From a virus (Duplodnaviria > Caudoviricetes), in the IMG/VR virus record IMGVR_UViG_2882238243_000002, positions 32,001 to 96,000 of that record: a DNA stretch of 64,000 bases; one strand, written 5' to 3'. The stretch's first letter is position 1; each line of letters opens with the position of its first letter. This document shows positions 1 to 64,000 of the stretch, piece after piece. Under the pieces are notes generated by a model. The model worked only from the letters and a program-made list of their open reading frames with translations, had not been told where the DNA came from and did no database searches. A program made the position numbers and the translations under genes.

Positions 1-1558
1 CAACGTCTGGTGTATTTTTATTTGCTACTGAGAAATTAGCGTTTTTCTTTCCGAGTAAAGCAAAACATTTTTCTTCAATCGCATCTAATTCCATATTTGA
101 GAAATTGGCTTTTAGAGTCATATAATCAGACATGTTTGCTAGAGACTCATCAAACTTTTCAAAGATAGCATTTACAGATGATTCAAACTGTGCATCAAGT
201 GTATCTTTCTCAAATTTCTTCAATCTTTCAAATTCAGCATTTTGGGCTTCAAAAGTTACTCTTGCTTTTTCAATGCTTGCATTCTCTTCAATAGTTACCC
301 ACTTTACAATCATTTTTTCAAAATCAGATGTGAGAGCTACAACATTGTTAACAATAACGTAAGCAAATCTTCCTTTAGAATAAGTCCACTTATTACCATC
401 ATATTCCTCTTTTTCTACATAAACAAAATTATCATCGAAATCTGCAATCCAGTAATCAAGTGCATAGAGTAGTCTACCATCTTCATCACGTTCCTCACTT
501 CGTTTTAATGCTCCTCTTAATAATTCACGTTTCTCATTATATGTAGAGAATACTGTACTTGTTGGGAGTTCTGCTTTAGGTTCAGTTGCTTTCTTTTCAG
601 ATGCATAATTAGACACTAATGATCTAAAATCATTTTCTGAGATATCCATAGAAAATTCGCCAATTTCCTCTTTAGTTAATTCAAATTCAGCTAAGACAGA
701 ATTGATTAATTCGTCACTCAATGAATCTTTCTTAGTAAATTCAGTAAGATATGTTCTTAATTCATCTTCTGTAGTAGTGTCTGTAATTTCAAAATCTATG
801 TTGTCTAAAGAAACTGAAAATCCAGCTAGGATATTATCAATAAATTCCTTTGTCAAAATACTTCCTCCTTCCGTATTTTCGTTATTTATGTCATCGTCAT
901 TAGACGTTTGACTTTGCTTTGAAAAATAAGTATTAAATTGTTCTAGTTTTGTTTTTATTTCATTTAATGTAAAGTTTGTATCAATTGAAGAACCAATCAT
1001 TGCCGGCGTTGTATTTTCACCTAATGCACAAGCACCGTAAAATACAATCTTTGAAAATACAAAATGTTTTTCCTTATCAAAATCGCCTTCTATAGAATCT
1101 TCATCTAATTCCATACTCTGTTTTTTGATTCCGTCTCGTAAGAAAATATCTGAGTCTTCAATTTTAGTCCATACAAGACCATCAACTACTAAATATTCTC
1201 TCTCGATTCCATCTTCACACATTTCTTTTTCATATCTTGGATTACAACTTTCTGGTATTACACCATATGAAGAACCTTTATATGTGACAGAAATTTTCTT
1301 TTTATCAATAGTTAAGACGCTTCGATGATCTGAAAAATCTTTGTCGCCATTTTTATCCTTTTCAACATAACCAAGTATTGGAGTGTTATATAAAGTTGGA
1401 ATAGCAGCATCAACAACATCTTTTGTAAAAATACTATTGTTCAGATTTAAACCGAGATGCATTAATTTTATTTTCACACGAGTAAATCGAGTGTCAGTTA
1501 TATCTACACTGTCAAGTTTTTCAAACGTAACAGGTATCGTACGTAATTCTTTGTCCAC
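1..1558 (-). CDS. Prohead protease/scaffold protein (SPbeta YonD-like), 3' end outside the window
   Basis: Not in the ORF track; read manually from GTG at 1558 (RBS GGTGGTG): MDKELRTIPVTFEKLDSVDITDTRFTRVKIKLMHLGLNLNNSIFTKDVVDAAIPTLYNTPILGY...QSMEL...GACALGENTTPAM; same frame at the window edge; directly downstream of portal. Confidence 0.8.
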   Translation of the reverse strand, partial: MDKELRTIPVTFEKLDSVDITDTRFTRVKIKLMHLGLNLNNSIFTKDVVDAAIPTLYNTPILGYVEKDKNGDKDFSDHRSVLTIDKKKISVTYKGSSYGVIPESCNPRYEKEMCEDGIEREYLVVDGLVWTKIEDSDIFLRDGIKKQSMELDEDSIEGDFDKEKHFVFSKIVFYGACALGENTTPAMIGSSIDTNFTLNEIKTKLEQFNTYFSKQSQTSNDDDINNENTEGGSILTKEFIDNILAGFSVSLDNIDFEITDTTTEDELRTYLTEFTKKDSLSDELINSVLAEFELTKEEIGEFSMDISENDFRSLVSNYASEKKATEPKAELPTSTVFSTYNEKRELLRGALKRSEERDEDGRLLYALDYWIADFDDNFVYVEKEEYDGNKWTYSKGRFAYVIVNNVVALTSDFEKMIVKWVTIEENASIEKARVTFEAQNAEFERLKKFEKDTLDAQFESSVNAIFEKFDESLANMSDYMTLKANFSNMELDAIEEKCFALLGKKNANFSVANKNTPDV

Positions 1559-1572
1559 ATTTCACCACCTTT

Positions 1573-3060
1573 CTATGCATCAGCATGTCTATTATCATTT
1601 TCTCTTGTTTGAATGCCAGAATCAGACAGTTCTGTATCATCTACTTTTGGTCGTCCATCTTCATCTGTTGTATCAGAATTAGATTGTGTATTACTTGACT
1701 GAAGAGGCTTCCATGAGTTTACGATATCTAAACAATCTTCAAGAATAGAAGTGCCATAGGATTGTGCCGGTGTATAACCAAAACATGCTAATAGTTCATT
1801 TTTTATAGGCGCACCATAGGTACAAGCTTTTAACAGACTATCTATGTATTCTTTTTGGTTATATGTGGTAACATCAAGCATTTTCATTTCAAATTTATAC
1901 TTGTCTGGGAACTGCTTTAACTTTTTATTAATTACACGCTCAATCATTCTGTGGATATGGCATACCATTTCACTGTCATTTTTTATAGAGGATGAGATAG
2001 TAGCAGAAGATGATTTTGTACTATTAAATAATAGCTCTGAAACACCACTTGCGGTAAAGAAAGATGATACAGATTCACTATAGGCATTTACTTGACTTGC
2101 AGTGCCACTTTGTTCAAATGAGAAATCTTGAATCTCATATGGAGACATACCAATTCCAACATTGTCATCAACACATTCACTAAGAAAGTCATAATATTCT
2201 AGTGCTTTATCAAAATCACCGCCAGCAAAATTGCCTTGTTCATCAAGTGGTAATTTCATAAGTAGCAATTTATAAATATTGAGTTTATCTTTTGCTTTTT
2301 CTATTTTTCTTAAATCTTCTAAATCAAAGATAGTAGTAATTAAGTTTGCAAAAATTGGGATAGCATAGTTCACATTGTCAGATAGTTTTACAGCAAATGA
2401 ATATTCATCATTTAACTCTTGCCAACGATATTTTGTCCTGTCCTTCTTGTATGAATTATATTTGGCAATAAATTCTCCACCATAATTTGCAAGTTGTTTT
2501 GGATATTTATCAAAATATTGAAAATCAAATTGGAATTGTAATACGCCATCAATGTTACTTGACACTTCGCATCTGTCATATGGGAGCAATCTACAAAAAT
2601 AGCTGTCGTCAGTCTTATATTCATAAACATAAGCAACGTCAGCTACAAATAATTCGGTTATAATTTTTTCCCATTCGCTTTTGATATTCATTACACCAAG
2701 AACATCAATAGTGCTTTTATAACAATCTAAGAAATTTTTTTTGCTAAATCTTTTCATATCCAACTTATATGGAACAACCACATAGGACAAGAGAGACATT
2801 TTGCTGAAATAATCACAAATTCTTCTATAATGTGGACTAACCATGTAACAATACTTTGATATTTCTATCAATTTCTTTTCGAACTTTTGTGGCGTTTCAA
2901 TCCACTTAATTACATCTTCACGATTATACTTTTTGAAGAATTCGCCTTGCAAATTGGATTGATTCATATCTTTAAGAATCATTTTTGCTTGCTTGGCAAA
3001 TAATGCAAAGTTCATTAGCTTCATTTTTTGCTCATCAGTAATTTCATTTTTGTTAGGCAT
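1573..3060 (-). CDS. Portal protein (YonE-like)
   Basis: ~495 aa immediately after terminase; C-terminal PLQSSNTQS...DGRP motif typical of portals; ATG 3060 with GAGGAGG RBS. Confidence 0.8.
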   Translation of the reverse strand: MPNKNEITDEQKMKLMNFALFAKQAKMILKDMNQSNLQGEFFKKYNREDVIKWIETPQKFEKKLIEISKYCYMVSPHYRRICDYFSKMSLLSYVVVPYKLDMKRFSKKNFLDCYKSTIDVLGVMNIKSEWEKIITELFVADVAYVYEYKTDDSYFCRLLPYDRCEVSSNIDGVLQFQFDFQYFDKYPKQLANYGGEFIAKYNSYKKDRTKYRWQELNDEYSFAVKLSDNVNYAIPIFANLITTIFDLEDLRKIEKAKDKLNIYKLLLMKLPLDEQGNFAGGDFDKALEYYDFLSECVDDNVGIGMSPYEIQDFSFEQSGTASQVNAYSESVSSFFTASGVSELLFNSTKSSSATISSSIKNDSEMVCHIHRMIERVINKKLKQFPDKYKFEMKMLDVTTYNQKEYIDSLLKACTYGAPIKNELLACFGYTPAQSYGTSILEDCLDIVNSWKPLQSSNTQSNSDTTDEDGRPKVDDTELSDSGIQTRENDNRHADA

Positions 3061-3073
3061 TATGTCCTCCTCT

Positions 3074-4825
3074 CTACGTGTATTTTGGTTTACGGAATTG
3101 TAATTTACTCTTATCAAAAGGCTTTTCATTAGGTTTCTTTAACTTGGTTTCTAATTGACACTGAACCCAATAATTATAACCAACACTAGAAACCCTATCT
3201 TTGCGCATTCCGGCTTTTTCATAAACTTTAATGTTTACACCTTTTGCTTCATATTCAAGATTTATTAACTCATTAATTAATAGTGTTGTATGAATATAAG
3301 GGAGCTGCAATAGCATTTTGTCACTCATATTGAGCGAATTATATCCACGCATTCCTTTTAGTAACTCCTCCGCTTCAAATTCGTGCAATAAAAGGTTTAT
3401 TTTATGTTGTCTAAAGCCTTCACGCAATGATAAGTACATATCATTATTAAATTGAGCAGTAGCTTGGATAGCCCAAATAACTTTTGGAGCATTAGGAACC
3501 TTACACCTTTCAGCATACACTTTGTCATTACAACAACTTAATGCCCTATACGTTTCTCCTGTCATTGGATCATACATATCTTTGATTAAGCAATCATAGA
3601 CGCCCAATCCAATACCCTTAACATCTAATGCTATGTATGTACATTTAAATATTTCATAATATCTACGAATTATCAATGCAAGTTCATCTGTGTTTAAACC
3701 TTCATGATTTTCGGTATATATCATATTGCCAATGTATTTTTGATTCTCTGTTGGAATAGCACTATTGATAAATATAGAAGCCGCATCATTGTTTTGCTTT
3801 TTAGAAGCTAATAATGCAACGTCAGTAGAAATTATTCGTTGTTCTTGGGGTTTCAATTCTGGTATTTTTATTGATTTATCCGATAATAATTTGGAAATAT
3901 AATCTGGATATACACATCTTTTGAGCAACCTAGTTTTCGATGTGTCTTCATATGAAAAAAGACTACCATCCTTATCTCCGTACCAAAGACAACCCATTTC
4001 CATATCCCAAGCCATTTCGGAGAAGTCAGCCTCAGACATCTCGTCAGCTACTTGCTCTCTTGACAATAAATCTTCTTTAATTGATATTTGATATGGTAAA
4101 CCACAGATGAAGTATTTTTTTGTATCATTAACTAAATTAGCGCAATATGCTTTTGCCTTTTCAAAAGACCAATGGCTTTTAAACCAACAACTTGACATAT
4201 AAATTTCTTTGTTTCGTTCTACAAGATGTTTATATTCCTTTTTATTTAAGTATTTTGGCGTTCTTGGAGCTGTTAAGAATTTACGCAAAACAGTATTAAT
4301 TACGGTTAAATCTACCATTCTAAATTCGTCTGTGATAAGTATATTTGCTCTAGCAGACCGTCCAGAATCGGATGCAGTAACAACTTTTATCCATGAACCA
4401 TTTTTAAAAAGCACATAGGCTTTATTTTGACCGACTGAATAGTCATCAATTTCTAATTTTAGATTGTCCGATTTATCTAAAAAATCAGTAGTTATCTTTT
4501 CGAGAACTTCGTTTGCCTGATTACGATTTTTTGAAGCAACACAAATTTTTGTTCCGGGATAAAGGATACATCTAATTGTACAAAAGAGAGCAGTTAACCA
4601 TGTTTTTCCTTGCCCACGAGCTGCAAGGTACATGAAATAATTGCTCACATTCATCATATATAGCAAAATTATCTGAAATAGTTTTAGGGTAATTCCTAAA
4701 TAGTCTTTTGCAAATCTATGTGGGTTAGCACGATAGAAACTGCACCATGTCGCAACACCGTTCATTATTTTGGCAGCTTTATCATTTGCAACTTCTTGTT
4801 CTGTTTTTTTATTAGTTTGAATCAT
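3074..4825 (-). CDS. Terminase large subunit
   Basis: Walker A AARGQGKT, Walker B ILITDEF, RNase H-like nuclease motifs STDVA and KDRVSS. Confidence 0.92.
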   Translation of the reverse strand: MIQTNKKTEQEVANDKAAKIMNGVATWCSFYRANPHRFAKDYLGITLKLFQIILLYMMNVSNYFMYLAARGQGKTWLTALFCTIRCILYPGTKICVASKNRNQANEVLEKITTDFLDKSDNLKLEIDDYSVGQNKAYVLFKNGSWIKVVTASDSGRSARANILITDEFRMVDLTVINTVLRKFLTAPRTPKYLNKKEYKHLVERNKEIYMSSCWFKSHWSFEKAKAYCANLVNDTKKYFICGLPYQISIKEDLLSREQVADEMSEADFSEMAWDMEMGCLWYGDKDGSLFSYEDTSKTRLLKRCVYPDYISKLLSDKSIKIPELKPQEQRIISTDVALLASKKQNNDAASIFINSAIPTENQKYIGNMIYTENHEGLNTDELALIIRRYYEIFKCTYIALDVKGIGLGVYDCLIKDMYDPMTGETYRALSCCNDKVYAERCKVPNAPKVIWAIQATAQFNNDMYLSLREGFRQHKINLLLHEFEAEELLKGMRGYNSLNMSDKMLLQLPYIHTTLLINELINLEYEAKGVNIKVYEKAGMRKDRVSSVGYNYWVQCQLETKLKKPNEKPFDKSKLQFRKPKYT

Positions 4826-5843
4826 CTAATTCACCGCCAAAAACAGCATCAAAAAGAGCTTCATCATCATCCTCGTATTCGGGCTTATTTACTTTGTATT
4901 TTTCCATTTCATCTTCATACATACGAGAATAAGTATTTTTAATGCCCATCATTTTGCATAGATGCCCAAGGAAATAAACAGTAATATATTTTACAATACC
5001 ATCTACATCTTTCCATTCTGGGTCTGGTTCAGGAATAGGCTTTTCATTTTCCCATTTTCTGATTAAGGTTCCGAATGTGTTTTGTTCTGCTAATGTATTG
5101 TCTTTTGTTTGCTTTGGTTGTAAATTTGCTGTTGCTAACAAATCTTGAAATGTCTTAGTTAAGTCTTTGGTTGAAAGACCCTCTCGTTTTGCCTTTAAAA
5201 TATCTAATTGGGCATAACATATTTGTTTAAAGACTTCTTCTTGAGATTTAGTGCTACATTCATGTCTGGTAGTCCAATCCAAGTATTCATCTTCAAGAAA
5301 TACATAATCGTCCTCATCAAAGCCGATTCCGAAGAATTTAACCGTTTTTAATTTAGCCTTTTTTGAATCTTTTATGTCGTCAAGTGTTTCAATTACACCC
5401 TCAACACGTTCCTCATCCAGAGTGGTATCATAAGTTTTTCCTGAATATTGGGTTAAGTTGGATTTTGATATGTAACTGTGAATGCGAGATCTATTTTTGG
5501 TTATTTTACGACTTGCACTCAATAAACTGGAAGAATAATAAATATCATATTTCTCGCACATCCTTCTTATTGCTGCGTCTTCGTCACCACCATAAGCAGT
5601 GGTATAATGCTCAAATAGTTTATCCGTACATTTTTTGCAAATAGGTAAATGATAGTTCCAACCAGCATATAATTCACTTTGAGATGAAGGAAAGTTATCA
5701 TCTAGCTTAGTATAATTTGTAGAACAAGTAGGGCATTTGTAAAAATTAGGTTCCTCATCTTTTGAGTATCTTATTTTTTGAATTTCTGTACTTTTAGACG
5801 GTGCAGTTACGACAACACGTCTATTTGATTTTTCTTGTGCCAA
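4812..5843 (-). CDS. Zn-finger protein upstream of terminase (possible small terminase subunit)
   Basis: CPTC...CKKC motif; overlaps the terminase start; TTG start after AAAGGTGG. Confidence 0.55.
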   Translation of the reverse strand: MAQEKSNRRVVVTAPSKSTEIQKIRYSKDEEPNFYKCPTCSTNYTKLDDNFPSSQSELYAGWNYHLPICKKCTDKLFEHYTTAYGGDEDAAIRRMCEKYDIYYSSSLLSASRKITKNRSRIHSYISKSNLTQYSGKTYDTTLDEERVEGVIETLDDIKDSKKAKLKTVKFFGIGFDEDDYVFLEDEYLDWTTRHECSTKSQEEVFKQICYAQLDILKAKREGLSTKDLTKTFQDLLATANLQPKQTKDNTLAEQNTFGTLIRKWENEKPIPEPDPEWKDVDGIVKYITVYFLGHLCKMMGIKNTYSRMYEDEMEKYKVNKPEYEDDDEALFDAVFGGELDDSN

Positions 5844-5950
5844 TACAAACGCACCACCTTTCTTTGCAATAAAATAAGCACTCACCGCCAGAGCAGTAGT
5901 ACTTGCAATTAATTTTCTTATTTATTTTTACTACCATATGAAAGCGCAGT

Positions 5951-6595
5951 TTAATTTGAAAATCCAATAACAATATGATTTTCCATAAGTTTATCTAATT
6001 GTTCTTGACTTAATCCAGAACCTTCATCAATAAAAAATATTTTATTTCTGTATTGACGTAAAGCCATAGCGTCTTTGTATGTAATAATAGTTGTTTTAAA
6101 ATCAAATAATTTACAATTATTATCTATACCAGTAGCAAGATGCCTGTTTTTATCAACAACAATACATCCATTATATTTATCACAAAGACTGGCTAACGCA
6201 TATGATTTTCCAGTTCCTCTGTGGTGCTTACCATTACAATAAAGATGACTTTTACCAGAAATAATATAATCTTCAAACATCTTTGACCATCTATTTGTAT
6301 CTTCTTTTCCTTGAGGTACAACACGCCATTTTTTATGCCTCTTAATTTCACCACAATGATTTTGTTCCCATACTGCGATTTCTTTATGACCATCTGTTTC
6401 ATATTCAGAATACATCAATTTCCAATCGTATTCTTTAATAAGTGAGAGAGTGTCTTTCAAAAGTCGCATGGTGTCAAGTGCACCACGAAAATCATTCTTT
6501 TCTTGTAGTGCGGTGAATTTCTTTTGCAGTGATTTTGCATCACTAATTAATGTCTCAACTGTTTCCTTAAAAATGTTTTGGTTTGTATTGCTCAT
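5951..6595 (-). CDS. Hypothetical protein with C-terminal P-loop-like segment
   Basis: GGAGG RBS; RGTGKS and FFIDE motifs. Confidence 0.55.
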   Translation of the reverse strand: MSNTNQNIFKETVETLISDAKSLQKKFTALQEKNDFRGALDTMRLLKDTLSLIKEYDWKLMYSEYETDGHKEIAVWEQNHCGEIKRHKKWRVVPQGKEDTNRWSKMFEDYIISGKSHLYCNGKHHRGTGKSYALASLCDKYNGCIVVDKNRHLATGIDNNCKLFDFKTTIITYKDAMALRQYRNKIFFIDEGSGLSQEQLDKLMENHIVIGFSN

Positions 6596-6653
6596 AATTT
6601 TCCTCCGGCAGTAAGTTGCAAGCTATTAATTATAATGACAATAAATGTCATAA

Positions 6654-6726
6654 CCTGAATAGCAGGGCTTGAACCTGCAACGTCTGGCTCCCAAAACCAG
6701 CGGACTTCCAATTGTCCTATATCCAG
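6654..6726 (-). tRNA. tRNA-Pro(TGG)
   Basis: Acceptor CTGGATA/TATTCAG, anticodon arm CTGGT-TTTGGGA-GCCAG, T arm GCAGG-TTCAAGC-CCTGC; no encoded CCA. Confidence 0.85.
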
Positions 6727-6804
6727 ATAAAAAAGATGTGTGTAGCAAACACATAAATAATTTCTAAAATACACATACTATTACCAAAAACGGAGGTAAT
6801 TAGA

Positions 6805-7584
6805 ATGGCAGCTCATAAATCAGCGATATCAGTAGGTCTTTTATATATTCCGGTCGGATTATATAAAACAACTAGAGACACCAGCATATCTTTCAATCAA
6901 CTGTGTAAAGATACTCATGAAAGAATTAAATACAAAAAAATTTGTCCTTCGTGTAATAAAGAAGTTAGTAGTAGCGATATAATAAAAGGCTACGAATACG
7001 AGAAGGACAGATATGTAACTTTCACAGAAGATGAGCTTGAAAAAATTAAATCTCAAAAAGATAAAACTATTCATATCGAAAATTTTGTAAAAATGTCAGA
7101 AATAGATTCCATGTACTTTAACAAAAATTATTATCTTATACCAGAGCCGGGTGCTGAAAAAGCATACGAACTATTACGTCAGTCTTTACTATCTAAGAAA
7201 GAAGCAGCTCTAGCTAAGACTGTATTAACAACTAATGAAGACCTTTTAGTTTTATATCCAACCAAAGAATGTATAATAGCAAAAATGCTTTATTATCAAG
7301 AAGAAATTCAAGAAATCCCCAAAACTATTCCGAAGGTTGAACTTTCAAAGCAAGAAGTAGATATGGCTAAATCTCTAATAGATTCAATGACAAAACGTTT
7401 TGACATATCAGCCTATCACGATGAATATCAACAAAAACTTCGTGAAGCAATTACAACAAAAATTACAGGGAATGAAATTGTTAATTCCGATACAAGTGCT
7501 CCTAACAACATTATTAATCTAATGGAAGCTTTACAAAAATCAGTAGAGTTAGCGAATAAAAATAACATTAAAGGAACAGCTTAA
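6805..7584 (+). CDS. ku: Ku DNA end-binding protein (NHEJ)
   Basis: ISVGLLYIPVGLY, RIKYKKIC, IIKGYEYEKDRYV, YHDEYQ, NIINLMEALQKS motifs of prokaryotic Ku. Confidence 0.95.
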   Translation: MAAHKSAISVGLLYIPVGLYKTTRDTSISFNQLCKDTHERIKYKKICPSCNKEVSSSDIIKGYEYEKDRYVTFTEDELEKIKSQKDKTIHIENFVKMSEIDSMYFNKNYYLIPEPGAEKAYELLRQSLLSKKEAALAKTVLTTNEDLLVLYPTKECIIAKMLYYQEEIQEIPKTIPKVELSKQEVDMAKSLIDSMTKRFDISAYHDEYQQKLREAITTKITGNEIVNSDTSAPNNIINLMEALQKSVELANKNNIKGTA

Positions 7585-8516
7585 TGAGTGATATCTTTGA
7601 TAAAAAAGGAATTAAACCAATGTTAATTTCCGAAATGGTTGAGCCTTATGACGATGAGAATTCTATTTTTGAATTAAAACTAGATGGCATAAGATGTATA
7701 AACTATTGTGATAAAACATCAACTGATTTGCGCAATAAAAGAGATATGAAATTATTACCTAGATTTCCAGAGTTGCAATCGGTATTTAAAAACTGCAAAG
7801 AAAAATGCATTTTAGACGGAGAATTGATTACGTTAGTTAATGGAGTACCAGATTTCTATGTATTACAAAAACGTACTTTGCTAACCGATCCTTTTAAAAT
7901 AGATCTTGAAAAAACAAGACATCCTGCCAGTTTTGTTGCTTATGATATTATTTATTATAAAGATAAATTAATCAAAGACTTACCATTAATGGAACGAAAG
8001 GAAATATTAAGTAATATAATATCAGAAAATAATCTGATATCTGTATCGAGATATATTGAAACTAATGGCATTGCGTTATTTAATCTAGCAAAACAACAAC
8101 AGCTTGAAGGAGTAGTAGGCAAGAAGAAAAATAGCCTCTACTGGCTTGGTAAAAATACAAAAGAGTGGAATAAAGTTAAGGTTATGAAAGACGATGACTT
8201 TATTTGCATAGCTTATATAGTAAAAGAAAAAGCTACAAGTCTTGTACTTGCAAAATATGACATAAATAATAATCTTGTTATTACTAATCATGTTACTCTT
8301 GGCGTAAGTCTTTCTAAATTGAAGCAAAACGGCGCTACTCCATCAAAGTGCCCATTAAATGACATACCCAAGGGTCATGAAAACGCAACATGGATTAAAC
8401 CACTAGTTTGCACGGTAGAATTTATGCCTTCAAATAAAGAGGGACTTAGACAAGCTGTACTCAAGGGTTTTAGGGATGATAAATCACCTGAAGAATGTAG
8501 AATAGGAGAGAAGTGA
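7584..8516 (+). CDS. ligD: ATP-dependent DNA ligase (LigD ligase domain only)
   Basis: IKPML, ELKLDGIR adenylation motif, LDGEL, EGVVGK, LRQAVLKGFRDDK; translationally coupled to Ku. Confidence 0.9.
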   Translation: MSDIFDKKGIKPMLISEMVEPYDDENSIFELKLDGIRCINYCDKTSTDLRNKRDMKLLPRFPELQSVFKNCKEKCILDGELITLVNGVPDFYVLQKRTLLTDPFKIDLEKTRHPASFVAYDIIYYKDKLIKDLPLMERKEILSNIISENNLISVSRYIETNGIALFNLAKQQQLEGVVGKKKNSLYWLGKNTKEWNKVKVMKDDDFICIAYIVKEKATSLVLAKYDINNNLVITNHVTLGVSLSKLKQNGATPSKCPLNDIPKGHENATWIKPLVCTVEFMPSNKEGLRQAVLKGFRDDKSPEECRIGEK

Positions 8517-8525
8517 ATTCTCTCC
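8505..8525. terminator. Hairpin between convergent genes (likely bidirectional terminator)
   Basis: GGAGAGAA-gtgaa-TTCTCTCC inverted repeat. Confidence 0.55.
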
Positions 8526-8529
8526 TTAT

Positions 8530-8784
8530 TTATAATATTAAATCATTATCTCGAATTATCTCTTCTTGATATTTGTTCCAGTCAACTTTAGTAACTTTTG
8601 CTTCATCATATGTCCATAATGTGATAATTTCACCTTCCTCAGAGGATGATCTCTCAACTTGCTCAATATTCTTACGAATATATACATATACCTTTGAACT
8701 TATGTCGTCAAATGCATCTGGTTTAGTATCTTGTGAACCTTCTACGTGTTCCCAATCCAATAGTTTTTCCATAAACGTTTTCAC
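8530..8784 (-). CDS. Small virion-accessory hypothetical protein
   Basis: ORF directly downstream of the fibre-like gene. Confidence 0.55.
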   Translation of the reverse strand: MKTFMEKLLDWEHVEGSQDTKPDAFDDISSKVYVYIRKNIEQVERSSSEEGEIITLWTYDEAKVTKVDWNKYQEEIIRDNDLIL

Positions 8785-8794
8785 CCACTTTCAA

Positions 8795-10162
8795 TTATTC
8801 AGTTCCAGCCAATGGTCTACATGAAATAAACGTTCCTATAGCTGTGCCAGTATTAGTTGGTGTGGCATTATTGTGCATAGAGAATATTCCGCCTTGCTGT
8901 GTATTGGATGTTCCAACGTTCGACATTCCCATAGCAGGACATCTTAGGCCTGTGTCAGTTGTACCTCCATTGGCATAATCACACCAATATGTACTTGACG
9001 ACCCAGTTCTAGTATTTGGAAAGAAGCCATATTCGCTAATATTCATAGTGTTAATATACCCACCTGATGCGGCTGTGGTATTTGATTCGAATGGCATTGC
9101 TATATACCCACTCCCAGTATCATTGTAATTAGCGGTGGTTGATCCATCATACATCCCTTCAGTTAATTTAACTTTATAAATATGGTTCTGATAAAGTAAT
9201 CCAGCAACTCTACCAGATCTAGCTCCCCAGTAGTTTTCGATACCAAATAACTTGAGGTCTGTATTATTTGCGTTATTTCCCCAGAATAGCCCTTTTGCAT
9301 TAGCAGTTCCATTATAACTTGCAGACATACTATCCCCACCAGACGAGCATCTACTATATCCGAAACGAGCCTGACTGTTTCTAGATTTACCCATTAATAA
9401 TAGAAGTATCTGAAACAGCAGCCTATTGGCATAAGTATCTATATTCCAGATATCCTTGTTACTTGGGTTATTTGCTTTTGCTCTGGTAAGTTCAGATGAT
9501 AGAGAAGAAGCACCATATATATTATTGGACAAACTTCTATATCTAGGATTAATATATGAATGACTGTAAATTGCTATGTAGAAATATGGTATTACATCAC
9601 CGTTTATATCAATATGAGACCAACACTTAAAATCATCATCCACTTGTTTATCAGACACCAACACCGTTGTTAGATTTGTAGTTTCGTTATGACTTATTTT
9701 ATAATATACCAGCGGTATTCCAACCATCGCATTCCCACCGTACGATGTATTACTAATGTCTGATGCCGTACCATCTAATTTCTTGGTATAATCATTTGGG
9801 TCTAACAGATATCCAACTGTACCATCATACTTTAACATACATGGTTTCAATCCTTTTATAAACCAAGCATCTGTCCAACTACCATACTCAAATTCACCTG
9901 TGGTGAAATTCATCTTCGCGGGTGTAAAATATTTATTATCTTCTATATATGAAATACTTGCATAAGGGTCTGATTCATTGTTATCAATAACAAACCCATA
10001 CAACGTGTAGTCTCGGTCATCATCGCCTTTTTTCTTTTGCCAAGTTATATCTAAGGGAAATTGTCTAGGTGAATCATATGATTTACTTTTCGCTTGCAAC
10101 CAAGAATTTTCCAGTGGTGATTGTCTTGGAATATCAGTTATATTGTCTGTCATCTTAATCAC
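8795..10162 (-). CDS. Putative virion fibre/adhesin-like protein, possible C-type-lectin-like fold
   Basis: N/G/S/T-rich; FGIENYWG motif seen in phage CLec/FGE-like domains. Confidence 0.5.
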   Translation of the reverse strand: MIKMTDNITDIPRQSPLENSWLQAKSKSYDSPRQFPLDITWQKKKGDDDRDYTLYGFVIDNNESDPYASISYIEDNKYFTPAKMNFTTGEFEYGSWTDAWFIKGLKPCMLKYDGTVGYLLDPNDYTKKLDGTASDISNTSYGGNAMVGIPLVYYKISHNETTNLTTVLVSDKQVDDDFKCWSHIDINGDVIPYFYIAIYSHSYINPRYRSLSNNIYGASSLSSELTRAKANNPSNKDIWNIDTYANRLLFQILLLLMGKSRNSQARFGYSRCSSGGDSMSASYNGTANAKGLFWGNNANNTDLKLFGIENYWGARSGRVAGLLYQNHIYKVKLTEGMYDGSTTANYNDTGSGYIAMPFESNTTAASGGYINTMNISEYGFFPNTRTGSSSTYWCDYANGGTTDTGLRCPAMGMSNVGTSNTQQGGIFSMHNNATPTNTGTAIGTFISCRPLAGTE

Positions 10163-10169
10163 CGCCTAC

Positions 10170-11573
10170 TTAAAGTAAATTTGTTACATAAATAAAATAA
10201 TCAATACTAGTCACTGAAGTTCCTTTGTTATTAAATTTAATATGTATGCTTTCACTATTATCTTTATCTTCGCATGGAGTATTAGCAATATCTTGTATCG
10301 ATGATGCTTCCAAACTTTCATAGATAATTAATCCATCGGTACTTTTATTGTAAATTTCGACAGATATATTTTCATTTGAAGAATTACTAATATATAATGT
10401 ACGGATATCGTACTTATTAAATCCCGTATTTAAGTGTAAAAACGAACTGTCACCCGCAGCAACAGTCACCTGTCCTGATATTTCCTTTAACTGTGGCACG
10501 CCACCACCTCCTCCTACATTATCCCAATAACTAGCATCTGTTTCAAATGATGTACTTGACAAATGGTTTGTGTTACATCTCTTTGTGGTATTATTTATCC
10601 ATACTAAATCACCAATGATATAACTTGTTGTCGATTGCCATTCTAAAACAGCCATTCTTAAGCTAGGCTTATTTGTCAAATCATTGTAATTTCCACTAAA
10701 ATGTTTGTTCCAGCTCTGTATCATTTCAGTAGTAATGGTTTCGAGAAGTGGAAGATTGCCGTGAGTATGCAATTCTTCATGTGTATGATTTGTATTTGAT
10801 TTTTCATTCAAGGCTGATTGTAATTGAGAAGTTGTAATATACTCTTGTAAATCAATATTTGTACTTCCGAGGTTAGCCCAACTATTACTTATGTACATAT
10901 ATTGATTATATACAGACTCTCCGGCAGACATTAAATAAATAGTGGTAGGAGATATGTCTATAGTTGGTAATTCTTCAACTATTAAGGTTGTAAGTTTATT
11001 AATATTACTTACAAGATTAGTTACTTCATTTTTTGTATATACTTCATTTTTTGAATAATAATTAAGAAGATTAGTTACCGTATTTTTGATAAAGTTTTCA
11101 TCATTGGTTAGCTGAGACAATGCAGTTGGAATAGTAGGTATATCAGTCAAATCATTAAAGCTTATGATTGTATTAGGCACAGCAACATAGCCAGTGTCGT
11201 AATCACCGATAAACCATCGTCCAGTAGTATCGTCAATACGAGGAGTAGTACCAGCTTCGCCACGTTCCCCCTTAATTGTCGACAATGAACCAACCGGTAT
11301 GGTATTACCATTTGATAAAATAGCAGTTATATTATTGTCTTCTGAAATGTTCATAGAAACAACATAAATGCCGTCTTGTCCCTTAGTTCCCTTTATAGAT
11401 TCTAACCAATCAGACTCAGTTCCCTCAAATCCATTTAAAACGGCTATTTCATAAGCGGATTTTCCGTTTTCTCCTGGATCTCCTTTTATGGCACCACCAC
11501 CCACCATTGTCTCTTCAACAAAAGACTTAGTGAATGATTTGGTTAAAGATGAACCAATAAAATCTATTGCCAT
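10170..11573 (-). CDS. Collagen-repeat virion protein with carbohydrate-binding-like module
   Basis: GDPGENGKSAYEIAV, GERGEAG, FSGNYNDLTNKP repeat, WQSTTSYIIGDLV (CBM5/12-like); ATG 11573 with GGAGG RBS. Confidence 0.6.
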   Translation of the reverse strand: MAIDFIGSSLTKSFTKSFVEETMVGGGAIKGDPGENGKSAYEIAVLNGFEGTESDWLESIKGTKGQDGIYVVSMNISEDNNITAILSNGNTIPVGSLSTIKGERGEAGTTPRIDDTTGRWFIGDYDTGYVAVPNTIISFNDLTDIPTIPTALSQLTNDENFIKNTVTNLLNYYSKNEVYTKNEVTNLVSNINKLTTLIVEELPTIDISPTTIYLMSAGESVYNQYMYISNSWANLGSTNIDLQEYITTSQLQSALNEKSNTNHTHEELHTHGNLPLLETITTEMIQSWNKHFSGNYNDLTNKPSLRMAVLEWQSTTSYIIGDLVWINNTTKRCNTNHLSSTSFETDASYWDNVGGGGGVPQLKEISGQVTVAAGDSSFLHLNTGFNKYDIRTLYISNSSNENISVEIYNKSTDGLIIYESLEASSIQDIANTPCEDKDNSESIHIKFNNKGTSVTSIDYFIYVTNLL

Positions 11574-11575
11574 TT

Positions 11576-11815
11576 TTACACCTCCGATAAATTTTTCCAA
11601 CCGAAGCCGAAAAGCATATATACCATAATTCCTCCGCCTACGTTGCCAACAACACAAGTTGAACCCATTGGTGCAAATTGCTGATAAGAATTAAACGCCC
11701 CTTTTCCTCTTGACGTAGTTGTGGGCAAATCATTTATTTCTTCTTCTGTATCACAAACAAATTCCATTAGTCCAACGGTTGATTTGTCTCCGTATCTAAT
11801 ACATGTTCCTGCCAT
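11576..11815 (-). CDS. Small hypothetical phage protein
   Basis: MAGTCIRYG... start after GAGG RBS; the longer ORF-track call overlaps the tRNA-Ser. Confidence 0.6.
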   Translation of the reverse strand: MAGTCIRYGDKSTVGLMEFVCDTEEEINDLPTTTSRGKGAFNSYQQFAPMGSTCVVGNVGGGIMVYMLFGFGWKNLSEV

Positions 11816-11913
11816 TTTGTTTCCTCGCTTTCTTTTGTGTATTGTCGATTTTTGACATAAATAAAACCGACAATCATAACTTGAAAGTCGGATAAATAGT
11901 TGCTTATTTTCTA

Positions 11914-12000
11914 AGGAAAGGGTGAGATTCGAACTCACGGTGGTTTTACCCACTCCTGTTTTCAAGACAGGCGCAACAAACCAAGCTCTGTCATATTTTC
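11914..12000 (-). tRNA. tRNA-Ser(TGA), probably degenerate
   Basis: Anticodon arm CCTGT-CTTGAAA-ACAGG, long variable arm, T arm GTGAG-TTCGAAT-CTCAC; acceptor GAAAATA/CCTTTCC has 3 mismatches. Confidence 0.7.
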
Positions 12001-12190
12001 ATTTTATGTCAGCGTGAAGCATTGTAATTAGCTGATTTCGGCGTGTACTTTGCCAGTTTTGAATCCACATAATGGAAACTGCTTAATGTCTTTACTCGGT
12101 GAAAAAACTTTAAAGAGACAATGTAATATTTGCCACTTTATACAAAACTCACAAGCCAAGTTTTAATCCTGTATAATAATGCTTCTATGA

Positions 12191-12415
12191 TTAACTAAAT
12201 GTAATATCAATCGAAGCGGTTACATCACTTACAATTCTAATAGAATCTGTCGGATATTCTTTATATAATTCTAATAATACAGATTCTAATTCCTCTAAAT
12301 CATCGGTTTCGAAGATGGTAGTGGTAGAGCTTGACTCTGTTGTAGATGTAATCTTGTAATATTCCCAAAGATTCTTATTTTGGGTGCCATATTTCATAAG
12401 AATGTTGTATTTCAT
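12191..12415 (-). CDS. Hypothetical protein
   Basis: 74 aa, AAGGGAG RBS. Confidence 0.6.
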   Translation of the reverse strand: MKYNILMKYGTQNKNLWEYYKITSTTESSSTTTIFETDDLEELESVLLELYKEYPTDSIRIVSDVTASIDITFS

Positions 12416-12449
12416 TATTTATTCTCCCTTTCAATCATTTTTCTGTTAA

Positions 12450-12524
12450 TGGGCATAATAGGATTTGAACCTATGACTCATCGCTTAAAAGGCGATTACT
12501 CTAACCAAACTGAGTTATATACCC
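12450..12524 (-). tRNA. tRNA-Lys(TTT)
   Basis: Full cloverleaf: GGGTATA/TATGCCC, ACTC/GAGT D stem, ATCGC-CTTTTAA-GCGAT, ATAGG-TTCAAAT-CCTAT. Confidence 0.92.
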
Positions 12525-12532
12525 ATGAAAAA

Positions 12533-12557
12533 TAGGAGAGTACTGACGACTCTCCTA
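12533..12557 (-). terminator. Rho-independent terminator-like hairpin
   Basis: TAGGAGAGT...ACTCTCCTA followed by a T run on the - strand. Confidence 0.55.
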
Positions 12558-12866
12558 GGAATTCCGTGGTTGTCATGTTATTTTAGAAGGTGACTAGACC
12601 TTTAGGCTCCACTGGCACGTTATTACCTACGATTTTAAGCTATTCACTGCTTTTTTAATAAATTATCCAACCACAATTGGACAAATAGACCTTGAACCAC
12701 GCAGGTTATCAAGGTACGATCACTTATTATTATTGGCTGCTTTACGCTCCATTATGCCCATAGGATTGACCACATTTAATCTAACTTCCCACGCACGTCA
12801 GAACCAATAATGTTATATATTATTGCTTATATGTATATATTCTCCGTTTGAAATTTGGAATTCAAA

Positions 12867-13820
12867 TTAAATAATTACATTATCTTTTAGTTTTCTTACT
12901 TTAGACGTATCGGTTTTGATGTAAAATTTCTTAGTTACATCGGTTCCGGCGTGGTTCAACATAGTAGAAACATCCTCTAAGCTGATACCAGAATTTTTAA
13001 GCAATGTAGCATACGAATGGCGAAAATCATGAGGATGTAGCGTAGGAACTGCAATCATATTTCCAATTTTCTTACACCATTCATTCAAAGTCCCATCTTG
13101 AATAGGCTTATCTTCCCTCACATACGGAGTGATAAATAACCAACCGTAATCATTTATATTATTTTCTTTACGATAGTCTATAAGTTTTTCTAAACATTCT
13201 TTTGTTTCCACACTAAATGATAATTCAACTAACTTTCCCTCTTTTTCAAGTACATTAGAACAAATACGTTCTTCCAAGTTAACTTGATCCCATCTTAAAT
13301 TTGCAACAGCATGAACTCTTGCCATTGTAGTTAAAGATAGAAAAGCATACGTTTGTAACTGAACATCACCATATTCCTCAAGCTTTTCACGCATTAATTG
13401 TACTTGTTCTTTTGTAAGATATGTTTGAACAGCTATAGGTTGTCCTGCTTTCGGTCTGTCTATAAATTCGACAGGGGATTCTTTAATAATTTTCTTTTTT
13501 CGAAGGAATTTATAAAACGCTGATATAGAAGACATAACTCGCTTTTGTCGATTTACGTTATTGCCCTGTTGCTTTCGCCAATAATAGTATTCGGTAATAT
13601 CGTCTTCTGATGCTTCAGTAGCGGATAGATTGAACTGCGTATCATGCATAAATATAAACCATTGCTTTAAATCTGAGTTATATGCATCAATAGAATTCTG
13701 TGATAAATCTCGAATTGACATATCTACCTGATATTTCTGAAATAATTTCAATGTTTCTGGATTAATATTTTTAAGTTTTTCTTCATCGTGCATTTTAATT
13801 CGTTTACTACGTTCTGCCAT
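12867..13820 (-). CDS. Tyrosine recombinase/integrase
   Basis: N-terminal SAM-like domain; catalytic R (TMAR), K (EKEG), HDFRH, LNH, Y (KFY). Confidence 0.9.
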   Translation of the reverse strand: MAERSKRIKMHDEEKLKNINPETLKLFQKYQVDMSIRDLSQNSIDAYNSDLKQWFIFMHDTQFNLSATEASEDDITEYYYWRKQQGNNVNRQKRVMSSISAFYKFLRKKKIIKESPVEFIDRPKAGQPIAVQTYLTKEQVQLMREKLEEYGDVQLQTYAFLSLTTMARVHAVANLRWDQVNLEERICSNVLEKEGKLVELSFSVETKECLEKLIDYRKENNINDYGWLFITPYVREDKPIQDGTLNEWCKKIGNMIAVPTLHPHDFRHSYATLLKNSGISLEDVSTMLNHAGTDVTKKFYIKTDTSKVRKLKDNVII

Positions 13821-13908
13821 TTTGTCACTTCCTTTCCGTCCATTTACTAACCAGCCTCATTTACTGGTAGGTAGCTACTTTCACCGCCCACATATTCTCT
13901 AAAATAAA

Positions 13909-14685
13909 TTACGCTACTTCCTTAAAATACTCTAACAACTTCTTTGTAAGCCAAATTTGTCCTTTTCCGGATAATAGAGGGGTATAGGTTATGTATTTCT
14001 TACCATTTCTTTCATTTATATTTTCCTTGTATTTCATATATCCTGAATCTAGCATTTGTTGTGAAGGTTTATTTTTTAAATTGTAACTTGAACACAAATA
14101 TCCTTCATCTCTACACCAATCCATTATTTTGTTTCTACCAAAAGATATATTGCTGTTATTTTGAAACGTTCCAGCAAATTCGCCAAAATTTATACAATTT
14201 TCAGCGACCGCTATAGCATCATGAAATTCCTCTTTTGGTTTCATTCTTTCGTTATCAGCTATAAGTGGAGCAGTGGCAAGTTCTACTAATTTATTGTGGG
14301 CATTGACAACTTCTAAAGAATCTTTACTAAACAATTGTAATTTGAGTTTTTCTTCTTCTGAAAGGTAACTGCCTGCTTTTAATTTTTCTTCCATAACATT
14401 AAAAGCATTAATGTATTTTAATTTCCATTCTAATGCTTTCTTTCCTGTAAATCCCATAGCTAAAAGCGAAAATCCGTCACGATTAATATCAAAACATCTA
14501 TATTCTTTTCCACGATTTTTGTAGGTAGTTTCATAAAACATTTCGCTATCCAAATTTGGACAGCCAGATATCAAATTATCAATATCTCTTAATACGTGAT
14601 TGTGATTCTTTCCAAACTTTTCAGAAATGTCACGACTGCTTGCTAAAATTTCTCCATTTTTACTTTGTAAAACGATTTCATTCAT
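13909..14685 (-). CDS. Rha-family regulator fused to an antirepressor (KilAC/ANT-like) C-terminus
   Basis: SSRDISEKFGKNHNHVLRDI, RDGFSLLAMGFTGKKALEWKLKYINAFN; C-terminal GRNKIMDW...TPLLSGKGQIW. Confidence 0.88.
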   Translation of the reverse strand: MNEIVLQSKNGEILASSRDISEKFGKNHNHVLRDIDNLISGCPNLDSEMFYETTYKNRGKEYRCFDINRDGFSLLAMGFTGKKALEWKLKYINAFNVMEEKLKAGSYLSEEEKLKLQLFSKDSLEVVNAHNKLVELATAPLIADNERMKPKEEFHDAIAVAENCINFGEFAGTFQNNSNISFGRNKIMDWCRDEGYLCSSYNLKNKPSQQMLDSGYMKYKENINERNGKKYITYTPLLSGKGQIWLTKKLLEYFKEVA

Positions 14686-15037
14686 AAATAACTTTCTCCT
14701 TTTATTTTATATCTGTGTGGTTATTCCCACATATTTTTTAATAAAAGGAGAGGATTTATTACTGTCTCACGACATGTACCTCTCCATGATGTAATCAACA
14801 TTTCGCTGATTACTTGATAGATGGAGGCTCGGTGTTCTCCGAGAAGGTATCCTTTTGTGCAATTAGGAACGTACCCTAATATTCGTTTGCACAAGTGAAC
14901 CGCCCACGCCAATGGAAACGGTCATTTTGTGTTAATTGATATTTAATCTGGCAGGAGAGTAATCTCTCTAATGAGTTATTCTCCAAACAAAAAGAAGATT
15001 GCGCTATAACACACAATCTTCCTATAAATTACATTTA

Positions 15038-15631
15038 TTATTTTCGTCTACCATATAATCCGCATAGCAAATCATCAAACTTATATATCTCGTCTAACAT
15101 ATCTTCGAGATAGTCCTTGCTCTTTAATATAGTAGAAAACATAATCATCCAATCGGTAAAATTATCAAGTCCGTCGCTTAGCTTGTTATTTAATGTGTTT
15201 GATAATGTATTACAATTACATTTTTCACACCCACATTCGTAATCTTCATCAACTTCTTCACCAATCTCAAACGCATAAACTATATCACTTTTTACATATG
15301 GAATTATCTTAGAATTGCATTCGTTGGAAATATATGTAATTGTAGAAGCCTCGACAACATAGTTATTATTTCTTTTAAATTTTTCACACCAGATTCCGTC
15401 AAAATTAAGAGAAATTACGTACTCGTCCCAATAATCTTCAAATTCTTCACGATGAATATCTATGGATGCAATATCATATCCGAAACAGATTAATCCTTTA
15501 ATGATTTCTCTTGCTTCTTCGTATTTTGCAATGATTGATAAATCACTATAATTCTCTTTATTTAAAGATTCAAATTTGTCTGCAATATCACAGCACAGTT
15601 CTTCTACATTCTCAAAATATAATGTTTTCAA
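15038..15631 (-). CDS. Hypothetical phage protein
   Basis: 197 aa, TTG start with GGTGGTG RBS. Confidence 0.65.
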   Translation of the reverse strand: MKTLYFENVEELCCDIADKFESLNKENYSDLSIIAKYEEAREIIKGLICFGYDIASIDIHREEFEDYWDEYVISLNFDGIWCEKFKRNNNYVVEASTITYISNECNSKIIPYVKSDIVYAFEIGEEVDEDYECGCEKCNCNTLSNTLNNKLSDGLDNFTDWMIMFSTILKSKDYLEDMLDEIYKFDDLLCGLYGRRK

Positions 15632-15652
15632 ATAAATTCACCACCAATCAGA

Positions 15653-15937
15653 TTAAGCCAACTGCTTGGCAGTTTTACTCATCTTAAACGTAATCTCATC
15701 ATGCTCAGGAACACAGTACTCTTCGCCCTTGCGTTCGCCTAACATAATCTTTCCGGTTCTTTCAGGAACATTTTTTACTTTAAATGCACCAAGATTACCA
15801 AGTGCAACCTTTTCATCTTTGTTTTCTGCTAAAGTTTCAGTAACAACATCAATGTATGCTGATAATACTGCCTCGACATCTTTTCTTGAAATTTCCACCT
15901 TTTCTGATACTGCTTTTAATAATTCGTTCTTTACCAT
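15653..15937 (-). CDS. HU-family DNA-binding protein
   Basis: MVKNELLKAVSEKVEISRKDVE...VALGNLGAFKV...FKMSK. Confidence 0.9.
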   Translation of the reverse strand: MVKNELLKAVSEKVEISRKDVEAVLSAYIDVVTETLAENKDEKVALGNLGAFKVKNVPERTGKIMLGERKGEEYCVPEHDEITFKMSKTAKQLA

Positions 15938-16254
15938 ATATTTTAAATCTCCTTAAATTCTTTAATTTATTTTTTTAATAAAATAGAAGAGTAGTACAAA
16001 CCATTCTTCATAGATAAGCACACGACGCCTACAACATCTGTACTTTGCAGCAATAGTTTTTTCTTGTGTCATTGCTGAATTGTCCACATTATTTAGTAGG
16101 AATTTTCTTTTCGGCTAATCCTAACTGCCATATTACGTAATTATGCATTGCCGTAATCAGAAGGCTCATGGACTCAGGTTTGGTCAACGCTACTATAATC
16201 CATTTTTCGCATAATAATAGCCAATCTACTTGTGATTGACTTATTGTTGTTAAT

Positions 16255-17439
16255 CTAATGTAGTTCTATCGGACAATAAGCCCTTACACCTTTATTAGTA
16301 CAAATACAAACCATTTGACTAGGTTTGCCCGTTAAACGTTTCTCGATGGTATAAGAGTCACCACATCCAGCCAAAGAGCCACCACGAATCATTTTTACAC
16401 TGTTTGTTTCATCAACAGAGCAAGTGTGCATATGTCCAAATGTGATTGCGTAAGGTAAAAAACCTAAACTCATACATAGACTTGAAACTCCAGATTTACT
16501 AAAAGCATCGTAGTCACCATGTACCCCGATATATGTTTTTCCTCGAATGGATATGTCAGATATACCAGTATCTAAATTTCTCTTAAGCACATGAAAATTT
16601 TCAATATGTTTCAATGATAATTCCACGCCCCAACTAATCACATCATCAAGTCTCTCGTCGTGAATAGAATCGTCTTTTCTGTCCATACGAGAGTGATTGC
16701 CGCTAACATTGGACATGAATACTGTCTGAAAACATTTTGTTAATTCATAACAAAAAGATGATATTAATTCTGTCGCTATTTTTATCTGCTCAATTACATT
16801 TTCTCTATTTGTGACTTGTATTGACTTATGAATATTTCCTGAAATAAGGTCACCTTGGCAAGAAACATAGCATTTTTCAGAATTGTGCAGTTTTTGAATT
16901 GCAATAACTTCGTTCAATAACTGATTTAACCTTCTTTTAGCTACGTCAGAATTATATTCTCCAAAAAAAGAGGAAAATGTTTGTCCAATATGTAAATCAC
17001 TCAAAATAATTAAAATGTCATTGTCTGAGTCGATAGTTACTTTTTCGTGAGTTTCAAAATTTGCATTACCTAAAGAAAGCAATTCATCTTCGAGTTTATC
17101 TAGTTTTTGTTCAACTCTAGCATCAATATAATTTTGCTTTTGCCATGCATTTCTTTCATCTCTGAACTTAATTTTTTCCCGTTCCAAATTTCGCCTTTGA
17201 ATTTCAAATTCTTTTAATTGATTATCTGACTCTATAAATTTGGTTTTGTTTGCATTAAGCATTTTTTCAAAAGCTTGATACTGCTTCCTGAATTTCGATT
17301 CTGTAAATACTGTGTTTAAAAGATTATTTAAAATATTAGCAACTTCTTGCCAAGATCCTATAACTTCTTTATTAGAACAAATTCTATATATTAATTCTTC
17401 ATCTGATTCATTCTCTAATCTTTTTAAGTCAATTCCGAT
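16255..17439 (-). CDS. Calcineurin-like metallophosphoesterase (YonJ-like); probable non-AUG start
   Basis: SDLHIG, GDLISG, GNH, HGD, GHMH motifs; frame stays open 59 codons upstream of ATG 17262 to ATC 17439/ATT 17433 behind a GGGCGGTG RBS. Confidence 0.8.
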   Translation of the reverse strand: MGIDLKRLENESDEELIYRICSNKEVIGSWQEVANILNNLLNTVFTESKFRKQYQAFEKMLNANKTKFIESDNQLKEFEIQRRNLEREKIKFRDERNAWQKQNYIDARVEQKLDKLEDELLSLGNANFETHEKVTIDSDNDILIILSDLHIGQTFSSFFGEYNSDVAKRRLNQLLNEVIAIQKLHNSEKCYVSCQGDLISGNIHKSIQVTNRENVIEQIKIATELISSFCYELTKCFQTVFMSNVSGNHSRMDRKDDSIHDERLDDVISWGVELSLKHIENFHVLKRNLDTGISDISIRGKTYIGVHGDYDAFSKSGVSSLCMSLGFLPYAITFGHMHTCSVDETNSVKMIRGGSLAGCGDSYTIEKRLTGKPSQMVCICTNKGVRAYCPIELH

Positions 17440-17453
17440 AAGTCACACCGCCC

Positions 17454-17669
17454 TTACTCATTTGATAAATCAGAAGTATCCGCAATTTCTTCTTCCGTCT
17501 TTTCTTTCATGGAAACATCAATGTGCTTGCCTGCAAATTTCTTGTAAAAATCAGCAAGGTGTTTAATTTCTCCGTCTAAATCCATTGTTAATCCATCTTC
17601 GGATACGATACCTGATAACTTAATTTCTTCGGTAGTTGTTACTTTATGTACAATTGCATTCTTTGCCAT
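17454..17669 (-). CDS. YonK-like small protein
   Basis: Size, acidic C-terminus (FAGKHIDVSMKEKTEEE) and position before the YonJ-like gene. Confidence 0.55.
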   Translation of the reverse strand: MAKNAIVHKVTTTEEIKLSGIVSEDGLTMDLDGEIKHLADFYKKFAGKHIDVSMKEKTEEEIADTSDLSNE

Positions 17670-17742
17670 ATTATAAAATCTCCTTTTCATTACTAAATTT
17701 GAGCATAAAAATAGAAGAGTAGTGTCTACTCTCCAAATTAAT

Positions 17743-17925
17743 TTACATTACCTGTTTAACAATATTTGATTTTCGAATCTTATTTAGATCAATCATACCT
17801 TTTCTGGATTCGGTAAAATAATACTTTTTGTATCTGGTGTAAGTATGATGTAGATCACCTTCATTTCCAAACGAATAACCTAACTTCTGTAACTCAACAC
17901 TTTCTGATTTTGTAATCTGAATTAT
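17743..17925 (-). CDS. Small hypothetical protein, probable ATA/ATT start
   Basis: IIQITKSESVELQKLG... behind GAAGGT RBS; the longer ORF call runs into the tRNA. Confidence 0.5.
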   Translation of the reverse strand: MIQITKSESVELQKLGYSFGNEGDLHHTYTRYKKYYFTESRKGMIDLNKIRKSNIVKQVM

Positions 17926-17969
17926 GAAAAAACCTTCTTTCTTGTTTTGTATTCCGTAAAATACGGTAA

Positions 17970-18043
17970 TTGGGCATGAGTGATTTGAACACTCGACATC
18001 CTGATCCCAAATCAGGTGCTCTGCCAAACTGAGCCAATGCCCA
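17970..18043 (-). tRNA. tRNA-Pro(TGG), second copy
   Basis: TGGGCAT/ATGCCCA acceptor, GCTC/GAGC D stem, CCTGA-TTTGGGA-TCAGG, GAGTG-TTCAAAT-CACTC. Confidence 0.9.
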
Positions 18044-18256
18044 TAAAAATACCAATGACAACACTACCAGAACGGTAATGTTGCCATCGGCTTGAAAGGA
18101 AATAAGATTATTATTAATCACTTTTATATTCTCTTCCTATGGTTCCCTTATTTTTAAAAGAGGAAAAATCACGGGAGTTACCCGTATAGCATATGGAAGT
18201 ATCCCATATTTTTTAGATGGGTCGGTTTTCTCAAAAAGTAACTTTTCAGTAACTAT

Positions 18257-18544
18257 TTAATGTTTATATGTATTTTTAACTCTGGTTTTTATAGTATTCG
18301 ATATGGAAAAAGAGGGATATATAACGCCTGCTATTGTTTTTTCTTTCACGCCAAATAAATTTTTGTACGTAGTTTCTTTTCTTGATTTCGTTTTATAAAC
18401 ACCTAGTCCGGGCACGTCAACACTTTCTCCATTAATTAAACTTTCAATAATTAGGTTAGAAGAAACATTATACATCTCCTCCACAGCATAGTTAGAAAAT
18501 CTTCCTCTCTTTGCAACTTCCTTGATAAATTCATTTTTTGTCAA
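18257..18544 (-). CDS. HU/IHF-like DNA-binding protein
   Basis: MTKNEFIKEVAKR...GESVDVPGLGVY...PSF; adjacent to the RNAP, as yonN is to yonO in SPbeta. Confidence 0.8.
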   Translation of the reverse strand: MTKNEFIKEVAKRGRFSNYAVEEMYNVSSNLIIESLINGESVDVPGLGVYKTKSRKETTYKNLFGVKEKTIAGVIYPSFSISNTIKTRVKNTYKH

Positions 18545-21362
18545 TCAAACTTCCTCCGTATCTCTTGAATTTTATGTCATATAGTTTTAAATCCCCATCG
18601 TAACTTTCATCAATATATGTATCAGATGGATTAAGTTTTTTCATTAATTCTAAAACTGCTTCATTTTCATAATTAAACAAAGCAAAAAATAATAATTTGG
18701 AAATATGAGAGTATTTTTTCATATCAACATATTCCACCAACGAAAACATAGTATGTACGTTAATTTTTATGTTTTGAATATTAAATACCAAATCATCTTT
18801 ATATTGAGACGTTAATAAATATTTTTCGCTTACTTCATAATAATCTTTCGACCAAACTGCATTAATTGACGACATTGTAGTTTCACACATTTTCACAATT
18901 TTGCTTAGCTGTTTTTTATTCACTGAGTTCTGATTAAATTCTGCAAATCTAAAACAGTGCGAGAGAGGAATAAAATCATTAGCATCAGTTTTTTTTGAAC
19001 GATATTGATTTATTTCTCTTAGCAAATAATCCATGGTTGTTTCATGATAGTTATATTTTTTTCTTTGTGAGTCTCTATAACCCTTTGTTTGAGCTATAAA
19101 TCCAAGAAAAGCCGGCTTAATTGTCTTATTACTAAATGTTGTCTTTTTCCACTTCTCTTTAATTTCTCTTATTTCTTTACCAGATGAAATGTCAAACTCT
19201 TTTTTTGCCTTATCAATCTCGATACAGCTTAAAACATTTAATATACAAATATCATGATATAATTCTTTGATCTCATCGTAGCATGAATTTAATGTTTTTC
19301 CAGACTTATTAATATAATCCCACATCAAAGTATTTAATTCCTGTGATAGATTCACGATTTCGCCAATCTTATTTTCACTGGTTTTATAATCCAAATCAGA
19401 TTTTTCTTTTGCCGTGTATATTCTTTTAACCTTATTAGCAGGGACTCTATTAGCTGGGACTTTAAATACATCATAGTTTTTTAAAGCAGCATTTATAAGA
19501 ATTGAATTGTTTGTCACTATCATCTGATCTGAGTCGTAGTCAGCACCAGAAAGTCTTTCCAGAATATTCTCTCCAATAGCATTTAAACACACGATTTCAT
19601 CAGTCAAGTTAAAATACTTATCAATCATATCGTGTTTAATATTTGTTGAAACAAGAAGGTTTGAAGTTGATATATGAGGACTTCGACAACCTAACACTTT
19701 TTCCCCAAATGGGTATCTGGTTGTATGTATATTTCCACACGGAATAGAAGAGTGTCCATTAAACAATCCTATACTATGGAGCAACATTTCATAGGGATTG
19801 CCAAATAAGACTGAATAATTTCCATCAATTAAAACGTGTCCTCTTTTCATATTTTTTAAATATGCCTTACAGGCTTCCCTTTTAAAGTCATAAAAATATT
19901 TTGTTTTATAAAATTCATCTGATAGATTCATCATAGTGTAAACAATATCATTTTTATCTTTGAATACATTTGAAAGACTTTCATCTATATTATCAAGTAA
20001 TGAACATTTTACATGATATTTTAATACATCTGTATCAGTATTTAATAAATTCACATAATCCAAAGATGGTTGTAATAAAGTATGAACGTCTTTCCTTGAC
20101 AATTGTAAAGTATTCAATAACTGATAGTGGCACTGAACCATCCTACCTCCAAAAAAATGAGTCTTTTTTTCATGTTTTACGACACTGAAAGTAGAGTTTA
20201 TATTTTTTAACCACTGCATAATAGGAGCAAATTTGGCGTACTTAATGCTATTTGGGGTTGTAATCAATTTTATATCTTCAATTTTGTCAGTCAATGTAAT
20301 AGATTCTGGGTGTAGTTGTGAAATTTGAGTAATGTTGTTATCAGAAAACCACGTTTGAATATTTGTATTAAAACAACAGGATTTGAAAAATCTATTCCTT
20401 AGAAGAACCATACCATATTCTTTATAATCACCCATTATGCTTATATCAATTAGAGATTGTCCATCGAAAATTGAATTTGACACTTCTACATCATCTTCTT
20501 TAACTGTAATTCTTTTATTTTCATCCATTCCGACAACTACAGAATTTTCCACAAAAGTACTATCATGGTCTGGTATGATTAGAATACTCTTTGGGTCAAT
20601 GGTAAGAATATCAATAGCACTACTAGTTGGAAGAGAGATATACGATTCCAAAGCCGCTAAATCTACTGCATCCCCCTCTGATATGTCTAATCCACACATT
20701 TCCCATAAATGAATTTCTGGATACAGGCTTTCCTCGACAAATAAGCATTTGCCAACCCTTGACGAACCAGACGTTCTTTTAAGCCTTATGTAGTGATATC
20801 CATTGCAATTAAAACCTTTTTCATAAAGATAATCTCGTAATTCCTTTTTAGAAAGAACAACTCCTACATTTTTGCTATCGTACACTAAATTTCCGAATTT
20901 ATCCTCAACAAAAACAAAACCACTTGGTAATTCTAACGAAGTCATGTTTTGCGTTGGAATAGAAGTAATTATCCCAACTATAACACCAGAATCCTGAGCA
21001 ACGTTATCTTTAAAACATAATTCTTCTAAAGAATATCCGTCCATTACATAGGTATTCTTTTTTACTTTATTAAAATCCCGACTAGTATATTTGAAGGTTA
21101 CATTTATGATTTTATCACTGTACTCTTTTCCATTATGGGAAAATGTAAACTTCATGTTTTTGGAATAGATAGACTTTACAATCTCTCTAATTTTTTCGCT
21201 ATCAAGGCTATAGTCTAAAGAGTTTACAAATCTGTTATAATTAATATTTCCTGATTTTGTCACAAGTCTGTAACCAATTTTATTTTTTTCTTCTTCTTTG
21301 AAATTGTTTGCCAAATATAAATCTTTGGCATCAACTGAAGGTATATAGATGGAATTTCTCAT
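18531..21362 (-). CDS. yonO: YonO-like single-subunit RNA polymerase (double-psi barrel, related to eukaryotic RdRP)
   Basis: KRTSGSSRVGKCLF, FDGQSLID, RSPH, catalytic loop LSGADYDSD (DxDxD), IEIDKAKK; ~943 aa. Confidence 0.85.
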   Translation of the reverse strand: MRNSIYIPSVDAKDLYLANNFKEEEKNKIGYRLVTKSGNINYNRFVNSLDYSLDSEKIREIVKSIYSKNMKFTFSHNGKEYSDKIINVTFKYTSRDFNKVKKNTYVMDGYSLEELCFKDNVAQDSGVIVGIITSIPTQNMTSLELPSGFVFVEDKFGNLVYDSKNVGVVLSKKELRDYLYEKGFNCNGYHYIRLKRTSGSSRVGKCLFVEESLYPEIHLWEMCGLDISEGDAVDLAALESYISLPTSSAIDILTIDPKSILIIPDHDSTFVENSVVVGMDENKRITVKEDDVEVSNSIFDGQSLIDISIMGDYKEYGMVLLRNRFFKSCCFNTNIQTWFSDNNITQISQLHPESITLTDKIEDIKLITTPNSIKYAKFAPIMQWLKNINSTFSVVKHEKKTHFFGGRMVQCHYQLLNTLQLSRKDVHTLLQPSLDYVNLLNTDTDVLKYHVKCSLLDNIDESLSNVFKDKNDIVYTMMNLSDEFYKTKYFYDFKREACKAYLKNMKRGHVLIDGNYSVLFGNPYEMLLHSIGLFNGHSSIPCGNIHTTRYPFGEKVLGCRSPHISTSNLLVSTNIKHDMIDKYFNLTDEIVCLNAIGENILERLSGADYDSDQMIVTNNSILINAALKNYDVFKVPANRVPANKVKRIYTAKEKSDLDYKTSENKIGEIVNLSQELNTLMWDYINKSGKTLNSCYDEIKELYHDICILNVLSCIEIDKAKKEFDISSGKEIREIKEKWKKTTFSNKTIKPAFLGFIAQTKGYRDSQRKKYNYHETTMDYLLREINQYRSKKTDANDFIPLSHCFRFAEFNQNSVNKKQLSKIVKMCETTMSSINAVWSKDYYEVSEKYLLTSQYKDDLVFNIQNIKINVHTMFSLVEYVDMKKYSHISKLLFFALFNYENEAVLELMKKLNPSDTYIDESYDGDLKLYDIKFKRYGGSLIDKK

Positions 21363-23188
21363 TAACAAGCCTCCATAAATCTTATTCCATAATTATTCTC
21401 TGTGTATTCTAATAAGGATTTCATATTATCAAAAATATCTTGCTTTATATCACTTGAATTACATAGTGAGATATATTTAAATTTAAGTTCTTTATTAGTA
21501 TTTGGTTCTATTAAACAAAGCATAATAAAATTTCCGTCAAAATTTGTAATTTTCCACATTTTGTTTTTACAAGAATTTACTAAGTCTATATACTTTGAAA
21601 TCTTTATATGCTGCTTATTTTGTTTTTCTATGCATTTTACAAACATTTCTCTTATATTTTTTTCAAAATTTCCAAACACATCTTGATTACTATACTCATA
21701 CTCAGAAACTAAAGTACACCCATTTAATAAAGTAATACGTCTATAATCATCAGAAACTCTTATTTTTAAATAATCATTTTGATTACACATCTCTGTTAGT
21801 TCAAAAACAACATTTTGATATAGTTGATTATTCATCAATGCTGCTTTAATTAGTTCATTTTCTAAATCAACTAATTTTCCACGTTTATATTCTTCATATT
21901 TTTCTTTGATAAAACTTTCAGACAGCTGTGTTGAAATGATTCTTATTTCTCCAATTAATTCTTTTATTTTTCCGCTATGTATATTATCTTCAAATTCGAC
22001 ATCAAAATATAACATGTGAAAATTATATTGCTGTGAAGCCCAATGACTATACGGAACAATGCTTTTGACATAGGATAATGTAGAAATATGTGTTATTCGT
22101 TTGAGCAAATTTTCGCATTGTTTAACACGTTCTTGGAGTCGAGAGAATCCTTTCTTAACATCTCCTTCATAATCCAAAGAAAGAATATCTCCTTTTTGAA
22201 TTTTTACCTTTATAATTTCTTCCTCAAACAATGTATAATCCATATATAAAAATTCTGTTCTGAACTGAATCTCATATATCTTAGGAGAGACTTGTTTTAA
22301 TGCATATACAATTTTTTTGTCCTTAAATGAATCTAACATATCAAAAAAATAATGATTAATATTATTTTTAAAAAGTTCCTTTAAATCAATACATGATTTT
22401 TTCTTAATTGAATAATAGCACCATAGTTTATCTGAATAGTCTAACTTATCAAAATACGCTAAAACATTTTCATCTGTATTTTCTCCATTTTTATATTTCT
22501 GTATTGCATTCCAGAACCAATCCAGTCGTTCCCATTGGATCTTGTAATTCAACTTATCCTGACGCTTCCATTCAATTTTTCTCAACGCGATAGTACTGTC
22601 GTAATCATTTCTCGTATAGGTTTTAATAAAACAATCTCCATCAGAATAAATTAAATTAAATACTGAAATATCGTTCTTGCATTTTTGATTAATAAAATAT
22701 CTAGTATCTACCTCAACAACATCATTCCCTAATTCGTCCCATTTAGGAATATATTGCTCCGTTTTTCTATTCGTTGTCCTGATCTCAAAATAAAATATTT
22801 TACCAGAAACAGTAGTTACGATAATATCTGGGCGATAATCTCCAAATGAAGTATGTAAAGTTTTTTCAGTCGATACATCTTCAACTTCATATTCAGTGTT
22901 ATTCACTATAAATTTGCAGCCCTTTTCAAATAGCCAAGTTTTACAAATATAGTGAACGAATGTTTCCTCATTGCAGCCACCCGTTTCATGATAGAAGTGT
23001 GGTTGTACTTGATAATTAATATCCTTCTTGTAGGCTCTTGGTTTAATAATCCCCTTGCAACACGGACAATAGTATTCTATACAATCTTTTGCATCGTCAA
23101 TATGAATGTAATTTGCCGACTCATCGGCAGAATCCAGGGCAACTATTAGTTGTGGTAAATCTCTTGTTTCAAATAAAATATCTTTTAT
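21362..23188 (-). CDS. CoiA-like Zn-finger + PD-(D/E)XK nuclease; probable ATA start
   Basis: Frame open 94 codons upstream of GTG 22906, adding YYCPCCKG...PHFYH...C..ETFVH; then YRPDII...YFEIR; ATA 23188 behind AGGAGGG RBS. Confidence 0.7.
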   Translation of the reverse strand: MKDILFETRDLPQLIVALDSADESANYIHIDDAKDCIEYYCPCCKGIIKPRAYKKDINYQVQPHFYHETGGCNEETFVHYICKTWLFEKGCKFIVNNTEYEVEDVSTEKTLHTSFGDYRPDIIVTTVSGKIFYFEIRTTNRKTEQYIPKWDELGNDVVEVDTRYFINQKCKNDISVFNLIYSDGDCFIKTYTRNDYDSTIALRKIEWKRQDKLNYKIQWERLDWFWNAIQKYKNGENTDENVLAYFDKLDYSDKLWCYYSIKKKSCIDLKELFKNNINHYFFDMLDSFKDKKIVYALKQVSPKIYEIQFRTEFLYMDYTLFEEEIIKVKIQKGDILSLDYEGDVKKGFSRLQERVKQCENLLKRITHISTLSYVKSIVPYSHWASQQYNFHMLYFDVEFEDNIHSGKIKELIGEIRIISTQLSESFIKEKYEEYKRGKLVDLENELIKAALMNNQLYQNVVFELTEMCNQNDYLKIRVSDDYRRITLLNGCTLVSEYEYSNQDVFGNFEKNIREMFVKCIEKQNKQHIKISKYIDLVNSCKNKMWKITNFDGNFIMLCLIEPNTNKELKFKYISLCNSSDIKQDIFDNMKSLLEYTENNYGIRFMEAC

Positions 23189-23593
23189 GATTTAACCCTC
23201 CTTTTCATTTCTACTTATTAATTCTCCAAACGATCCACAAACCGATTGAAATTTCTAATTCATTATTCTTTTTCAATCCTCAATGTGCTACAATACTTAC
23301 AATGCTATGTGGCAATAGCAGAAGTAAATTCAACCAATAAAGGAGGTTCATAGTTGAGTAATATTTTAATTGTTGCAATAATATCCATCACCATGTTGCA
23401 ATCAATATCAATTCTGCTTCTCATTTGTAATTCTCTCTCAAAGAATACAAAGAAATTTATCACTTGCGCCAACAAGAAGATAACGAAGCGAATTTTAAGA
23501 CTCTTGTTAATACATAAAGAGTAACCTTATTGGGATTGAGTTTATGTATATATTGTGTAGGGTCTGGTGTCTGAAAAAATGATATCAGACCTT

Positions 23594-23824
23594 TCAATCT
23601 ATTAAATTCAAATCCTCTGTTTTTATTTCGTGTCCAAGCCAATCCAGTAACTGTCTAATTCCACGTATGCACTCATAATGAATAATGTCACCATCTATGT
23701 TCTCTAAAAATTCTTCACCATTTATAATACCTTGTCCGCAAATAGAGCAGTGGTAGTCATATTTTGGTGATATATAGTTGGGACAGTGGCAATTACAAGG
23801 ATCGAATAAGCAAATACTACACAT
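23594..23824 (-). CDS. Small Cys-rich (Zn-binding) protein
   Basis: MCSICLFDPCNCHCPN...CSICG...HYEC. Confidence 0.6.
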   Translation of the reverse strand: MCSICLFDPCNCHCPNYISPKYDYHCSICGQGIINGEEFLENIDGDIIHYECIRGIRQLLDWLGHEIKTEDLNLID

Positions 23825-24185
23825 TTTCACCAACCTGACTTTCCGTATGCAATCTAAATCTTTCCTGCTCAAATAGCTCATTTCCTCTATCAAAGCATTT
23901 CATCATATACTCATATCTATCTATGTAATATTTAAAGAATCCGTCCGTTAGGAGAGTGGTAATATATCTAGTAACTTCCAATTTGATTTGGTTTCTCTCA
24001 GATGCAAATTCAACATTTGCCTGTTTTCCGATTAAATCAAGCATGGATACATCATTTCTTTTTAAATACATGGTGGCGTTGTATTTTTCAGTTTCCCTTT
24101 TGAATTCAATCATTGCAACGATTGAATAGTCGTTCATTAAATCTACCTCTATAGTATTAGCTGCTATTATTTTATATCTCAACAT
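23817..24185 (-). CDS. Hypothetical phage protein
   Basis: GGAGG RBS before MLRYK. Confidence 0.65.
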   Translation of the reverse strand: MLRYKIIAANTIEVDLMNDYSIVAMIEFKRETEKYNATMYLKRNDVSMLDLIGKQANVEFASERNQIKLEVTRYITTLLTDGFFKYYIDRYEYMMKCFDRGNELFEQERFRLHTESQVGENV

Positions 24186-24220
24186 TTTAATTCCTCCATT
24201 TTTCAATTTTTATTATTTAT

Positions 24221-24835
24221 TTAACTTAACCATACTTCCCAATATCCATCACAGTATTTTGTTTTTAATTCTCTGTTATTAAAATGAAATTTAGCAAGAT
24301 CCATAATCTGATATATGTAATAACAATAATCCCTTTGACCAGAGCGAATACAACTCAAAATATCATTTATATATGAACAATATTCCTGCCAGTTTGTACA
24401 TCCATTATATTCACCTTGTGTTTCTTCGTTCCATTTTCCAGATTCTTTTGAATACTTATTTCCAAGTTTTTTTACATCCTTACCATACGGACTCATAAAT
24501 AGTTTTCTAACATTAAATTCCTTTTGCCACTTTTCATCTGTTAAATTTGGTAGTGGTCTGCCATTTGTATTAGATACAATTTTCATTTCCCTTAATTCTT
24601 CAAGTGTCATATGCATGTATTTATTCTCCTCATCTTTGTGTTTTTTCTTTTCTTGTAATAGATTTTCTAACTTGTTAGCATCTATCTGATTACTAATTCT
24701 CTTTTTGTTTGGGAAACTAGTGTTAAAATCTTCAATGTTTATTTCACCTGAATAAATGGTAGTGCTAGTTTTAGTGTTGTGACCGGTGGTATTATGATTT
24801 CCTAAATCTGTGCAAGACGTAGTTTTTATTGTCAT
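24221..24835 (-). CDS. Hypothetical phage protein
   Basis: 204 aa, AAGGAG RBS. Confidence 0.6.
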   Translation of the reverse strand: MTIKTTSCTDLGNHNTTGHNTKTSTTIYSGEINIEDFNTSFPNKKRISNQIDANKLENLLQEKKKHKDEENKYMHMTLEELREMKIVSNTNGRPLPNLTDEKWQKEFNVRKLFMSPYGKDVKKLGNKYSKESGKWNEETQGEYNGCTNWQEYCSYINDILSCIRSGQRDYCYYIYQIMDLAKFHFNNRELKTKYCDGYWEVWLS

Positions 24836-25035
24836 ATATTGCTTTGTTTCTCCTTTTCTGTTTCCAAATAAATTTGTTATTCATTGACTTCTCCTTTTGT
24901 GATTGCCAATTCTGGTTAATAGTTGTTTGACGATTGTTTGTTGATGTGGTAGGGTAGTGGTGTTGTATATTAATTCTCCGTTTAATTTTCATAAACTCAC
25001 TTATCTTGATTTTTCTTTCTTCTAATTTGATTTGG

Positions 25036-26010
25036 TTATTTCGTTTCCTTTCTAATAAAATCATATTTGTTAAAAATATCGGTGTCTCGTATTTTTTCCA
25101 AATATTCTTCATATTTATTTTTTTCATATAACAACTCATATTTTTTATTTTCAGAAACGACATAGTTGTATATATCTTGTATTTCTCCATTTGAATATTT
25201 GTTTTTTTCATTATTTTCATTTGACTTTTTTAATTGGTTAAACATTTGGGCAAATCTACGATTGTTATTAACCGTATTGATATTTTTTTGAATATATCTA
25301 TATGAAGATTTATATTTTTGCTGATTGGATGCGAAAATGTCTATATACTCTTTGTCACATGGCCTTCCGTATACATTTGATAGCTGCTTAATATTATTTT
25401 TGTCATCAATAACAAAATCATTTTGGCGATTAACATATAGTAATCCAAGTTCCTCTAATATTTTCGTATATTCAATTACAGTTCTAATAGATATACCTGA
25501 TTTCTCGGCGATAAAGTCAATTGTTAAATTACCGACTACTCTTGTTTTACTTTGATGTGCGTCCAGATATACTTCAATAGAAGCACTAATGGTTCCAATT
25601 AAAAATACACAGAACTTTAATAATAAAAAACAATTTACATTTTTTGCTTTAAATATAATCTGAACTTCATTAAAGCTTATAATGGTGAATCTTTCTTTTT
25701 CAGTGTCAAACCAAATACTATCGCAATTTAGAAAATAACAAGTCTGATATGAGCCTTCATGAATAACCACTCTGTTCTCAATTAATTCATCAAGCCCGGT
25801 TTTAATGTATTTAATCATTCGTTTTGTCGGCTTTTTATCCATAGTGAGATAGTATGTAATTTGATAGGGTGTTAAACAATGATGGTTTATGGATGAGTTA
25901 CACAAAGCCTTTATTGCACAATAAGTAGCAATGGCATAAGTAGAGTAAGTTTGTGAATTATAAATTTTTTCAGGAATAAATAATTGTAAATCGTATTTTT
26001 CTTCTTTTAT
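25036..26010 (-). CDS. Winged-helix protein, candidate replication initiator; probable ATA start
   Basis: HTH-like NLTIDFIAEKSGISIRTVIEYTKILEELGLL; first gene of the left arm, next to direct repeats; ATA 26010 10 nt after AGGAG. Confidence 0.5.
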   Translation of the reverse strand: MKEEKYDLQLFIPEKIYNSQTYSTYAIATYCAIKALCNSSINHHCLTPYQITYYLTMDKKPTKRMIKYIKTGLDELIENRVVIHEGSYQTCYFLNCDSIWFDTEKERFTIISFNEVQIIFKAKNVNCFLLLKFCVFLIGTISASIEVYLDAHQSKTRVVGNLTIDFIAEKSGISIRTVIEYTKILEELGLLYVNRQNDFVIDDKNNIKQLSNVYGRPCDKEYIDIFASNQQKYKSSYRYIQKNINTVNNNRRFAQMFNQLKKSNENNEKNKYSNGEIQDIYNYVVSENKKYELLYEKNKYEEYLEKIRDTDIFNKYDFIRKETK

Positions 26011-26059
26011 GGGATAAAATCTCCTTTCTCCTTGAAAATTCAAGGATATTTTTTATCAG

Positions 26060-26175
26060 GGTGCAAAAAACGTGCCAAAATGAACTTTCTATCCTATAGA
26101 CGTGGTGCAAAAAACGTGCCAATCTGGTACGTTTCGTGCACACTAATTCAACTACTAAGTAATTCAAATACTAAG
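26060..26175 (+). repeat. Iteron-like direct repeats
   Basis: GGTGCAAAAAACGTGCCAA at 26060 and 26104 (44-bp period); AATTCAA(C/A)TACTAAG at 26145 and 26161. Confidence 0.75.
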
Positions 26176-26248
26176 ATTATATAGGGTCTCTATTGATTTG
26201 GTTTTTGTGACGGTAAATGGGTACATGGTTTTATTCTCTATTCAATTT

Positions 26249-26601
26249 CTAATTCTTTTTCTTGTAAAATTCCATATTGGCTATTCTCCTTATTTGGTTT
26301 GAACATTTCCTTCTCTGTTGGGTATCCATATCATATAAATTCTCTAATTCGTTTAAGATATTTCTGTATAAGGAACCTTTGTTAATATTGAAATGTTCTT
26401 CTAGCAGCGTATATTTTGGAGACATTTTTCTAAACCATGGATTATAAGGTTTTCTATATATAGGTTCTGTTAATGCTGTTTGTTGAAGAGATTGAGATTC
26501 TTCTAATTTAGATATCCGAATATCTCGTCGTTTCTATTGCGATAGAAGTCACATTCCATCTCTCCAAATTTTTCAGTTGTAATAAGTTTTAAATTGCTCA
26601 T
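26249..26601 (-). pseudogene. Internally deleted/frameshifted antirepressor-like gene
   Basis: AAGGAG RBS then MSNLKLITTEKFGEMECDFYRNRNDEI, stop after 32 codons; RISKLEESQ...KPYNPWFRKM...LYRNILNELEN continues in another frame. Confidence 0.5.
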
Positions 26602-28110
26602 AAAATAAATCTCTCCTTTGCATATTGAAAATTTGTGATTTTGTTTCCAATATTTATTTCTCCGTTTGTGATGCGATTATTTGTAAAAATGACGATAAAA
26701 TATTGTCAGTAATAATAGGGATAGTGGTGTAAGATATAATTCTCTACTTGAAATTCAAAACTTGGAAAAATATTAACAATAATTTTGTTATGGTTGTGTG
26801 TAGTGAAATTTTCTATTTAATGTAAAATCTAATCCATTTGTTTTTTGAAATTAAATTAGTAGATATATAAAATTCTTTATATGCGATTGCTTAACTTTTT
26901 GGGTACTTCTAAGAGTAAATTTCGTTTTAAATAGTCTTGGCGATAATCAGATAGGGTAGAAGAGTAAATTTGAAATTTGAGTTGTGAGAGTGGTTTTTTG
27001 TAAGCAATAAAAAATAGATGAGATTATTCCCATCTATTTATAAATGTGATTAAGTAACAATATATTTTGTTACATTGATATTCTTCTTCATAAAATTTAA
27101 TGCTCACAAGATAAATTTCGATTTTTATTTATAAAATGATAAATTGGTCATGTGATTTAGTTTTATTGAAATTTGGTGCTAAAACGTATCATTTTTGCCT
27201 TATTTCTCGGTAAGAAATAGTTGAGTTTTGGTGAGATATTTAGATGATATTGTTTAGATGGCTGTGAAAGATGCAAGGAATTGCTATGTAAATTTACTAT
27301 ATAATTATAAATTAAAAAGGAGAGTTCGGTAGAAGGGTTGTTTAAAAATTTTTGAGTGGTGTAAAAGTATTAATATCAGTAGATTTGCGTGATTTTTAAG
27401 TGAAAATATTAGTGGAAAAATCTAGACTATAAGAGTGGTAAAATGAGATTTTGAGTATTGTTCGACGGAGAGTAGTAAAATCAAGGGTTTGAGGTAATTT
27501 AAGTGGTTATTTTGATGTGAAAACAATTATCAGAAAATTTAGTTTTGCTTGTGGTTGAGAGATTTGTTCGAAGTGTTAGTCGAAGTGAATTTGAGCAATT
27601 TGGGTTAATTGTTTGTATTCGAAGTGCAATTTTAGTGGTAATGTGTGAGTTGAACTGATAGGGGCTTTTCGCCGGTGGAAACTTTATTTTAATATGTAAA
27701 CGTACCCCCTATGCATAAAACATACCATAATACTACACTATTACGGTATGTTTTGCTAATAAAAGAACATATGATCAGTGACTAGCAGCAGTTGTTTTAC
27801 CGTTATGATATTATCAATATGATAATAACAATAGTTCGATTATCATCTTATCAATTAGATTAATATCGAAAATATATCAACTATATTTCGAATAGTAAAT
27901 ATAAAAATAATATAAACTATATAATATAAAGTAACTATAAAATATATACGTACTATCTAAAAGATACCAAACAATATATCAACGCTTTTAGCAATATCAT
28001 TAATAACATCATTCTTGATCAGTCGCCAATCAATCACCAATCATTCTATAATTCCGGTAAACTTATTTCTACATACATAATCTCTATTTACAGTTTATAT
28101 TGTAGTTATA

Positions 28111-28365
28111 TTATTCTTGTACCTTATCTCGCTCTACGATATCAATCACCAGGTCACAGCCGATCGCATCGCAATACATTTTTAAAGTATCTATAGTAGG
28201 ATTGGTACTTTTATATTTCAAGAAATTACTAACAGTGCCTTTATTCAATCCTGTATATTCTACAATATCTTTTTGTTTCTTTCTTGTATCAATCATTTTG
28301 TGCTTAATCAAATCTATAACTTTATCTGAATTACCATCATAAATCATTGTATTATTATACCTCAA
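28111..28365 (-). CDS. XRE-family HTH regulator
   Basis: QKDIVEYTGLNKGTVSNFLK...NPTIDTL. Confidence 0.85.
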   Translation of the reverse strand: MRYNNTMIYDGNSDKVIDLIKHKMIDTRKKQKDIVEYTGLNKGTVSNFLKYKSTNPTIDTLKMYCDAIGCDLVIDIVERDKVQE

Positions 28366-28368
28366 TCA

Positions 28369-28575
28369 TCATATTATAAAACCCTTACTATCTAAATCAG
28401 CCTTAATTAATGCTTTGATATAGCTGTTTACACTTTGTCCGGTCTGATCTAAATATGCCTTAACTCTTTTACCTTCTTCTAAATCTTCTTTCTTATAAGC
28501 TGCACTTACAACGATAGGTTTATATTTCTCTCTATATCTTCTGTCTGCTTCTCTTTGTGCTTCAGTCATTGCCAT
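28369..28575 (-). CDS. Small ribbon-helix-helix/antitoxin-like DNA-binding protein
   Basis: MTEAQREADRRY...GQSVNSYIKALIKADL. Confidence 0.65.
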   Translation of the reverse strand: MAMTEAQREADRRYREKYKPIVVSAAYKKEDLEEGKRVKAYLDQTGQSVNSYIKALIKADLDSKGFII

Positions 28576-28627
28576 TTTAAACCCTCCATATAATATAAAG
28601 TTTTTCATTATAACATAATATCATGAA

Positions 28628-28763
28628 TTGGTAAACCTATCAATTGAAATTGTACATATTATATAAATTGGTATACCTATACGGTATTACTTATTGTGAA
28701 CAATGCTATTTAATAAAAAACATTGGTTTACCTATTGATATATTGGTATACCTATGCTATAAT
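28628..28763. promoter_or_regulatory. Four operator repeats TTGGTWWACCTAT overlapping a divergent promoter region
   Basis: Copies at 28628, 28668, 28723, 28743; TTGATA(28735)...TATAAT(28758) promoter on +. Confidence 0.8.
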
Positions 28764-28873
28764 TATATCAAGATAAAGGTAAGGCAATCACACAATTCCA
28801 ATCACAAAATAAAAGCCTAACCTATTCACAGTAGGTCAAGCCTTTATCTAATAATTACATAGGAGGTGTAAGC

Positions 28874-28978
28874 ATGACGTATCCGATTGGATATCGTAGT
28901 AATTGCTTTCTAGCAATGATTAACGGCGAGTTAATGCAGTTTGCAAGCGATAGCGAATACTATGATTACATAAGCTAG
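28874..28978 (+). CDS. 34-aa small protein with a convergent antisense promoter
   Basis: AGGAGGTG RBS; MTYPIGYRSNCFLAMINGELMQFASDSEYYDYIS. Confidence 0.6.
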   Translation: MTYPIGYRSNCFLAMINGELMQFASDSEYYDYIS

Positions 28979-29149
28979 CTAACACCATTCACAAGGCAGC
29001 TATAAGCGTAAGTCCTTGCGATCTTCCTAACAACAATTATATCAACATCATTCGCACCTTGTCAATTACACTTTCTAAATTGTCTATAACTATGATATAA
29101 TCATTGCAGTATAATAAATGTATTAAGGACAATAGGAGGTAATAACAAT

Positions 29150-29374
29150 ATGAATATAAAAACTAATCACGAACTACAACAAGCGGTGAACAAAGCTATT
29201 GAAGAATCAGGAATTAAAAAGACATTCATAGCCGATAAGCTTGGTATAAGTAGACAAGCATTCTATAAAATGATAAATGAAAAAGAGTCTTTTTCTTTAG
29301 ACGATGCAAATAAAATACTTTCTTTGTTAAATCAAGAGACAGAAACTGTAATAAAGAAAGTTGATAAAAAGTAA
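29150..29374 (+). CDS. HTH regulator
   Basis: GIKKTFIADKLGISRQAFYKMI. Confidence 0.85.
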   Translation: MNIKTNHELQQAVNKAIEESGIKKTFIADKLGISRQAFYKMINEKESFSLDDANKILSLLNQETETVIKKVDKK

Positions 29375-29383
29375 TAAAATAAG

Positions 29384-29412
29384 TTGACAGTTACTTCGAA
29401 ACATGATATAAT
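29384..29412 (+). promoter_or_regulatory. Consensus sigma-A promoter
   Basis: TTGACA-17 bp-TATAAT with extended -10 TG. Confidence 0.8.
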
Positions 29413-30343
29413 TATATTAAGTTAAAGGAAAGGAAACAGCGGATCATGAGCTGTTCTCAAAGGTTCATAACCTAACTTTCCAATCGCTCTAATAATCAAA
29501 TAAAGTAGACAGTAGGCAATTACGACACTGAATAGGTGCAAATCCTTAACCGATTATTAGGGTAACAAAAAAGTCCAGTAGCGACAACTACCAGACTTTT
29601 CGGGAATACTGAAATGTGTAAAACAAATTACAATACTCAACCTTCAACAAGTAGAGTATAACACATTTCAAAAAGATTTTCAATTCAGAAAATCAATTCC
29701 CAAACAGAGAATTAAAATGTAACAAAGTTTTACAACCGATTGACAATGATCTAGGCAGCCAGTCGTTAATCTTCAAAAGTTATGAGATAGACACAATTCA
29801 ATATCCTTACTATGAAAATGACAAGGATATCTATATCGTAACTTTCCTATTCTATAAGGGAAGAAGTGAAGCGAAAAGGGTTATAGCTTGAATATATTCT
29901 AGTGTGATTGTCAGAGGGTCACAAGCTAGACACTGTTAGTCAATCCTGTAAAAGTAGACACTTGATAGAATATATAGAAGCCGTTACGGCAGAGCCTAAT
30001 ACCACAAACAATAAAAGTTACTGGTTAAGAATGAAATAGGCTTGCATATAATACGGCATAGAAAAACATAACGAAAACAAAAAAACTTACAGACTTCCTT
30101 ATTATATAGGTAGTCTTTTTATATCTACAAAATTTATTATTTACACAATGCAAGTGATAAAAAGGATCATGAGTATAACGGCTTTTAAAGTATCACGAAC
30201 CACCGCCAAACGGGACATAGTAAACGCTTTCAAAGTAACAGTTAAGAAATGAAAAGCCATACATCGCTTGTATTAGTAAGTAATAAAACAGAGAATTAAT
30301 AAATGTGAACAAAACTTTTTAATTATGGAAAGGATGATAAAAA

Positions 30344-31234
30344 ATGAGACTATCAAAAATTAATGAAAATGATTTACTAGAAAACAAAGAATTAAGAGAG
30401 CAGATGGCAAATAAAGTCGAGGTGTTAGAAAAAGTAAAAGAATTACTTTTAATTCCAAACACAGACAAAGCAACTATACGCCAGGTTGCTGAATATTATG
30501 AGGTAGGGGAAGAAGCAATTAAATCAATCACAAAAAGAAATCGCGATGAACTAGAAGAAGATGGAACAGTCAATTATTCAGGTAATCAAACGAAAGATTT
30601 TTTAGTAGGGTTCAACCTGAACCTAACTAACGGCAAAGGCTATTTTGAAACGGAAGGAATTAAATTTGCATACAAAAGCAATACACTTTTACCACGTAGA
30701 GCAATCCTAAGAGTAGGAATGTTATTACAAGATTCCACCATAGCAAAGGAAGTGCGTACACAGCTACTTAATATAGAAGAAAAGACATCCAACGAAACAA
30801 AAACGCAAGATATTAACGAGGAGCAAGCATTGGCTCTAGCTTTAGGTATGGCACAAGTCAGCGGAGATATTACCGCTATTACAATAGCAACTGGTAATCT
30901 GATAGCCTTTAAAAATCGACACATCGAAAAACTAGAACAGTCGAACAAAGCACTTGCAAACGGCATTCTTGAATGGGAAGACAGAAGCCGGATTAATTTT
31001 GCGGTTAGAAAGATGGCAGCCTTTGCTAATATTCCAGTTGGACAGGCTTGGAATGAACTATACAAACAAATCAAGAATAAATTTCATATTGATTTACAAA
31101 GCAGGGGTATGAAGCCATGGATACAGCATATCAACGAAAAGGAATGGCAATGTGTTATAAAATCTTTTACTGCTTTATGCAAATACTATGAAATAGATTC
31201 AAATGAAATGTTTCATGATTTAAAGATTGAGTAA
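30344..31234 (+). CDS. Phage antirepressor-like DNA-binding protein
   Basis: QVAEYYEV...RRAILRVGMLLQDSTIAKEVRTQLLN, a pattern typical of phage antirepressor-type proteins. Confidence 0.65.
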   Translation: MRLSKINENDLLENKELREQMANKVEVLEKVKELLLIPNTDKATIRQVAEYYEVGEEAIKSITKRNRDELEEDGTVNYSGNQTKDFLVGFNLNLTNGKGYFETEGIKFAYKSNTLLPRRAILRVGMLLQDSTIAKEVRTQLLNIEEKTSNETKTQDINEEQALALALGMAQVSGDITAITIATGNLIAFKNRHIEKLEQSNKALANGILEWEDRSRINFAVRKMAAFANIPVGQAWNELYKQIKNKFHIDLQSRGMKPWIQHINEKEWQCVIKSFTALCKYYEIDSNEMFHDLKIE

Positions 31235-32727
31235 CAAAACAGACTTTCACTTGTCAAAGATGAGAGTCTTTTCTAATTAATAACACGAACTTAACATTGA
31301 TTAGGAGGGCAATAAGATGAAAATAAAAGTAGAAGATATAGGAAGAGGAACACTACTAGACACAAACGGAAATACCTACATTGTAGACGGTGAAGAAGTA
31401 ATGGACGATAACGGAAACGCTTATAATATTTCAGATTATGACGAATACGACAACGTGACAGAAATTGAAAAAATTGTTTAAATTTTATCTTTATAGGTAT
31501 TCATAACTTAATTATTCATTTTGTTGTGGGTATCTATAAGAAATAAAATAGAATCAAATACAAGAAACTAGGAGGTTTAAATAATGTCAAAATTTATATA
31601 TTACAAGGACAAGAACAGCGATAAAACTGCAATGCTCATTATTAGCGATACGGCAGAAATGAGAAACGAAAATAGATATATTTTACAAGTTGGTAAAACC
31701 ATCACGGATCACCCTACGCAGATGGAAGCAGAAATGGAACTGTGTAAGCATGGTATTGTTTGGACAGAACAATCTAAAAAATAAACGGAGGAATGAAACA
31801 ATGAAAAATAAAATAGTTAAGTCAATTGCCTTAATATCACTTGTAACGTTTTCATTTTTAACTGGGCTGAACATTAACAAACAGCCGATTAGTAATTCAA
31901 TTCCTATTGCTGACATAGCTGAAATGAAAATTAATGACGATGGTTATTATCAGCTTACTTTAAAAGACATTGGACATATTGATGATGATATTAACAATGT
32001 TAGATATGACGAAGTGTTGAAAATAATTAATAAGTAGGAAGGAGACGCCAAACGCTATGAAAAAATATGATTTCTCAGAATTAGGAATTAATAAATTTTA
32101 TGATACTGTATGTGATGAATCAGCCGATAAAATTCATTCAGTTATGGAAGAGGTAAACAATTCACCTTTACAGATAACAGAGGAACAGAACGCACGATTT
32201 AAAGAAATTTATGACGGTATAGCAATAATAATCACGATCGGAAATCAAACAATCTCTATTCCTAATAATGCCGACAATATAGATACTATTATAGCAGCTA
32301 TTAAAGAATGTTTTAATCAAACATTGTAACAATAAAATTCTTATTTAATTGGGTGGCATAAAGGGAAACTGATATGGCTCGCTGACGACATTTAGAGATG
32401 CTATAAACAATAATGACCCATTAAAACTATTCATGTAAGCGAAAAGGAGATAACAAAAATGAAAAAACCGGACATTGAGAAAATGGACAATATGGATCTT
32501 ATATACCTACTATGTATCAATCATACTAAAGAAACGAAAACGGCACGAAAAGAAGAAAAAATCTGTATAGAAACTTTATGGAAACGTGGCATAGTGAACA
32601 AGGAAACAATGTTAAAGAAGTTTGATATTGAGTAAAACATAAGAAAGAGGTATTTCGTAAGTTTTTAAATTGCTTGAAAAATTTCATATATTCAGTTATA
32701 ATAATTACATTATCGGAATAAGAAAGG

Positions 32728-32952
32728 GTGATCTATATATTAACTACACAACAAAAAATAAAAGTTGCTTGTGACGTTGCAGGTATGAGTTTAACAGAAC
32801 TTGGGGCAAAAATGGGAATGAGTCAAGCTAATTTTTCAAAACGTTTAAAGGTTGGGAAATTTACACAAGATGAATATATAGAAATGGCTAAATGCTTAGG
32901 CTGTAAATATATTTCATGTTTTGAATTTCCAGATGGTAACAAAGTAGAGTAG
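32728..32952 (+). CDS. XRE-family HTH regulator
   Basis: MSLTELGAKMGMSQANFSKRLK. Confidence 0.85.
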   Translation: MIYILTTQQKIKVACDVAGMSLTELGAKMGMSQANFSKRLKVGKFTQDEYIEMAKCLGCKYISCFEFPDGNKVE

Positions 32953-33028
32953 CATTATACAAATACGTATAGTGCTTTTTTATTACATTAAAATATAACT
33001 AAAAAGTAATAAATATTATTAAAAGGTG

Positions 33029-33057
33029 TTGACATACCAAAATGGTTATGATATTAT
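33029..33057 (+). promoter_or_regulatory. sigma-A promoter for ardA
   Basis: TTGACA-17 bp-TATTAT with TG extension. Confidence 0.7.
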
Positions 33058-33117
33058 AAATATAACGAAACAGTAATTAAAACAACTATTAAGTGATTAT
33101 GTAAGAAAGGTTAAAAG

Positions 33118-33666
33118 GTGGATAATATGACAACTACAACAAATAGAGATAATTCAACAATTAAGATTTTTATAACAAATTTAGGAAAATACAATGAAGG
33201 TCATTTGGTTGGCGAATGGGTAAACCTTCCAATGACAGAGGAAGAAAAAGAAGCAGTTTTGGAACGTATCGGAATTAATGAAGAATACGAAGAGTATTTT
33301 ATAACTGACTACGAAACAGATCTAAACGGCTTTAAAATCGGAGAGTATGACAGTATAGACGAGCTGAACGAGTTAGCCGATGAGTTGGAAAGTTTGGACG
33401 AGTACGAAAGGGAAATAATAGAAGCTTGTATAAGCAACGGATTAACATTTGATGAAGCAATGGAGCAAAAAGACGATTGTACGGTTTACTACAATTGTAA
33501 TGATATGTCAGACGTTGCGGAACAGTACGCAGACGAAACGGGGTTATTGAATAGTATTCCCGAAAACTTACAAAGCTATTTTGATTTTGAAGCTTTTGGT
33601 CGTGATATGGGTTACGAAGGAACATTTATTTTTACTAATAACGGTAACTGTGTACAAATTTATTAA
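33118..33666 (+). CDS. ardA: Antirestriction protein ArdA
   Basis: IFITNLGKYNEGHLVGEWVNLP, EEYFITDYE, YFDFEAFGRD; very acidic (DNA mimic). Confidence 0.93.
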   Translation: MDNMTTTTNRDNSTIKIFITNLGKYNEGHLVGEWVNLPMTEEEKEAVLERIGINEEYEEYFITDYETDLNGFKIGEYDSIDELNELADELESLDEYEREIIEACISNGLTFDEAMEQKDDCTVYYNCNDMSDVAEQYADETGLLNSIPENLQSYFDFEAFGRDMGYEGTFIFTNNGNCVQIY

Positions 33667-33875
33667 TTCTTTAGCGGTGGCGGTTAAGCCGTGGGATATT
33701 CAGTTATCCGCCAGCTATTCAACTTGTGAAGTAACAAGTTACCATTTAACGGAATAACAAAAAGAGCGGAAAGCTGACACGCTAACCGCCCTAATGGAAT
33801 AGAACACTTGAAAAGTTATTTCTACTCACTATCGCAAATATGAGTATAAAAGTATTTTACATTCTTTTCAAGTCT

Positions 33876-33887
33876 GAACATTCGTTC
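33876..33887. promoter_or_regulatory. LexA/SOS (Cheo) box upstream of antirepressor
   Basis: GAAC-ATTC-GTTC. Confidence 0.6.
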
Positions 33888-34083
33888 ACTATTCCAAAGT
33901 TGGCACATTGATAACTTCATACGTTGCAGCCGTGAAGGATACGCAGAAATTACCCTAGATAACATGTAGGTGATGCTACAAGGGTATAAGTTGATTGTAA
34001 GACCTGGAACAGCGAATAAAGCGGATAATAAAGCCAGAGGAACTATAACGGAAGGATGCAACAAAAACCAAAAATAGAAAGGA

Positions 34084-34845
34084 ATGATTGGCTTGAAAAC
34101 AGAAGTAAAAGAAATACCGTTCAACGGTAACACCTTATTAGGTGTAAAAGATGCAAGCGGGCAAGTGTGGCTGGCAGTAAAGAAAGTGTGTCTTGATATA
34201 GGTTTATCAGAAGGACAGGCACAAAGGCAAATAACAAATATTCAAGAGGAAGAGCCGTTAAAATCCAACTGTTGCAAATTTGCAATAGTTCAAACAGAAG
34301 GAAATAGAGAGATAAAGAGAAAGCAACTATTTCTAAATGAAAAGGTTGTGACTTTATGGCTTGCTAAAATTTCACTAACTCCGACTGTTAAGCGAAAAAG
34401 TCCGGAAGCATATAATAAACTTCTGAAATACCAACTAGAAGCCGCTGACATACTTCACAAAGCATTTTATGAGACAGAGGAACAGAAGACTACTTTAAAT
34501 TCTAAAATGGGATTAGAAGGGCATCTTGAAATTTTACAAGTACAGATTAACAACATGGAAAACATGTTAGAAACACAAACGGAAAAGCTTGATAGAGTAG
34601 TTGAAAATATGACACTCTCAACCAGACAGCAACAAAAATTATATAAGGCAGCAAAAGACCGAATTAATTATCTGTTGGGTGGCGCACATTCAAAGAACTA
34701 TAAAGCTAATGCCAAAAGCTACTTTATTAACCTTTGGAATAGCTTAAAATCTCGTTTTGAGTGTGGCAGATACAAGGATCTGAATCCTATTTACTATAAT
34801 GAAGCGTTTGACTTCATTTCTGAATGGGAATATACAGAAGCATAA
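34084..34845 (+). CDS. Phage antirepressor (P22 AR N-terminal-like + ORF6C-like)
   Basis: EIPFNGNTLLGV...VTLWLAKIS...YQLEAADILHKAF; C-terminal FECGRYKDL. Confidence 0.8.
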   Translation: MIGLKTEVKEIPFNGNTLLGVKDASGQVWLAVKKVCLDIGLSEGQAQRQITNIQEEEPLKSNCCKFAIVQTEGNREIKRKQLFLNEKVVTLWLAKISLTPTVKRKSPEAYNKLLKYQLEAADILHKAFYETEEQKTTLNSKMGLEGHLEILQVQINNMENMLETQTEKLDRVVENMTLSTRQQQKLYKAAKDRINYLLGGAHSKNYKANAKSYFINLWNSLKSRFECGRYKDLNPIYYNEAFDFISEWEYTEA

Positions 34846-37800
34846 CACAATGACATAATTCACGTTTTACATACAGCTTGTAGTGGTCAAACGTTACAAG
34901 CTGATTTGTTCCACTCTGTAGAGTGATGGAAATAGTCTTGTATTTTCCTATTCAAAGAAAGTAGTTGTTAATGGAGAATATAAAAACCACTTGAAAAGTA
35001 AGTTTTATTTGAAGAATGGAGGAATTAACACAATGGATAATTACACATTAAAAAATTATAAAATTACTTTTGAAAGAAGTAATAAAAGTATCGGTTATGA
35101 TTTTTTTAAAGCAACTTCAGAAGCGGAAGCAAGGTATAATTTTAAAGAATGTTATAGGCATGACGTGTATAAAATTATATCAGTAGAACAAGTAAGGTAG
35201 TCTAACAGCTACCTTTTTATATTTAGAATGGAGGGTTAGACATATGGCAGCCTGTAAAACATGGAATTATCCAGAAACAGAAACTACAAAACAGTTTGAA
35301 AAGTTGTTTTCTAAAATAGATAACATTATTATTAATAAATGGTACCAGATTAATAATAATCCTACTTTTATTTATGAGAATAACAAATTTTATTATCACA
35401 TGGCCATAACAAAAAGGAATAGTATAGGGTTTTATATTGATGATTATGTTCTAAGTCGTAAAGGAGAATTGGTATACATTACAACGTATGGATATTTTAA
35501 GACCAAAGAAGATCTAATGAAATTCTTGAATAGTAAAACAATGTAGCGGAGGTATAAACATATGGAGAATATAGCATTAAACAACGGTCAAACCGTCTTA
35601 ATCGGCTCAAATAGAGACATTGTAGAAGTAGTTGAAGAACATTGCAGCTATGAACTTGCAAGCCTTATATCGTCAAGAATAGTGGATATAGACGCAGAAA
35701 GATTATATGCAGAAGAACGAGCACAAACTGATGCAGACAGTTATCTTTCAGATCTGGAAAGTAAAGAATGTTGTTTGCGTGACGTATTGGAAATTGCAGA
35801 AGGATTGACGGAATATATTGAAGATGCAAAGAGGATTAACAAGGACACTATTTATCAAAAGATAAATGAACTTATAAAACTAATCGGAAATGAATTATAA
35901 AATGGAGGAATCAAAAATGGAAATCAAAAACTTATCACAATTAAAGAAAGCAATTGCAGCCGGTAACATATTTATTATCAAAGATCACAGAGTATCGGAG
36001 TTTATAGGGAAAAAGCGTAAAGGTAATGTAATTCAGACCAATGGAATATATTCCATTGTACCAGACGAACCAGAAAACAGAATTAATCAAGCCAATGGAA
36101 GAAAGGGTTCCTGGTTAGAATATGGTAAAGCTTCAGAATGGAAGTTTGATAATGGAATATGTACACTTTATAACGGAGAACATAAACCGGAAAATCTGGT
36201 AATGTCCTTCGTTTTTGAATGATTGGAGGAAATAAGATGACGAATATTATTAAAGCAGGAACATATAAGGTGGAAATTGAATTTACACTAGAAGAAGATA
36301 CAGCAGAAAGCGTATTAGATAATATCTTTGAAGATGCGATGTATAATAACTTCAATGATATTTCTTCAAGTGATGTTGGAGAATATGTAAAAGTGAATGA
36401 AGATAATAAAAATACAATTATGTAATGAAAGACGAATTTCAAGCCTGTTTGGGCAGAAAGTAGGGGTTAATATATGAAAGAATTTAGAGTTGTAGACGAA
36501 GATATGAATGTTTACGGAGAATTTGATGGAATAGTGGCAGCTTGTAGAGAGTCAAATAAAGTTAGTGGTACTTCTGTATATGTGATGGATTTAAAAACTA
36601 AAACAATTAAAGAAATTTTATCAGATAAAACAGTTGAGTATTTTGCTAATTATGAACTAAGCCATGTCAGATAAAAGGAAAATTTCATATAAGGATTGGA
36701 GGAAATTAAAATGAAAATTAAAAACATTGATTGGGATGCAGACAGTGAAGATGTTTTATCCCTTCCGACAGAAGTAAATGTCCCAGAATGCATACCAGAA
36801 GAAGATATAGCAGATTACCTTTCAGACACTTATGAATTTTGCGTCAAGAGTTTTGAAATGAAGCATTAATAAACAAAAATGACTTAAACGGTCGGAAAGT
36901 AGGCAGGCAATGAAAAGATTAGGGATGTTTAGTGGAAAAATATACAGTGAAGAAGATAAAACTATGAATGAATGTAGTTTATGCATTACAGAAAAACAGG
37001 CAAATGATAACGAATATATCAGTAAAAAGAAAGAAGAAAATCTTTCTAAGTGTGGCGGTTGTTTCGGTTGCCCAATGTCTAATATGATGATTTAATATTC
37101 AATCAAAAATAGATTTCAGTAAATGGTAGGAAGATAAACATAACATTAAATCGTTCTACTTATGGAAAATCAGAAACTAAACAGAGAATAACAGTAGGAA
37201 GGTAAAAGCCTTCCTTTTATGTTGCAAAAATGGAGGAATTTAAAATGTTAGCACGAAAGAAGGTTATCTATCAACCATTTTCAGTATGCACCACGTTAGA
37301 AGATGTAAGACGGCAGCGCAGAATAACGAAAGCATATTATATTAAACAGAAGTTATTAGGTTTATTGATGCTTGTAATAGGCATAATTTCGCTCTTTACA
37401 GTACATGACGGTACATTTTTTATGATGTCTATATTGATTGGTTTGTACTTGGTATTTACGCAACAAAAGGTAACTATATTCAGAAAGGGGTAACAGCTAT
37501 GAGAATAACAGGAATAATGATCAATGGAATAGAAGTAATTCCAGAACATGGACACTATTTGTTACAAAAGGATAATACGAAAATGAGATGCGATTTCGGA
37601 GAATTAAATGAGTGTATACCAGAATTTGAAGAATATTTAGAGGAAGCAAAACAAAAATTGCAAACAGCATAAATTAACAGGAGGAGGATTTATCATGAGA
37701 GAAATAGATTTAATTCGTAACTACTATGCTCTTTTAATTAGCATTTGTAAACGGAAAAGCGCAAAAGAATCTTTAATTGATATGAGGATATCGCCAGAAA

Positions 37801-40763
37801 CAAAATAATACATATTGCCGGCTATTCAGTGAAAAATAGTCGCTTACCGTCAAAAACAAACGGATGTACCGGAAGGGAATTATATTTCTTTCGCTAACCT
37901 CGTGTAATTGGAGGTAGAAAAATAATAAAAACGCGGCTGGTAATTTTCAAAGGTTATCAGCCGATTTTAGAGAACGGTGTACTTCTCAAAGTAACAGGAA
38001 AACGCATTTCAATATAAGATTGGAGGAAATAATAATATGTTGGTTTATATAGTAAATGAACGCACAAACGGAAAAAACGGTTCCTTATTTGGTGGAATAT
38101 TTAGCACTAAAGAAAAGGCTAAGCAAGTAGCAGATAGAGAAAATAGCAGAAAAAATAAACCTAATGATGTATGGTTTGATTATGTTGGAATTGAAGTTGA
38201 TGATGATTTTAGAGCCAAATATTAACTTGAAATTCACATTTCAAGACTAATTAGAAAGGAAAAGGATAGGTGAAATATATGAATTTTTATCTAATACAAC
38301 GTGGGAGTTTTAAAGAATTAAATAATGATTATGAAGGGCTTACAGGTAGAAATGGGCTTATTGATTTAGATTATATGGGTTCATCAGAGTTTGAGTGGGG
38401 AGCAATTCCTAAAGCATATCGTAGAATTATGGGAAATAGAGAAAATTATATTTTTTATTATTGCCATGATATAAAAGACTACAGAGGAAAAATCCTTGTA
38501 ATTTTTTGCAAGAAAGAAAATGCAGAAGCAATTGAAGAAGAATTAAAAAGATATATTAAAGAACATTACCATCTCAAAGAGTTTTGTACTCTTCATGCAC
38601 ATTTAGAAGGGTCGAAAAAGAATAGGATGAATGAATATCAAATTGGAAAAGATTTTTTTTGGTGTATTGATATAGGAGAAGATATATCTGATTGGATGGC
38701 GTGGTTTGGAATGGATAAATTGACAGTATTTAAAAATATGATTGATAAAGATTATAACGAATGGTGGATGAAGAAGGCAGAGTCAGAAAGAATAGATGAA
38801 TATAACAAAGCATTGAATTGGTAACATATATAATGAAATGTACCTTTCTTATGGTATAGATTGGAGAAAAACGATATGAAACGTATGGGATTCTATACTG
38901 GAAAAATATATGATGATTCTGTTAATCCAGCAGACATTAAAGAATGTTGTCAGTATATCAATTACAAAGAACCTATTCTTGATGATGAAGAGCTGATTAT
39001 CAGAAAACGCAAGTTGTTACATGAAAGATGTATTGAATGTAACAGTTGTGAAGAATCGAAAAAAGGTGAATGATGTCTTTCAATAGAGGAGGAATAACGA
39101 GATGAAGTGGAAATTATTTTGTACTATTACAATGGGAACTTATCATATAGAGGCAGATAGTTTATATTCAGCAAAAAAGCAATTAGCAGCACAACTTGGC
39201 GTACCTGTTAGTTGCATAGATGATTACAGATAAAATGCACGTTTCTTATGGTAGGTATTGTAATTATAGAAAAAAGTTAAAACACATTGAAAATACTTGT
39301 TTGATATAGAGAGGAGAAAACTATGAAAGTTAGGGAATATATAATAAGATTAAGAAATGATAATCCAGAGGCGTACATGGTTGCCTATAAATCTCAAGAA
39401 GGAGACGGAGACAGTGCACATTTAAGCATCATATCTTTCCTGACGAAGTATGGTGATAGAAATATGGGTGACGAATATCATGATGATTTTTGTCATGCCG
39501 ATGGAACAAGAAATCTTAATCAATTCATAAAGAGAATATATACGGTATAAACAGAATGCTGATTTTAAATTGAAAGGTAAGAATATGAGAGAAGATTTCA
39601 AAGTGGTTGAAAAGAATGGAAAACAATATAGAAAAAATCTTAATACAACAGGAATGTGCGTTTATTATTCTGATTTGAGGTGTGTATGCTGTAATCCAGA
39701 TTGTAGCTATAACTGTAGTATTGATGATGAAATAGAAGAACAGTTAGAAAATGATTTTCTGAAAAGATGAAATCGGAATTTAGTCTGGATAAATATTATC
39801 AGTAGAACTAAATTAAACTTTAAAGAGGTGAAAAATGGTAAATAATGAATACCCAAAAACAAGCAGGACAAAGTTAAGAGGAAAACCTCTTGATGATGAT
39901 TGCAAAAAAGCAAATACAACTACACATGAAATGGGTATGAAAGATAACAGGGTATTTTGCCGTGGATTATATGCGTGTGGTGGAATGTCGGAAGATATTG
40001 ATAAAAAATGCCTTTTATGTGGAGCGTATGTATTTAACGATTTAAGTTAGGAGAAAATATGGAAAATATTAAAATGATTGTAGAATCACTATTGGGAGTA
40101 GCGGAGGCTACTTATGAAGTATGCACAGATGAAATCGAAAAGGCAAGAATGGATGGATAAGTAAGAGCGTACAGAGAAGTTCTTTCTCACCTAAATTAGC
40201 CTTTCGAAAAGGAGAATATATGACAGATAATGATTTAAATGATTTGGCAATACAAACGATGAGTAGTTTAATTGAATATTACGGTAATTCAGACAGCAGA
40301 AGCATTGATTGTAAAAGGGCAAAAAATTTATTAATAAAAAACTCTTTGAAAATTTACAAGGGTAATTATACATGTCCCTCCTGCAGCACATTTAATTCTG
40401 TATGGGAAAGCAGAGAACATACAGTTAAAAACGATGTTGTGTATTGTTGGCATTGCGGACAAAAAGTTCAATTAAAATAAATTAGTCTTTAATGAGGTGT
40501 TGAACATTGAAAACTTAATATTGATAGTTAGTGGTATTGTGGTACAATATAGGTATTGATGAGTAGTAAATTGGAACTTTGGAGGAGATAATGAAATGAA
40601 AGTAATGATTAAAATGATTGCTGCCGTAATTATATTTCTAGTTTATTATATTGTGTTTTGTGCAATAGAAGGTATAGATATGGGTGACCCATGGAAAAAA
40701 TTAATGAAATGGGCAAAAAGTTAATTGGTATAGTCCTTGTAAATTTAATAGTCTTGAGATATC

Positions 40764-40800
40764 AACTACTAACTACAAATATTAAGTTAGTAGTTTTTTT
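40764..40800 (+). terminator. Rho-independent terminator
   Basis: AACTACTAACT...AGTTAGTAGTT followed by a T run. Confidence 0.75.
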
Positions 40801-40988
40801 ACGCGAAAAATAGCTAGTTAAACTAAGCATTAGTGGGTAAGAAAAGATGAAACATAGGTTTCAACCGGCACTGGGTTGTGTCGCTGACCATTAAAAACTA
40901 ATGGTAGATATTTCAAGATTATAGTATAATAACAATAACAGAATATAGTGGATAAAGACCTACATGGTAGGCAGAAAGAGGTATAGGA

Positions 40989-41201
40989 ATGGTAGGATTG
41001 ATAATTATAGGTGCAATAGCTTGGATAGCATGGCAAGTACTTAAAGACGTATCTACAACACCGTATGATCCGGGTTCGTATGGTGGTTCACATGAAGCGC
41101 AGACGAAATTCAGACAGGATATCTCAAAAGTCAGTTTTGGTGAGATGTCACAAAGGGAACTTGACAGAAATACCCGTAACGGAAAATATAGAGACAAATA
41201 A
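40989..41201 (+). CDS. Small membrane-anchored protein
   Basis: N-terminal hydrophobic MVGLIIIGAIAWIAW. Confidence 0.6.
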   Translation: MVGLIIIGAIAWIAWQVLKDVSTTPYDPGSYGGSHEAQTKFRQDISKVSFGEMSQRELDRNTRNGKYRDK

Positions 41202-41214
41202 GGAGGAGTTTATT

Positions 41215-41490
41215 ATGGGAGTAGCAGAATTTTTTATAGGATTATTTTTGATTTTAGGAACTTATATTTTTATTAAAATGCCAAGATGGAAATCGGACAA
41301 TAGGGTATCACCGCCAGGATATACGACAGACTATCATAAAATGAACGTTGACAGAAATAATGGTATGAATCAGCGTGATATTGATAATAAAAATATTAAT
41401 GGTGGTTATGATGTGAAAGCAGATAAAAACGGTTGTCCGGACAGAAGTGAAAGCGGAACAAATTGGATGTATGGCGGAAAATCTGAATAA
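41215..41490 (+). CDS. Small membrane-anchored protein
   Basis: AGGAGG RBS; MGVAEFFIGLFLILGTYIFI. Confidence 0.6.
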   Translation: MGVAEFFIGLFLILGTYIFIKMPRWKSDNRVSPPGYTTDYHKMNVDRNNGMNQRDIDNKNINGGYDVKADKNGCPDRSESGTNWMYGGKSE

Positions 41491-43941
41491 GGAATGAAAG
41501 TTGAATATGAATTATTATAAGAGAGCCACTGGATAGTAAAAATCTGGTGGCTTTTGTGATTGGAAAATAGTATAATATGGAGGTGTATTAATAGTGTTGA
41601 CATATAAAAAAGTAGAAAAGTTAGTTGAACAGAAAAACAAAGAGCATGACTATTCAGATATTCGTTATCCGCTTACGCTCAAAAGAGGAGTGCCAGATGC
41701 GAGATATTCAAATAGTTATAAATACACACTGTATAATGCTGCAAATAGGGGTGTAGACAGTGTTCATAAAACGTTACAAGACGTAGTGGATAGTTTGAAG
41801 GGAGAATAATTATGGCGAGAAAAATAAAAATTAAAGACTACTTAGGTGATGAGTATCAAGGTTCTTGGAACGGAAAAGAATATAGCTCAAAATTTTCAGA
41901 CGGAAAGGATCTTGTACGAATTTATATCGATGACGAAGAGGTTCATGTTGAGCGTAAAGAATTAGATAAAATTTACGCTGGCGATGAAAGACTTCATCTG
42001 AAAATGCAAGCAAATTTATTAGATGAAATAATGAAGCAAGATGATGAGTTTCTCAAAAAAGTATTGAGCAAAGTTATAGGCTGTGGTAGGCTAGTTAATA
42101 GAAAAGAGCGGAACGAAATTATTACAATATTGGACAATAGCACTACATTTAAAGCCATAGAAGAAAAGGATTACAGATATTAGACGAAGGTAAACAATAA
42201 TAAGGGACGAGGAAAACAGAAAAATGGAATTGAATCATTTTACAGTAAACACTAAAAATAATAGAGTTAGTAAATCGGAGGAGGTGCTAAAAGCCACTCG
42301 GAAAAATTTGAGACAGACAATAATAGATGCACAAGGTGATTGTGGGGTTGATGTGCTTGATAATACCAACTTTAAATTAACTGTTGAAGAAAACTGTTAT
42401 ATGGGAACTCTGAGTGTCTATGAAAAAGATATATTACTCCCTATTTTAGTAACTGGTGGAGCATCTACTGAATATAGTCGAAAATATATTTGGGGTGAAA
42501 TGTTAAAAGTAAACAATGTTTTGCAAACACAAAGGTTAAATACAATACTTGATGCAAATAGCATTATTTTCCCCACCTCACCTTTAATTATGGATATTGT
42601 TATTGAGATGGTTGCAATAAAACATATTGACATAATGGAATGGACTGGTGATTTTTCAAAGTGTATAGGACATATACTGTTAGGAAGTTCAGTTGATTTC
42701 AAATAAAAGGATTATTTCATGATGTGATAGGAGGATGTTGATATGTGTATGCCAGAATTAAAGGAAATAAAGTAGTATCAATAAATGGATTTAAAGTTGA
42801 ATTAGATATGGTAACTTTATTCTATGGAAGCGCAGTAAGTGGGTATAAACAAAAAAGCTATATGTTATATGACGTGGAAGTATTTGAAAGATGAAATGAT
42901 TGTTTGATTGGAGCATGTGGCTCGTAAAAATAAAGGACAAACTATAAGGAAATATAAAATGTCAGTTGGAGGCTAGAATATGATTATAAAAATGAGTATT
43001 GAGAAGTATGAAGAATCTTTTGAAGAACTTAGGAATAAAATAAAATCGTTTAATACGGACAACTATATGTTTGATTTACAATTATCAGATAAGAAGATTT
43101 TTGGCAATGTATCTTCTTGTTTTGAATTAATTATAAAAACACCCGTGGTGAAAGAAGTGGAAAGAATTGAATTAGAGTTTATGTATGAAGATGTAGATAG
43201 TTATATTTATAGATTTGAACCGATAGTGAAGAATGGTCTTATTGACGAAGCTTTATTAGGACTTATGAGTTATATAGTAGAATACACTAAATAATAGTTT
43301 GATCAAGAAAGGAACAAAAATATGGTAACAACAGTTTGCTATAAAAATGAGAAAGTTTGGGAAACGAGAGAGTTAGCAGAACAGTATTTTTTAGAGTGTA
43401 TGATGAAATGTGACGCGGGAAGTGAAAGAGATAGATATGTTAATATTTATTGTAAATTAAAGAGTGGAAGAGATTACTGCACTGACAATATAGATGAAAT
43501 TTGAGATTTATAGGATGTAATTATATGAATGCAACATATTATAACAATGAACAACTTTTAAAATCTGTTGTTCAGCTAGAAAAAGATTGGAAAAGATTGT
43601 ACCCGAATGGAGATATTGACAACCCATTATATGAAGGATTACAATATGAAAGGTACTTATGTAATAAGCGAGGACTTAACTATTGATTAGTGAAATCTAA
43701 GATTCAAGGAGGATTTTAAAATGAGTGGTATTAAATTTAAATCTGTGCCTAAACACGCAAATATTATACATGAGACCCCAATTATAGAAATTGATGGTGT
43801 TGAATTACATGGGTGCGTGACAAATAAAGACGACGATGAAATTTTAAAAGTTAAGGTTTCAAAATGGAGCGATATGGTACATATTGCTAACGCTCACACC
43901 GATGCATGACCGTGAAATCATCGTTTCAAAGGACTGAGAAA

Positions 43942-44193
43942 TCAGTCCTTTTTTGTACGGTGAAATGTTGGATCGTCAGTACGTCCGACTAAATAATCTA
44001 TAGACGTTTGAAAATAATCAGCTAATTTTATTACCATGTCTAAACTTGGCTTTTTCTGTTCATTTTCAAAATTACTGATTGTTGCTCTCGTAGCCCCTAA
44101 ATCATTAGCTAATTGCTCCATCGTTAATCCTTTAGATGTACGAAGTTCTTTTAATCTAGTGGAAAATGATGGAAGAAAAAAGAAAAAAAACAT
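43942..44193 (-). CDS. XRE-family repressor
   Basis: RLKELRTSKGLTMEQLANDLG...KPSLDMVIKLADYF...DYLVGR. Confidence 0.9.
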   Translation of the reverse strand: MFFFFFLPSFSTRLKELRTSKGLTMEQLANDLGATRATISNFENEQKKPSLDMVIKLADYFQTSIDYLVGRTDDPTFHRTKKD

Positions 44194-44204
44194 TTTATCA
44201 CCTC

Positions 44205-44250
44205 TTGACAAAAGTATTCAAATAGAATACAATGTATTCAGATGGAATAC
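44205..44250. promoter_or_regulatory. Divergent switch: promoter with two palindromic operators
   Basis: TTGACA(44205)-17-TACAAT; GTATTC-N5-GAATAC at 44214 and 44234. Confidence 0.75.
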
Positions 44251-44283
44251 AAACGAGATATAAAAACTGGAAAGGAGAGCAAA

Positions 44284-44472
44284 ATGAGCCAGTTAAAGAA
44301 ACTTCGTTTGCAACATCATTGGACTCAACAATATGTAGCAGATGTTATTGGTATTACAAAGGCAGCTTATTCTAATATAGAAAATGGAAATAGAAATCCA
44401 TCATTAAAAATTGCTTTACATCTGCAAAATATATTTGGTCTACAAATAGAAAAAATATTGGAAAAAGAATAG
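44284..44472 (+). CDS. Cro-like XRE regulator
   Basis: LKKLRLQHHWTQQYVADVIGITKAAYSNIENGNRNPSL. Confidence 0.88.
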   Translation: MSQLKKLRLQHHWTQQYVADVIGITKAAYSNIENGNRNPSLKIALHLQNIFGLQIEKILEKE

Positions 44473-44708
44473 CGGTTTCACTCCGACCAAAGAACGAAAA
44501 CCGCTACACCGTAACTTGGATTTAATCCCTAAGTCGATTACATTCTATCGTACTTTCAGGACTAATTCAAGTCAAATTTTCCAAAACAGAGCACATTGAC
44601 AATTAAATCCATCCACAAACGGAGAATAACAAAGTGAAACCGTAAGCGTAATACCGTAAATTCGCTGTGAAGTGTGTGACGGATGATAAAAGAAAGGATG
44701 ATATTATT

Positions 44709-45458
44709 ATGAAGAAAAATTATGAAGTAAAAGAAGTTCCGTTTAAAGGAGACTCATTATTAGGAGTAAAAGATGAAACAGGACAAGTTTGGTTAGGAGT
44801 TAGAAAGTGTTGTCTTGATATTGGATTAACAGAGCATCAAGCTGATAGGCAAAGAGATAATATTAAGAACGATTTAGCATTATCCAAAGGGTACTCAAAT
44901 TTGGATATCCCTACAAATGGAGGAATTCAAAAGGTGTTATGTATTAGCGAAAAGTTTGTCACATTATGGCTTGCTAAAATTTCACTAACTCCTACTATGC
45001 AGAAGAAGAATCCGAAGGCAGTACAAAAACTACTTGAATACCAGCTAGAAGCTGCTGATGTTCTTCATAAAGCATTTTATGAGACAGAAGAACAGAAGTC
45101 TGCGTTTAACGCTAGAATTGGTTTAGAGGGACATATTGAGGTTATGCAAGTACAGATTAATAACATGGAAAGTATGTTAGAAACACAGACCGAAAAACTT
45201 GATAGAGTTGTAGAAAATATGACACTTTCTACCAGGCAACAGCAGAAACTTTATAAAGCAGCTAAAGACAGGATCAATCATCTTTTGGGTGGCGCTCATA
45301 GCAGAGAGTATAAAGCTAATGCAAAAAGTTATTTTATTAACCTTTGGAACGGTTTGAAATCTCGCTTTGAGTGTGGCAGCTCATATAAGGATCTAAATCC
45401 CGTTTATTATAATGAAGCCTTCGACTTTATTTCTGAATGGGAATATGTAGAGGGATAA
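44709..45458 (+). CDS. Phage antirepressor, paralogue of 34084-34845
   Basis: Near-identical C-terminal half (LETQTEKLDRVVENMTLSTRQQQKLYKAAKDRIN). Confidence 0.8.
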   Translation: MKKNYEVKEVPFKGDSLLGVKDETGQVWLGVRKCCLDIGLTEHQADRQRDNIKNDLALSKGYSNLDIPTNGGIQKVLCISEKFVTLWLAKISLTPTMQKKNPKAVQKLLEYQLEAADVLHKAFYETEEQKSAFNARIGLEGHIEVMQVQINNMESMLETQTEKLDRVVENMTLSTRQQQKLYKAAKDRINHLLGGAHSREYKANAKSYFINLWNGLKSRFECGSSYKDLNPVYYNEAFDFISEWEYVEG

Positions 45459-45617
45459 TACATATAACATAATTCACGTTTTACATATGCGGTCGGTAGC
45501 TGTCAAAGGCTGTCGGCTGATTTCTGACATGCTGTATATGCGATGTCGATGGTCTTATACTTTCCCATTGTAAAGAAAGTAGTTACTAGAAATGATTTCT
45601 GGAAAGGAAGTGAAACT

Positions 45618-46613
45618 ATGTGCTACAAAGAAGAAGTACAAAGAAAAAATGCTGAGAAGTTACAACGAAAATTTGATGAAGAGAATGTACCAGAATTTAT
45701 TCAGGACTTTTTCCCACGCATAGCAAGTAGAGCTGCAAGGATTAATTATTGGTCAACTATTAAAAATATGCTTAAATGGTTAATGGAAAATAATTTCATA
45801 AAAAGAGATAAGCTAAGTGATATAGTATCTGATGATATTAAAAACATCAGACCTGCAAAGATGATTTCCTACTTTGAGTATTTAAAATATGATAAAAAGA
45901 TATCACTCAACACACTAAGCACTCAAAAAAATCAGCTTGGAAGTTTTTGGGAGTACTTAAAGGAAGAACACTATCTTGACGATAATATTGTCCATATGGT
46001 CAAATCAGAAGAATTTAAGCCAGCAAAAACAAACAGAAGAAAGATGGAAAAAATGCCATTACATGAAGATGTTGAAGAGATGATTGAAAAAATACTCAGA
46101 AAGCCAGATGAATTTATAAGGATAAGAAATATTATGGTGTTTAGAGTGTTGAGAGGAACTGGACTAAGAGAGTCTGAATTAGCTGGATTAGATATTGATA
46201 ATTTATTTTTAGAAGAAGAACATCCCTATATTCTTGTAATCAGTAAAGGAACCTATGATTACTCAGATAATGGAAAAGATATAGTATATCTCACTAAAGA
46301 TGCAACAGCGGCTTTAAATGAGTGGTTAGAATATCGAATGGAACTAGATGATATTGTAGATAGTAAAGCCATTTTTCTCAACAAAAATGGAAAGCGTATG
46401 AATGAGGAAAATATTCAAAACATGTTTAAAACCTATTCTAGTGGAAAATTAACGCCACACATGATGAGACATGAATATACCACTATATTACAAAGAGAAA
46501 CGAATGATCCAACGTTCGTACAGGAGCAAGGAAGGTGGAAGTCTGATAAGGTTATGAGGTCTGTATATGATAGTGGGGCAAGTAGGTCTTTGGGTAAACT
46601 GGCAAATATGTAA
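45618..46613 (+). CDS. Tyrosine recombinase
   Basis: GTGLRESEL, SKG, TPHMMRH, GRW, VY: catalytic set R-K-H-R-W-Y present. Confidence 0.9.
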   Translation: MCYKEEVQRKNAEKLQRKFDEENVPEFIQDFFPRIASRAARINYWSTIKNMLKWLMENNFIKRDKLSDIVSDDIKNIRPAKMISYFEYLKYDKKISLNTLSTQKNQLGSFWEYLKEEHYLDDNIVHMVKSEEFKPAKTNRRKMEKMPLHEDVEEMIEKILRKPDEFIRIRNIMVFRVLRGTGLRESELAGLDIDNLFLEEEHPYILVISKGTYDYSDNGKDIVYLTKDATAALNEWLEYRMELDDIVDSKAIFLNKNGKRMNEENIQNMFKTYSSGKLTPHMMRHEYTTILQRETNDPTFVQEQGRWKSDKVMRSVYDSGASRSLGKLANM

Positions 46614-48029
46614 ACATAAGAATTGTGTGTTTCATAGAGAATGGATTTGTGATAAAATTGAAAGAGAATTAAAAAGAATGCAAGGACGGAGCCGGTTTAC
46701 CATGAAGAAAATTTTAGACTACACAATTAATAAAGATGATATGGCAAAGATGGACGATAGAGAAGTGGCAGAATTGTTAATGTACACCGATAGAGATAGA
46801 AAAGAATTAGAAGTTGCCGAGAAAATATATTGGTGGTGTGTTGAAGAAATTAATCGAAGAGAAGATGAGGTGGTTTCATGAAATGCACATTAGAAGAGGA
46901 TGTTAATACTTGTCAATTCTTCAAAAGAGAGGTTCACACATGAAATGAAGGTAAATGTTCTTTTCAGGAAGAAGACGAAACAAACGTAAACGGAGAATAT
47001 ACAAGAGATAAGCGTTGGTATGAGCAATATTACAAGAAGAAAGATTGATTTCAAGTGAAGAGGAGGATTTAACATATGGAAACTATTTTGTATGGGGAGC
47101 ATAGCGTGTGGAAATTTTTAAAAAAAGATAGATATACCAAAGAAGGAATAAAGAAAACAGAACAGATTTATGATTTTCTTCAAAAGATGAAAGAAGATGT
47201 GGGTGTTGACAGAATGAGAGAATTGTTTGATATGTGGAATGAATATAGTGATGAGACATTTTGGATTTTATCAAACATTACTCATGATAATGAATAGCAG
47301 TTAAAAGCCAGATTAATAGGAGGAAATGATGGAAAAATTTATGAACGAACCAATCCCATATGAGCGGACTAATAAAGACATTATTCAGGAATATGAAAAG
47401 TGCCAAGATAAAAAGAAAGTGGCTGTCATATGGGGAATTAGTGTAAAAGAAGTTGATGAGATATTAAAACAAGAGAAGACTTGAGGTGATGTTATATGAA
47501 AGTAAAGAGAAATAATCCGGAGTGGTGTTGTCAACAGATTGAGGATAAAATACAAGATTATAAAATAAGTATAACTGAAACAGAAAACGAAGATGTAAGA
47601 AGGCAATTAGAAATTATTGTTGAGGACTTAGAAGAAATATTATATGGATGAAATGCTGTTTTCAAATTAAAAATTATTCAGGAGGATAATATGAATATGG
47701 ATAGTAAGATTAATAATTTATTATATTTAGAAACAATCATAACAAACCTGATACACCGTGAAATTGAAGAATTATTAAGAGGAAAAGAATCGGATAGTCA
47801 AAAACTTAAAGAAAGTATTATATACCAAATAGATGACAGACTGAATACACGATAAAATCAACTTTAAAAAGAAATTCATGTAAAAAGAAGTTAGAAGATA
47901 TGGAATATGAGGTGAGCTTTTCTCCAGATAATTATGAATTAGTGATACGAAAATTTGATATGATAGACAAGCATTGAATAAAATCTTTGTTTGTGGTTGG
48001 AGAATAATAAACGTAAAGAGGTAAGGTAG

Positions 48030-48281
48030 ATGAAATTAAATTTTAGCTTGAAGAATAAGGAAGCAAGTTTAGAAGCAGATGTTGAAGGGGTTATTGAAAA
48101 AGGTTTCGAGCATAGGGCTAAAAATCCTAATAGAAAAACTCGACATCAGATCAAACAAGAAGAAAAACGGTTGAATGAAGAATTAAAACAGAAAAAGTTA
48201 ATTCAGGGTATGCTGCTGATGATGGGACTCATTGTTTTTGCTCTAATTATCTGCGCAATCGGATCTGCGTTGAATTGGTAG
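48030..48281 (+). CDS. Hypothetical membrane protein
   Basis: C-terminal hydrophobic helix. Confidence 0.55.
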   Translation: MKLNFSLKNKEASLEADVEGVIEKGFEHRAKNPNRKTRHQIKQEEKRLNEELKQKKLIQGMLLMMGLIVFALIICAIGSALNW

Positions 48282-48342
48282 AAAAGATGTGAGAATTAGT
48301 GGTAAGATACAATGAAAGGATAGTTTCGTGGGAGGTGATGTT

Positions 48343-48697
48343 GTGGGATTTGATATGTACCTGATTAAGGTGGACAAAAATAAGATAAGAAATTTAGAAG
48401 AACCTTTGTGGCAAGAAATTCAAGATGCAACGATTGATGAAGTAGATAACTATTATCCTGTTTTACATGATTTTTATTAGGATCATGATGATTTACAATG
48501 GATATATGAAGAATATAATCTCTTATCGGAAATCAGTTTGACTGAAATAATTGAGTGGTTAAAAGAGAAAATAAAAACAAAAAAAACTTTGGTTTAGATA
48601 GTAGCGAAGAAAGAATGACTAAAATGGTTTATGAAAATATAAAAGATTGGATTCCTCTAAAAGAAAATGAGATTGTTTATTTTGAGGAAGATAGCTA
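48343..48697 (+). pseudogene. Disrupted hypothetical gene
   Basis: GGAGGTG RBS, MGFDMYLIKVDK...; in-frame TAG at ~48478 and an apparent frameshift in the A-tract at ~48580. Confidence 0.45.
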
Positions 48698-48975
48698 ATA
48701 AAAGAGAAATCTCTTTTGGAAAGGAGAATAAGTAATTATGGACAATAAAAAATGCATTGAGATTTTAGAAACTTTAAAATGCGACTTAGATGACAATTGG
48801 GACAAATCAGACCCTGAAATAATTCAAATTATAAATAGATATTTTTCCGCTATTGATCATGCGATTATCAGTTTATCAAGTAAGAATATGGTAGGAGAAC
48901 TGATTATTGAAGACAAAAAATATATTATTTGTGGACAAGAATTGAGTTGATGATTTACTAGATAGGAGGGCTTGT

Positions 48976-49551
48976 ATGAGCGTGGAAATGCAAATTGCTT
49001 TATTGGGTATCATAGGCACCCTTGTAGGTACAGTATTAGGTTGGTTTTTAAATAATCTGTCACAGCGAGGAAAACTTAATATATATGTTTCATCTTGGAA
49101 AGATAAATTCGAGTACAATCATATTGGAACAATGGTTCCTAGTTCAAGCATCGAACAGACTGAAAGTTATTCATACAGATTAGCACTCGATTTATATAAC
49201 GATAGTGGTGAAACAAAGATAATGAGAAATGTTGAAATTGTATTTGCTAAAAACAAAGAGGTATTGTATTGCAGTGTTCCCAAAGATGAAGCAACTGGGC
49301 GAACAAGCCATCCGATGGCATATTATGATGATGTATTACCTATAAACATCCCACCAAAGACTGTTTTACATATAGAACTCTTCAAAGGGGTTTGGAAAAG
49401 TAATACCTCACTTGATTTTATTTGGAAAACTACTTCGGTATTTTTGAGATATGTAAACGAGAATAATAAAAAAGTAAGTGTTATGATTAATAAAGTAAAC
49501 TACAAGGATTATTTTATTCATCATAAGACAGATGAGCAAGATAATGAATAA
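48976..49551 (+). CDS. Membrane-anchored hypothetical protein
   Basis: N-terminal TM IALLGIIGTLVGTVLGWFL. Confidence 0.65.
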   Translation: MSVEMQIALLGIIGTLVGTVLGWFLNNLSQRGKLNIYVSSWKDKFEYNHIGTMVPSSSIEQTESYSYRLALDLYNDSGETKIMRNVEIVFAKNKEVLYCSVPKDEATGRTSHPMAYYDDVLPINIPPKTVLHIELFKGVWKSNTSLDFIWKTTSVFLRYVNENNKKVSVMINKVNYKDYFIHHKTDEQDNE

Positions 49552-49848
49552 AAGTTCAGTTTCAATACGGGAGGGATAAATATGGATTGGAATAAAGTAA
49601 ATCTAAGAAGTAAAGATAAAAATTTACCACAAGCGGACATACCTGTAATATGGGCAACTAATGAAGAAACTCATGATGAAAAGATATTCCATAAATTTAT
49701 TGGATGGCTAAGTAAGGATTGTAAATATGTGGAGTCTGGATGGAAAAGATATAGAGTAACTAGTAAATTCTGGTGGCAGGAATTGCCAGATGATCCGGAA
49801 ATTTAATATATAATGAATGTGAAATTTCGTAGCATTGGGAGAAAGTAG

Positions 49849-50604
49849 GTGATATTTATAATTTATGTAACCGGAGATACTCATGGAGATTGGATGAGCC
49901 GTTTAAATTCTAATTCATTTCCAGAGCAAAAGGAGATGACCAAGGATGATTATGTGATTATCTGTGGTGATTTTGGTATATGGGACAACTCCAACAGAGA
50001 AAAATATAATCTAAATTGGCTCGAAGATAAACCTTTTACAACACTGTTTGTGTCTGGAAATCATGAAAACTATGATATTCTTGACTCATTGTCAATTTCA
50101 GAATGGCACGGTGGCAACGTCAATTACATAAGACCATCAGTAATGCACTTGATGCGTGGACAGGTTTTTAATATTGAAGGTAAGAATTTCTTTACATTTG
50201 GTGGCGCAAGTAGCCATGATATTTCAGATGGAATTTTGGAGAAAGACGATCTCAAAATAAAAAAATGGAGAAAAGATTATTCTAAAATGTTTCGTATTAA
50301 CCATGTCTCATGGTGGGAAAGAGAATTACCTTCCAACGAAGAAATGAATGAAGGAATTGCAAAACTTGCTGTTGTTAAAAATAAAGTTGATTATATTATC
50401 ACTCATAGTCCATATACATGGCTATTAAAGCAGGTGGATGGTGGTAGTGGACTGTATAAACCGGATATACTGACCGATTACTTGCAAGACATCAAGCAAA
50501 CTGTTGATTATAAGCATTGGATGTTTGGGCACATGCACACCAATCAAACGTTTTATTGGGAAAGAGCAAGTTGCTTATATGAACAGATTATTAGAATAGA
50601 ATAA
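49849..50604 (+). CDS. Metallophosphoesterase
   Basis: GDTHG, CGDFG, GNHE, THS, FGHMH. Confidence 0.88.
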   Translation: MIFIIYVTGDTHGDWMSRLNSNSFPEQKEMTKDDYVIICGDFGIWDNSNREKYNLNWLEDKPFTTLFVSGNHENYDILDSLSISEWHGGNVNYIRPSVMHLMRGQVFNIEGKNFFTFGGASSHDISDGILEKDDLKIKKWRKDYSKMFRINHVSWWERELPSNEEMNEGIAKLAVVKNKVDYIITHSPYTWLLKQVDGGSGLYKPDILTDYLQDIKQTVDYKHWMFGHMHTNQTFYWERASCLYEQIIRIE

Positions 50605-50658
50605 TGAAATGTCCAAACGTGAATTATAGTATTAATAAAAAAAAGAAATAAATTCCTA

Positions 50659-50687
50659 TTGAAAAAGAACAACTGTTCGATTATAAT
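50659..50687 (+). promoter_or_regulatory. LexA-repressed promoter
   Basis: TTGAAA-17-TATAAT with GAAC-AACT-GTTC (50667-50678) in the spacer. Confidence 0.8.
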
Positions 50688-50718
50688 AACCTTATCCAAT
50701 AATTTAGGAGGTGTCATT

Positions 50719-51984
50719 TTGGATAGGGTTATTTTTCATATAGATGTAAATTCCGCGTTTTTATCATGGGAAGCAGCATATCGCATTCATCATCTGGGAG
50801 GTAGATTGGATTTGCGTACAATTCCATCTGCTATCGGTGGAGATGTAAGTATGCGCCATGGTATTATTCTTGCTAAGAGCATACCAGCAAAGCCGTATGG
50901 AATTCAGACTGGAATGACGATAATGGAGGCAAAACAAAAATGCCCTAATTTATATTTGGCTCCTCCGAATTACTCTTTGTATCAGAAATGCTCGAAGGCA
51001 TTTTTGACTATTTTACGTGAATATACACAAGATGTTGAGGTATACAGTATTGATGAAGCATTTCTCGATATGACAACTACAATGCACCTATATGGAGATC
51101 CTATAGATGTAGCTAATCAAATTAAGAATCGAATACGAGACGAATTAGGATTTACTGTGAATATTGGAATTTCATCTAATAAACTTCTGGCAAAGATGGC
51201 AGGTGATTTCAAGAAGCCAGATTTAGTTCATACACTTTTCCCGGAAGAAATTGAGAAGAAAATGTGGGTATTGCCAGTATCAGAACTATTTTTCTGTGGT
51301 CGAGCTACCACAAAGAAATTATTGAACTTTGGTATTAATACAATAGGAGATTTAGCGCATACTGATATAGAGTTCTTAAAAAGAAATTTAAAAAAGCAAG
51401 GTGAAATAATGTGGAACTTTGCGAATGGACTTGATTTTTCTGCTGTAATATCAGAAACGCCAAAACAAAAGGGGTATGGAAATTCTACCACCACTCAGTT
51501 TGATGTAAAAGATGCTGAGACAGCTCAAAAGGTGTTATTAGCATTGTGTGAAACTGTAGCTGCTAGATTGCGAAAAGATGATTTCCAAGCACAAGTAATA
51601 TCTGTTGGCGTTAAGAGTTCCGATTTAAGTTATGCAAGTCATCAGATGATTATGAAAAGTCCAACGAATATTACAAATGAATTATATTATTATTCTTGCA
51701 AGCTATTTCTTGAATTATGGGATAAACAAACTCCTATACGACATCTTGCGGTTCACACCAGTTCTTTAACATCTGAGTTTGGTTCCCGACAGCTTAACTT
51801 ATTCGACGTAACTGATTATATAAGGTTAGAAACGTTAGATAAGACAGTAGATATTATCAGAACAAGATATGGTAATGATGCGGTTAAACGAGCAGTATTT
51901 ATTCAAACGCCAATTGACCATATGGAGGGTGGAGTGTCTAGAGAAAAGCGTACAGTAGATTATTCAAAGATTAACGTTGTCTGA
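50719..51984 (+). CDS. dinB: Y-family DNA polymerase (DinB/UvrX-like)
   Basis: FHIDVNSAF, YSIDEAF, NKLLAKMA, QLNLF clamp-binding motif. Confidence 0.92.
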   Translation: MDRVIFHIDVNSAFLSWEAAYRIHHLGGRLDLRTIPSAIGGDVSMRHGIILAKSIPAKPYGIQTGMTIMEAKQKCPNLYLAPPNYSLYQKCSKAFLTILREYTQDVEVYSIDEAFLDMTTTMHLYGDPIDVANQIKNRIRDELGFTVNIGISSNKLLAKMAGDFKKPDLVHTLFPEEIEKKMWVLPVSELFFCGRATTKKLLNFGINTIGDLAHTDIEFLKRNLKKQGEIMWNFANGLDFSAVISETPKQKGYGNSTTTQFDVKDAETAQKVLLALCETVAARLRKDDFQAQVISVGVKSSDLSYASHQMIMKSPTNITNELYYYSCKLFLELWDKQTPIRHLAVHTSSLTSEFGSRQLNLFDVTDYIRLETLDKTVDIIRTRYGNDAVKRAVFIQTPIDHMEGGVSREKRTVDYSKINVV

Positions 51985-51995
51985 TTCAAAGGAAG

Positions 51996-52316
51996 GTGAT
52001 TTTTGTGGGAATGGGCATCGGAATAAATGATACAATTACCGATGAAGGTGTGATAAAGGGGCATCAAGAAGAAGTGGCTTGTGATGCGTGGTTTACAGCT
52101 AGCGGCAGAATAATTATTCGCCTTATAAAACAAAAGAAAAAAGACGAAAGTATAGTTGAAATAGATAATATTCGTGTACTTTCATCATCTAAAAAGAACT
52201 TTTGTGGTATTCAAACGATAGAATTTATATGCGAAGCAGTTGTTGAAGGTTTTATGAAAAGATTTAAGCTGTTCTTTTACACAGAAGAACAAATATGGAG
52301 GATGATAATGTTGTAA
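51996..52316 (+). CDS. Hypothetical protein in the mutagenesis cassette
   Basis: Lies between DinB and SRAP genes. Confidence 0.6.
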   Translation: MIFVGMGIGINDTITDEGVIKGHQEEVACDAWFTASGRIIIRLIKQKKKDESIVEIDNIRVLSSSKKNFCGIQTIEFICEAVVEGFMKRFKLFFYTEEQIWRMIML

Positions 52317-52335
52317 TAAATAAGGAGGTGTAAAA

Positions 52336-52923
52336 ATGTGTGGACGATATTATGTTGATGATAATACAGCCAAAGAAATTGAAAGATTGCTTCAAAAATT
52401 AGACAATCGATTAAAGGTAGCACATAAATCAGGAGATGTATATCCAACTAACAGTGCAATGATTGTCAAAGGAGAAAATGAGAAGCTGATTTTAGATGAA
52501 ATGATTTGGGGTTTCCCACAATATCAGAAAAAAGGTGTTATATTTAATACAAGATCGGAGTCGGCATTAGAGAAAAAGACTTTCTCGAACAGTACACGGA
52601 GTCGTAGATGCCTAATTCCTGCAAAGGGGTTCTACGAGTGGGATAGTGTAAAAAATAAAATTTCTTTTGAGCGTCAAGATGGAGATACTATGCTACTGGC
52701 TGGTATTTGGAATAATTTTGGATTGGATAGAAGATTTACAATTTTAACAACTGATGCAAATGAAACGATGCATCAGATACATGATAGGATGCCTTTAATA
52801 ATCGAACCTGAAGAAGCAGAAACGTGGTTGTTTGATGAAAGTTGTGTAGAGTTTATGCTGAATAAAATACCATGTAATTTAGCAATTGTTGAAGGAAATT
52901 ATCAGCAAAAACTAGATTTATAA
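52336..52923 (+). CDS. SRAP/HMCES abasic-site protection protein
   Basis: MCGRY N-terminus, NTRSE, GFYEW, IHDRMP. Confidence 0.92.
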   Translation: MCGRYYVDDNTAKEIERLLQKLDNRLKVAHKSGDVYPTNSAMIVKGENEKLILDEMIWGFPQYQKKGVIFNTRSESALEKKTFSNSTRSRRCLIPAKGFYEWDSVKNKISFERQDGDTMLLAGIWNNFGLDRRFTILTTDANETMHQIHDRMPLIIEPEEAETWLFDESCVEFMLNKIPCNLAIVEGNYQQKLDL

Positions 52924-52954
52924 TAATGTTTGATGAAGAAAAAGACGATAGAAA

Positions 52955-53218
52955 TTATTCACTATCGTCTTTTTTATTTTGTTTATTTAACATAAAATAT
53001 GCCATTAAGCGATTTAATCGAGGATCATCTGAAACCATAATTTCATTTGGTGTGCATTCGAGTTCGAGACAGATTGCTTCGAGTATTTCCAGCTTTATGC
53101 TAGTTGATTCGCCATTATATATTTTATCTACGGTCTTGTAAGTAACGTCAATACGTTTTGCCAACTCATACCTGGTTATTCCTTTATTATCTAACTTATC
53201 TTTAATATTTAAACGCAT
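52955..53218 (-). CDS. Cro/C1-type HTH regulator
   Basis: GITRYELAKRIDV...IKLEILEAICLELECTPNEI. Confidence 0.85.
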   Translation of the reverse strand: MRLNIKDKLDNKGITRYELAKRIDVTYKTVDKIYNGESTSIKLEILEAICLELECTPNEIMVSDDPRLNRLMAYFMLNKQNKKDDSE

Positions 53219-53391
53219 GTTGATATCTCTCCTTGTCCATGACTATACATACTAGTGTACATATAGATAATATCATACATATAGGAAAATAAATATAGGA
53301 AATATTTTACTTATAGTTACTTGACAACCTATATGTACTTGTGTATAATATGAAATATAAAGGCACTAATCAGAGAGGAGGATGCGTAAAT

Positions 53392-53754
53392 ATGACACAT
53401 AATTTAAAAAGGTTTGATATTGTTCTTGTTGATTATGGAATAGAAGTAATAGGCTCGGAGCAGGGCGGAATACGTCCATCTATTATTATACAAAATGATA
53501 TGGGTAATATACATAGCAGCACAACTATTGTAATGCCATTAACAAAACAAATCAAACGCCTCAACCAACCAACGCATACTCTCATTACAAAAGGAGAAGG
53601 CAAAGGAATAGTTGAAGATTCTATGGTTTTAGGAGAATGTATGAGACAAGTATCAGAAAAAAGAATTATCAAATATCTTGGTTCTATAACTGAAATTAAT
53701 GAGAAAAGAAGAATTAAGCGTGTATATGACGCTAATTTTGGAGAGGTGGCATAA
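53392..53754 (+). CDS. MazF/PemK-family endoribonuclease
   Basis: GSEQGGIRPSIIIQNDMGN...TTIVMPLT...DSMVLGECMR; own TTGACA-17-TATAAT promoter at 53321-53349. Confidence 0.88.
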   Translation: MTHNLKRFDIVLVDYGIEVIGSEQGGIRPSIIIQNDMGNIHSSTTIVMPLTKQIKRLNQPTHTLITKGEGKGIVEDSMVLGECMRQVSEKRIIKYLGSITEINEKRRIKRVYDANFGEVA

Positions 53755-54033
53755 GTGCAATATATAATGATGAGTATGGAAGAGGCAAAAAAGGTTGCTA
53801 AGGACGATGCAATTGTCTTGCTCGCTGTTTCTAATTTAGAAACAGATGATTGTAACACAGAATTTAAAAAGAGGAATTTTAGGGATTGTGAGAAACTTAT
53901 TCAAGAAGCTGAAACAATAGCAAGGGTATATGATGATTTTGTCAATCAGTTAAGAGTTTTTACAGCAAAGCAGGTTGATGTAATTAATTATGAACCGCGA
54001 GGTAAGTTAAGTACTATACTTCTTCGAGAATAA
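53755..54033 (+). CDS. Hypothetical protein
   Basis: Coupled to the MazF stop. Confidence 0.6.
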   Translation: MQYIMMSMEEAKKVAKDDAIVLLAVSNLETDDCNTEFKKRNFRDCEKLIQEAETIARVYDDFVNQLRVFTAKQVDVINYEPRGKLSTILLRE

Positions 54034-54084
54034 AATTCGTGACAATTACCAAACTTACATATAAACATATGTTTGCTTTTGGTA

Positions 54085-54114
54085 TTGACTAGAACGCGTG
54101 TTCGGATATATAAT
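54085..54114 (+). promoter_or_regulatory. LexA-boxed promoter
   Basis: TTGACT-18-TATAAT with GAAC-GCGT-GTTC (54092-54103); AAAC-ATAT-GTTT at 54063. Confidence 0.7.
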
Positions 54115-54436
54115 AGTAAACAAGTCACGCAAAAAGAAAGAAGGCTAATCTTTTCATCGGTGTTGGCGCACCTCCAAGATTGAACCTTCTTTCAAATTAC
54201 ACATATATAACATAATACACGTCAGAATTGACGCAAATTATGAAACATAGCAGAAAAGCTATGTCTAAGCACATTTTACATACTTTCACTTGATTCGTCA
54301 AGTAAATTCTTGTGTTAAGGCAGTTCTGCTATAAAATCCCAATTACAAAAAGAGAATAAGTAAGTGAGAGCTAAAGTAATAGAAATTACTTTGGTGTGAT
54401 ATTTTGTTGTCAAAAATCAAAAAAGGAGAAAAATAC

Positions 54437-55045
54437 ATGGCAGATTATGTTATTACAGATGGTTCACGATGGATTATGAAAGACCGAAAAGGCAAATATG
54501 TTCCTACGTCATGTGAGACTTTTGCTGACCTTTACACCCAGAGACAGGCAAATGCGTTGTACAATAATTCTCTTCCTAAAGCACTGAAAACAGTATTTCG
54601 TGTAGAGAAGGTGGACAAACCACCGTCTCTAGTAAAGCAAGCAACTATCAAGGATACTACATACAATACTGAAAAGGTTATGGTTGCTGATAATATCCAG
54701 AAGTGGTTGGACAAGGTATCTGACCTAAATGGGTTGGCTAATGATGCATTACATAGGAAAGAGGAATTATTAAAGCAATTAAGTGAAATAGACAAAGAGT
54801 TGTCCGATATTTCGCACTACATAGAGTTCGTAAATCTTAATGCAGCACAGGGTTACATGACATATAAGATGATAAAGGATAGACGCATAAAACGTAGAAG
54901 TGTCAAAAATGAATTGGAAGTATTGGCTATTATACTTGGTAAAAAGATTTCGGAAACAGCGACTGATGAAATTCAAAAGTGCGTGGCTGGAATGGATGTC
55001 AGACAATATGAGCCTAGAATTATGAAAGAGCTGTTTGATTTATGA
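54437..55045 (+). CDS. Coiled-coil phage protein
   Basis: DKELSDISHYIE...RRSVKNE...YEPR. Confidence 0.6.
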   Translation: MADYVITDGSRWIMKDRKGKYVPTSCETFADLYTQRQANALYNNSLPKALKTVFRVEKVDKPPSLVKQATIKDTTYNTEKVMVADNIQKWLDKVSDLNGLANDALHRKEELLKQLSEIDKELSDISHYIEFVNLNAAQGYMTYKMIKDRRIKRRSVKNELEVLAIILGKKISETATDEIQKCVAGMDVRQYEPRIMKELFDL

Positions 55046-55080
55046 ATAATTCAATGAAAAATTAGTGGGTGGGTGTGACA

Positions 55081-55737
55081 ATGAATAATATGCAAAAACA
55101 ACAAAACAAGGGAAAATACTCTGAAACAGAAATTAAGATTATTGAAGAGTATTGTGATAATGAACTGTATATATTGAAAAAAATATGTGATCCTATAATT
55201 TTCAAAAAAGGTGTTCCACAAATGTACCACGATGATTTATATGCTCTTGCGGTAGACACGCTAGATGATAGTGTAAAGCGTTATGACGCCACTAAGGACT
55301 GCCAGTTTAAGACTTTTCTTACGGGAAACATTAAACGAACCTTTTATGATTGGACAAGAGACAATACACGTTGGAAACGTTGTAATCTGCAAACAAACGA
55401 AGAGGGGAATATTGTAAAAGATGAAAATAATAATCCTATCATTATTCCTAATATTTCAATTGATGCTCCCACCGATGACGGAATTGATTTAAGTGAAAAA
55501 GTAGCGTCATCATTTAAAGTAGAGGACGAGCTATCAGAAGAAATTGGACTTTCATCTAATGACAAAATTGAAAAGTACCTAGAAAAGTTATCTAAAGTAC
55601 AAAGACAAATTGTATTATTCTTGTCTGATGGATACTCCCAGGAAGATATTAGAGAATTATTACATATAAGCAAAAAAGAATATTCAGATAACATGCTTAC
55701 CATAAGAGCGTATGAAAACGTAAAAATATTATATTAA
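55081..55737 (+). CDS. Phage sigma-70-like factor
   Basis: YDATKDCQFKTFL (region 2), ISIDAP, LSKVQRQIV...GYSQEDIRELL (region 4). Confidence 0.75.
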   Translation: MNNMQKQQNKGKYSETEIKIIEEYCDNELYILKKICDPIIFKKGVPQMYHDDLYALAVDTLDDSVKRYDATKDCQFKTFLTGNIKRTFYDWTRDNTRWKRCNLQTNEEGNIVKDENNNPIIIPNISIDAPTDDGIDLSEKVASSFKVEDELSEEIGLSSNDKIEKYLEKLSKVQRQIVLFLSDGYSQEDIRELLHISKKEYSDNMLTIRAYENVKILY

Positions 55738-55753
55738 TTTGGGGGACATAGTC

Positions 55754-57208
55754 ATGGCGAAGAAAATTAGAAAACAAACATTAGCATTAAAATCGTATCT
55801 TGAAAAGATGAAAGAAGAAAATCAAGAGATTAGAAGTGACCAGGATGTACAGAGATTATCTGGTCAATGGGATAACAGTATGATTAATGAATTGGTTGCT
55901 ACAGTACTTACCGATGACTATATTCCACCAATTATATTAGGAGAAGAAGAAAGAGAAGATGATACAACACAGCTTTGGGTTATTGATGGACTACAACGAA
56001 GCTCGACATTGGATTTGTACAGATATGGCAACTGGACAATTACATCAGCTATTGAAGATAGTATTATAGAGTATCAAAAGAACAAAATAGAAGATGGAAA
56101 AGTTTGTAGAGACGAAGAGGGTAATTTAATTAAGGATACTGTCGAATTTGATATTAAAGGTAAAACGTTCGATGAATTGCCAAATGAACTAAAGAAAAAA
56201 TTTGATGACTATCAAATAGAAATGGCAGTACATCAAAATTGCACAATGGAACAAATATCAAAACTAATAAGGCGCTATAATAATCATCGCGGAATGAACA
56301 CGGTACAAAAAGCCTTTACATACTTAAACAACTTTGCACGAAAAATTCGTGCAATTATAGATATGAGATTTTTTAAAGATTGCATGAAGGATTTGGGTAA
56401 AGAAAAAATAAAGGGTGGCTATGAACGAATTATTATGGAGTCAGTGATGGTAATGTTTCATTTGGACAAATGGAAAAAGACTCCTAAAGATATTGGAAAG
56501 TATTTAAACAATAATGCAACAGATGAAGAGTTTGATGTTTTAAAAGAAGTGATTAGTCGCTTAGAGCCTGTAGTAGATGATAATTTTAAAGAAATATTTA
56601 ATATGAAAGATTCATTTATTTGGTTTGCATTTTTTCATAGGTTTTTAAAATTAGGTTTAGATGATAGTAGATTTAGAGATTTTCTTAAAGAATTTACAAG
56701 TGAATTACATAACAAAACATTTGAAGAATATGATAACAGATCCTTCGATACAGTTGACGGAGGGAAGGGTACTAAAGACAAGAGGGTCATCATTCAAAAA
56801 TTGGACATGCTTGAAAAATTAATGAATGATTTTTTACATATTAAGAATGTGGAATTTAGCAAAAATGAGCTGGAAATAGAGAATAACGAAGTGAGTAAAG
56901 AGCAATTTATTGCGGAAAATGTTGGCATGGATATTGAAGATATAAAAGCTGATATGGAACTTTATGAGCAATCACTTGACGATTTACTTGATAAAGCCGT
57001 AAAGGATGGTTCGAAATTGCTTAATAAAGCAAACAGAGTATCTTTGCTGGCAATGATTTCGTATTCGTATAAAGAAGACAAGGATTTAGATGAGTGGATG
57101 CTTGAATACGCAAAAAATAATAATACATATTTTATTGACCAAAAGAAGAATTACATACATATGCTTAAAGACTTAGAGAATTTTATTAAGAAGGGAGTAG
57201 CTGCTTAA
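55754..57208 (+). CDS. DUF262/ParB-like domain protein
   Basis: DVQR...W, IPPIIL, VIDGLQR, RYNN motifs. Confidence 0.7.
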   Translation: MAKKIRKQTLALKSYLEKMKEENQEIRSDQDVQRLSGQWDNSMINELVATVLTDDYIPPIILGEEEREDDTTQLWVIDGLQRSSTLDLYRYGNWTITSAIEDSIIEYQKNKIEDGKVCRDEEGNLIKDTVEFDIKGKTFDELPNELKKKFDDYQIEMAVHQNCTMEQISKLIRRYNNHRGMNTVQKAFTYLNNFARKIRAIIDMRFFKDCMKDLGKEKIKGGYERIIMESVMVMFHLDKWKKTPKDIGKYLNNNATDEEFDVLKEVISRLEPVVDDNFKEIFNMKDSFIWFAFFHRFLKLGLDDSRFRDFLKEFTSELHNKTFEEYDNRSFDTVDGGKGTKDKRVIIQKLDMLEKLMNDFLHIKNVEFSKNELEIENNEVSKEQFIAENVGMDIEDIKADMELYEQSLDDLLDKAVKDGSKLLNKANRVSLLAMISYSYKEDKDLDEWMLEYAKNNNTYFIDQKKNYIHMLKDLENFIKKGVAA

Positions 57209-57436
57209 TGCCTAGTAATGAATTTAATAAGTGTAATTTTTGCAGAGCATTTGATGAGTATGAGGGATGTCGCAGTTATCATTGCAATAACAAATTAGAT
57301 TTTGTAGCGGTCCCCGACAAGTTAATTGAAAAAGCAAAAGAGAAAGCCATTTCTGTAACAGATGTAATTGCCTTATTAGAAATAGCAGGCAATGAAGTAT
57401 AGATATTAAATATAGTAGAAAAAGGAGAGATGAATT

Positions 57437-58225
57437 ATGTGTAGATTTAAATCAGCAGTAATCTTAAAAAACAGGGTGATATTAGCGCCAGAAGGGAATG
57501 AAAGTCACTCAGATTTATTAAGGAGTTTAAATATTGAAGATTCTCATTTTAATGCATCAAAGACATTTGTTAGAGCAGAGTTAGTGCCGCCAGATGGAAA
57601 TAAGGCAATTGATATTGACAAATGGGAATATATTGTTGATCAAGATATTGTACCCGATTGGTTTGATGAAGACTCAGGCAGATATGAAATAGAAATGCGA
57701 AATGCAGTTGGCGAATATATGAAGGATAAACTTAAAAATATTATTTGCGGATATGATTGGACACCGGTTACAGAAGGAGAATATACATATTACTTCATGA
57801 ATGGAATAATGTCTAAATCCAACTTTGGAAAAACAAACGACTACAGAGAATCTGCTGTTAGAGCAGATTTGCTATCTAGTAATCTACTGGCGAATTTAAA
57901 GGAAAAGTTTGGCGATAACCTTGTTCCAATTACATTAGACCTTACTTCTATGGATGGGTTTAAAGATTACGGAAATGTAGAAGGAGATCTTCTGGCCATT
58001 CCAAATATTGAATTATTAATGAAGTTTGGAAACCAAATTCAACTAATAGATAATTGGTATTGGCTTGCAACACCAAATCAGACTCCTTCTAGGAGAGATT
58101 CTTCCAACGTTCAGTGTGTTGGCTCCGATGGCCTCGTGGACTGCTGCGATTGTTGCTGGAATGGCAGGGGCGTGCGTCCGTTTTTTATCTTGAAATCTGA
58201 TATCTTAGTATCTGCAAGTAAGTAG
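57437..58225 (+). CDS. DGR target protein with C-terminal CLec-type variable region
   Basis: WYWLATP...GVRP C-terminus contains the VR. Confidence 0.85.
   Translation: MCRFKSAVILKNRVILAPEGNESHSDLLRSLNIEDSHFNASKTFVRAELVPPDGNKAIDIDKWEYIVDQDIVPDWFDEDSGRYEIEMRNAVGEYMKDKLKNIICGYDWTPVTEGEYTYYFMNGIMSKSNFGKTNDYRESAVRADLLSSNLLANLKEKFGDNLVPITLDLTSMDGFKDYGNVEGDLLAIPNIELLMKFGNQIQLIDNWYWLATPNQTPSRRDSSNVQCVGSDGLVDCCDCCWNGRGVRPFFILKSDILVSASK
58101..58182 (+). repeat. DGR variable repeat (VR)
   Basis: 82-bp match to TR (offset 600) with 14 mismatches, all opposite TR adenines. Confidence 0.95.
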
Positions 58226-58242
58226 AGGGCAGCCAGTGAACA

Positions 58243-58265
58243 GGGCTAGGGCGTAAGCCCTGCCC
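58243..58265 (+). promoter_or_regulatory. DGR target-recognition hairpin/cruciform
   Basis: GGGC-t-AGGGC-GTAA-GCCCT-GCCC just after the target gene. Confidence 0.75.
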
Positions 58266-58303
58266 GTGAGCTTTGGATGAGATTGACAACAAGGAGCAAA
58301 ATA

Positions 58304-58672
58304 GTGAGCGAAAATAAACTGGATATTATTGTAAAAGCAATAAATCTTATGGAATACACAATGACAATCACATCAAATAGAAAAAGATTTCCAGTTAAGC
58401 ATTTAATGTTAGTAAGACGTATCCAGGAATGTTGTATGGATATTTATGAATATTTGATTGATGCCAATAGGATTAAATTAGATACTTCAAAATCCGAACG
58501 ACAAGAATTGCAGACCAAGGCGATTTCATGTTGTGATAAATTATCGTGTTATGTAGAACTTTCTATGAAATTAAATTTAGTTGGAACCGATACTGTTTCA
58601 TATTGGCAAAAGCAAGTTAATGATGTGAAATATATGGCGATTGCATGGCGCTCTAAAGACAAACAGAGATAG
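58304..58672 (+). CDS. avd: Accessory variability determinant Avd (four-helix bundle)
   Basis: KRFP...LVRRIQ...DIYEYLIDAN...W; located between VR and TR. Confidence 0.88.
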   Translation: MSENKLDIIVKAINLMEYTMTITSNRKRFPVKHLMLVRRIQECCMDIYEYLIDANRIKLDTSKSERQELQTKAISCCDKLSCYVELSMKLNLVGTDTVSYWQKQVNDVKYMAIAWRSKDKQR

Positions 58673-58700
58673 ATATGAAAATGGGTTGTTTGTTGCTTGA

Positions 58701-58782
58701 CTTCCAACGTTCAGTGTGTTAACTCCAATGGCAACGTGAACTACAACGATTGTAACTGGAATGACAAAGGCGTGCGTCCGTT
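58701..58782 (+). ncRNA. DGR template repeat (TR)
   Basis: AAC-rich invariant copy of the VR between avd and RT; GC-rich GGCGTGCGTCCG near the 3' end. Confidence 0.93.
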
Positions 58783-58901
58783 CTGGGTCGGAAGACGAAA
58801 GAAAGTAGGAGAAACACCGAAATTAGAGTCCCGATATCAAAAGAATAGACAACCTTTCCTGTCTGATAAAAGGCAGGATAAATACAAAGGATTGAAATAT
58901 T

Positions 58902-59969
58902 ATGACAGAAGATAAAACAGATTTTGAGGTCGTTACGGATTTTGGTAATTTATATCAAGCTTATAAAAAATCAAAATCAGGTAAGGGATTTTCAAAGAGC
59001 AGTCAACAATTCCAAGTGGCGACTCTTGATGGAATTCATCAAATAAAAAGAAGATTAGAAACCAAAACATACGAAGTATCTAAATATAATGAATTTACAA
59101 TATATGAACCAAAAGAGAGAATTATTAAAGCAGGTTCATTTGTAGATAAAATAGTTCAGCACAGCTTATGCGATAACGTATTAATTCCTAAATTGGAATC
59201 TGAATTTATTCAAACTAATTATGCTGGACAAATTGGAAAGGGAACGTTATACGGACTCGATTGTTTAAAGGCACAAATGTATTTGGCATATCAGAAATAT
59301 GGATATAATTGTTGGATAGTTAAAGCCGATATAAGTAAATTCTTCTATAATATAAATCGCGATATTTTAATAGATATAGTTGCTTATTTTATAGAAGATA
59401 AAGATGTATTTTGGTTGTGTAAAAAGTTTATAAATAGCACAGAAGGATTGGGGCTTCCACTTGGAAATCAAGTAAGTCAAGTATTTGCATTATTATATCT
59501 ATCCGGATTAGATCATTTTGTAACCGGCGAATTAGGTGTGAAATATTATGGAAGGTATATGGACGACTTTTATTTAATTGTAGAAACAAAAGAATGTGCT
59601 AAGTGGTGTTTAAGTAATATTTATGAATTTGTTCATTCCCTTGGATTAGAATTGAATAACAAAACTCAAATTATACCTTTCAAAAATGGAATTAAGTTTT
59701 GTGGTTTTCATACATATGTTACGGAAGATGGCAGGGTTATTCGTAAATTAAAGAATGAGAACAAAAGAGCTGCAAAGAAAAAATTTAGAAAGATGGCTAA
59801 CTTAGTGAATAAAGGTAAGTTAAGCAAGGATAAATTTAATGAGTCTTATTGTGCATGGAAAAATCATATTTCTCATGGAAATTGTGTTAAGTTGGGATAT
59901 GAGATGGATAGGGATATAGAAGAATTATTTAATAAGTCTTGTGAAACGAATATTTCAATAGTAGATTAG
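58902..59969 (+). CDS. DGR reverse transcriptase
   Basis: YEPKER, GKGT, KADISKFF, GLPLGNQVSQ (DGR SQ motif), RYMDDF. Confidence 0.95.
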   Translation: MTEDKTDFEVVTDFGNLYQAYKKSKSGKGFSKSSQQFQVATLDGIHQIKRRLETKTYEVSKYNEFTIYEPKERIIKAGSFVDKIVQHSLCDNVLIPKLESEFIQTNYAGQIGKGTLYGLDCLKAQMYLAYQKYGYNCWIVKADISKFFYNINRDILIDIVAYFIEDKDVFWLCKKFINSTEGLGLPLGNQVSQVFALLYLSGLDHFVTGELGVKYYGRYMDDFYLIVETKECAKWCLSNIYEFVHSLGLELNNKTQIIPFKNGIKFCGFHTYVTEDGRVIRKLKNENKRAAKKKFRKMANLVNKGKLSKDKFNESYCAWKNHISHGNCVKLGYEMDRDIEELFNKSCETNISIVD

Positions 59970-60039
59970 GAAGAGAAATATGAAGCTACTTAAATATTGA
60001 TATGAGAAATAAATAGAGTAAAAATTTTTACTCTATTTA

Positions 60040-60723
60040 TTAAGAACCATTGATTATTTTTCTTACTGCGTAAGGAAGTAAATAATGTTCACTATGATCA
60101 ATGAACTTTTGTCCATATTTATGTCTTATGTTTGTAACGTAGGTGTCGAAACCTGTATAACTGTAATCATAATTTAGTTTATTTACTATATCACAATATT
60201 TACTATTATTATACTGCCTGAAAGTCCAACAAGTATTAGGTCTAATGCTATAAATGGAACAAATGTTATCATTTAAAAATAAACATTGTTTGTTCAATTT
60301 TGAATATTCTAAGTTTATGTTGTAACTTTCGTCGTTTGTTATATGCAATATTTTGAATGGTACAAGTGACTCGTTCACAGCATTACATATATTGTTGGCA
60401 GTGTTGCCAAGATACCTTTTAACTCTTTTATTTAAAAAATTTATATGGTACTTTAACATTTCAAATTCAATAGGATCAATATAAATAGCTTGTGAACAAC
60501 ACTTAGAGCAGCCAATAGTGCATACGCATTTTAAGCCACAATTATGTTCGACAAGATTAATCATGTCAGTTGCACGTATTATTTCTTGTGAATTCCAATC
60601 AGTCAAATCTTTCAAATCTTTAAAATTTGGAGAAACGCCTAGATTAAAAGCTATTTTATTTTGATTATCTTTAATGTAATTTAGAATTTCTTTTGTTTTT
60701 AAATTCCAAATAAATTTACTCAT
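60040..60723 (-). CDS. YkgJ-family cysteine-cluster protein
   Basis: CTIGCSKCC, CLFL...CSIYSIRPNTC. Confidence 0.8.
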   Translation of the reverse strand: MSKFIWNLKTKEILNYIKDNQNKIAFNLGVSPNFKDLKDLTDWNSQEIIRATDMINLVEHNCGLKCVCTIGCSKCCSQAIYIDPIEFEMLKYHINFLNKRVKRYLGNTANNICNAVNESLVPFKILHITNDESYNINLEYSKLNKQCLFLNDNICSIYSIRPNTCWTFRQYNNSKYCDIVNKLNYDYSYTGFDTYVTNIRHKYGQKFIDHSEHYLLPYAVRKIINGS

Positions 60724-60911
60724 ATATACAACACTCCTTTGGGGAATTATAGCAAAAATAAAATAAGAAGTAAATAGAAAGATACTAGTAAAGTAGATAT
60801 ATAAAAAATATAAATGGAGACGAAATCAGGATTTTAACGGAAAAAAGTATCAACATATAGTGGCAAATACAATATAAACACAACATATAGTATGTAAAAA
60901 GGAGAGAAAAT

Positions 60912-62966
60912 ATGGGATTTATTAAATTCAAAGAGGAATTGCAAAAGCATTTTAAAGAAATGACTAAAGATGTGACACATTTATTTGAGGTGGAAGTAGA
61001 TAAGGATGAATTATGGAATACCTATCTTAGTAGTTATCCACCCGGTACTAATAAAATATTTAGAGAACGTACAGAAAATGATTGCAGTTGTTGCCGACAC
61101 TTTATTAAAAATATTGGCAACGCAGTTATTATCAAAGACAATCAAGTACATACAGTTTGGGATTTAGAACTAAATGATACTACATATCAACCAGTAGCAA
61201 ATGCATTGGCATCTTTTATTAAATCTAATGTTGTAACTGATATCTATATTAGTAAGGAAAAGAAAATTGGCACCGATTTCAATTATGAAGATATGAACGG
61301 AAAAATGCATAAATGGGATCATTTTTATCTTGACTTACCGGACAAGTTTGTTGATAGAAGTAGCCGTTCAATTGGAGATATTCAGGGAGGATTTAGAGAT
61401 ACAAGAAATGTATTTAAGCGTTCATTAGATGAAATTTCTATAAGTGCACTTGATACAGTTTTAGAACTTATCAATTCGAATACTCTCTACAAAGGTGAAG
61501 AATGGAAAGGCGTACTTACAGAATTTCGTAAATATAAGAAAGAATATGACAAATTATCATCCGAAAAAGAGAAAGAATTATATACATGGGAACAATCTGT
61601 AAAAGCTGGTGTGGCTATTGGCAGAATTAGAAACCATAGTATTGGAACATTGCTCGTTAATATCAGTGAAGATATGGATTTAGACTTAGCTGTTAAGAAA
61701 TATGAACAGATAGTAGCTCCGTCGAATTATAAACGCCCAAAGGCTATTTTTACCAAGAAAATGCTTGAAGACGCACAGAAAACTATTACAGAATTGGGTT
61801 ATATGGATTCGTTAAATAGAAGATTTGCAACGCTTGATGATATTACGGTGAATAATATTCTTTTCTCAAATAAGGATTCCGCTAAAAGAATTGTGGGAGT
61901 GGATGATATTTTTGGAGAAATGGAAAAAGATGTTGTTGTAAATCCTAAGAGATTTTCTAAGGTAGAGGATGTTACTGCAAAAGATTTTATTGACAATGTA
62001 CTTCCAACTACAAAAGAGGTTGAGGTGTTTGTAGAGAATAAACATGATAAGAATTTTGTATCTTTAATTGCCCCAATTAATCCAGATGCTAAAACAATGT
62101 TTAAGTGGAATAATGGAATGAGTTGGGCTTACACAGGAAATATCACAGATAGTGACATGAAACAAAACGTGAAGGCTGCCGGTGGTAATGTAGATGGTGT
62201 TTTAAGATTTTCCATTCAATGGAATGAGGATGGAAAAGACAATTGTGATTTGGATGCACATTGTAAAGAGCCTAATGGTAATGAGATTTATTTCGGCTCT
62301 GATAGAAAACCAGATGTTTCAAGGTTGGGTGGTCAGTTGGATGTTGATATTGTTAATCCTGGTGGTAAAGTAGCTGTTGAAAATATTACATGGGCAGATC
62401 AATTAAAAATGCAACCAGGTATATATAGATTTTTCGCACACCAATATTCTGGTAGTGTGAGAAATGGATTTAGGGCAGAGATTGAATTCAATGGTGAAAT
62501 CTATTCATTCGATTATAATAAATCAATAAGAAGTGGTGAGAATGTTCAAGTAGCAGAAGTTACTTTGGATGTAAACGGAGAATTTACCATTAAAGAGAAA
62601 TTATCTGGTAGTTCAACGATTTCAAGTAGGGATGTTTGGGGAGTGAGTACAAATCAGTTTACACCAGTTTCCGTGATTTGCTATAGCCCTAACTACTTTG
62701 ATGAGCAAGACGGTATTGGACACAGACATCTGTTCTTCATGTTGAAAGATTGTGTGAATCCAGAGTCACCGAATGGCTACTATAACGAGTTTTTAAAGAA
62801 TGAGTTAGCAGACCATAAAAGGGTTTTCGAGGCATTGGGAGCAAAGTGCAAGGTAGAAGATTTAGAAGATCAGCTTTCAGGAGTTGGATTTAGTATGACA
62901 AAGCGAGCTGATTTAATAGTTAAAGTAAAAGGCGCAACAGAAAGAGTAATGAAAATTAAATTTTAA
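60912..62966 (+). CDS. Large conserved phage hypothetical protein
   Basis: 684 aa; CSCCRHF motif and C-terminal DLDAHCKEP...LDVD...VENITW domain. Confidence 0.65.
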   Translation: MGFIKFKEELQKHFKEMTKDVTHLFEVEVDKDELWNTYLSSYPPGTNKIFRERTENDCSCCRHFIKNIGNAVIIKDNQVHTVWDLELNDTTYQPVANALASFIKSNVVTDIYISKEKKIGTDFNYEDMNGKMHKWDHFYLDLPDKFVDRSSRSIGDIQGGFRDTRNVFKRSLDEISISALDTVLELINSNTLYKGEEWKGVLTEFRKYKKEYDKLSSEKEKELYTWEQSVKAGVAIGRIRNHSIGTLLVNISEDMDLDLAVKKYEQIVAPSNYKRPKAIFTKKMLEDAQKTITELGYMDSLNRRFATLDDITVNNILFSNKDSAKRIVGVDDIFGEMEKDVVVNPKRFSKVEDVTAKDFIDNVLPTTKEVEVFVENKHDKNFVSLIAPINPDAKTMFKWNNGMSWAYTGNITDSDMKQNVKAAGGNVDGVLRFSIQWNEDGKDNCDLDAHCKEPNGNEIYFGSDRKPDVSRLGGQLDVDIVNPGGKVAVENITWADQLKMQPGIYRFFAHQYSGSVRNGFRAEIEFNGEIYSFDYNKSIRSGENVQVAEVTLDVNGEFTIKEKLSGSSTISSRDVWGVSTNQFTPVSVICYSPNYFDEQDGIGHRHLFFMLKDCVNPESPNGYYNEFLKNELADHKRVFEALGAKCKVEDLEDQLSGVGFSMTKRADLIVKVKGATERVMKIKF

Positions 62967-62968
62967 TT

Positions 62969-64000
62969 TGGTCCTATGTCAAGATTTAGTACAAGTTAAA
63001 ATGAGAAAAAATTCCTCACATTAACTTGCTAGAAGCAGGCGGCCATCTTGGCTCTGCTCATATAGTTTTTCAAAGTCATTTGGTGACATATAATCACAGT
63101 GACTGTGGATACGTTTTGTATTATAAAATGCCTCTAGATATTCAAATACGAGGCGATAAGCCTGGTCGAAATCGAGGATATGAAATCGGTTCAGCCACTC
63201 CCGTTTTATGAGTGCATGAAATGATTCAATACATGCATTATCCCATGGGAAGGCCTTTTTTGAATAACTACGCTTCATATTTTCGGTTGCTTCGTTGTAG
63301 GCTTTTGAAACATACTGAGAGCCGCGATCGCTGTGTATAATCAACGGAAGATCTGTTTTGCGACGTGCTTTTGCTTTGGTTATGGCATCAATTACACAAG
63401 AAACCTCTAACGTTTCTGAAAGTGTCCATGCAATGATTTTCCTGGAATACAAATCCATAATGCTTGTCAGATAGACAAATCCGTCTACGGTCCAAATATA
63501 AGTGATATCGGTGCACCAAACAGCGTTAGGGCGGTCAGGATTGAATTGTTCATCAAGGATATTTTGAAGTTCGTTACTAAAATCAGAATCTTTTGTAGTG
63601 ATTGTCCATGGTTTTACCCATTGCGCTTTAATTCCCATTTCCTTCATGTAGGTACCAACCGTTCGTTCTGCAATAACTTCTCCCTTTTTTTTGAGCTCTT
63701 TGGTGATTTTGGGAGCACCATAGTTTTGTTTGGAGCCATCATAAATCTCTCTTATTTTGGCCTTTATAGTTTTCTTTCGTACGAGTGTATTTGAAGGAGT
63801 TTTTCTTAAAAATGCGAAATATCCCGATCGTGAAACGCCTAAGATTCGCAGCACTCTGGAGACAGAAACACGGCGTCCGTTTTTCTTGGAAGCTTCTGTC
63901 TTCTCAGATACTTCGAGGTAAATGGCTTGCGTCATTTTCCCAGAATGCCGATGGCTTTTTTTAACACATCAAGTGCATCCTGTGTGTCGCGCAATTCACG
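62969..64000 (-). mobile_element. IS3-family insertion sequence (one end inside the window)
   Basis: End begins TG at 62969, two bases after the stop of the 684-aa gene; OrfA 3' end overlaps the OrfB start (ATGA). Confidence 0.85.
63021..63935 (-). CDS. IS3 transposase OrfB (DDE integrase core)
   Basis: YGAPKI, WCTDITY, HSDRGSQY, DNACIESFH, YNTKRIHS. Confidence 0.93.
   Translation of the reverse strand: MTQAIYLEVSEKTEASKKNGRRVSVSRVLRILGVSRSGYFAFLRKTPSNTLVRKKTIKAKIREIYDGSKQNYGAPKITKELKKKGEVIAERTVGTYMKEMGIKAQWVKPWTITTKDSDFSNELQNILDEQFNPDRPNAVWCTDITYIWTVDGFVYLTSIMDLYSRKIIAWTLSETLEVSCVIDAITKAKARRKTDLPLIIHSDRGSQYVSKAYNEATENMKRSYSKKAFPWDNACIESFHALIKREWLNRFHILDFDQAYRLVFEYLEAFYNTKRIHSHCDYMSPNDFEKLYEQSQDGRLLLAS

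Follow-up and report, generated by a model that had tools for sequence, protein, structure and literature searches.

A TGAAA-N6-TTTCA palindrome punctuates the accessory gene arrays of an SPbeta-like prophage and coincides with mosaic boundaries

The window, a stretch of 64,000 nucleotides analyzed here at its full length, is part of an SPbeta-like prophage of approximately 150 kb. Two tyrosine recombinase genes, a pair of helix-turn-helix (HTH) genes, and copies of the palindrome TGAAA-N6-TTTCA were located in the window as follows (ORF, open reading frame; RBS, ribosome-binding site; mismatches are relative to the palindrome).

12867-13820, minus strand: a further Xer-like tyrosine recombinase, encoded in the late region, that retains the full R..K..HxxR..H..Y pattern
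31466-31481: TGAAA-AAATTG-TTTAA, one mismatch; the stop of ORF 31317-31481 is within the right arm
34992-35007: TGAAA-AGTAAG-TTTTA, one mismatch; between an anti-repressor gene (end 34845) and the following gene, and preceded by a terminator-like hairpin (34874-34903)
36426-36441: TGAAA-GACGAA-TTTCA, exact; abuts the stop of ORF 36219-36425
36672-36687: TAAAA-GGAAAA-TTTCA, one mismatch; its TAA ends the upstream ORF, and a start follows 23 nt on
37103-37118: TCAAA-AATAGA-TTTCA, one mismatch; 8 nt past the stop of ORF 36910-37095
38228-38243: TGAAA-TTCACA-TTTCA, exact; stop 2 nt before, start 26 nt downstream
38834-38849: TGAAA-TGTACC-TTTCT, one mismatch; stop 9 nt before, start 26 nt downstream
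39067-39082: TGAAT-GATGTC-TTTCA, one mismatch; shares bases with the stop of ORF 38861-39073, start 19 nt downstream
40848-40863: TGAAA-CATAGG-TTTCA, exact; non-coding, between an ORF end (40813) and an ORF start (40989)
42704-42719: TAAAA-GGATTA-TTTCA, one mismatch; its TAA terminates ORF 42224-42706, start 25 nt downstream
42892-42907: TGAAA-TGATTG-TTTGA, one mismatch; its TGA terminates ORF 42745-42894
43691-43706: TGAAA-TCTAAG-ATTCA, one mismatch
43913-43928: TGAAA-TCATCG-TTTCA, exact; stop 3 nt before, hairpin and T-run after the site
43942-44472: divergent Xre/RstR-type HTH gene pair (43942-44211, minus strand; 44242-44472, plus strand), candidate dimeric binders
45543-46613, plus strand: Xer-like tyrosine recombinase P0001 (PF00589, 1.1e-22), with the likely true start at 45618, as in relatives
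47038-47053: AGAAA-GATTGA-TTTCA, one mismatch; 22 nt upstream of the start at 47076
47649-47664: TGAAA-TGCTGT-TTTCA, exact; its TGA terminates ORF 47496-47651, start 26 nt downstream
48313-48328: TGAAA-GGATAG-TTTCG, one mismatch; stop 31 nt before, adjoins the following RBS and start
49549-49564: TAAAA-GTTCAG-TTTCA, one mismatch; its TAA terminates ORF 48976-49551, start 17 nt downstream
53030-53045: TGAAA-CCATAA-TTTCA, exact; within overlapping ORFs 52926-53141 (plus) and 52955-53218 (minus); its membership in the site set and the status of these small ORFs are uncertain
55023-55038: TGAAA-GAGCTG-TTTGA, one mismatch; within the final 23 nt of ORF 54404-55045
59942-59957: TGAAA-CGAATA-TTTCA, exact; within the final 28 nt of the reverse-transcriptase ORF 58902-59969
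62950-62965: TGAAA-ATTAAA-TTTTA, one mismatch; shares bases with the stop of ORF 60912-62966

The motif is real. The window holds seven exact copies, where 0.51 (sd 0.72) would be expected, and 32 copies with at most one mismatch, where the expectation is 12.1 (sd 3.3); neither count was reached in 100 shuffles. At positions 28001-64000, spacing 6 gave seven exact and 25 one-mismatch sites, compared with 0-2 and 3-10, respectively, over spacings 0-14. The spacing scan of positions 1-28000 showed no peak at 6 (7 sites versus 2-10 at other spacings), and two-mismatch sites were near background across the whole window (155 versus 118-157). The 16-bp palindrome with a fixed 6-nt core, as described in the original prediction, was thus borne out, and its excess is limited to spacing 6 and to the accessory region. 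Relative to the mean of other spacings, sites with at most one mismatch numbered 35 versus 8.8 in the early accessory region, 9 versus 2.7 in the downstream accessory region, 0 versus 1.2 in the replication module, and 17 versus 10.5 in the late genes, which is close to background. The motif continues past the interval 31234-60836 to which it had been assigned, and 16 of the 41 exact copies of the whole genome fall in a 151-kb low-GC island (C8:215000-366000).

Gene junctions were surveyed in a census of 66 plus-strand junctions based on a crude gene call. An exact site was present in six junctions and a site with at most one mismatch in 15, for which spacings 3-9 gave 0-4. Two-mismatch sites occurred at 29 junctions versus 5-17 for other spacings, indicating that some excess remains. 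The proposed enrichment at junctions is therefore upheld, but the credible number is roughly 15-20 rather than about 30. Among the 26 sites originally listed, 16 carry at most one mismatch (five exact and 11 with one), nine carry two, and one (40191) carries three; the exact sites at 40848 and 53030 had been overlooked, and the exact site at 59942 lies inside the end of its gene, not past its stop. The reported order of stop codon, site, and RBS is true of most sites with at most one mismatch.

The same design was found in related phages, with arm sequences that differ by lineage: TGAAA/TTTCA here and in the related viral contigs, and TAAAA/TTTTA in SPbeta and the G031 prophage. SPbeta contains 34 exact TAAAA-N6-TTTTA sites versus approximately 1.75 at other spacings, and 29 of them are intergenic in a genome whose non-coding share is 14%. 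The G031 prophage contains 56 sites versus a mean of 2.0 at other spacings. GAAA-N6-TTTC is present in 16 of the 17 viral contigs related to the prophage of the window, with a pooled count of 121 versus 1-30 at other spacings. The motif was not found in the stretches fetched from the relatives G253, G448, G649, and G392. Most SPbeta sites end 13-35 nt upstream of the following start codon, and the G031 site directly adjoins the Shine-Dalgarno sequence at a fixed distance (TTTTA-AGAGGT). The arms are inverted over 5 bp (weakly over 6-7 bp), and the 6-bp spacer is unconserved. They vary independently of each other (positions 1 versus 16, table [[34,15],[26,16]], p=0.51), and half-sites lacking covariation make a hairpin unlikely.

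Mosaic blocks in two independent clades of relatives have their boundaries preferentially at junctions with a site, with a peak at the edges of the site. With SPbeta as the reference, a breakpoint was found in 11 of 12 site-bearing junctions versus 8 of 33 site-free ones (p=7e-5). When gene starts were pooled, the counts were 26/31 with a site versus 30/145 without in the SPbeta clade and 41/64 versus 237/564 in the TGAAA clade; these junction statistics count related loci repeatedly, and the pooled loci are not independent. Breakpoints per site amounted to 0.40 for N6 and 0.00-0.22 for decoy spacings. At the nucleotide level, block ends peaked at site positions 14-18 (8/16 and 9/24) and block starts at positions -1 to 3 (7/14 and 8/18). 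In the window, DNA similarity to L044, L049, L054, and L055 begins at 43930, 2 nt past the site at 43913, and similarity to relatives stops at 55047, after the site at 55023, and at 62966-62968, at the site at 62950. Breakpoints between related phages follow the sites only in part: in the TGAAA clade, the closer one, 224 of the 254 unique breakpoints are separated by over 40 nt from every site with one mismatch or none. The proposal that every gene or short block is a site-bounded cassette did not survive, as only 2 of 24 clean indels have a site at each end, and of 182 short shared blocks likewise only 2. Two clean insertions show the predicted structure of arm / new spacer-arm-genes-arm / old spacer.

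Identical spacers were shared across phages in unrelated 120-nt flanks by 62 pairs (13 spacers) versus approximately 4.0 expected, and in a second count by 25 pairs (eight spacers) versus approximately 2.5; 39 of the 62 pairs are no farther than 1.5 kb from a shared anchor position. The site at 43691 is an example from the window: its core, GAAATCTAAG.TTCA, was aligned identically in four related viral contigs, where the flanks are unrelated on both sides and the recombinase gene follows at a comparable distance of 1.9-2.6 kb. No identical spacers were found within loci (0/720 and 0/805).

P0001 is the candidate enzyme or binder of the sites. It is an Xer-like gene, catalytically intact by its residues, and located within the site array. 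It is kept at 63-73% identity in 17 viral contigs, and R209, K235, H306, R309, W332, and Y342 are invariant in all 11 distinct homologues. Its closest solved relatives are XerH, XerA, and XerD, and the XerC, XerS, and XerA models match under their cut-offs. The late recombinase (12867-13820), related to SPbeta YomM (E 1e-8), is an alternative candidate. By our reading of the sequences, SPbeta YopP and YomM have K at the expected second catalytic arginine. Sequence comparison detected no orthology among the in-array recombinases of the three lineages (P0001 versus the G031 gene, E 0.002 over 43 residues; YopP versus the G031 gene, E 0.73). Nevertheless, SPbeta and G031 share identical arms. The term integron-like was not sustained, as there was no IntI-type integrase or attC-like folded site, and no site adjoins the recombinase gene, either in the window or in any of 16 relatives inspected.

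The sites punctuate the accessory arrays of a family of large temperate SPbeta-like phages, and their coincidence with block boundaries suggests built-in gene swapping. Our preferred reading, held tentatively and with slightly less than even confidence, is that they are minimal, heterospecific Xer-type core sites serving as crossover points for module exchange. It draws on the spacing-6 excess, the common design in relatives, the independent arms, the intact recombinase, the boundary clustering, the two clean insertions, and the spacers shared across phages. A phage Xer-like tyrosine recombinase, which may be P0001 (45618-46613) or the YomM-like protein here and YopP or YomM in SPbeta, would bind the arms. 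Strand exchange would take place at the boundaries between arms and centre, probably between sites with a common central region. Because central regions differ from site to site in any one genome, its array is expected to be stable; where related co-infecting phages or resident prophages have a matching site allele at the corresponding place in the array, blocks of small genes could be swapped. Counting against this reading are the many breakpoints away from sites, the few indels and blocks with a site at each end, arms shorter than the span covered by XerH, the lack of detected orthology among the in-array recombinases, the absence of sites beside the recombinase gene, the K residues of YopP and YomM, the fixed Shine-Dalgarno distance in G031, and the relatives without the motif. 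Chance also predicts zero identical spacers in a genome (three direct matches among 9131 pairs versus approximately seven expected).

The sites may instead be operators or roadblock sites of a dimeric regulator, either an Xre-type HTH protein (e.g., 43942-44472) or an MrpR-like recombinase-fold repressor, which would keep the long operons of small accessory genes silent or set their timing; boundaries would then coincide with sites only because these mark the starts of expression units. We regard this as a serious but unlikely alternative. It agrees with a palindrome of independent half-sites around a free spacer, the limitation to early accessory operons, and the presence of HTH genes related to SPbeta YonR. 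The placement between stop codon and RBS resembles that of the stoperators of cluster A mycobacteriophages, as far as the available portion of their description goes, and the fixed Shine-Dalgarno distance in G031 is compatible with an operator and equally with an expression element. MrpR, from the SPbeta-like phage family, has a recombinase fold and represses from a repeated palindrome, SPBRE, which appeared in the extracted upstream sequences as inverted ATACA-N7-TGTAT (6 versus 0.25). However, all ten MrpR ChAP-seq peaks in SPbeta are at SPBRE, promoter-like hits numbered 98 versus 102 in shuffles with none of the six strongest plus-strand ones at a site, and the conserved early replication module has no sites. 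An operator also leaves spacer identity at the same position in unrelated flanks unexplained, and likewise why the peaks of block ends and starts lie at the edges of the sites, not anywhere in the junction of approximately 45 nt.

Improbable, but with a described precedent, are short conserved linkers at which general or phage-encoded homologous recombination that copes with short or imperfect homology acts with no dedicated site-specific recombinase, the arms being conserved for another function. The models are the lambdoid boundary sequences and the PeSLs of T4-type phages, which the accessible text describes as regulatory motifs mediating shuffling. Boundaries at sites and 16-mers common to different phages would be expected, and of the 16 recombination sites in phi3Ts x SPbeta hybrids made in the laboratory, 15 are reported to be in regions of homology. 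Nevertheless, 16 bp is very short for homologous recombination; the genome-wide arm consensus, junction-specific spacers, and exact Xer-like 5-6-5 geometry are left without a reason, and the conserved, catalytically intact in-array recombinase without a role.

An RNA element upstream of the RBS, such as a small hairpin or protein-binding site for translation insulation or control or a mark for mRNA processing, is very improbable. Every site is in a transcribed intercistronic position, and the distances to start codons in SPbeta and to the Shine-Dalgarno sequence in G031 are suitable, but the arms do not covary, and the frequent variants AGAAA...TTTCA and TAAAA...TTTCA break the pairing. Hairpin predictions give marginal stability (a mean of -1.5 kcal/mol versus -0.5, sd 1.0, for random 20-mers), the uncoupled junctions of the replication module have no sites while late genes are near background, and spacer sharing in unrelated contexts is left unexplained. 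A by-product of base composition, in which stop codons of an AT-rich phage have spacer DNA behind them that is first A-rich, then T-rich, has a negligible probability and was ruled out by the spacing scans: the left arm begins with a TGA or TAA stop that is often the gene's own, and is the stop in 11 of 44 intergenic SPbeta sites with at most one mismatch, but the excess is at N6 alone (exact sites at other spacings from 0 to 14 numbered 0-3 in the window and 0-4 in SPbeta, and the G031 mean is given above), and no dinucleotide-preserving shuffle reached the observed counts.

In the same SPbeta-like phage family, MrpR on SPBRE is a precedent for a recombinase-fold protein on a repeated inverted site. 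The proposed working of the phage sites would be like that of heterospecific lox sites in cassette exchange. The sites have the tyrosine-recombinase core geometry of the original prediction; their independently read inverted 5-bp arms and unconserved 6-bp centre match XerH-difH. In the portion of the XerH-difH work available, each arm is read specifically over its inner 5 bp, unlike the 6-bp centre, and the difH core is printed as TGAAAA-N6-TTTTCA; according to the same portion, XerH covers 10-11 bp, whereas the conserved arms of the phage sites are shorter, at 5-7 bp.

The motif TGAAA-N6-TTTCA, in which two inverted 5-mers (arms) flank a 6-nt spacer, was present in the window in seven exact copies (0.51 expected) and in 32 copies with at most one mismatch (12.1 expected). 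Within 28–64 kb, seven exact and 25 one-mismatch copies were counted at spacing 6, against 0–2 and 3–10, respectively, at other spacings, and the late-gene half of the window showed no excess at spacing 6 (7 vs. 2–10). The predicted peak at spacing 6 was thus borne out, with the excess confined to that spacing and to 28–64 kb. The original prediction also placed the motif at about 30 gene junctions; the motif is real, but this count was too high. Its 26 sites comprised five exact copies and 11, nine, and one copies with one, two, and three mismatches, respectively, and two exact sites, 40848 and 53030, were not among them. With the crude gene calls used for unannotated loci, a site with at most one mismatch was located at 15 of the 66 plus-strand junctions (0–4 at other spacings) and a site with at most two mismatches at 29 of the 66 (5–17 at other spacings); therefore, about 15–20 junction sites are credible. 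A site usually starts at a stop codon or within 10 nt of one, the stop codon often being the arm's own TGA or TAA, and ends 13–35 nt before the next start codon. The exact site at 40848 lies at the end of a mostly non-coding stretch (~40050–40850), which contained no tRNA and no Rfam family and matched two genomes of the same genus, chiefly G003, at many positions over short lengths (30–150 nt, 74–94% identity).

The window corresponds to C8:251855–315854 of its genome (G000; 4.26 Mb, 40% GC) and is enclosed by a 32%-GC island at approximately C8:215000–366000. Among the island ORFs, the SPbeta terminase YonF had a match of 48–49% identity, and further matches were found for the SPbeta proteins YonG, YomI, YonJ, YorJ, YorK, YorL, YoqD, YoqV, YoqW, YolE, and YonR. 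The layout is SPbeta-like, with minus-strand late genes (window positions 1–28 kb) followed by a plus-strand array of small genes from 28 kb, and a canonical integrase is encoded at the right end of the island (C8:362375–363628). The protein matches, the layout, and the integrase together identify the island, on sequence grounds, as a distant SPbeta-like prophage of about 150 kb. Over the whole prophage, the accessory regions contained 35 and nine sites (8.8 and 2.7 at other spacings), the late genes showed a slight excess (17 vs. 10.5), and the replication module showed none (0 vs. 1.2). The island holds 16 of the 41 exact copies in the genome. The genes of the window referred to below are as follows.

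Genes of the window, with coordinates and strand where assigned
6653–6727, minus strand: tRNA-Pro gene, amid the late genes
11914–12000, minus strand: tRNA-Ser gene, amid the late genes
12449–12525, minus strand: tRNA-Lys gene, amid the late genes
12867–13820, minus strand: second Xer-like recombinase gene
17970–18043, minus strand: tRNA-Pro gene, amid the late genes
18257–18544, minus strand: HU/IHF-like gene
18531–21362, minus strand: 943-aa ORF, adjoining the HU/IHF-like gene
34084–34845: anti-repressor gene (P22_AR_N and ORF6C domains)
44667–45458: paralogous anti-repressor gene (P22_AR_N and ORF6C domains)
45543–46613, plus strand: in-array tyrosine recombinase gene P0001 (Phage_integrase family)
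50659–51984, accessory array: Y-family DNA polymerase gene (IMS domains)
55739–57208, accessory array: gene for a GmrSD_N-domain protein
58902–59969, accessory array: reverse transcriptase gene (RVT_1, phrog_1423)

The cargo of the array includes GmrSD-like, reverse-transcriptase, Y-family polymerase, and anti-repressor genes, the first three representing defence or SOS-type cargo amid small genes. The anti-repressor genes are duplicates with 76% DNA identity over approximately 860 bp (34102–34966 against 44724–45584). One of the four late-region tRNA genes adjoins the second Xer-like recombinase gene; an Rfam search of the window returned three tRNAs and no other family. The HU/IHF-like gene and the 943-aa ORF resemble the yonN–yonO pair of SPbeta, in which YonO is a single-chain RNA polymerase; tblastn with YonO (E-value 1e-3) gave matches in the SPbeta-like prophages G031 and G253 and none in the window prophage. 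At least 400 genera of the genome collection belong to the host family. Megablast of window positions 36000–44000 against phages gave no match, and the search of same-genus DNA (four genomes, i.e., G000 and three others) returned short non-coding matches only. A class-wide search with the phage polymerase returned mostly host DnaE-type genes and was unproductive. The recombinase protein had a single distant MAG match among the genome contigs (L017), which was left out of the analysis.

An unbiased scan for any 5-mer followed by a spacer and the reverse-complement 5-mer was performed for each genome.

Inverted 5-mers with a 6-nt spacer and the mean count at other spacings
Own prophage: TGAAA-N6, 16 copies, mean 1.67
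SPbeta: TAAAA-N6-TTTTA, 34 copies, mean 1.75
G031 prophage (terminase 55% identical): TAAAA-N6-TTTTA, 56 copies, mean 2.0

One 50-kb stretch of SPbeta contained 16 copies of TAAAA-N6-TTTTA, as against 1.03 in shuffles, and the TGAAA form showed no excess in SPbeta. The exact SPbeta sites were intergenic in 29 of 34 cases, non-coding DNA being 14% of the genome, and the TAA of the site was the stop codon of the upstream gene in 11 of the 44 intergenic SPbeta sites with at most one mismatch. The G031 site runs directly into the Shine-Dalgarno sequence (TTTTA-AGAGGT, with G at 77–85% in the Shine-Dalgarno positions), and the consensus over 52 sites of G031:C55:1–76000 (L029–L032), TAAAA-N5-A-TTTTA-AGAGGT, joins the palindrome to the ribosome-binding site. 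GAAA-N6-TTTC was common to 16 of the 17 related viral contigs (pooled count of 121 at N6 and 1–30 at other spacings) and was absent from L051, a contig of 842 bases. The scan did not find a 5-N6-5 excess in G253; in G253:C1:40001–141618 (L023–L028; 48% GC), GTTTT-N10-AAAAC occurred five times (0.17 at other spacings). No excess was observed in the 14–60 kb compared from the relatives G448, G649, and G392, which possibly lie outside the accessory regions. Judged from the window prophage, SPbeta, G031, and the viral contigs, the 5-N6-5 motif is a family trait of SPbeta-like phages. A description of the motif was not found in the literature searched, including the available portions of the SPbeta review, the YonO and MrpR papers, and a comparative preprint; the 1999 SPbeta genome paper lies outside that scope and could mention it.

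The information content of the sites was restricted to the two 5-mers and a weak flanking A before and T after them (approximate consensus A-W-GAAA...TTTC-W-T), was flat across the 6-nt spacer, and gave a conserved length of 16–18 bp. The arms did not covary (T/A at positions 1 and 16, [[34,15],[26,16]], p=0.51; 118 unique sites), and pairing is broken in frequent variants, for example AGAAA...TTTCA and TAAAA...TTTCA. Predicted RNA hairpins were marginal, with a mean of −1.5 kcal/mol compared with −0.5 (sd 1.0) for random 20-mers, and a separate hairpin with a T-run follows site 43913 only. A hairpin reading was rejected because of the absent covariation and weak predicted fold; the independent arms, pair-breaking variants, and marginal hairpins instead suggest that two protein subunits recognize the DNA as a duplex. 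Promoter-like hits were not enriched in the window (98 vs. 102.2 in shuffles), and none of the six strongest plus-strand hits coincided with a site. As these hits remained at shuffle level and no stable hairpin was present, a promoter/terminator reading was also rejected.

Spacers were compared for site pairs, each drawn from two different phages, with no detectable similarity in the 120-nt flank on either side, and the expected identity was computed from position-specific base frequencies.

Identical 6-nt spacers in unrelated contexts
TGAAA clade (window prophage and viral contigs): 62 of 6386 pairs, ~4.0 expected; 13 spacers, each in 2–4 unrelated contexts
SPbeta clade (SPbeta, phi3T, and SPbetaL phages): 25 of 2818 pairs, ~2.5 expected; eight distinct spacers

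For 39 of the 62 TGAAA-clade pairs, the distance from the shared recombinase gene was equal within 1.5 kb, and by this agreement in distance the shared spacers behave as positional alleles ('addresses'). The core of site 43691, GAAATCTAAG.TTCA, is identical in five phages with unalignable flanks. Spacers did not recur within loci (0 of 720 and 0 of 805 pairs) or among the exact sites of whole genomes (0 of 561, 0 of 1540, and 0 of 120), for which chance also predicts about zero. The sharing of spacers is predicted by a recombination site that needs matched centres.

Mosaic boundaries were analyzed by comparing SPbeta 77–102 kb with phi3T, SPbetaL8, L4, and L2 (SPbeta clade) and 15 viral-contig loci all against all (TGAAA clade); in these statistics, BLAST HSP ends are fuzzy and related loci are counted repeatedly. 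In the SPbeta clade, 86 of 252 internal HSP ends, which are not independent, were located within 8 nt of a site. Breakpoints were found at 11 of 12 site-bearing annotated SPbeta junctions and at eight of 33 others (p=7e-5); by our own count from the same table, five of 15 site-free junctions of at least 40 nt had one. Gene starts had a breakpoint in 26 of 31 cases with a site and 30 of 145 without in the SPbeta clade, and in 41 of 64 and 237 of 564, respectively, in the TGAAA clade. The TGAAA clade had 0.40 breakpoints per site at N6 and 0.00–0.22 at decoy spacings, and just 62 of its 663 clustered breakpoints were at sites. For unique pairs of at least 90% identity, block ends peaked at site positions 14–18 and block starts at −1 to 3. 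The expectation that breakpoints between related phages fall at the sites was upheld in part, as an enrichment at site edges, but most breakpoints of the TGAAA clade lie elsewhere: the nearest site was over 40 nt away for 224 of its 254 unique breakpoints (for 34 of 76 in the SPbeta clade).

Sites were present at both ends of only two of 182 short shared blocks and two of 24 clean indels, and the claim that each gene is a cassette bounded by sites was not sustained. The two doubly bounded indels have exactly the structure that insertion by within-site exchange predicts, as does the yoqH–yoqI difference between SPbeta and phi3T. In the window, similarity to relatives begins 2 nt past site 43913 and stops at sites 55023 and 62950. 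The alignments of Goe12, SPbetaL2, and Goe13 end at SPbeta 116431 (L004:16431), the last base of TAAAA-TATTCC-TTTTA. Eight SPbetaL phage records begin at the match to SPbeta 115716 (L004:15716), the start of yorX. Of the 16 junctions reported for laboratory phi3Ts × SPbeta hybrids, 15 lay in homologous regions, and the remaining one was non-homologous, 'following yosA'.

P0001, the true start of which is probably 45618, has XerH, XerA, and XerD as its best solved relatives. P0001 and the protein of 12867–13820 matched the XerC, XerD, XerA, and XerS models, all matches (including those of P0001 to XerC, XerS, and XerA) being below the equivalog cut-offs. Both proteins contain R, K, HxxR, W/H, and Y, and all 11 distinct homologues of P0001 retain R209, K235, H306, R309, W332, and Y342. 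Both are Xer-like recombinases with intact catalytic residues and candidate cognates of the sites. The 12867–13820 protein is related to SPbeta YomM (E-value 1e-8), and SPbeta carries YopP and YomM, two Xer-like proteins of unknown function. The in-array recombinase is encoded by 17 viral contigs (63–73% identity). In the window and 16 relatives, the GAAA-N6-TTTC core was absent from ~90 nt after and 130–200 nt before this gene, and a hairpin with a T-run lies 3' of it in 16 of 16 relatives. In the viral-contig loci L040–L056, translation of the gene is coupled to that of a conserved ORF just upstream, which has paired-cysteine (zinc-ribbon-like) motifs, and a terminator-like hairpin comes after the gene; the window has no such ORF upstream. 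A co-evolution of the arms with a protein was considered and rejected: the in-array recombinases of the three lineages were not alignable beyond the family level, and tblastn for a small DNA-binding protein common to all three found none.

The sites may well be site-specific (Xer-type) recombination sites, with a likelihood somewhat short of even. This reading accounts for the common arms, the Xer geometry, the boundaries at site edges, the centres that are distinct within a genome and shared between genomes, the restriction to plastic regions, and the orphan intact Xer-like genes. It is weakened by the short arms, the rarity of two-sided bounding, the non-orthologous recombinases in lineages with the same arms, and the fixed position of the G031 site relative to the ribosome-binding site. 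A bolder and less secure proposal is that a heterospecific set of Xer-type sites and a phage Xer-like recombinase form a natural cassette-exchange system in SPbeta-like phages. Throughout the genome, each array position would have a 6-bp centre of its own between common arms, including in the laboratory model SPbeta. A phage-encoded Xer-like recombinase, for which the orphan yopP or yomM in SPbeta and P0001 here are candidates, would act on the sites. Blocks of accessory genes, including anti-defence genes, would then be swapped at matching sites between co-infecting phages and resident prophages, while each genome would stay stable.

Operators or roadblocks, the former raised as an alternative in the original prediction, are unlikely but carry some weight. 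In its pure form, such a reading fails to predict the sharing of spacers between unrelated contexts. [quoted passage not shown] We give less credence to homologous recombination mediated by linkers, although a short-homology linker predicts shared spacers too. An RNA element is improbable, considering the arms without covariation and the marginal predicted hairpins, and an artefact is hardly credible, as the excess is limited to spacing 6.

Why mosaic boundaries fall at phage gene junctions is an old question, usually answered by selection after random illegitimate recombination or by conserved linkers. Here, a protein-type recognition site that is defined and can be counted lies at a large share of the boundaries in the region of greatest plasticity in a family of 130–160-kb temperate phages, and the design is shared with SPbeta of Bacillus subtilis, so it is open to direct genetic and biochemical testing. 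The site-bearing arrays carry defence and counter-defence genes, and genes annotated as Gad1 are present in SPbeta-like relatives; a dedicated exchange mechanism would thus bear on the spread of such genes. Were the regulatory reading correct instead, stoperator-like control would have arisen a second time, independently.

Integrons consist of an IntI integrase, an attI site, and attC cassettes, in which attC sites are long imperfect inverted repeats folding as single strands, and the attI site and cassette promoter adjoin the integrase gene. The present array is similar in that promoterless, mostly small genes are separated by recombination-type inverted repeats after stops and a tyrosine recombinase gene lies within it or next to it. 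It differs in having no IntI-type integrase, no covarying attC-like folds, no attI-like site beside the recombinase gene, and no regular bounding of cassettes. The integron integrase model TIGR02249 did not match P0001 at E ≤ 0.001 and scored 30.5 bits for the 12867–13820 protein (cut-off of 265). The integron-like part of the original prediction was abandoned for want of IntI, the attC fold, attI adjacency, and two-sided bounding; by these features, the array is not an integron.

Stoperators are located in short intergenic gaps near stop codons and are orientation-dependent. In cluster A mycobacteriophages, tens of asymmetric copies per genome are described, at which a monomeric immunity repressor stops elongation (PMC9283540, PMC6550527). 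The present sites share with them the tens of copies of one short site across a phage genome and differ in being palindromic rather than asymmetric and orientation-following, in being confined to accessory regions, and in having no known binder. SPBRE is likewise a palindromic repeat of the same phage family with a recombinase-fold binder; it is described as 15 bp in ~10 copies in promoter regions, bound by MrpR, which has a tyrosine-recombinase fold and no recombinase function (PMC10516654). In regions extracted upstream of ten MrpR target genes, we found its sequence, approximately ACAAATACAAAWAATATGTATA, with the inverted arms ATACA-N7-TGTAT in six copies (0.25 at other spacings); in AF020713 (L002–L004), the arms lie upstream of yorE, aimR, yonT, yonP, yonX, yorZ, yosX, yopV, and yopM. 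SPBRE thus gives the recombinase-fold repressor MrpR a site of recombinase-site-like anatomy. An identity of the sites with SPBRE was rejected since SPBRE differs in sequence and spacing; it also lies in promoter regions, whereas most present sites are away from promoter-like sequences.

In Helicobacter XerH–difH, as described in two papers (PMC5241119, PMC3325230), two arms flank a 6-bp central region, and XerH reads the inner 5 bp of each arm base-specifically, contacts the outer bases via the backbone, and hardly contacts the centre; the difH core is printed as TGAAAA-N6-TTTTCA. In design, the present sites agree with it, having inverted arms around a 6-bp centre, with a peak at spacing 6 alone in three lineages, a specific inner ~5 bp with a free centre, and a core close to that of difH. 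Arm conservation fades past 6–7 bp per arm, and the outer positions in XerH are backbone contacts only. dif is a single chromosomal dimer-resolution site with arms of 10–11 bp fully covered by the enzyme, whereas tens of sites per genome occur here at gene junctions, each with a centre of its own and 5–7 conserved bp per arm; the recombinase is encoded by the phage and falls short of the Xer equivalog cut-offs. In Acinetobacter plasmids, pdif sites are reported to be 28 bp long, to be recombined by the XerC and XerD of the host, and to lie at either end of the dif modules (PMC6449649, PMC13141974). The likeness is that a mobile replicon has multiple Xer-type sites in its accessory region, which flank gene modules shuffled among relatives; the differences are the 16–18 bp palindromes in a phage, the phage-encoded candidate recombinases, and the rarity of two-sided bounding (two of 24 indels). 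T4-type PeSLs are reported to combine sigma-70 promoters and terminator stem-loops, recombine by homology, and give mini-circles by exchange between neighbouring motifs (PMC2839356; a further paper is PMC4122927). As with PeSLs, the plastic regions of a large phage genome carry a short conserved motif that separates small, non-essential genes, and insertions, deletions, and replacements among close relatives end at the motif; unlike PeSLs, the sites have no sigma-70-like promoter sequence and no stable, terminating stem-loop, and they have recombinase-site geometry. By analogy, the array would work most like modules bounded by Xer sites, and its evolutionary effect would be like that of T4 PeSLs.
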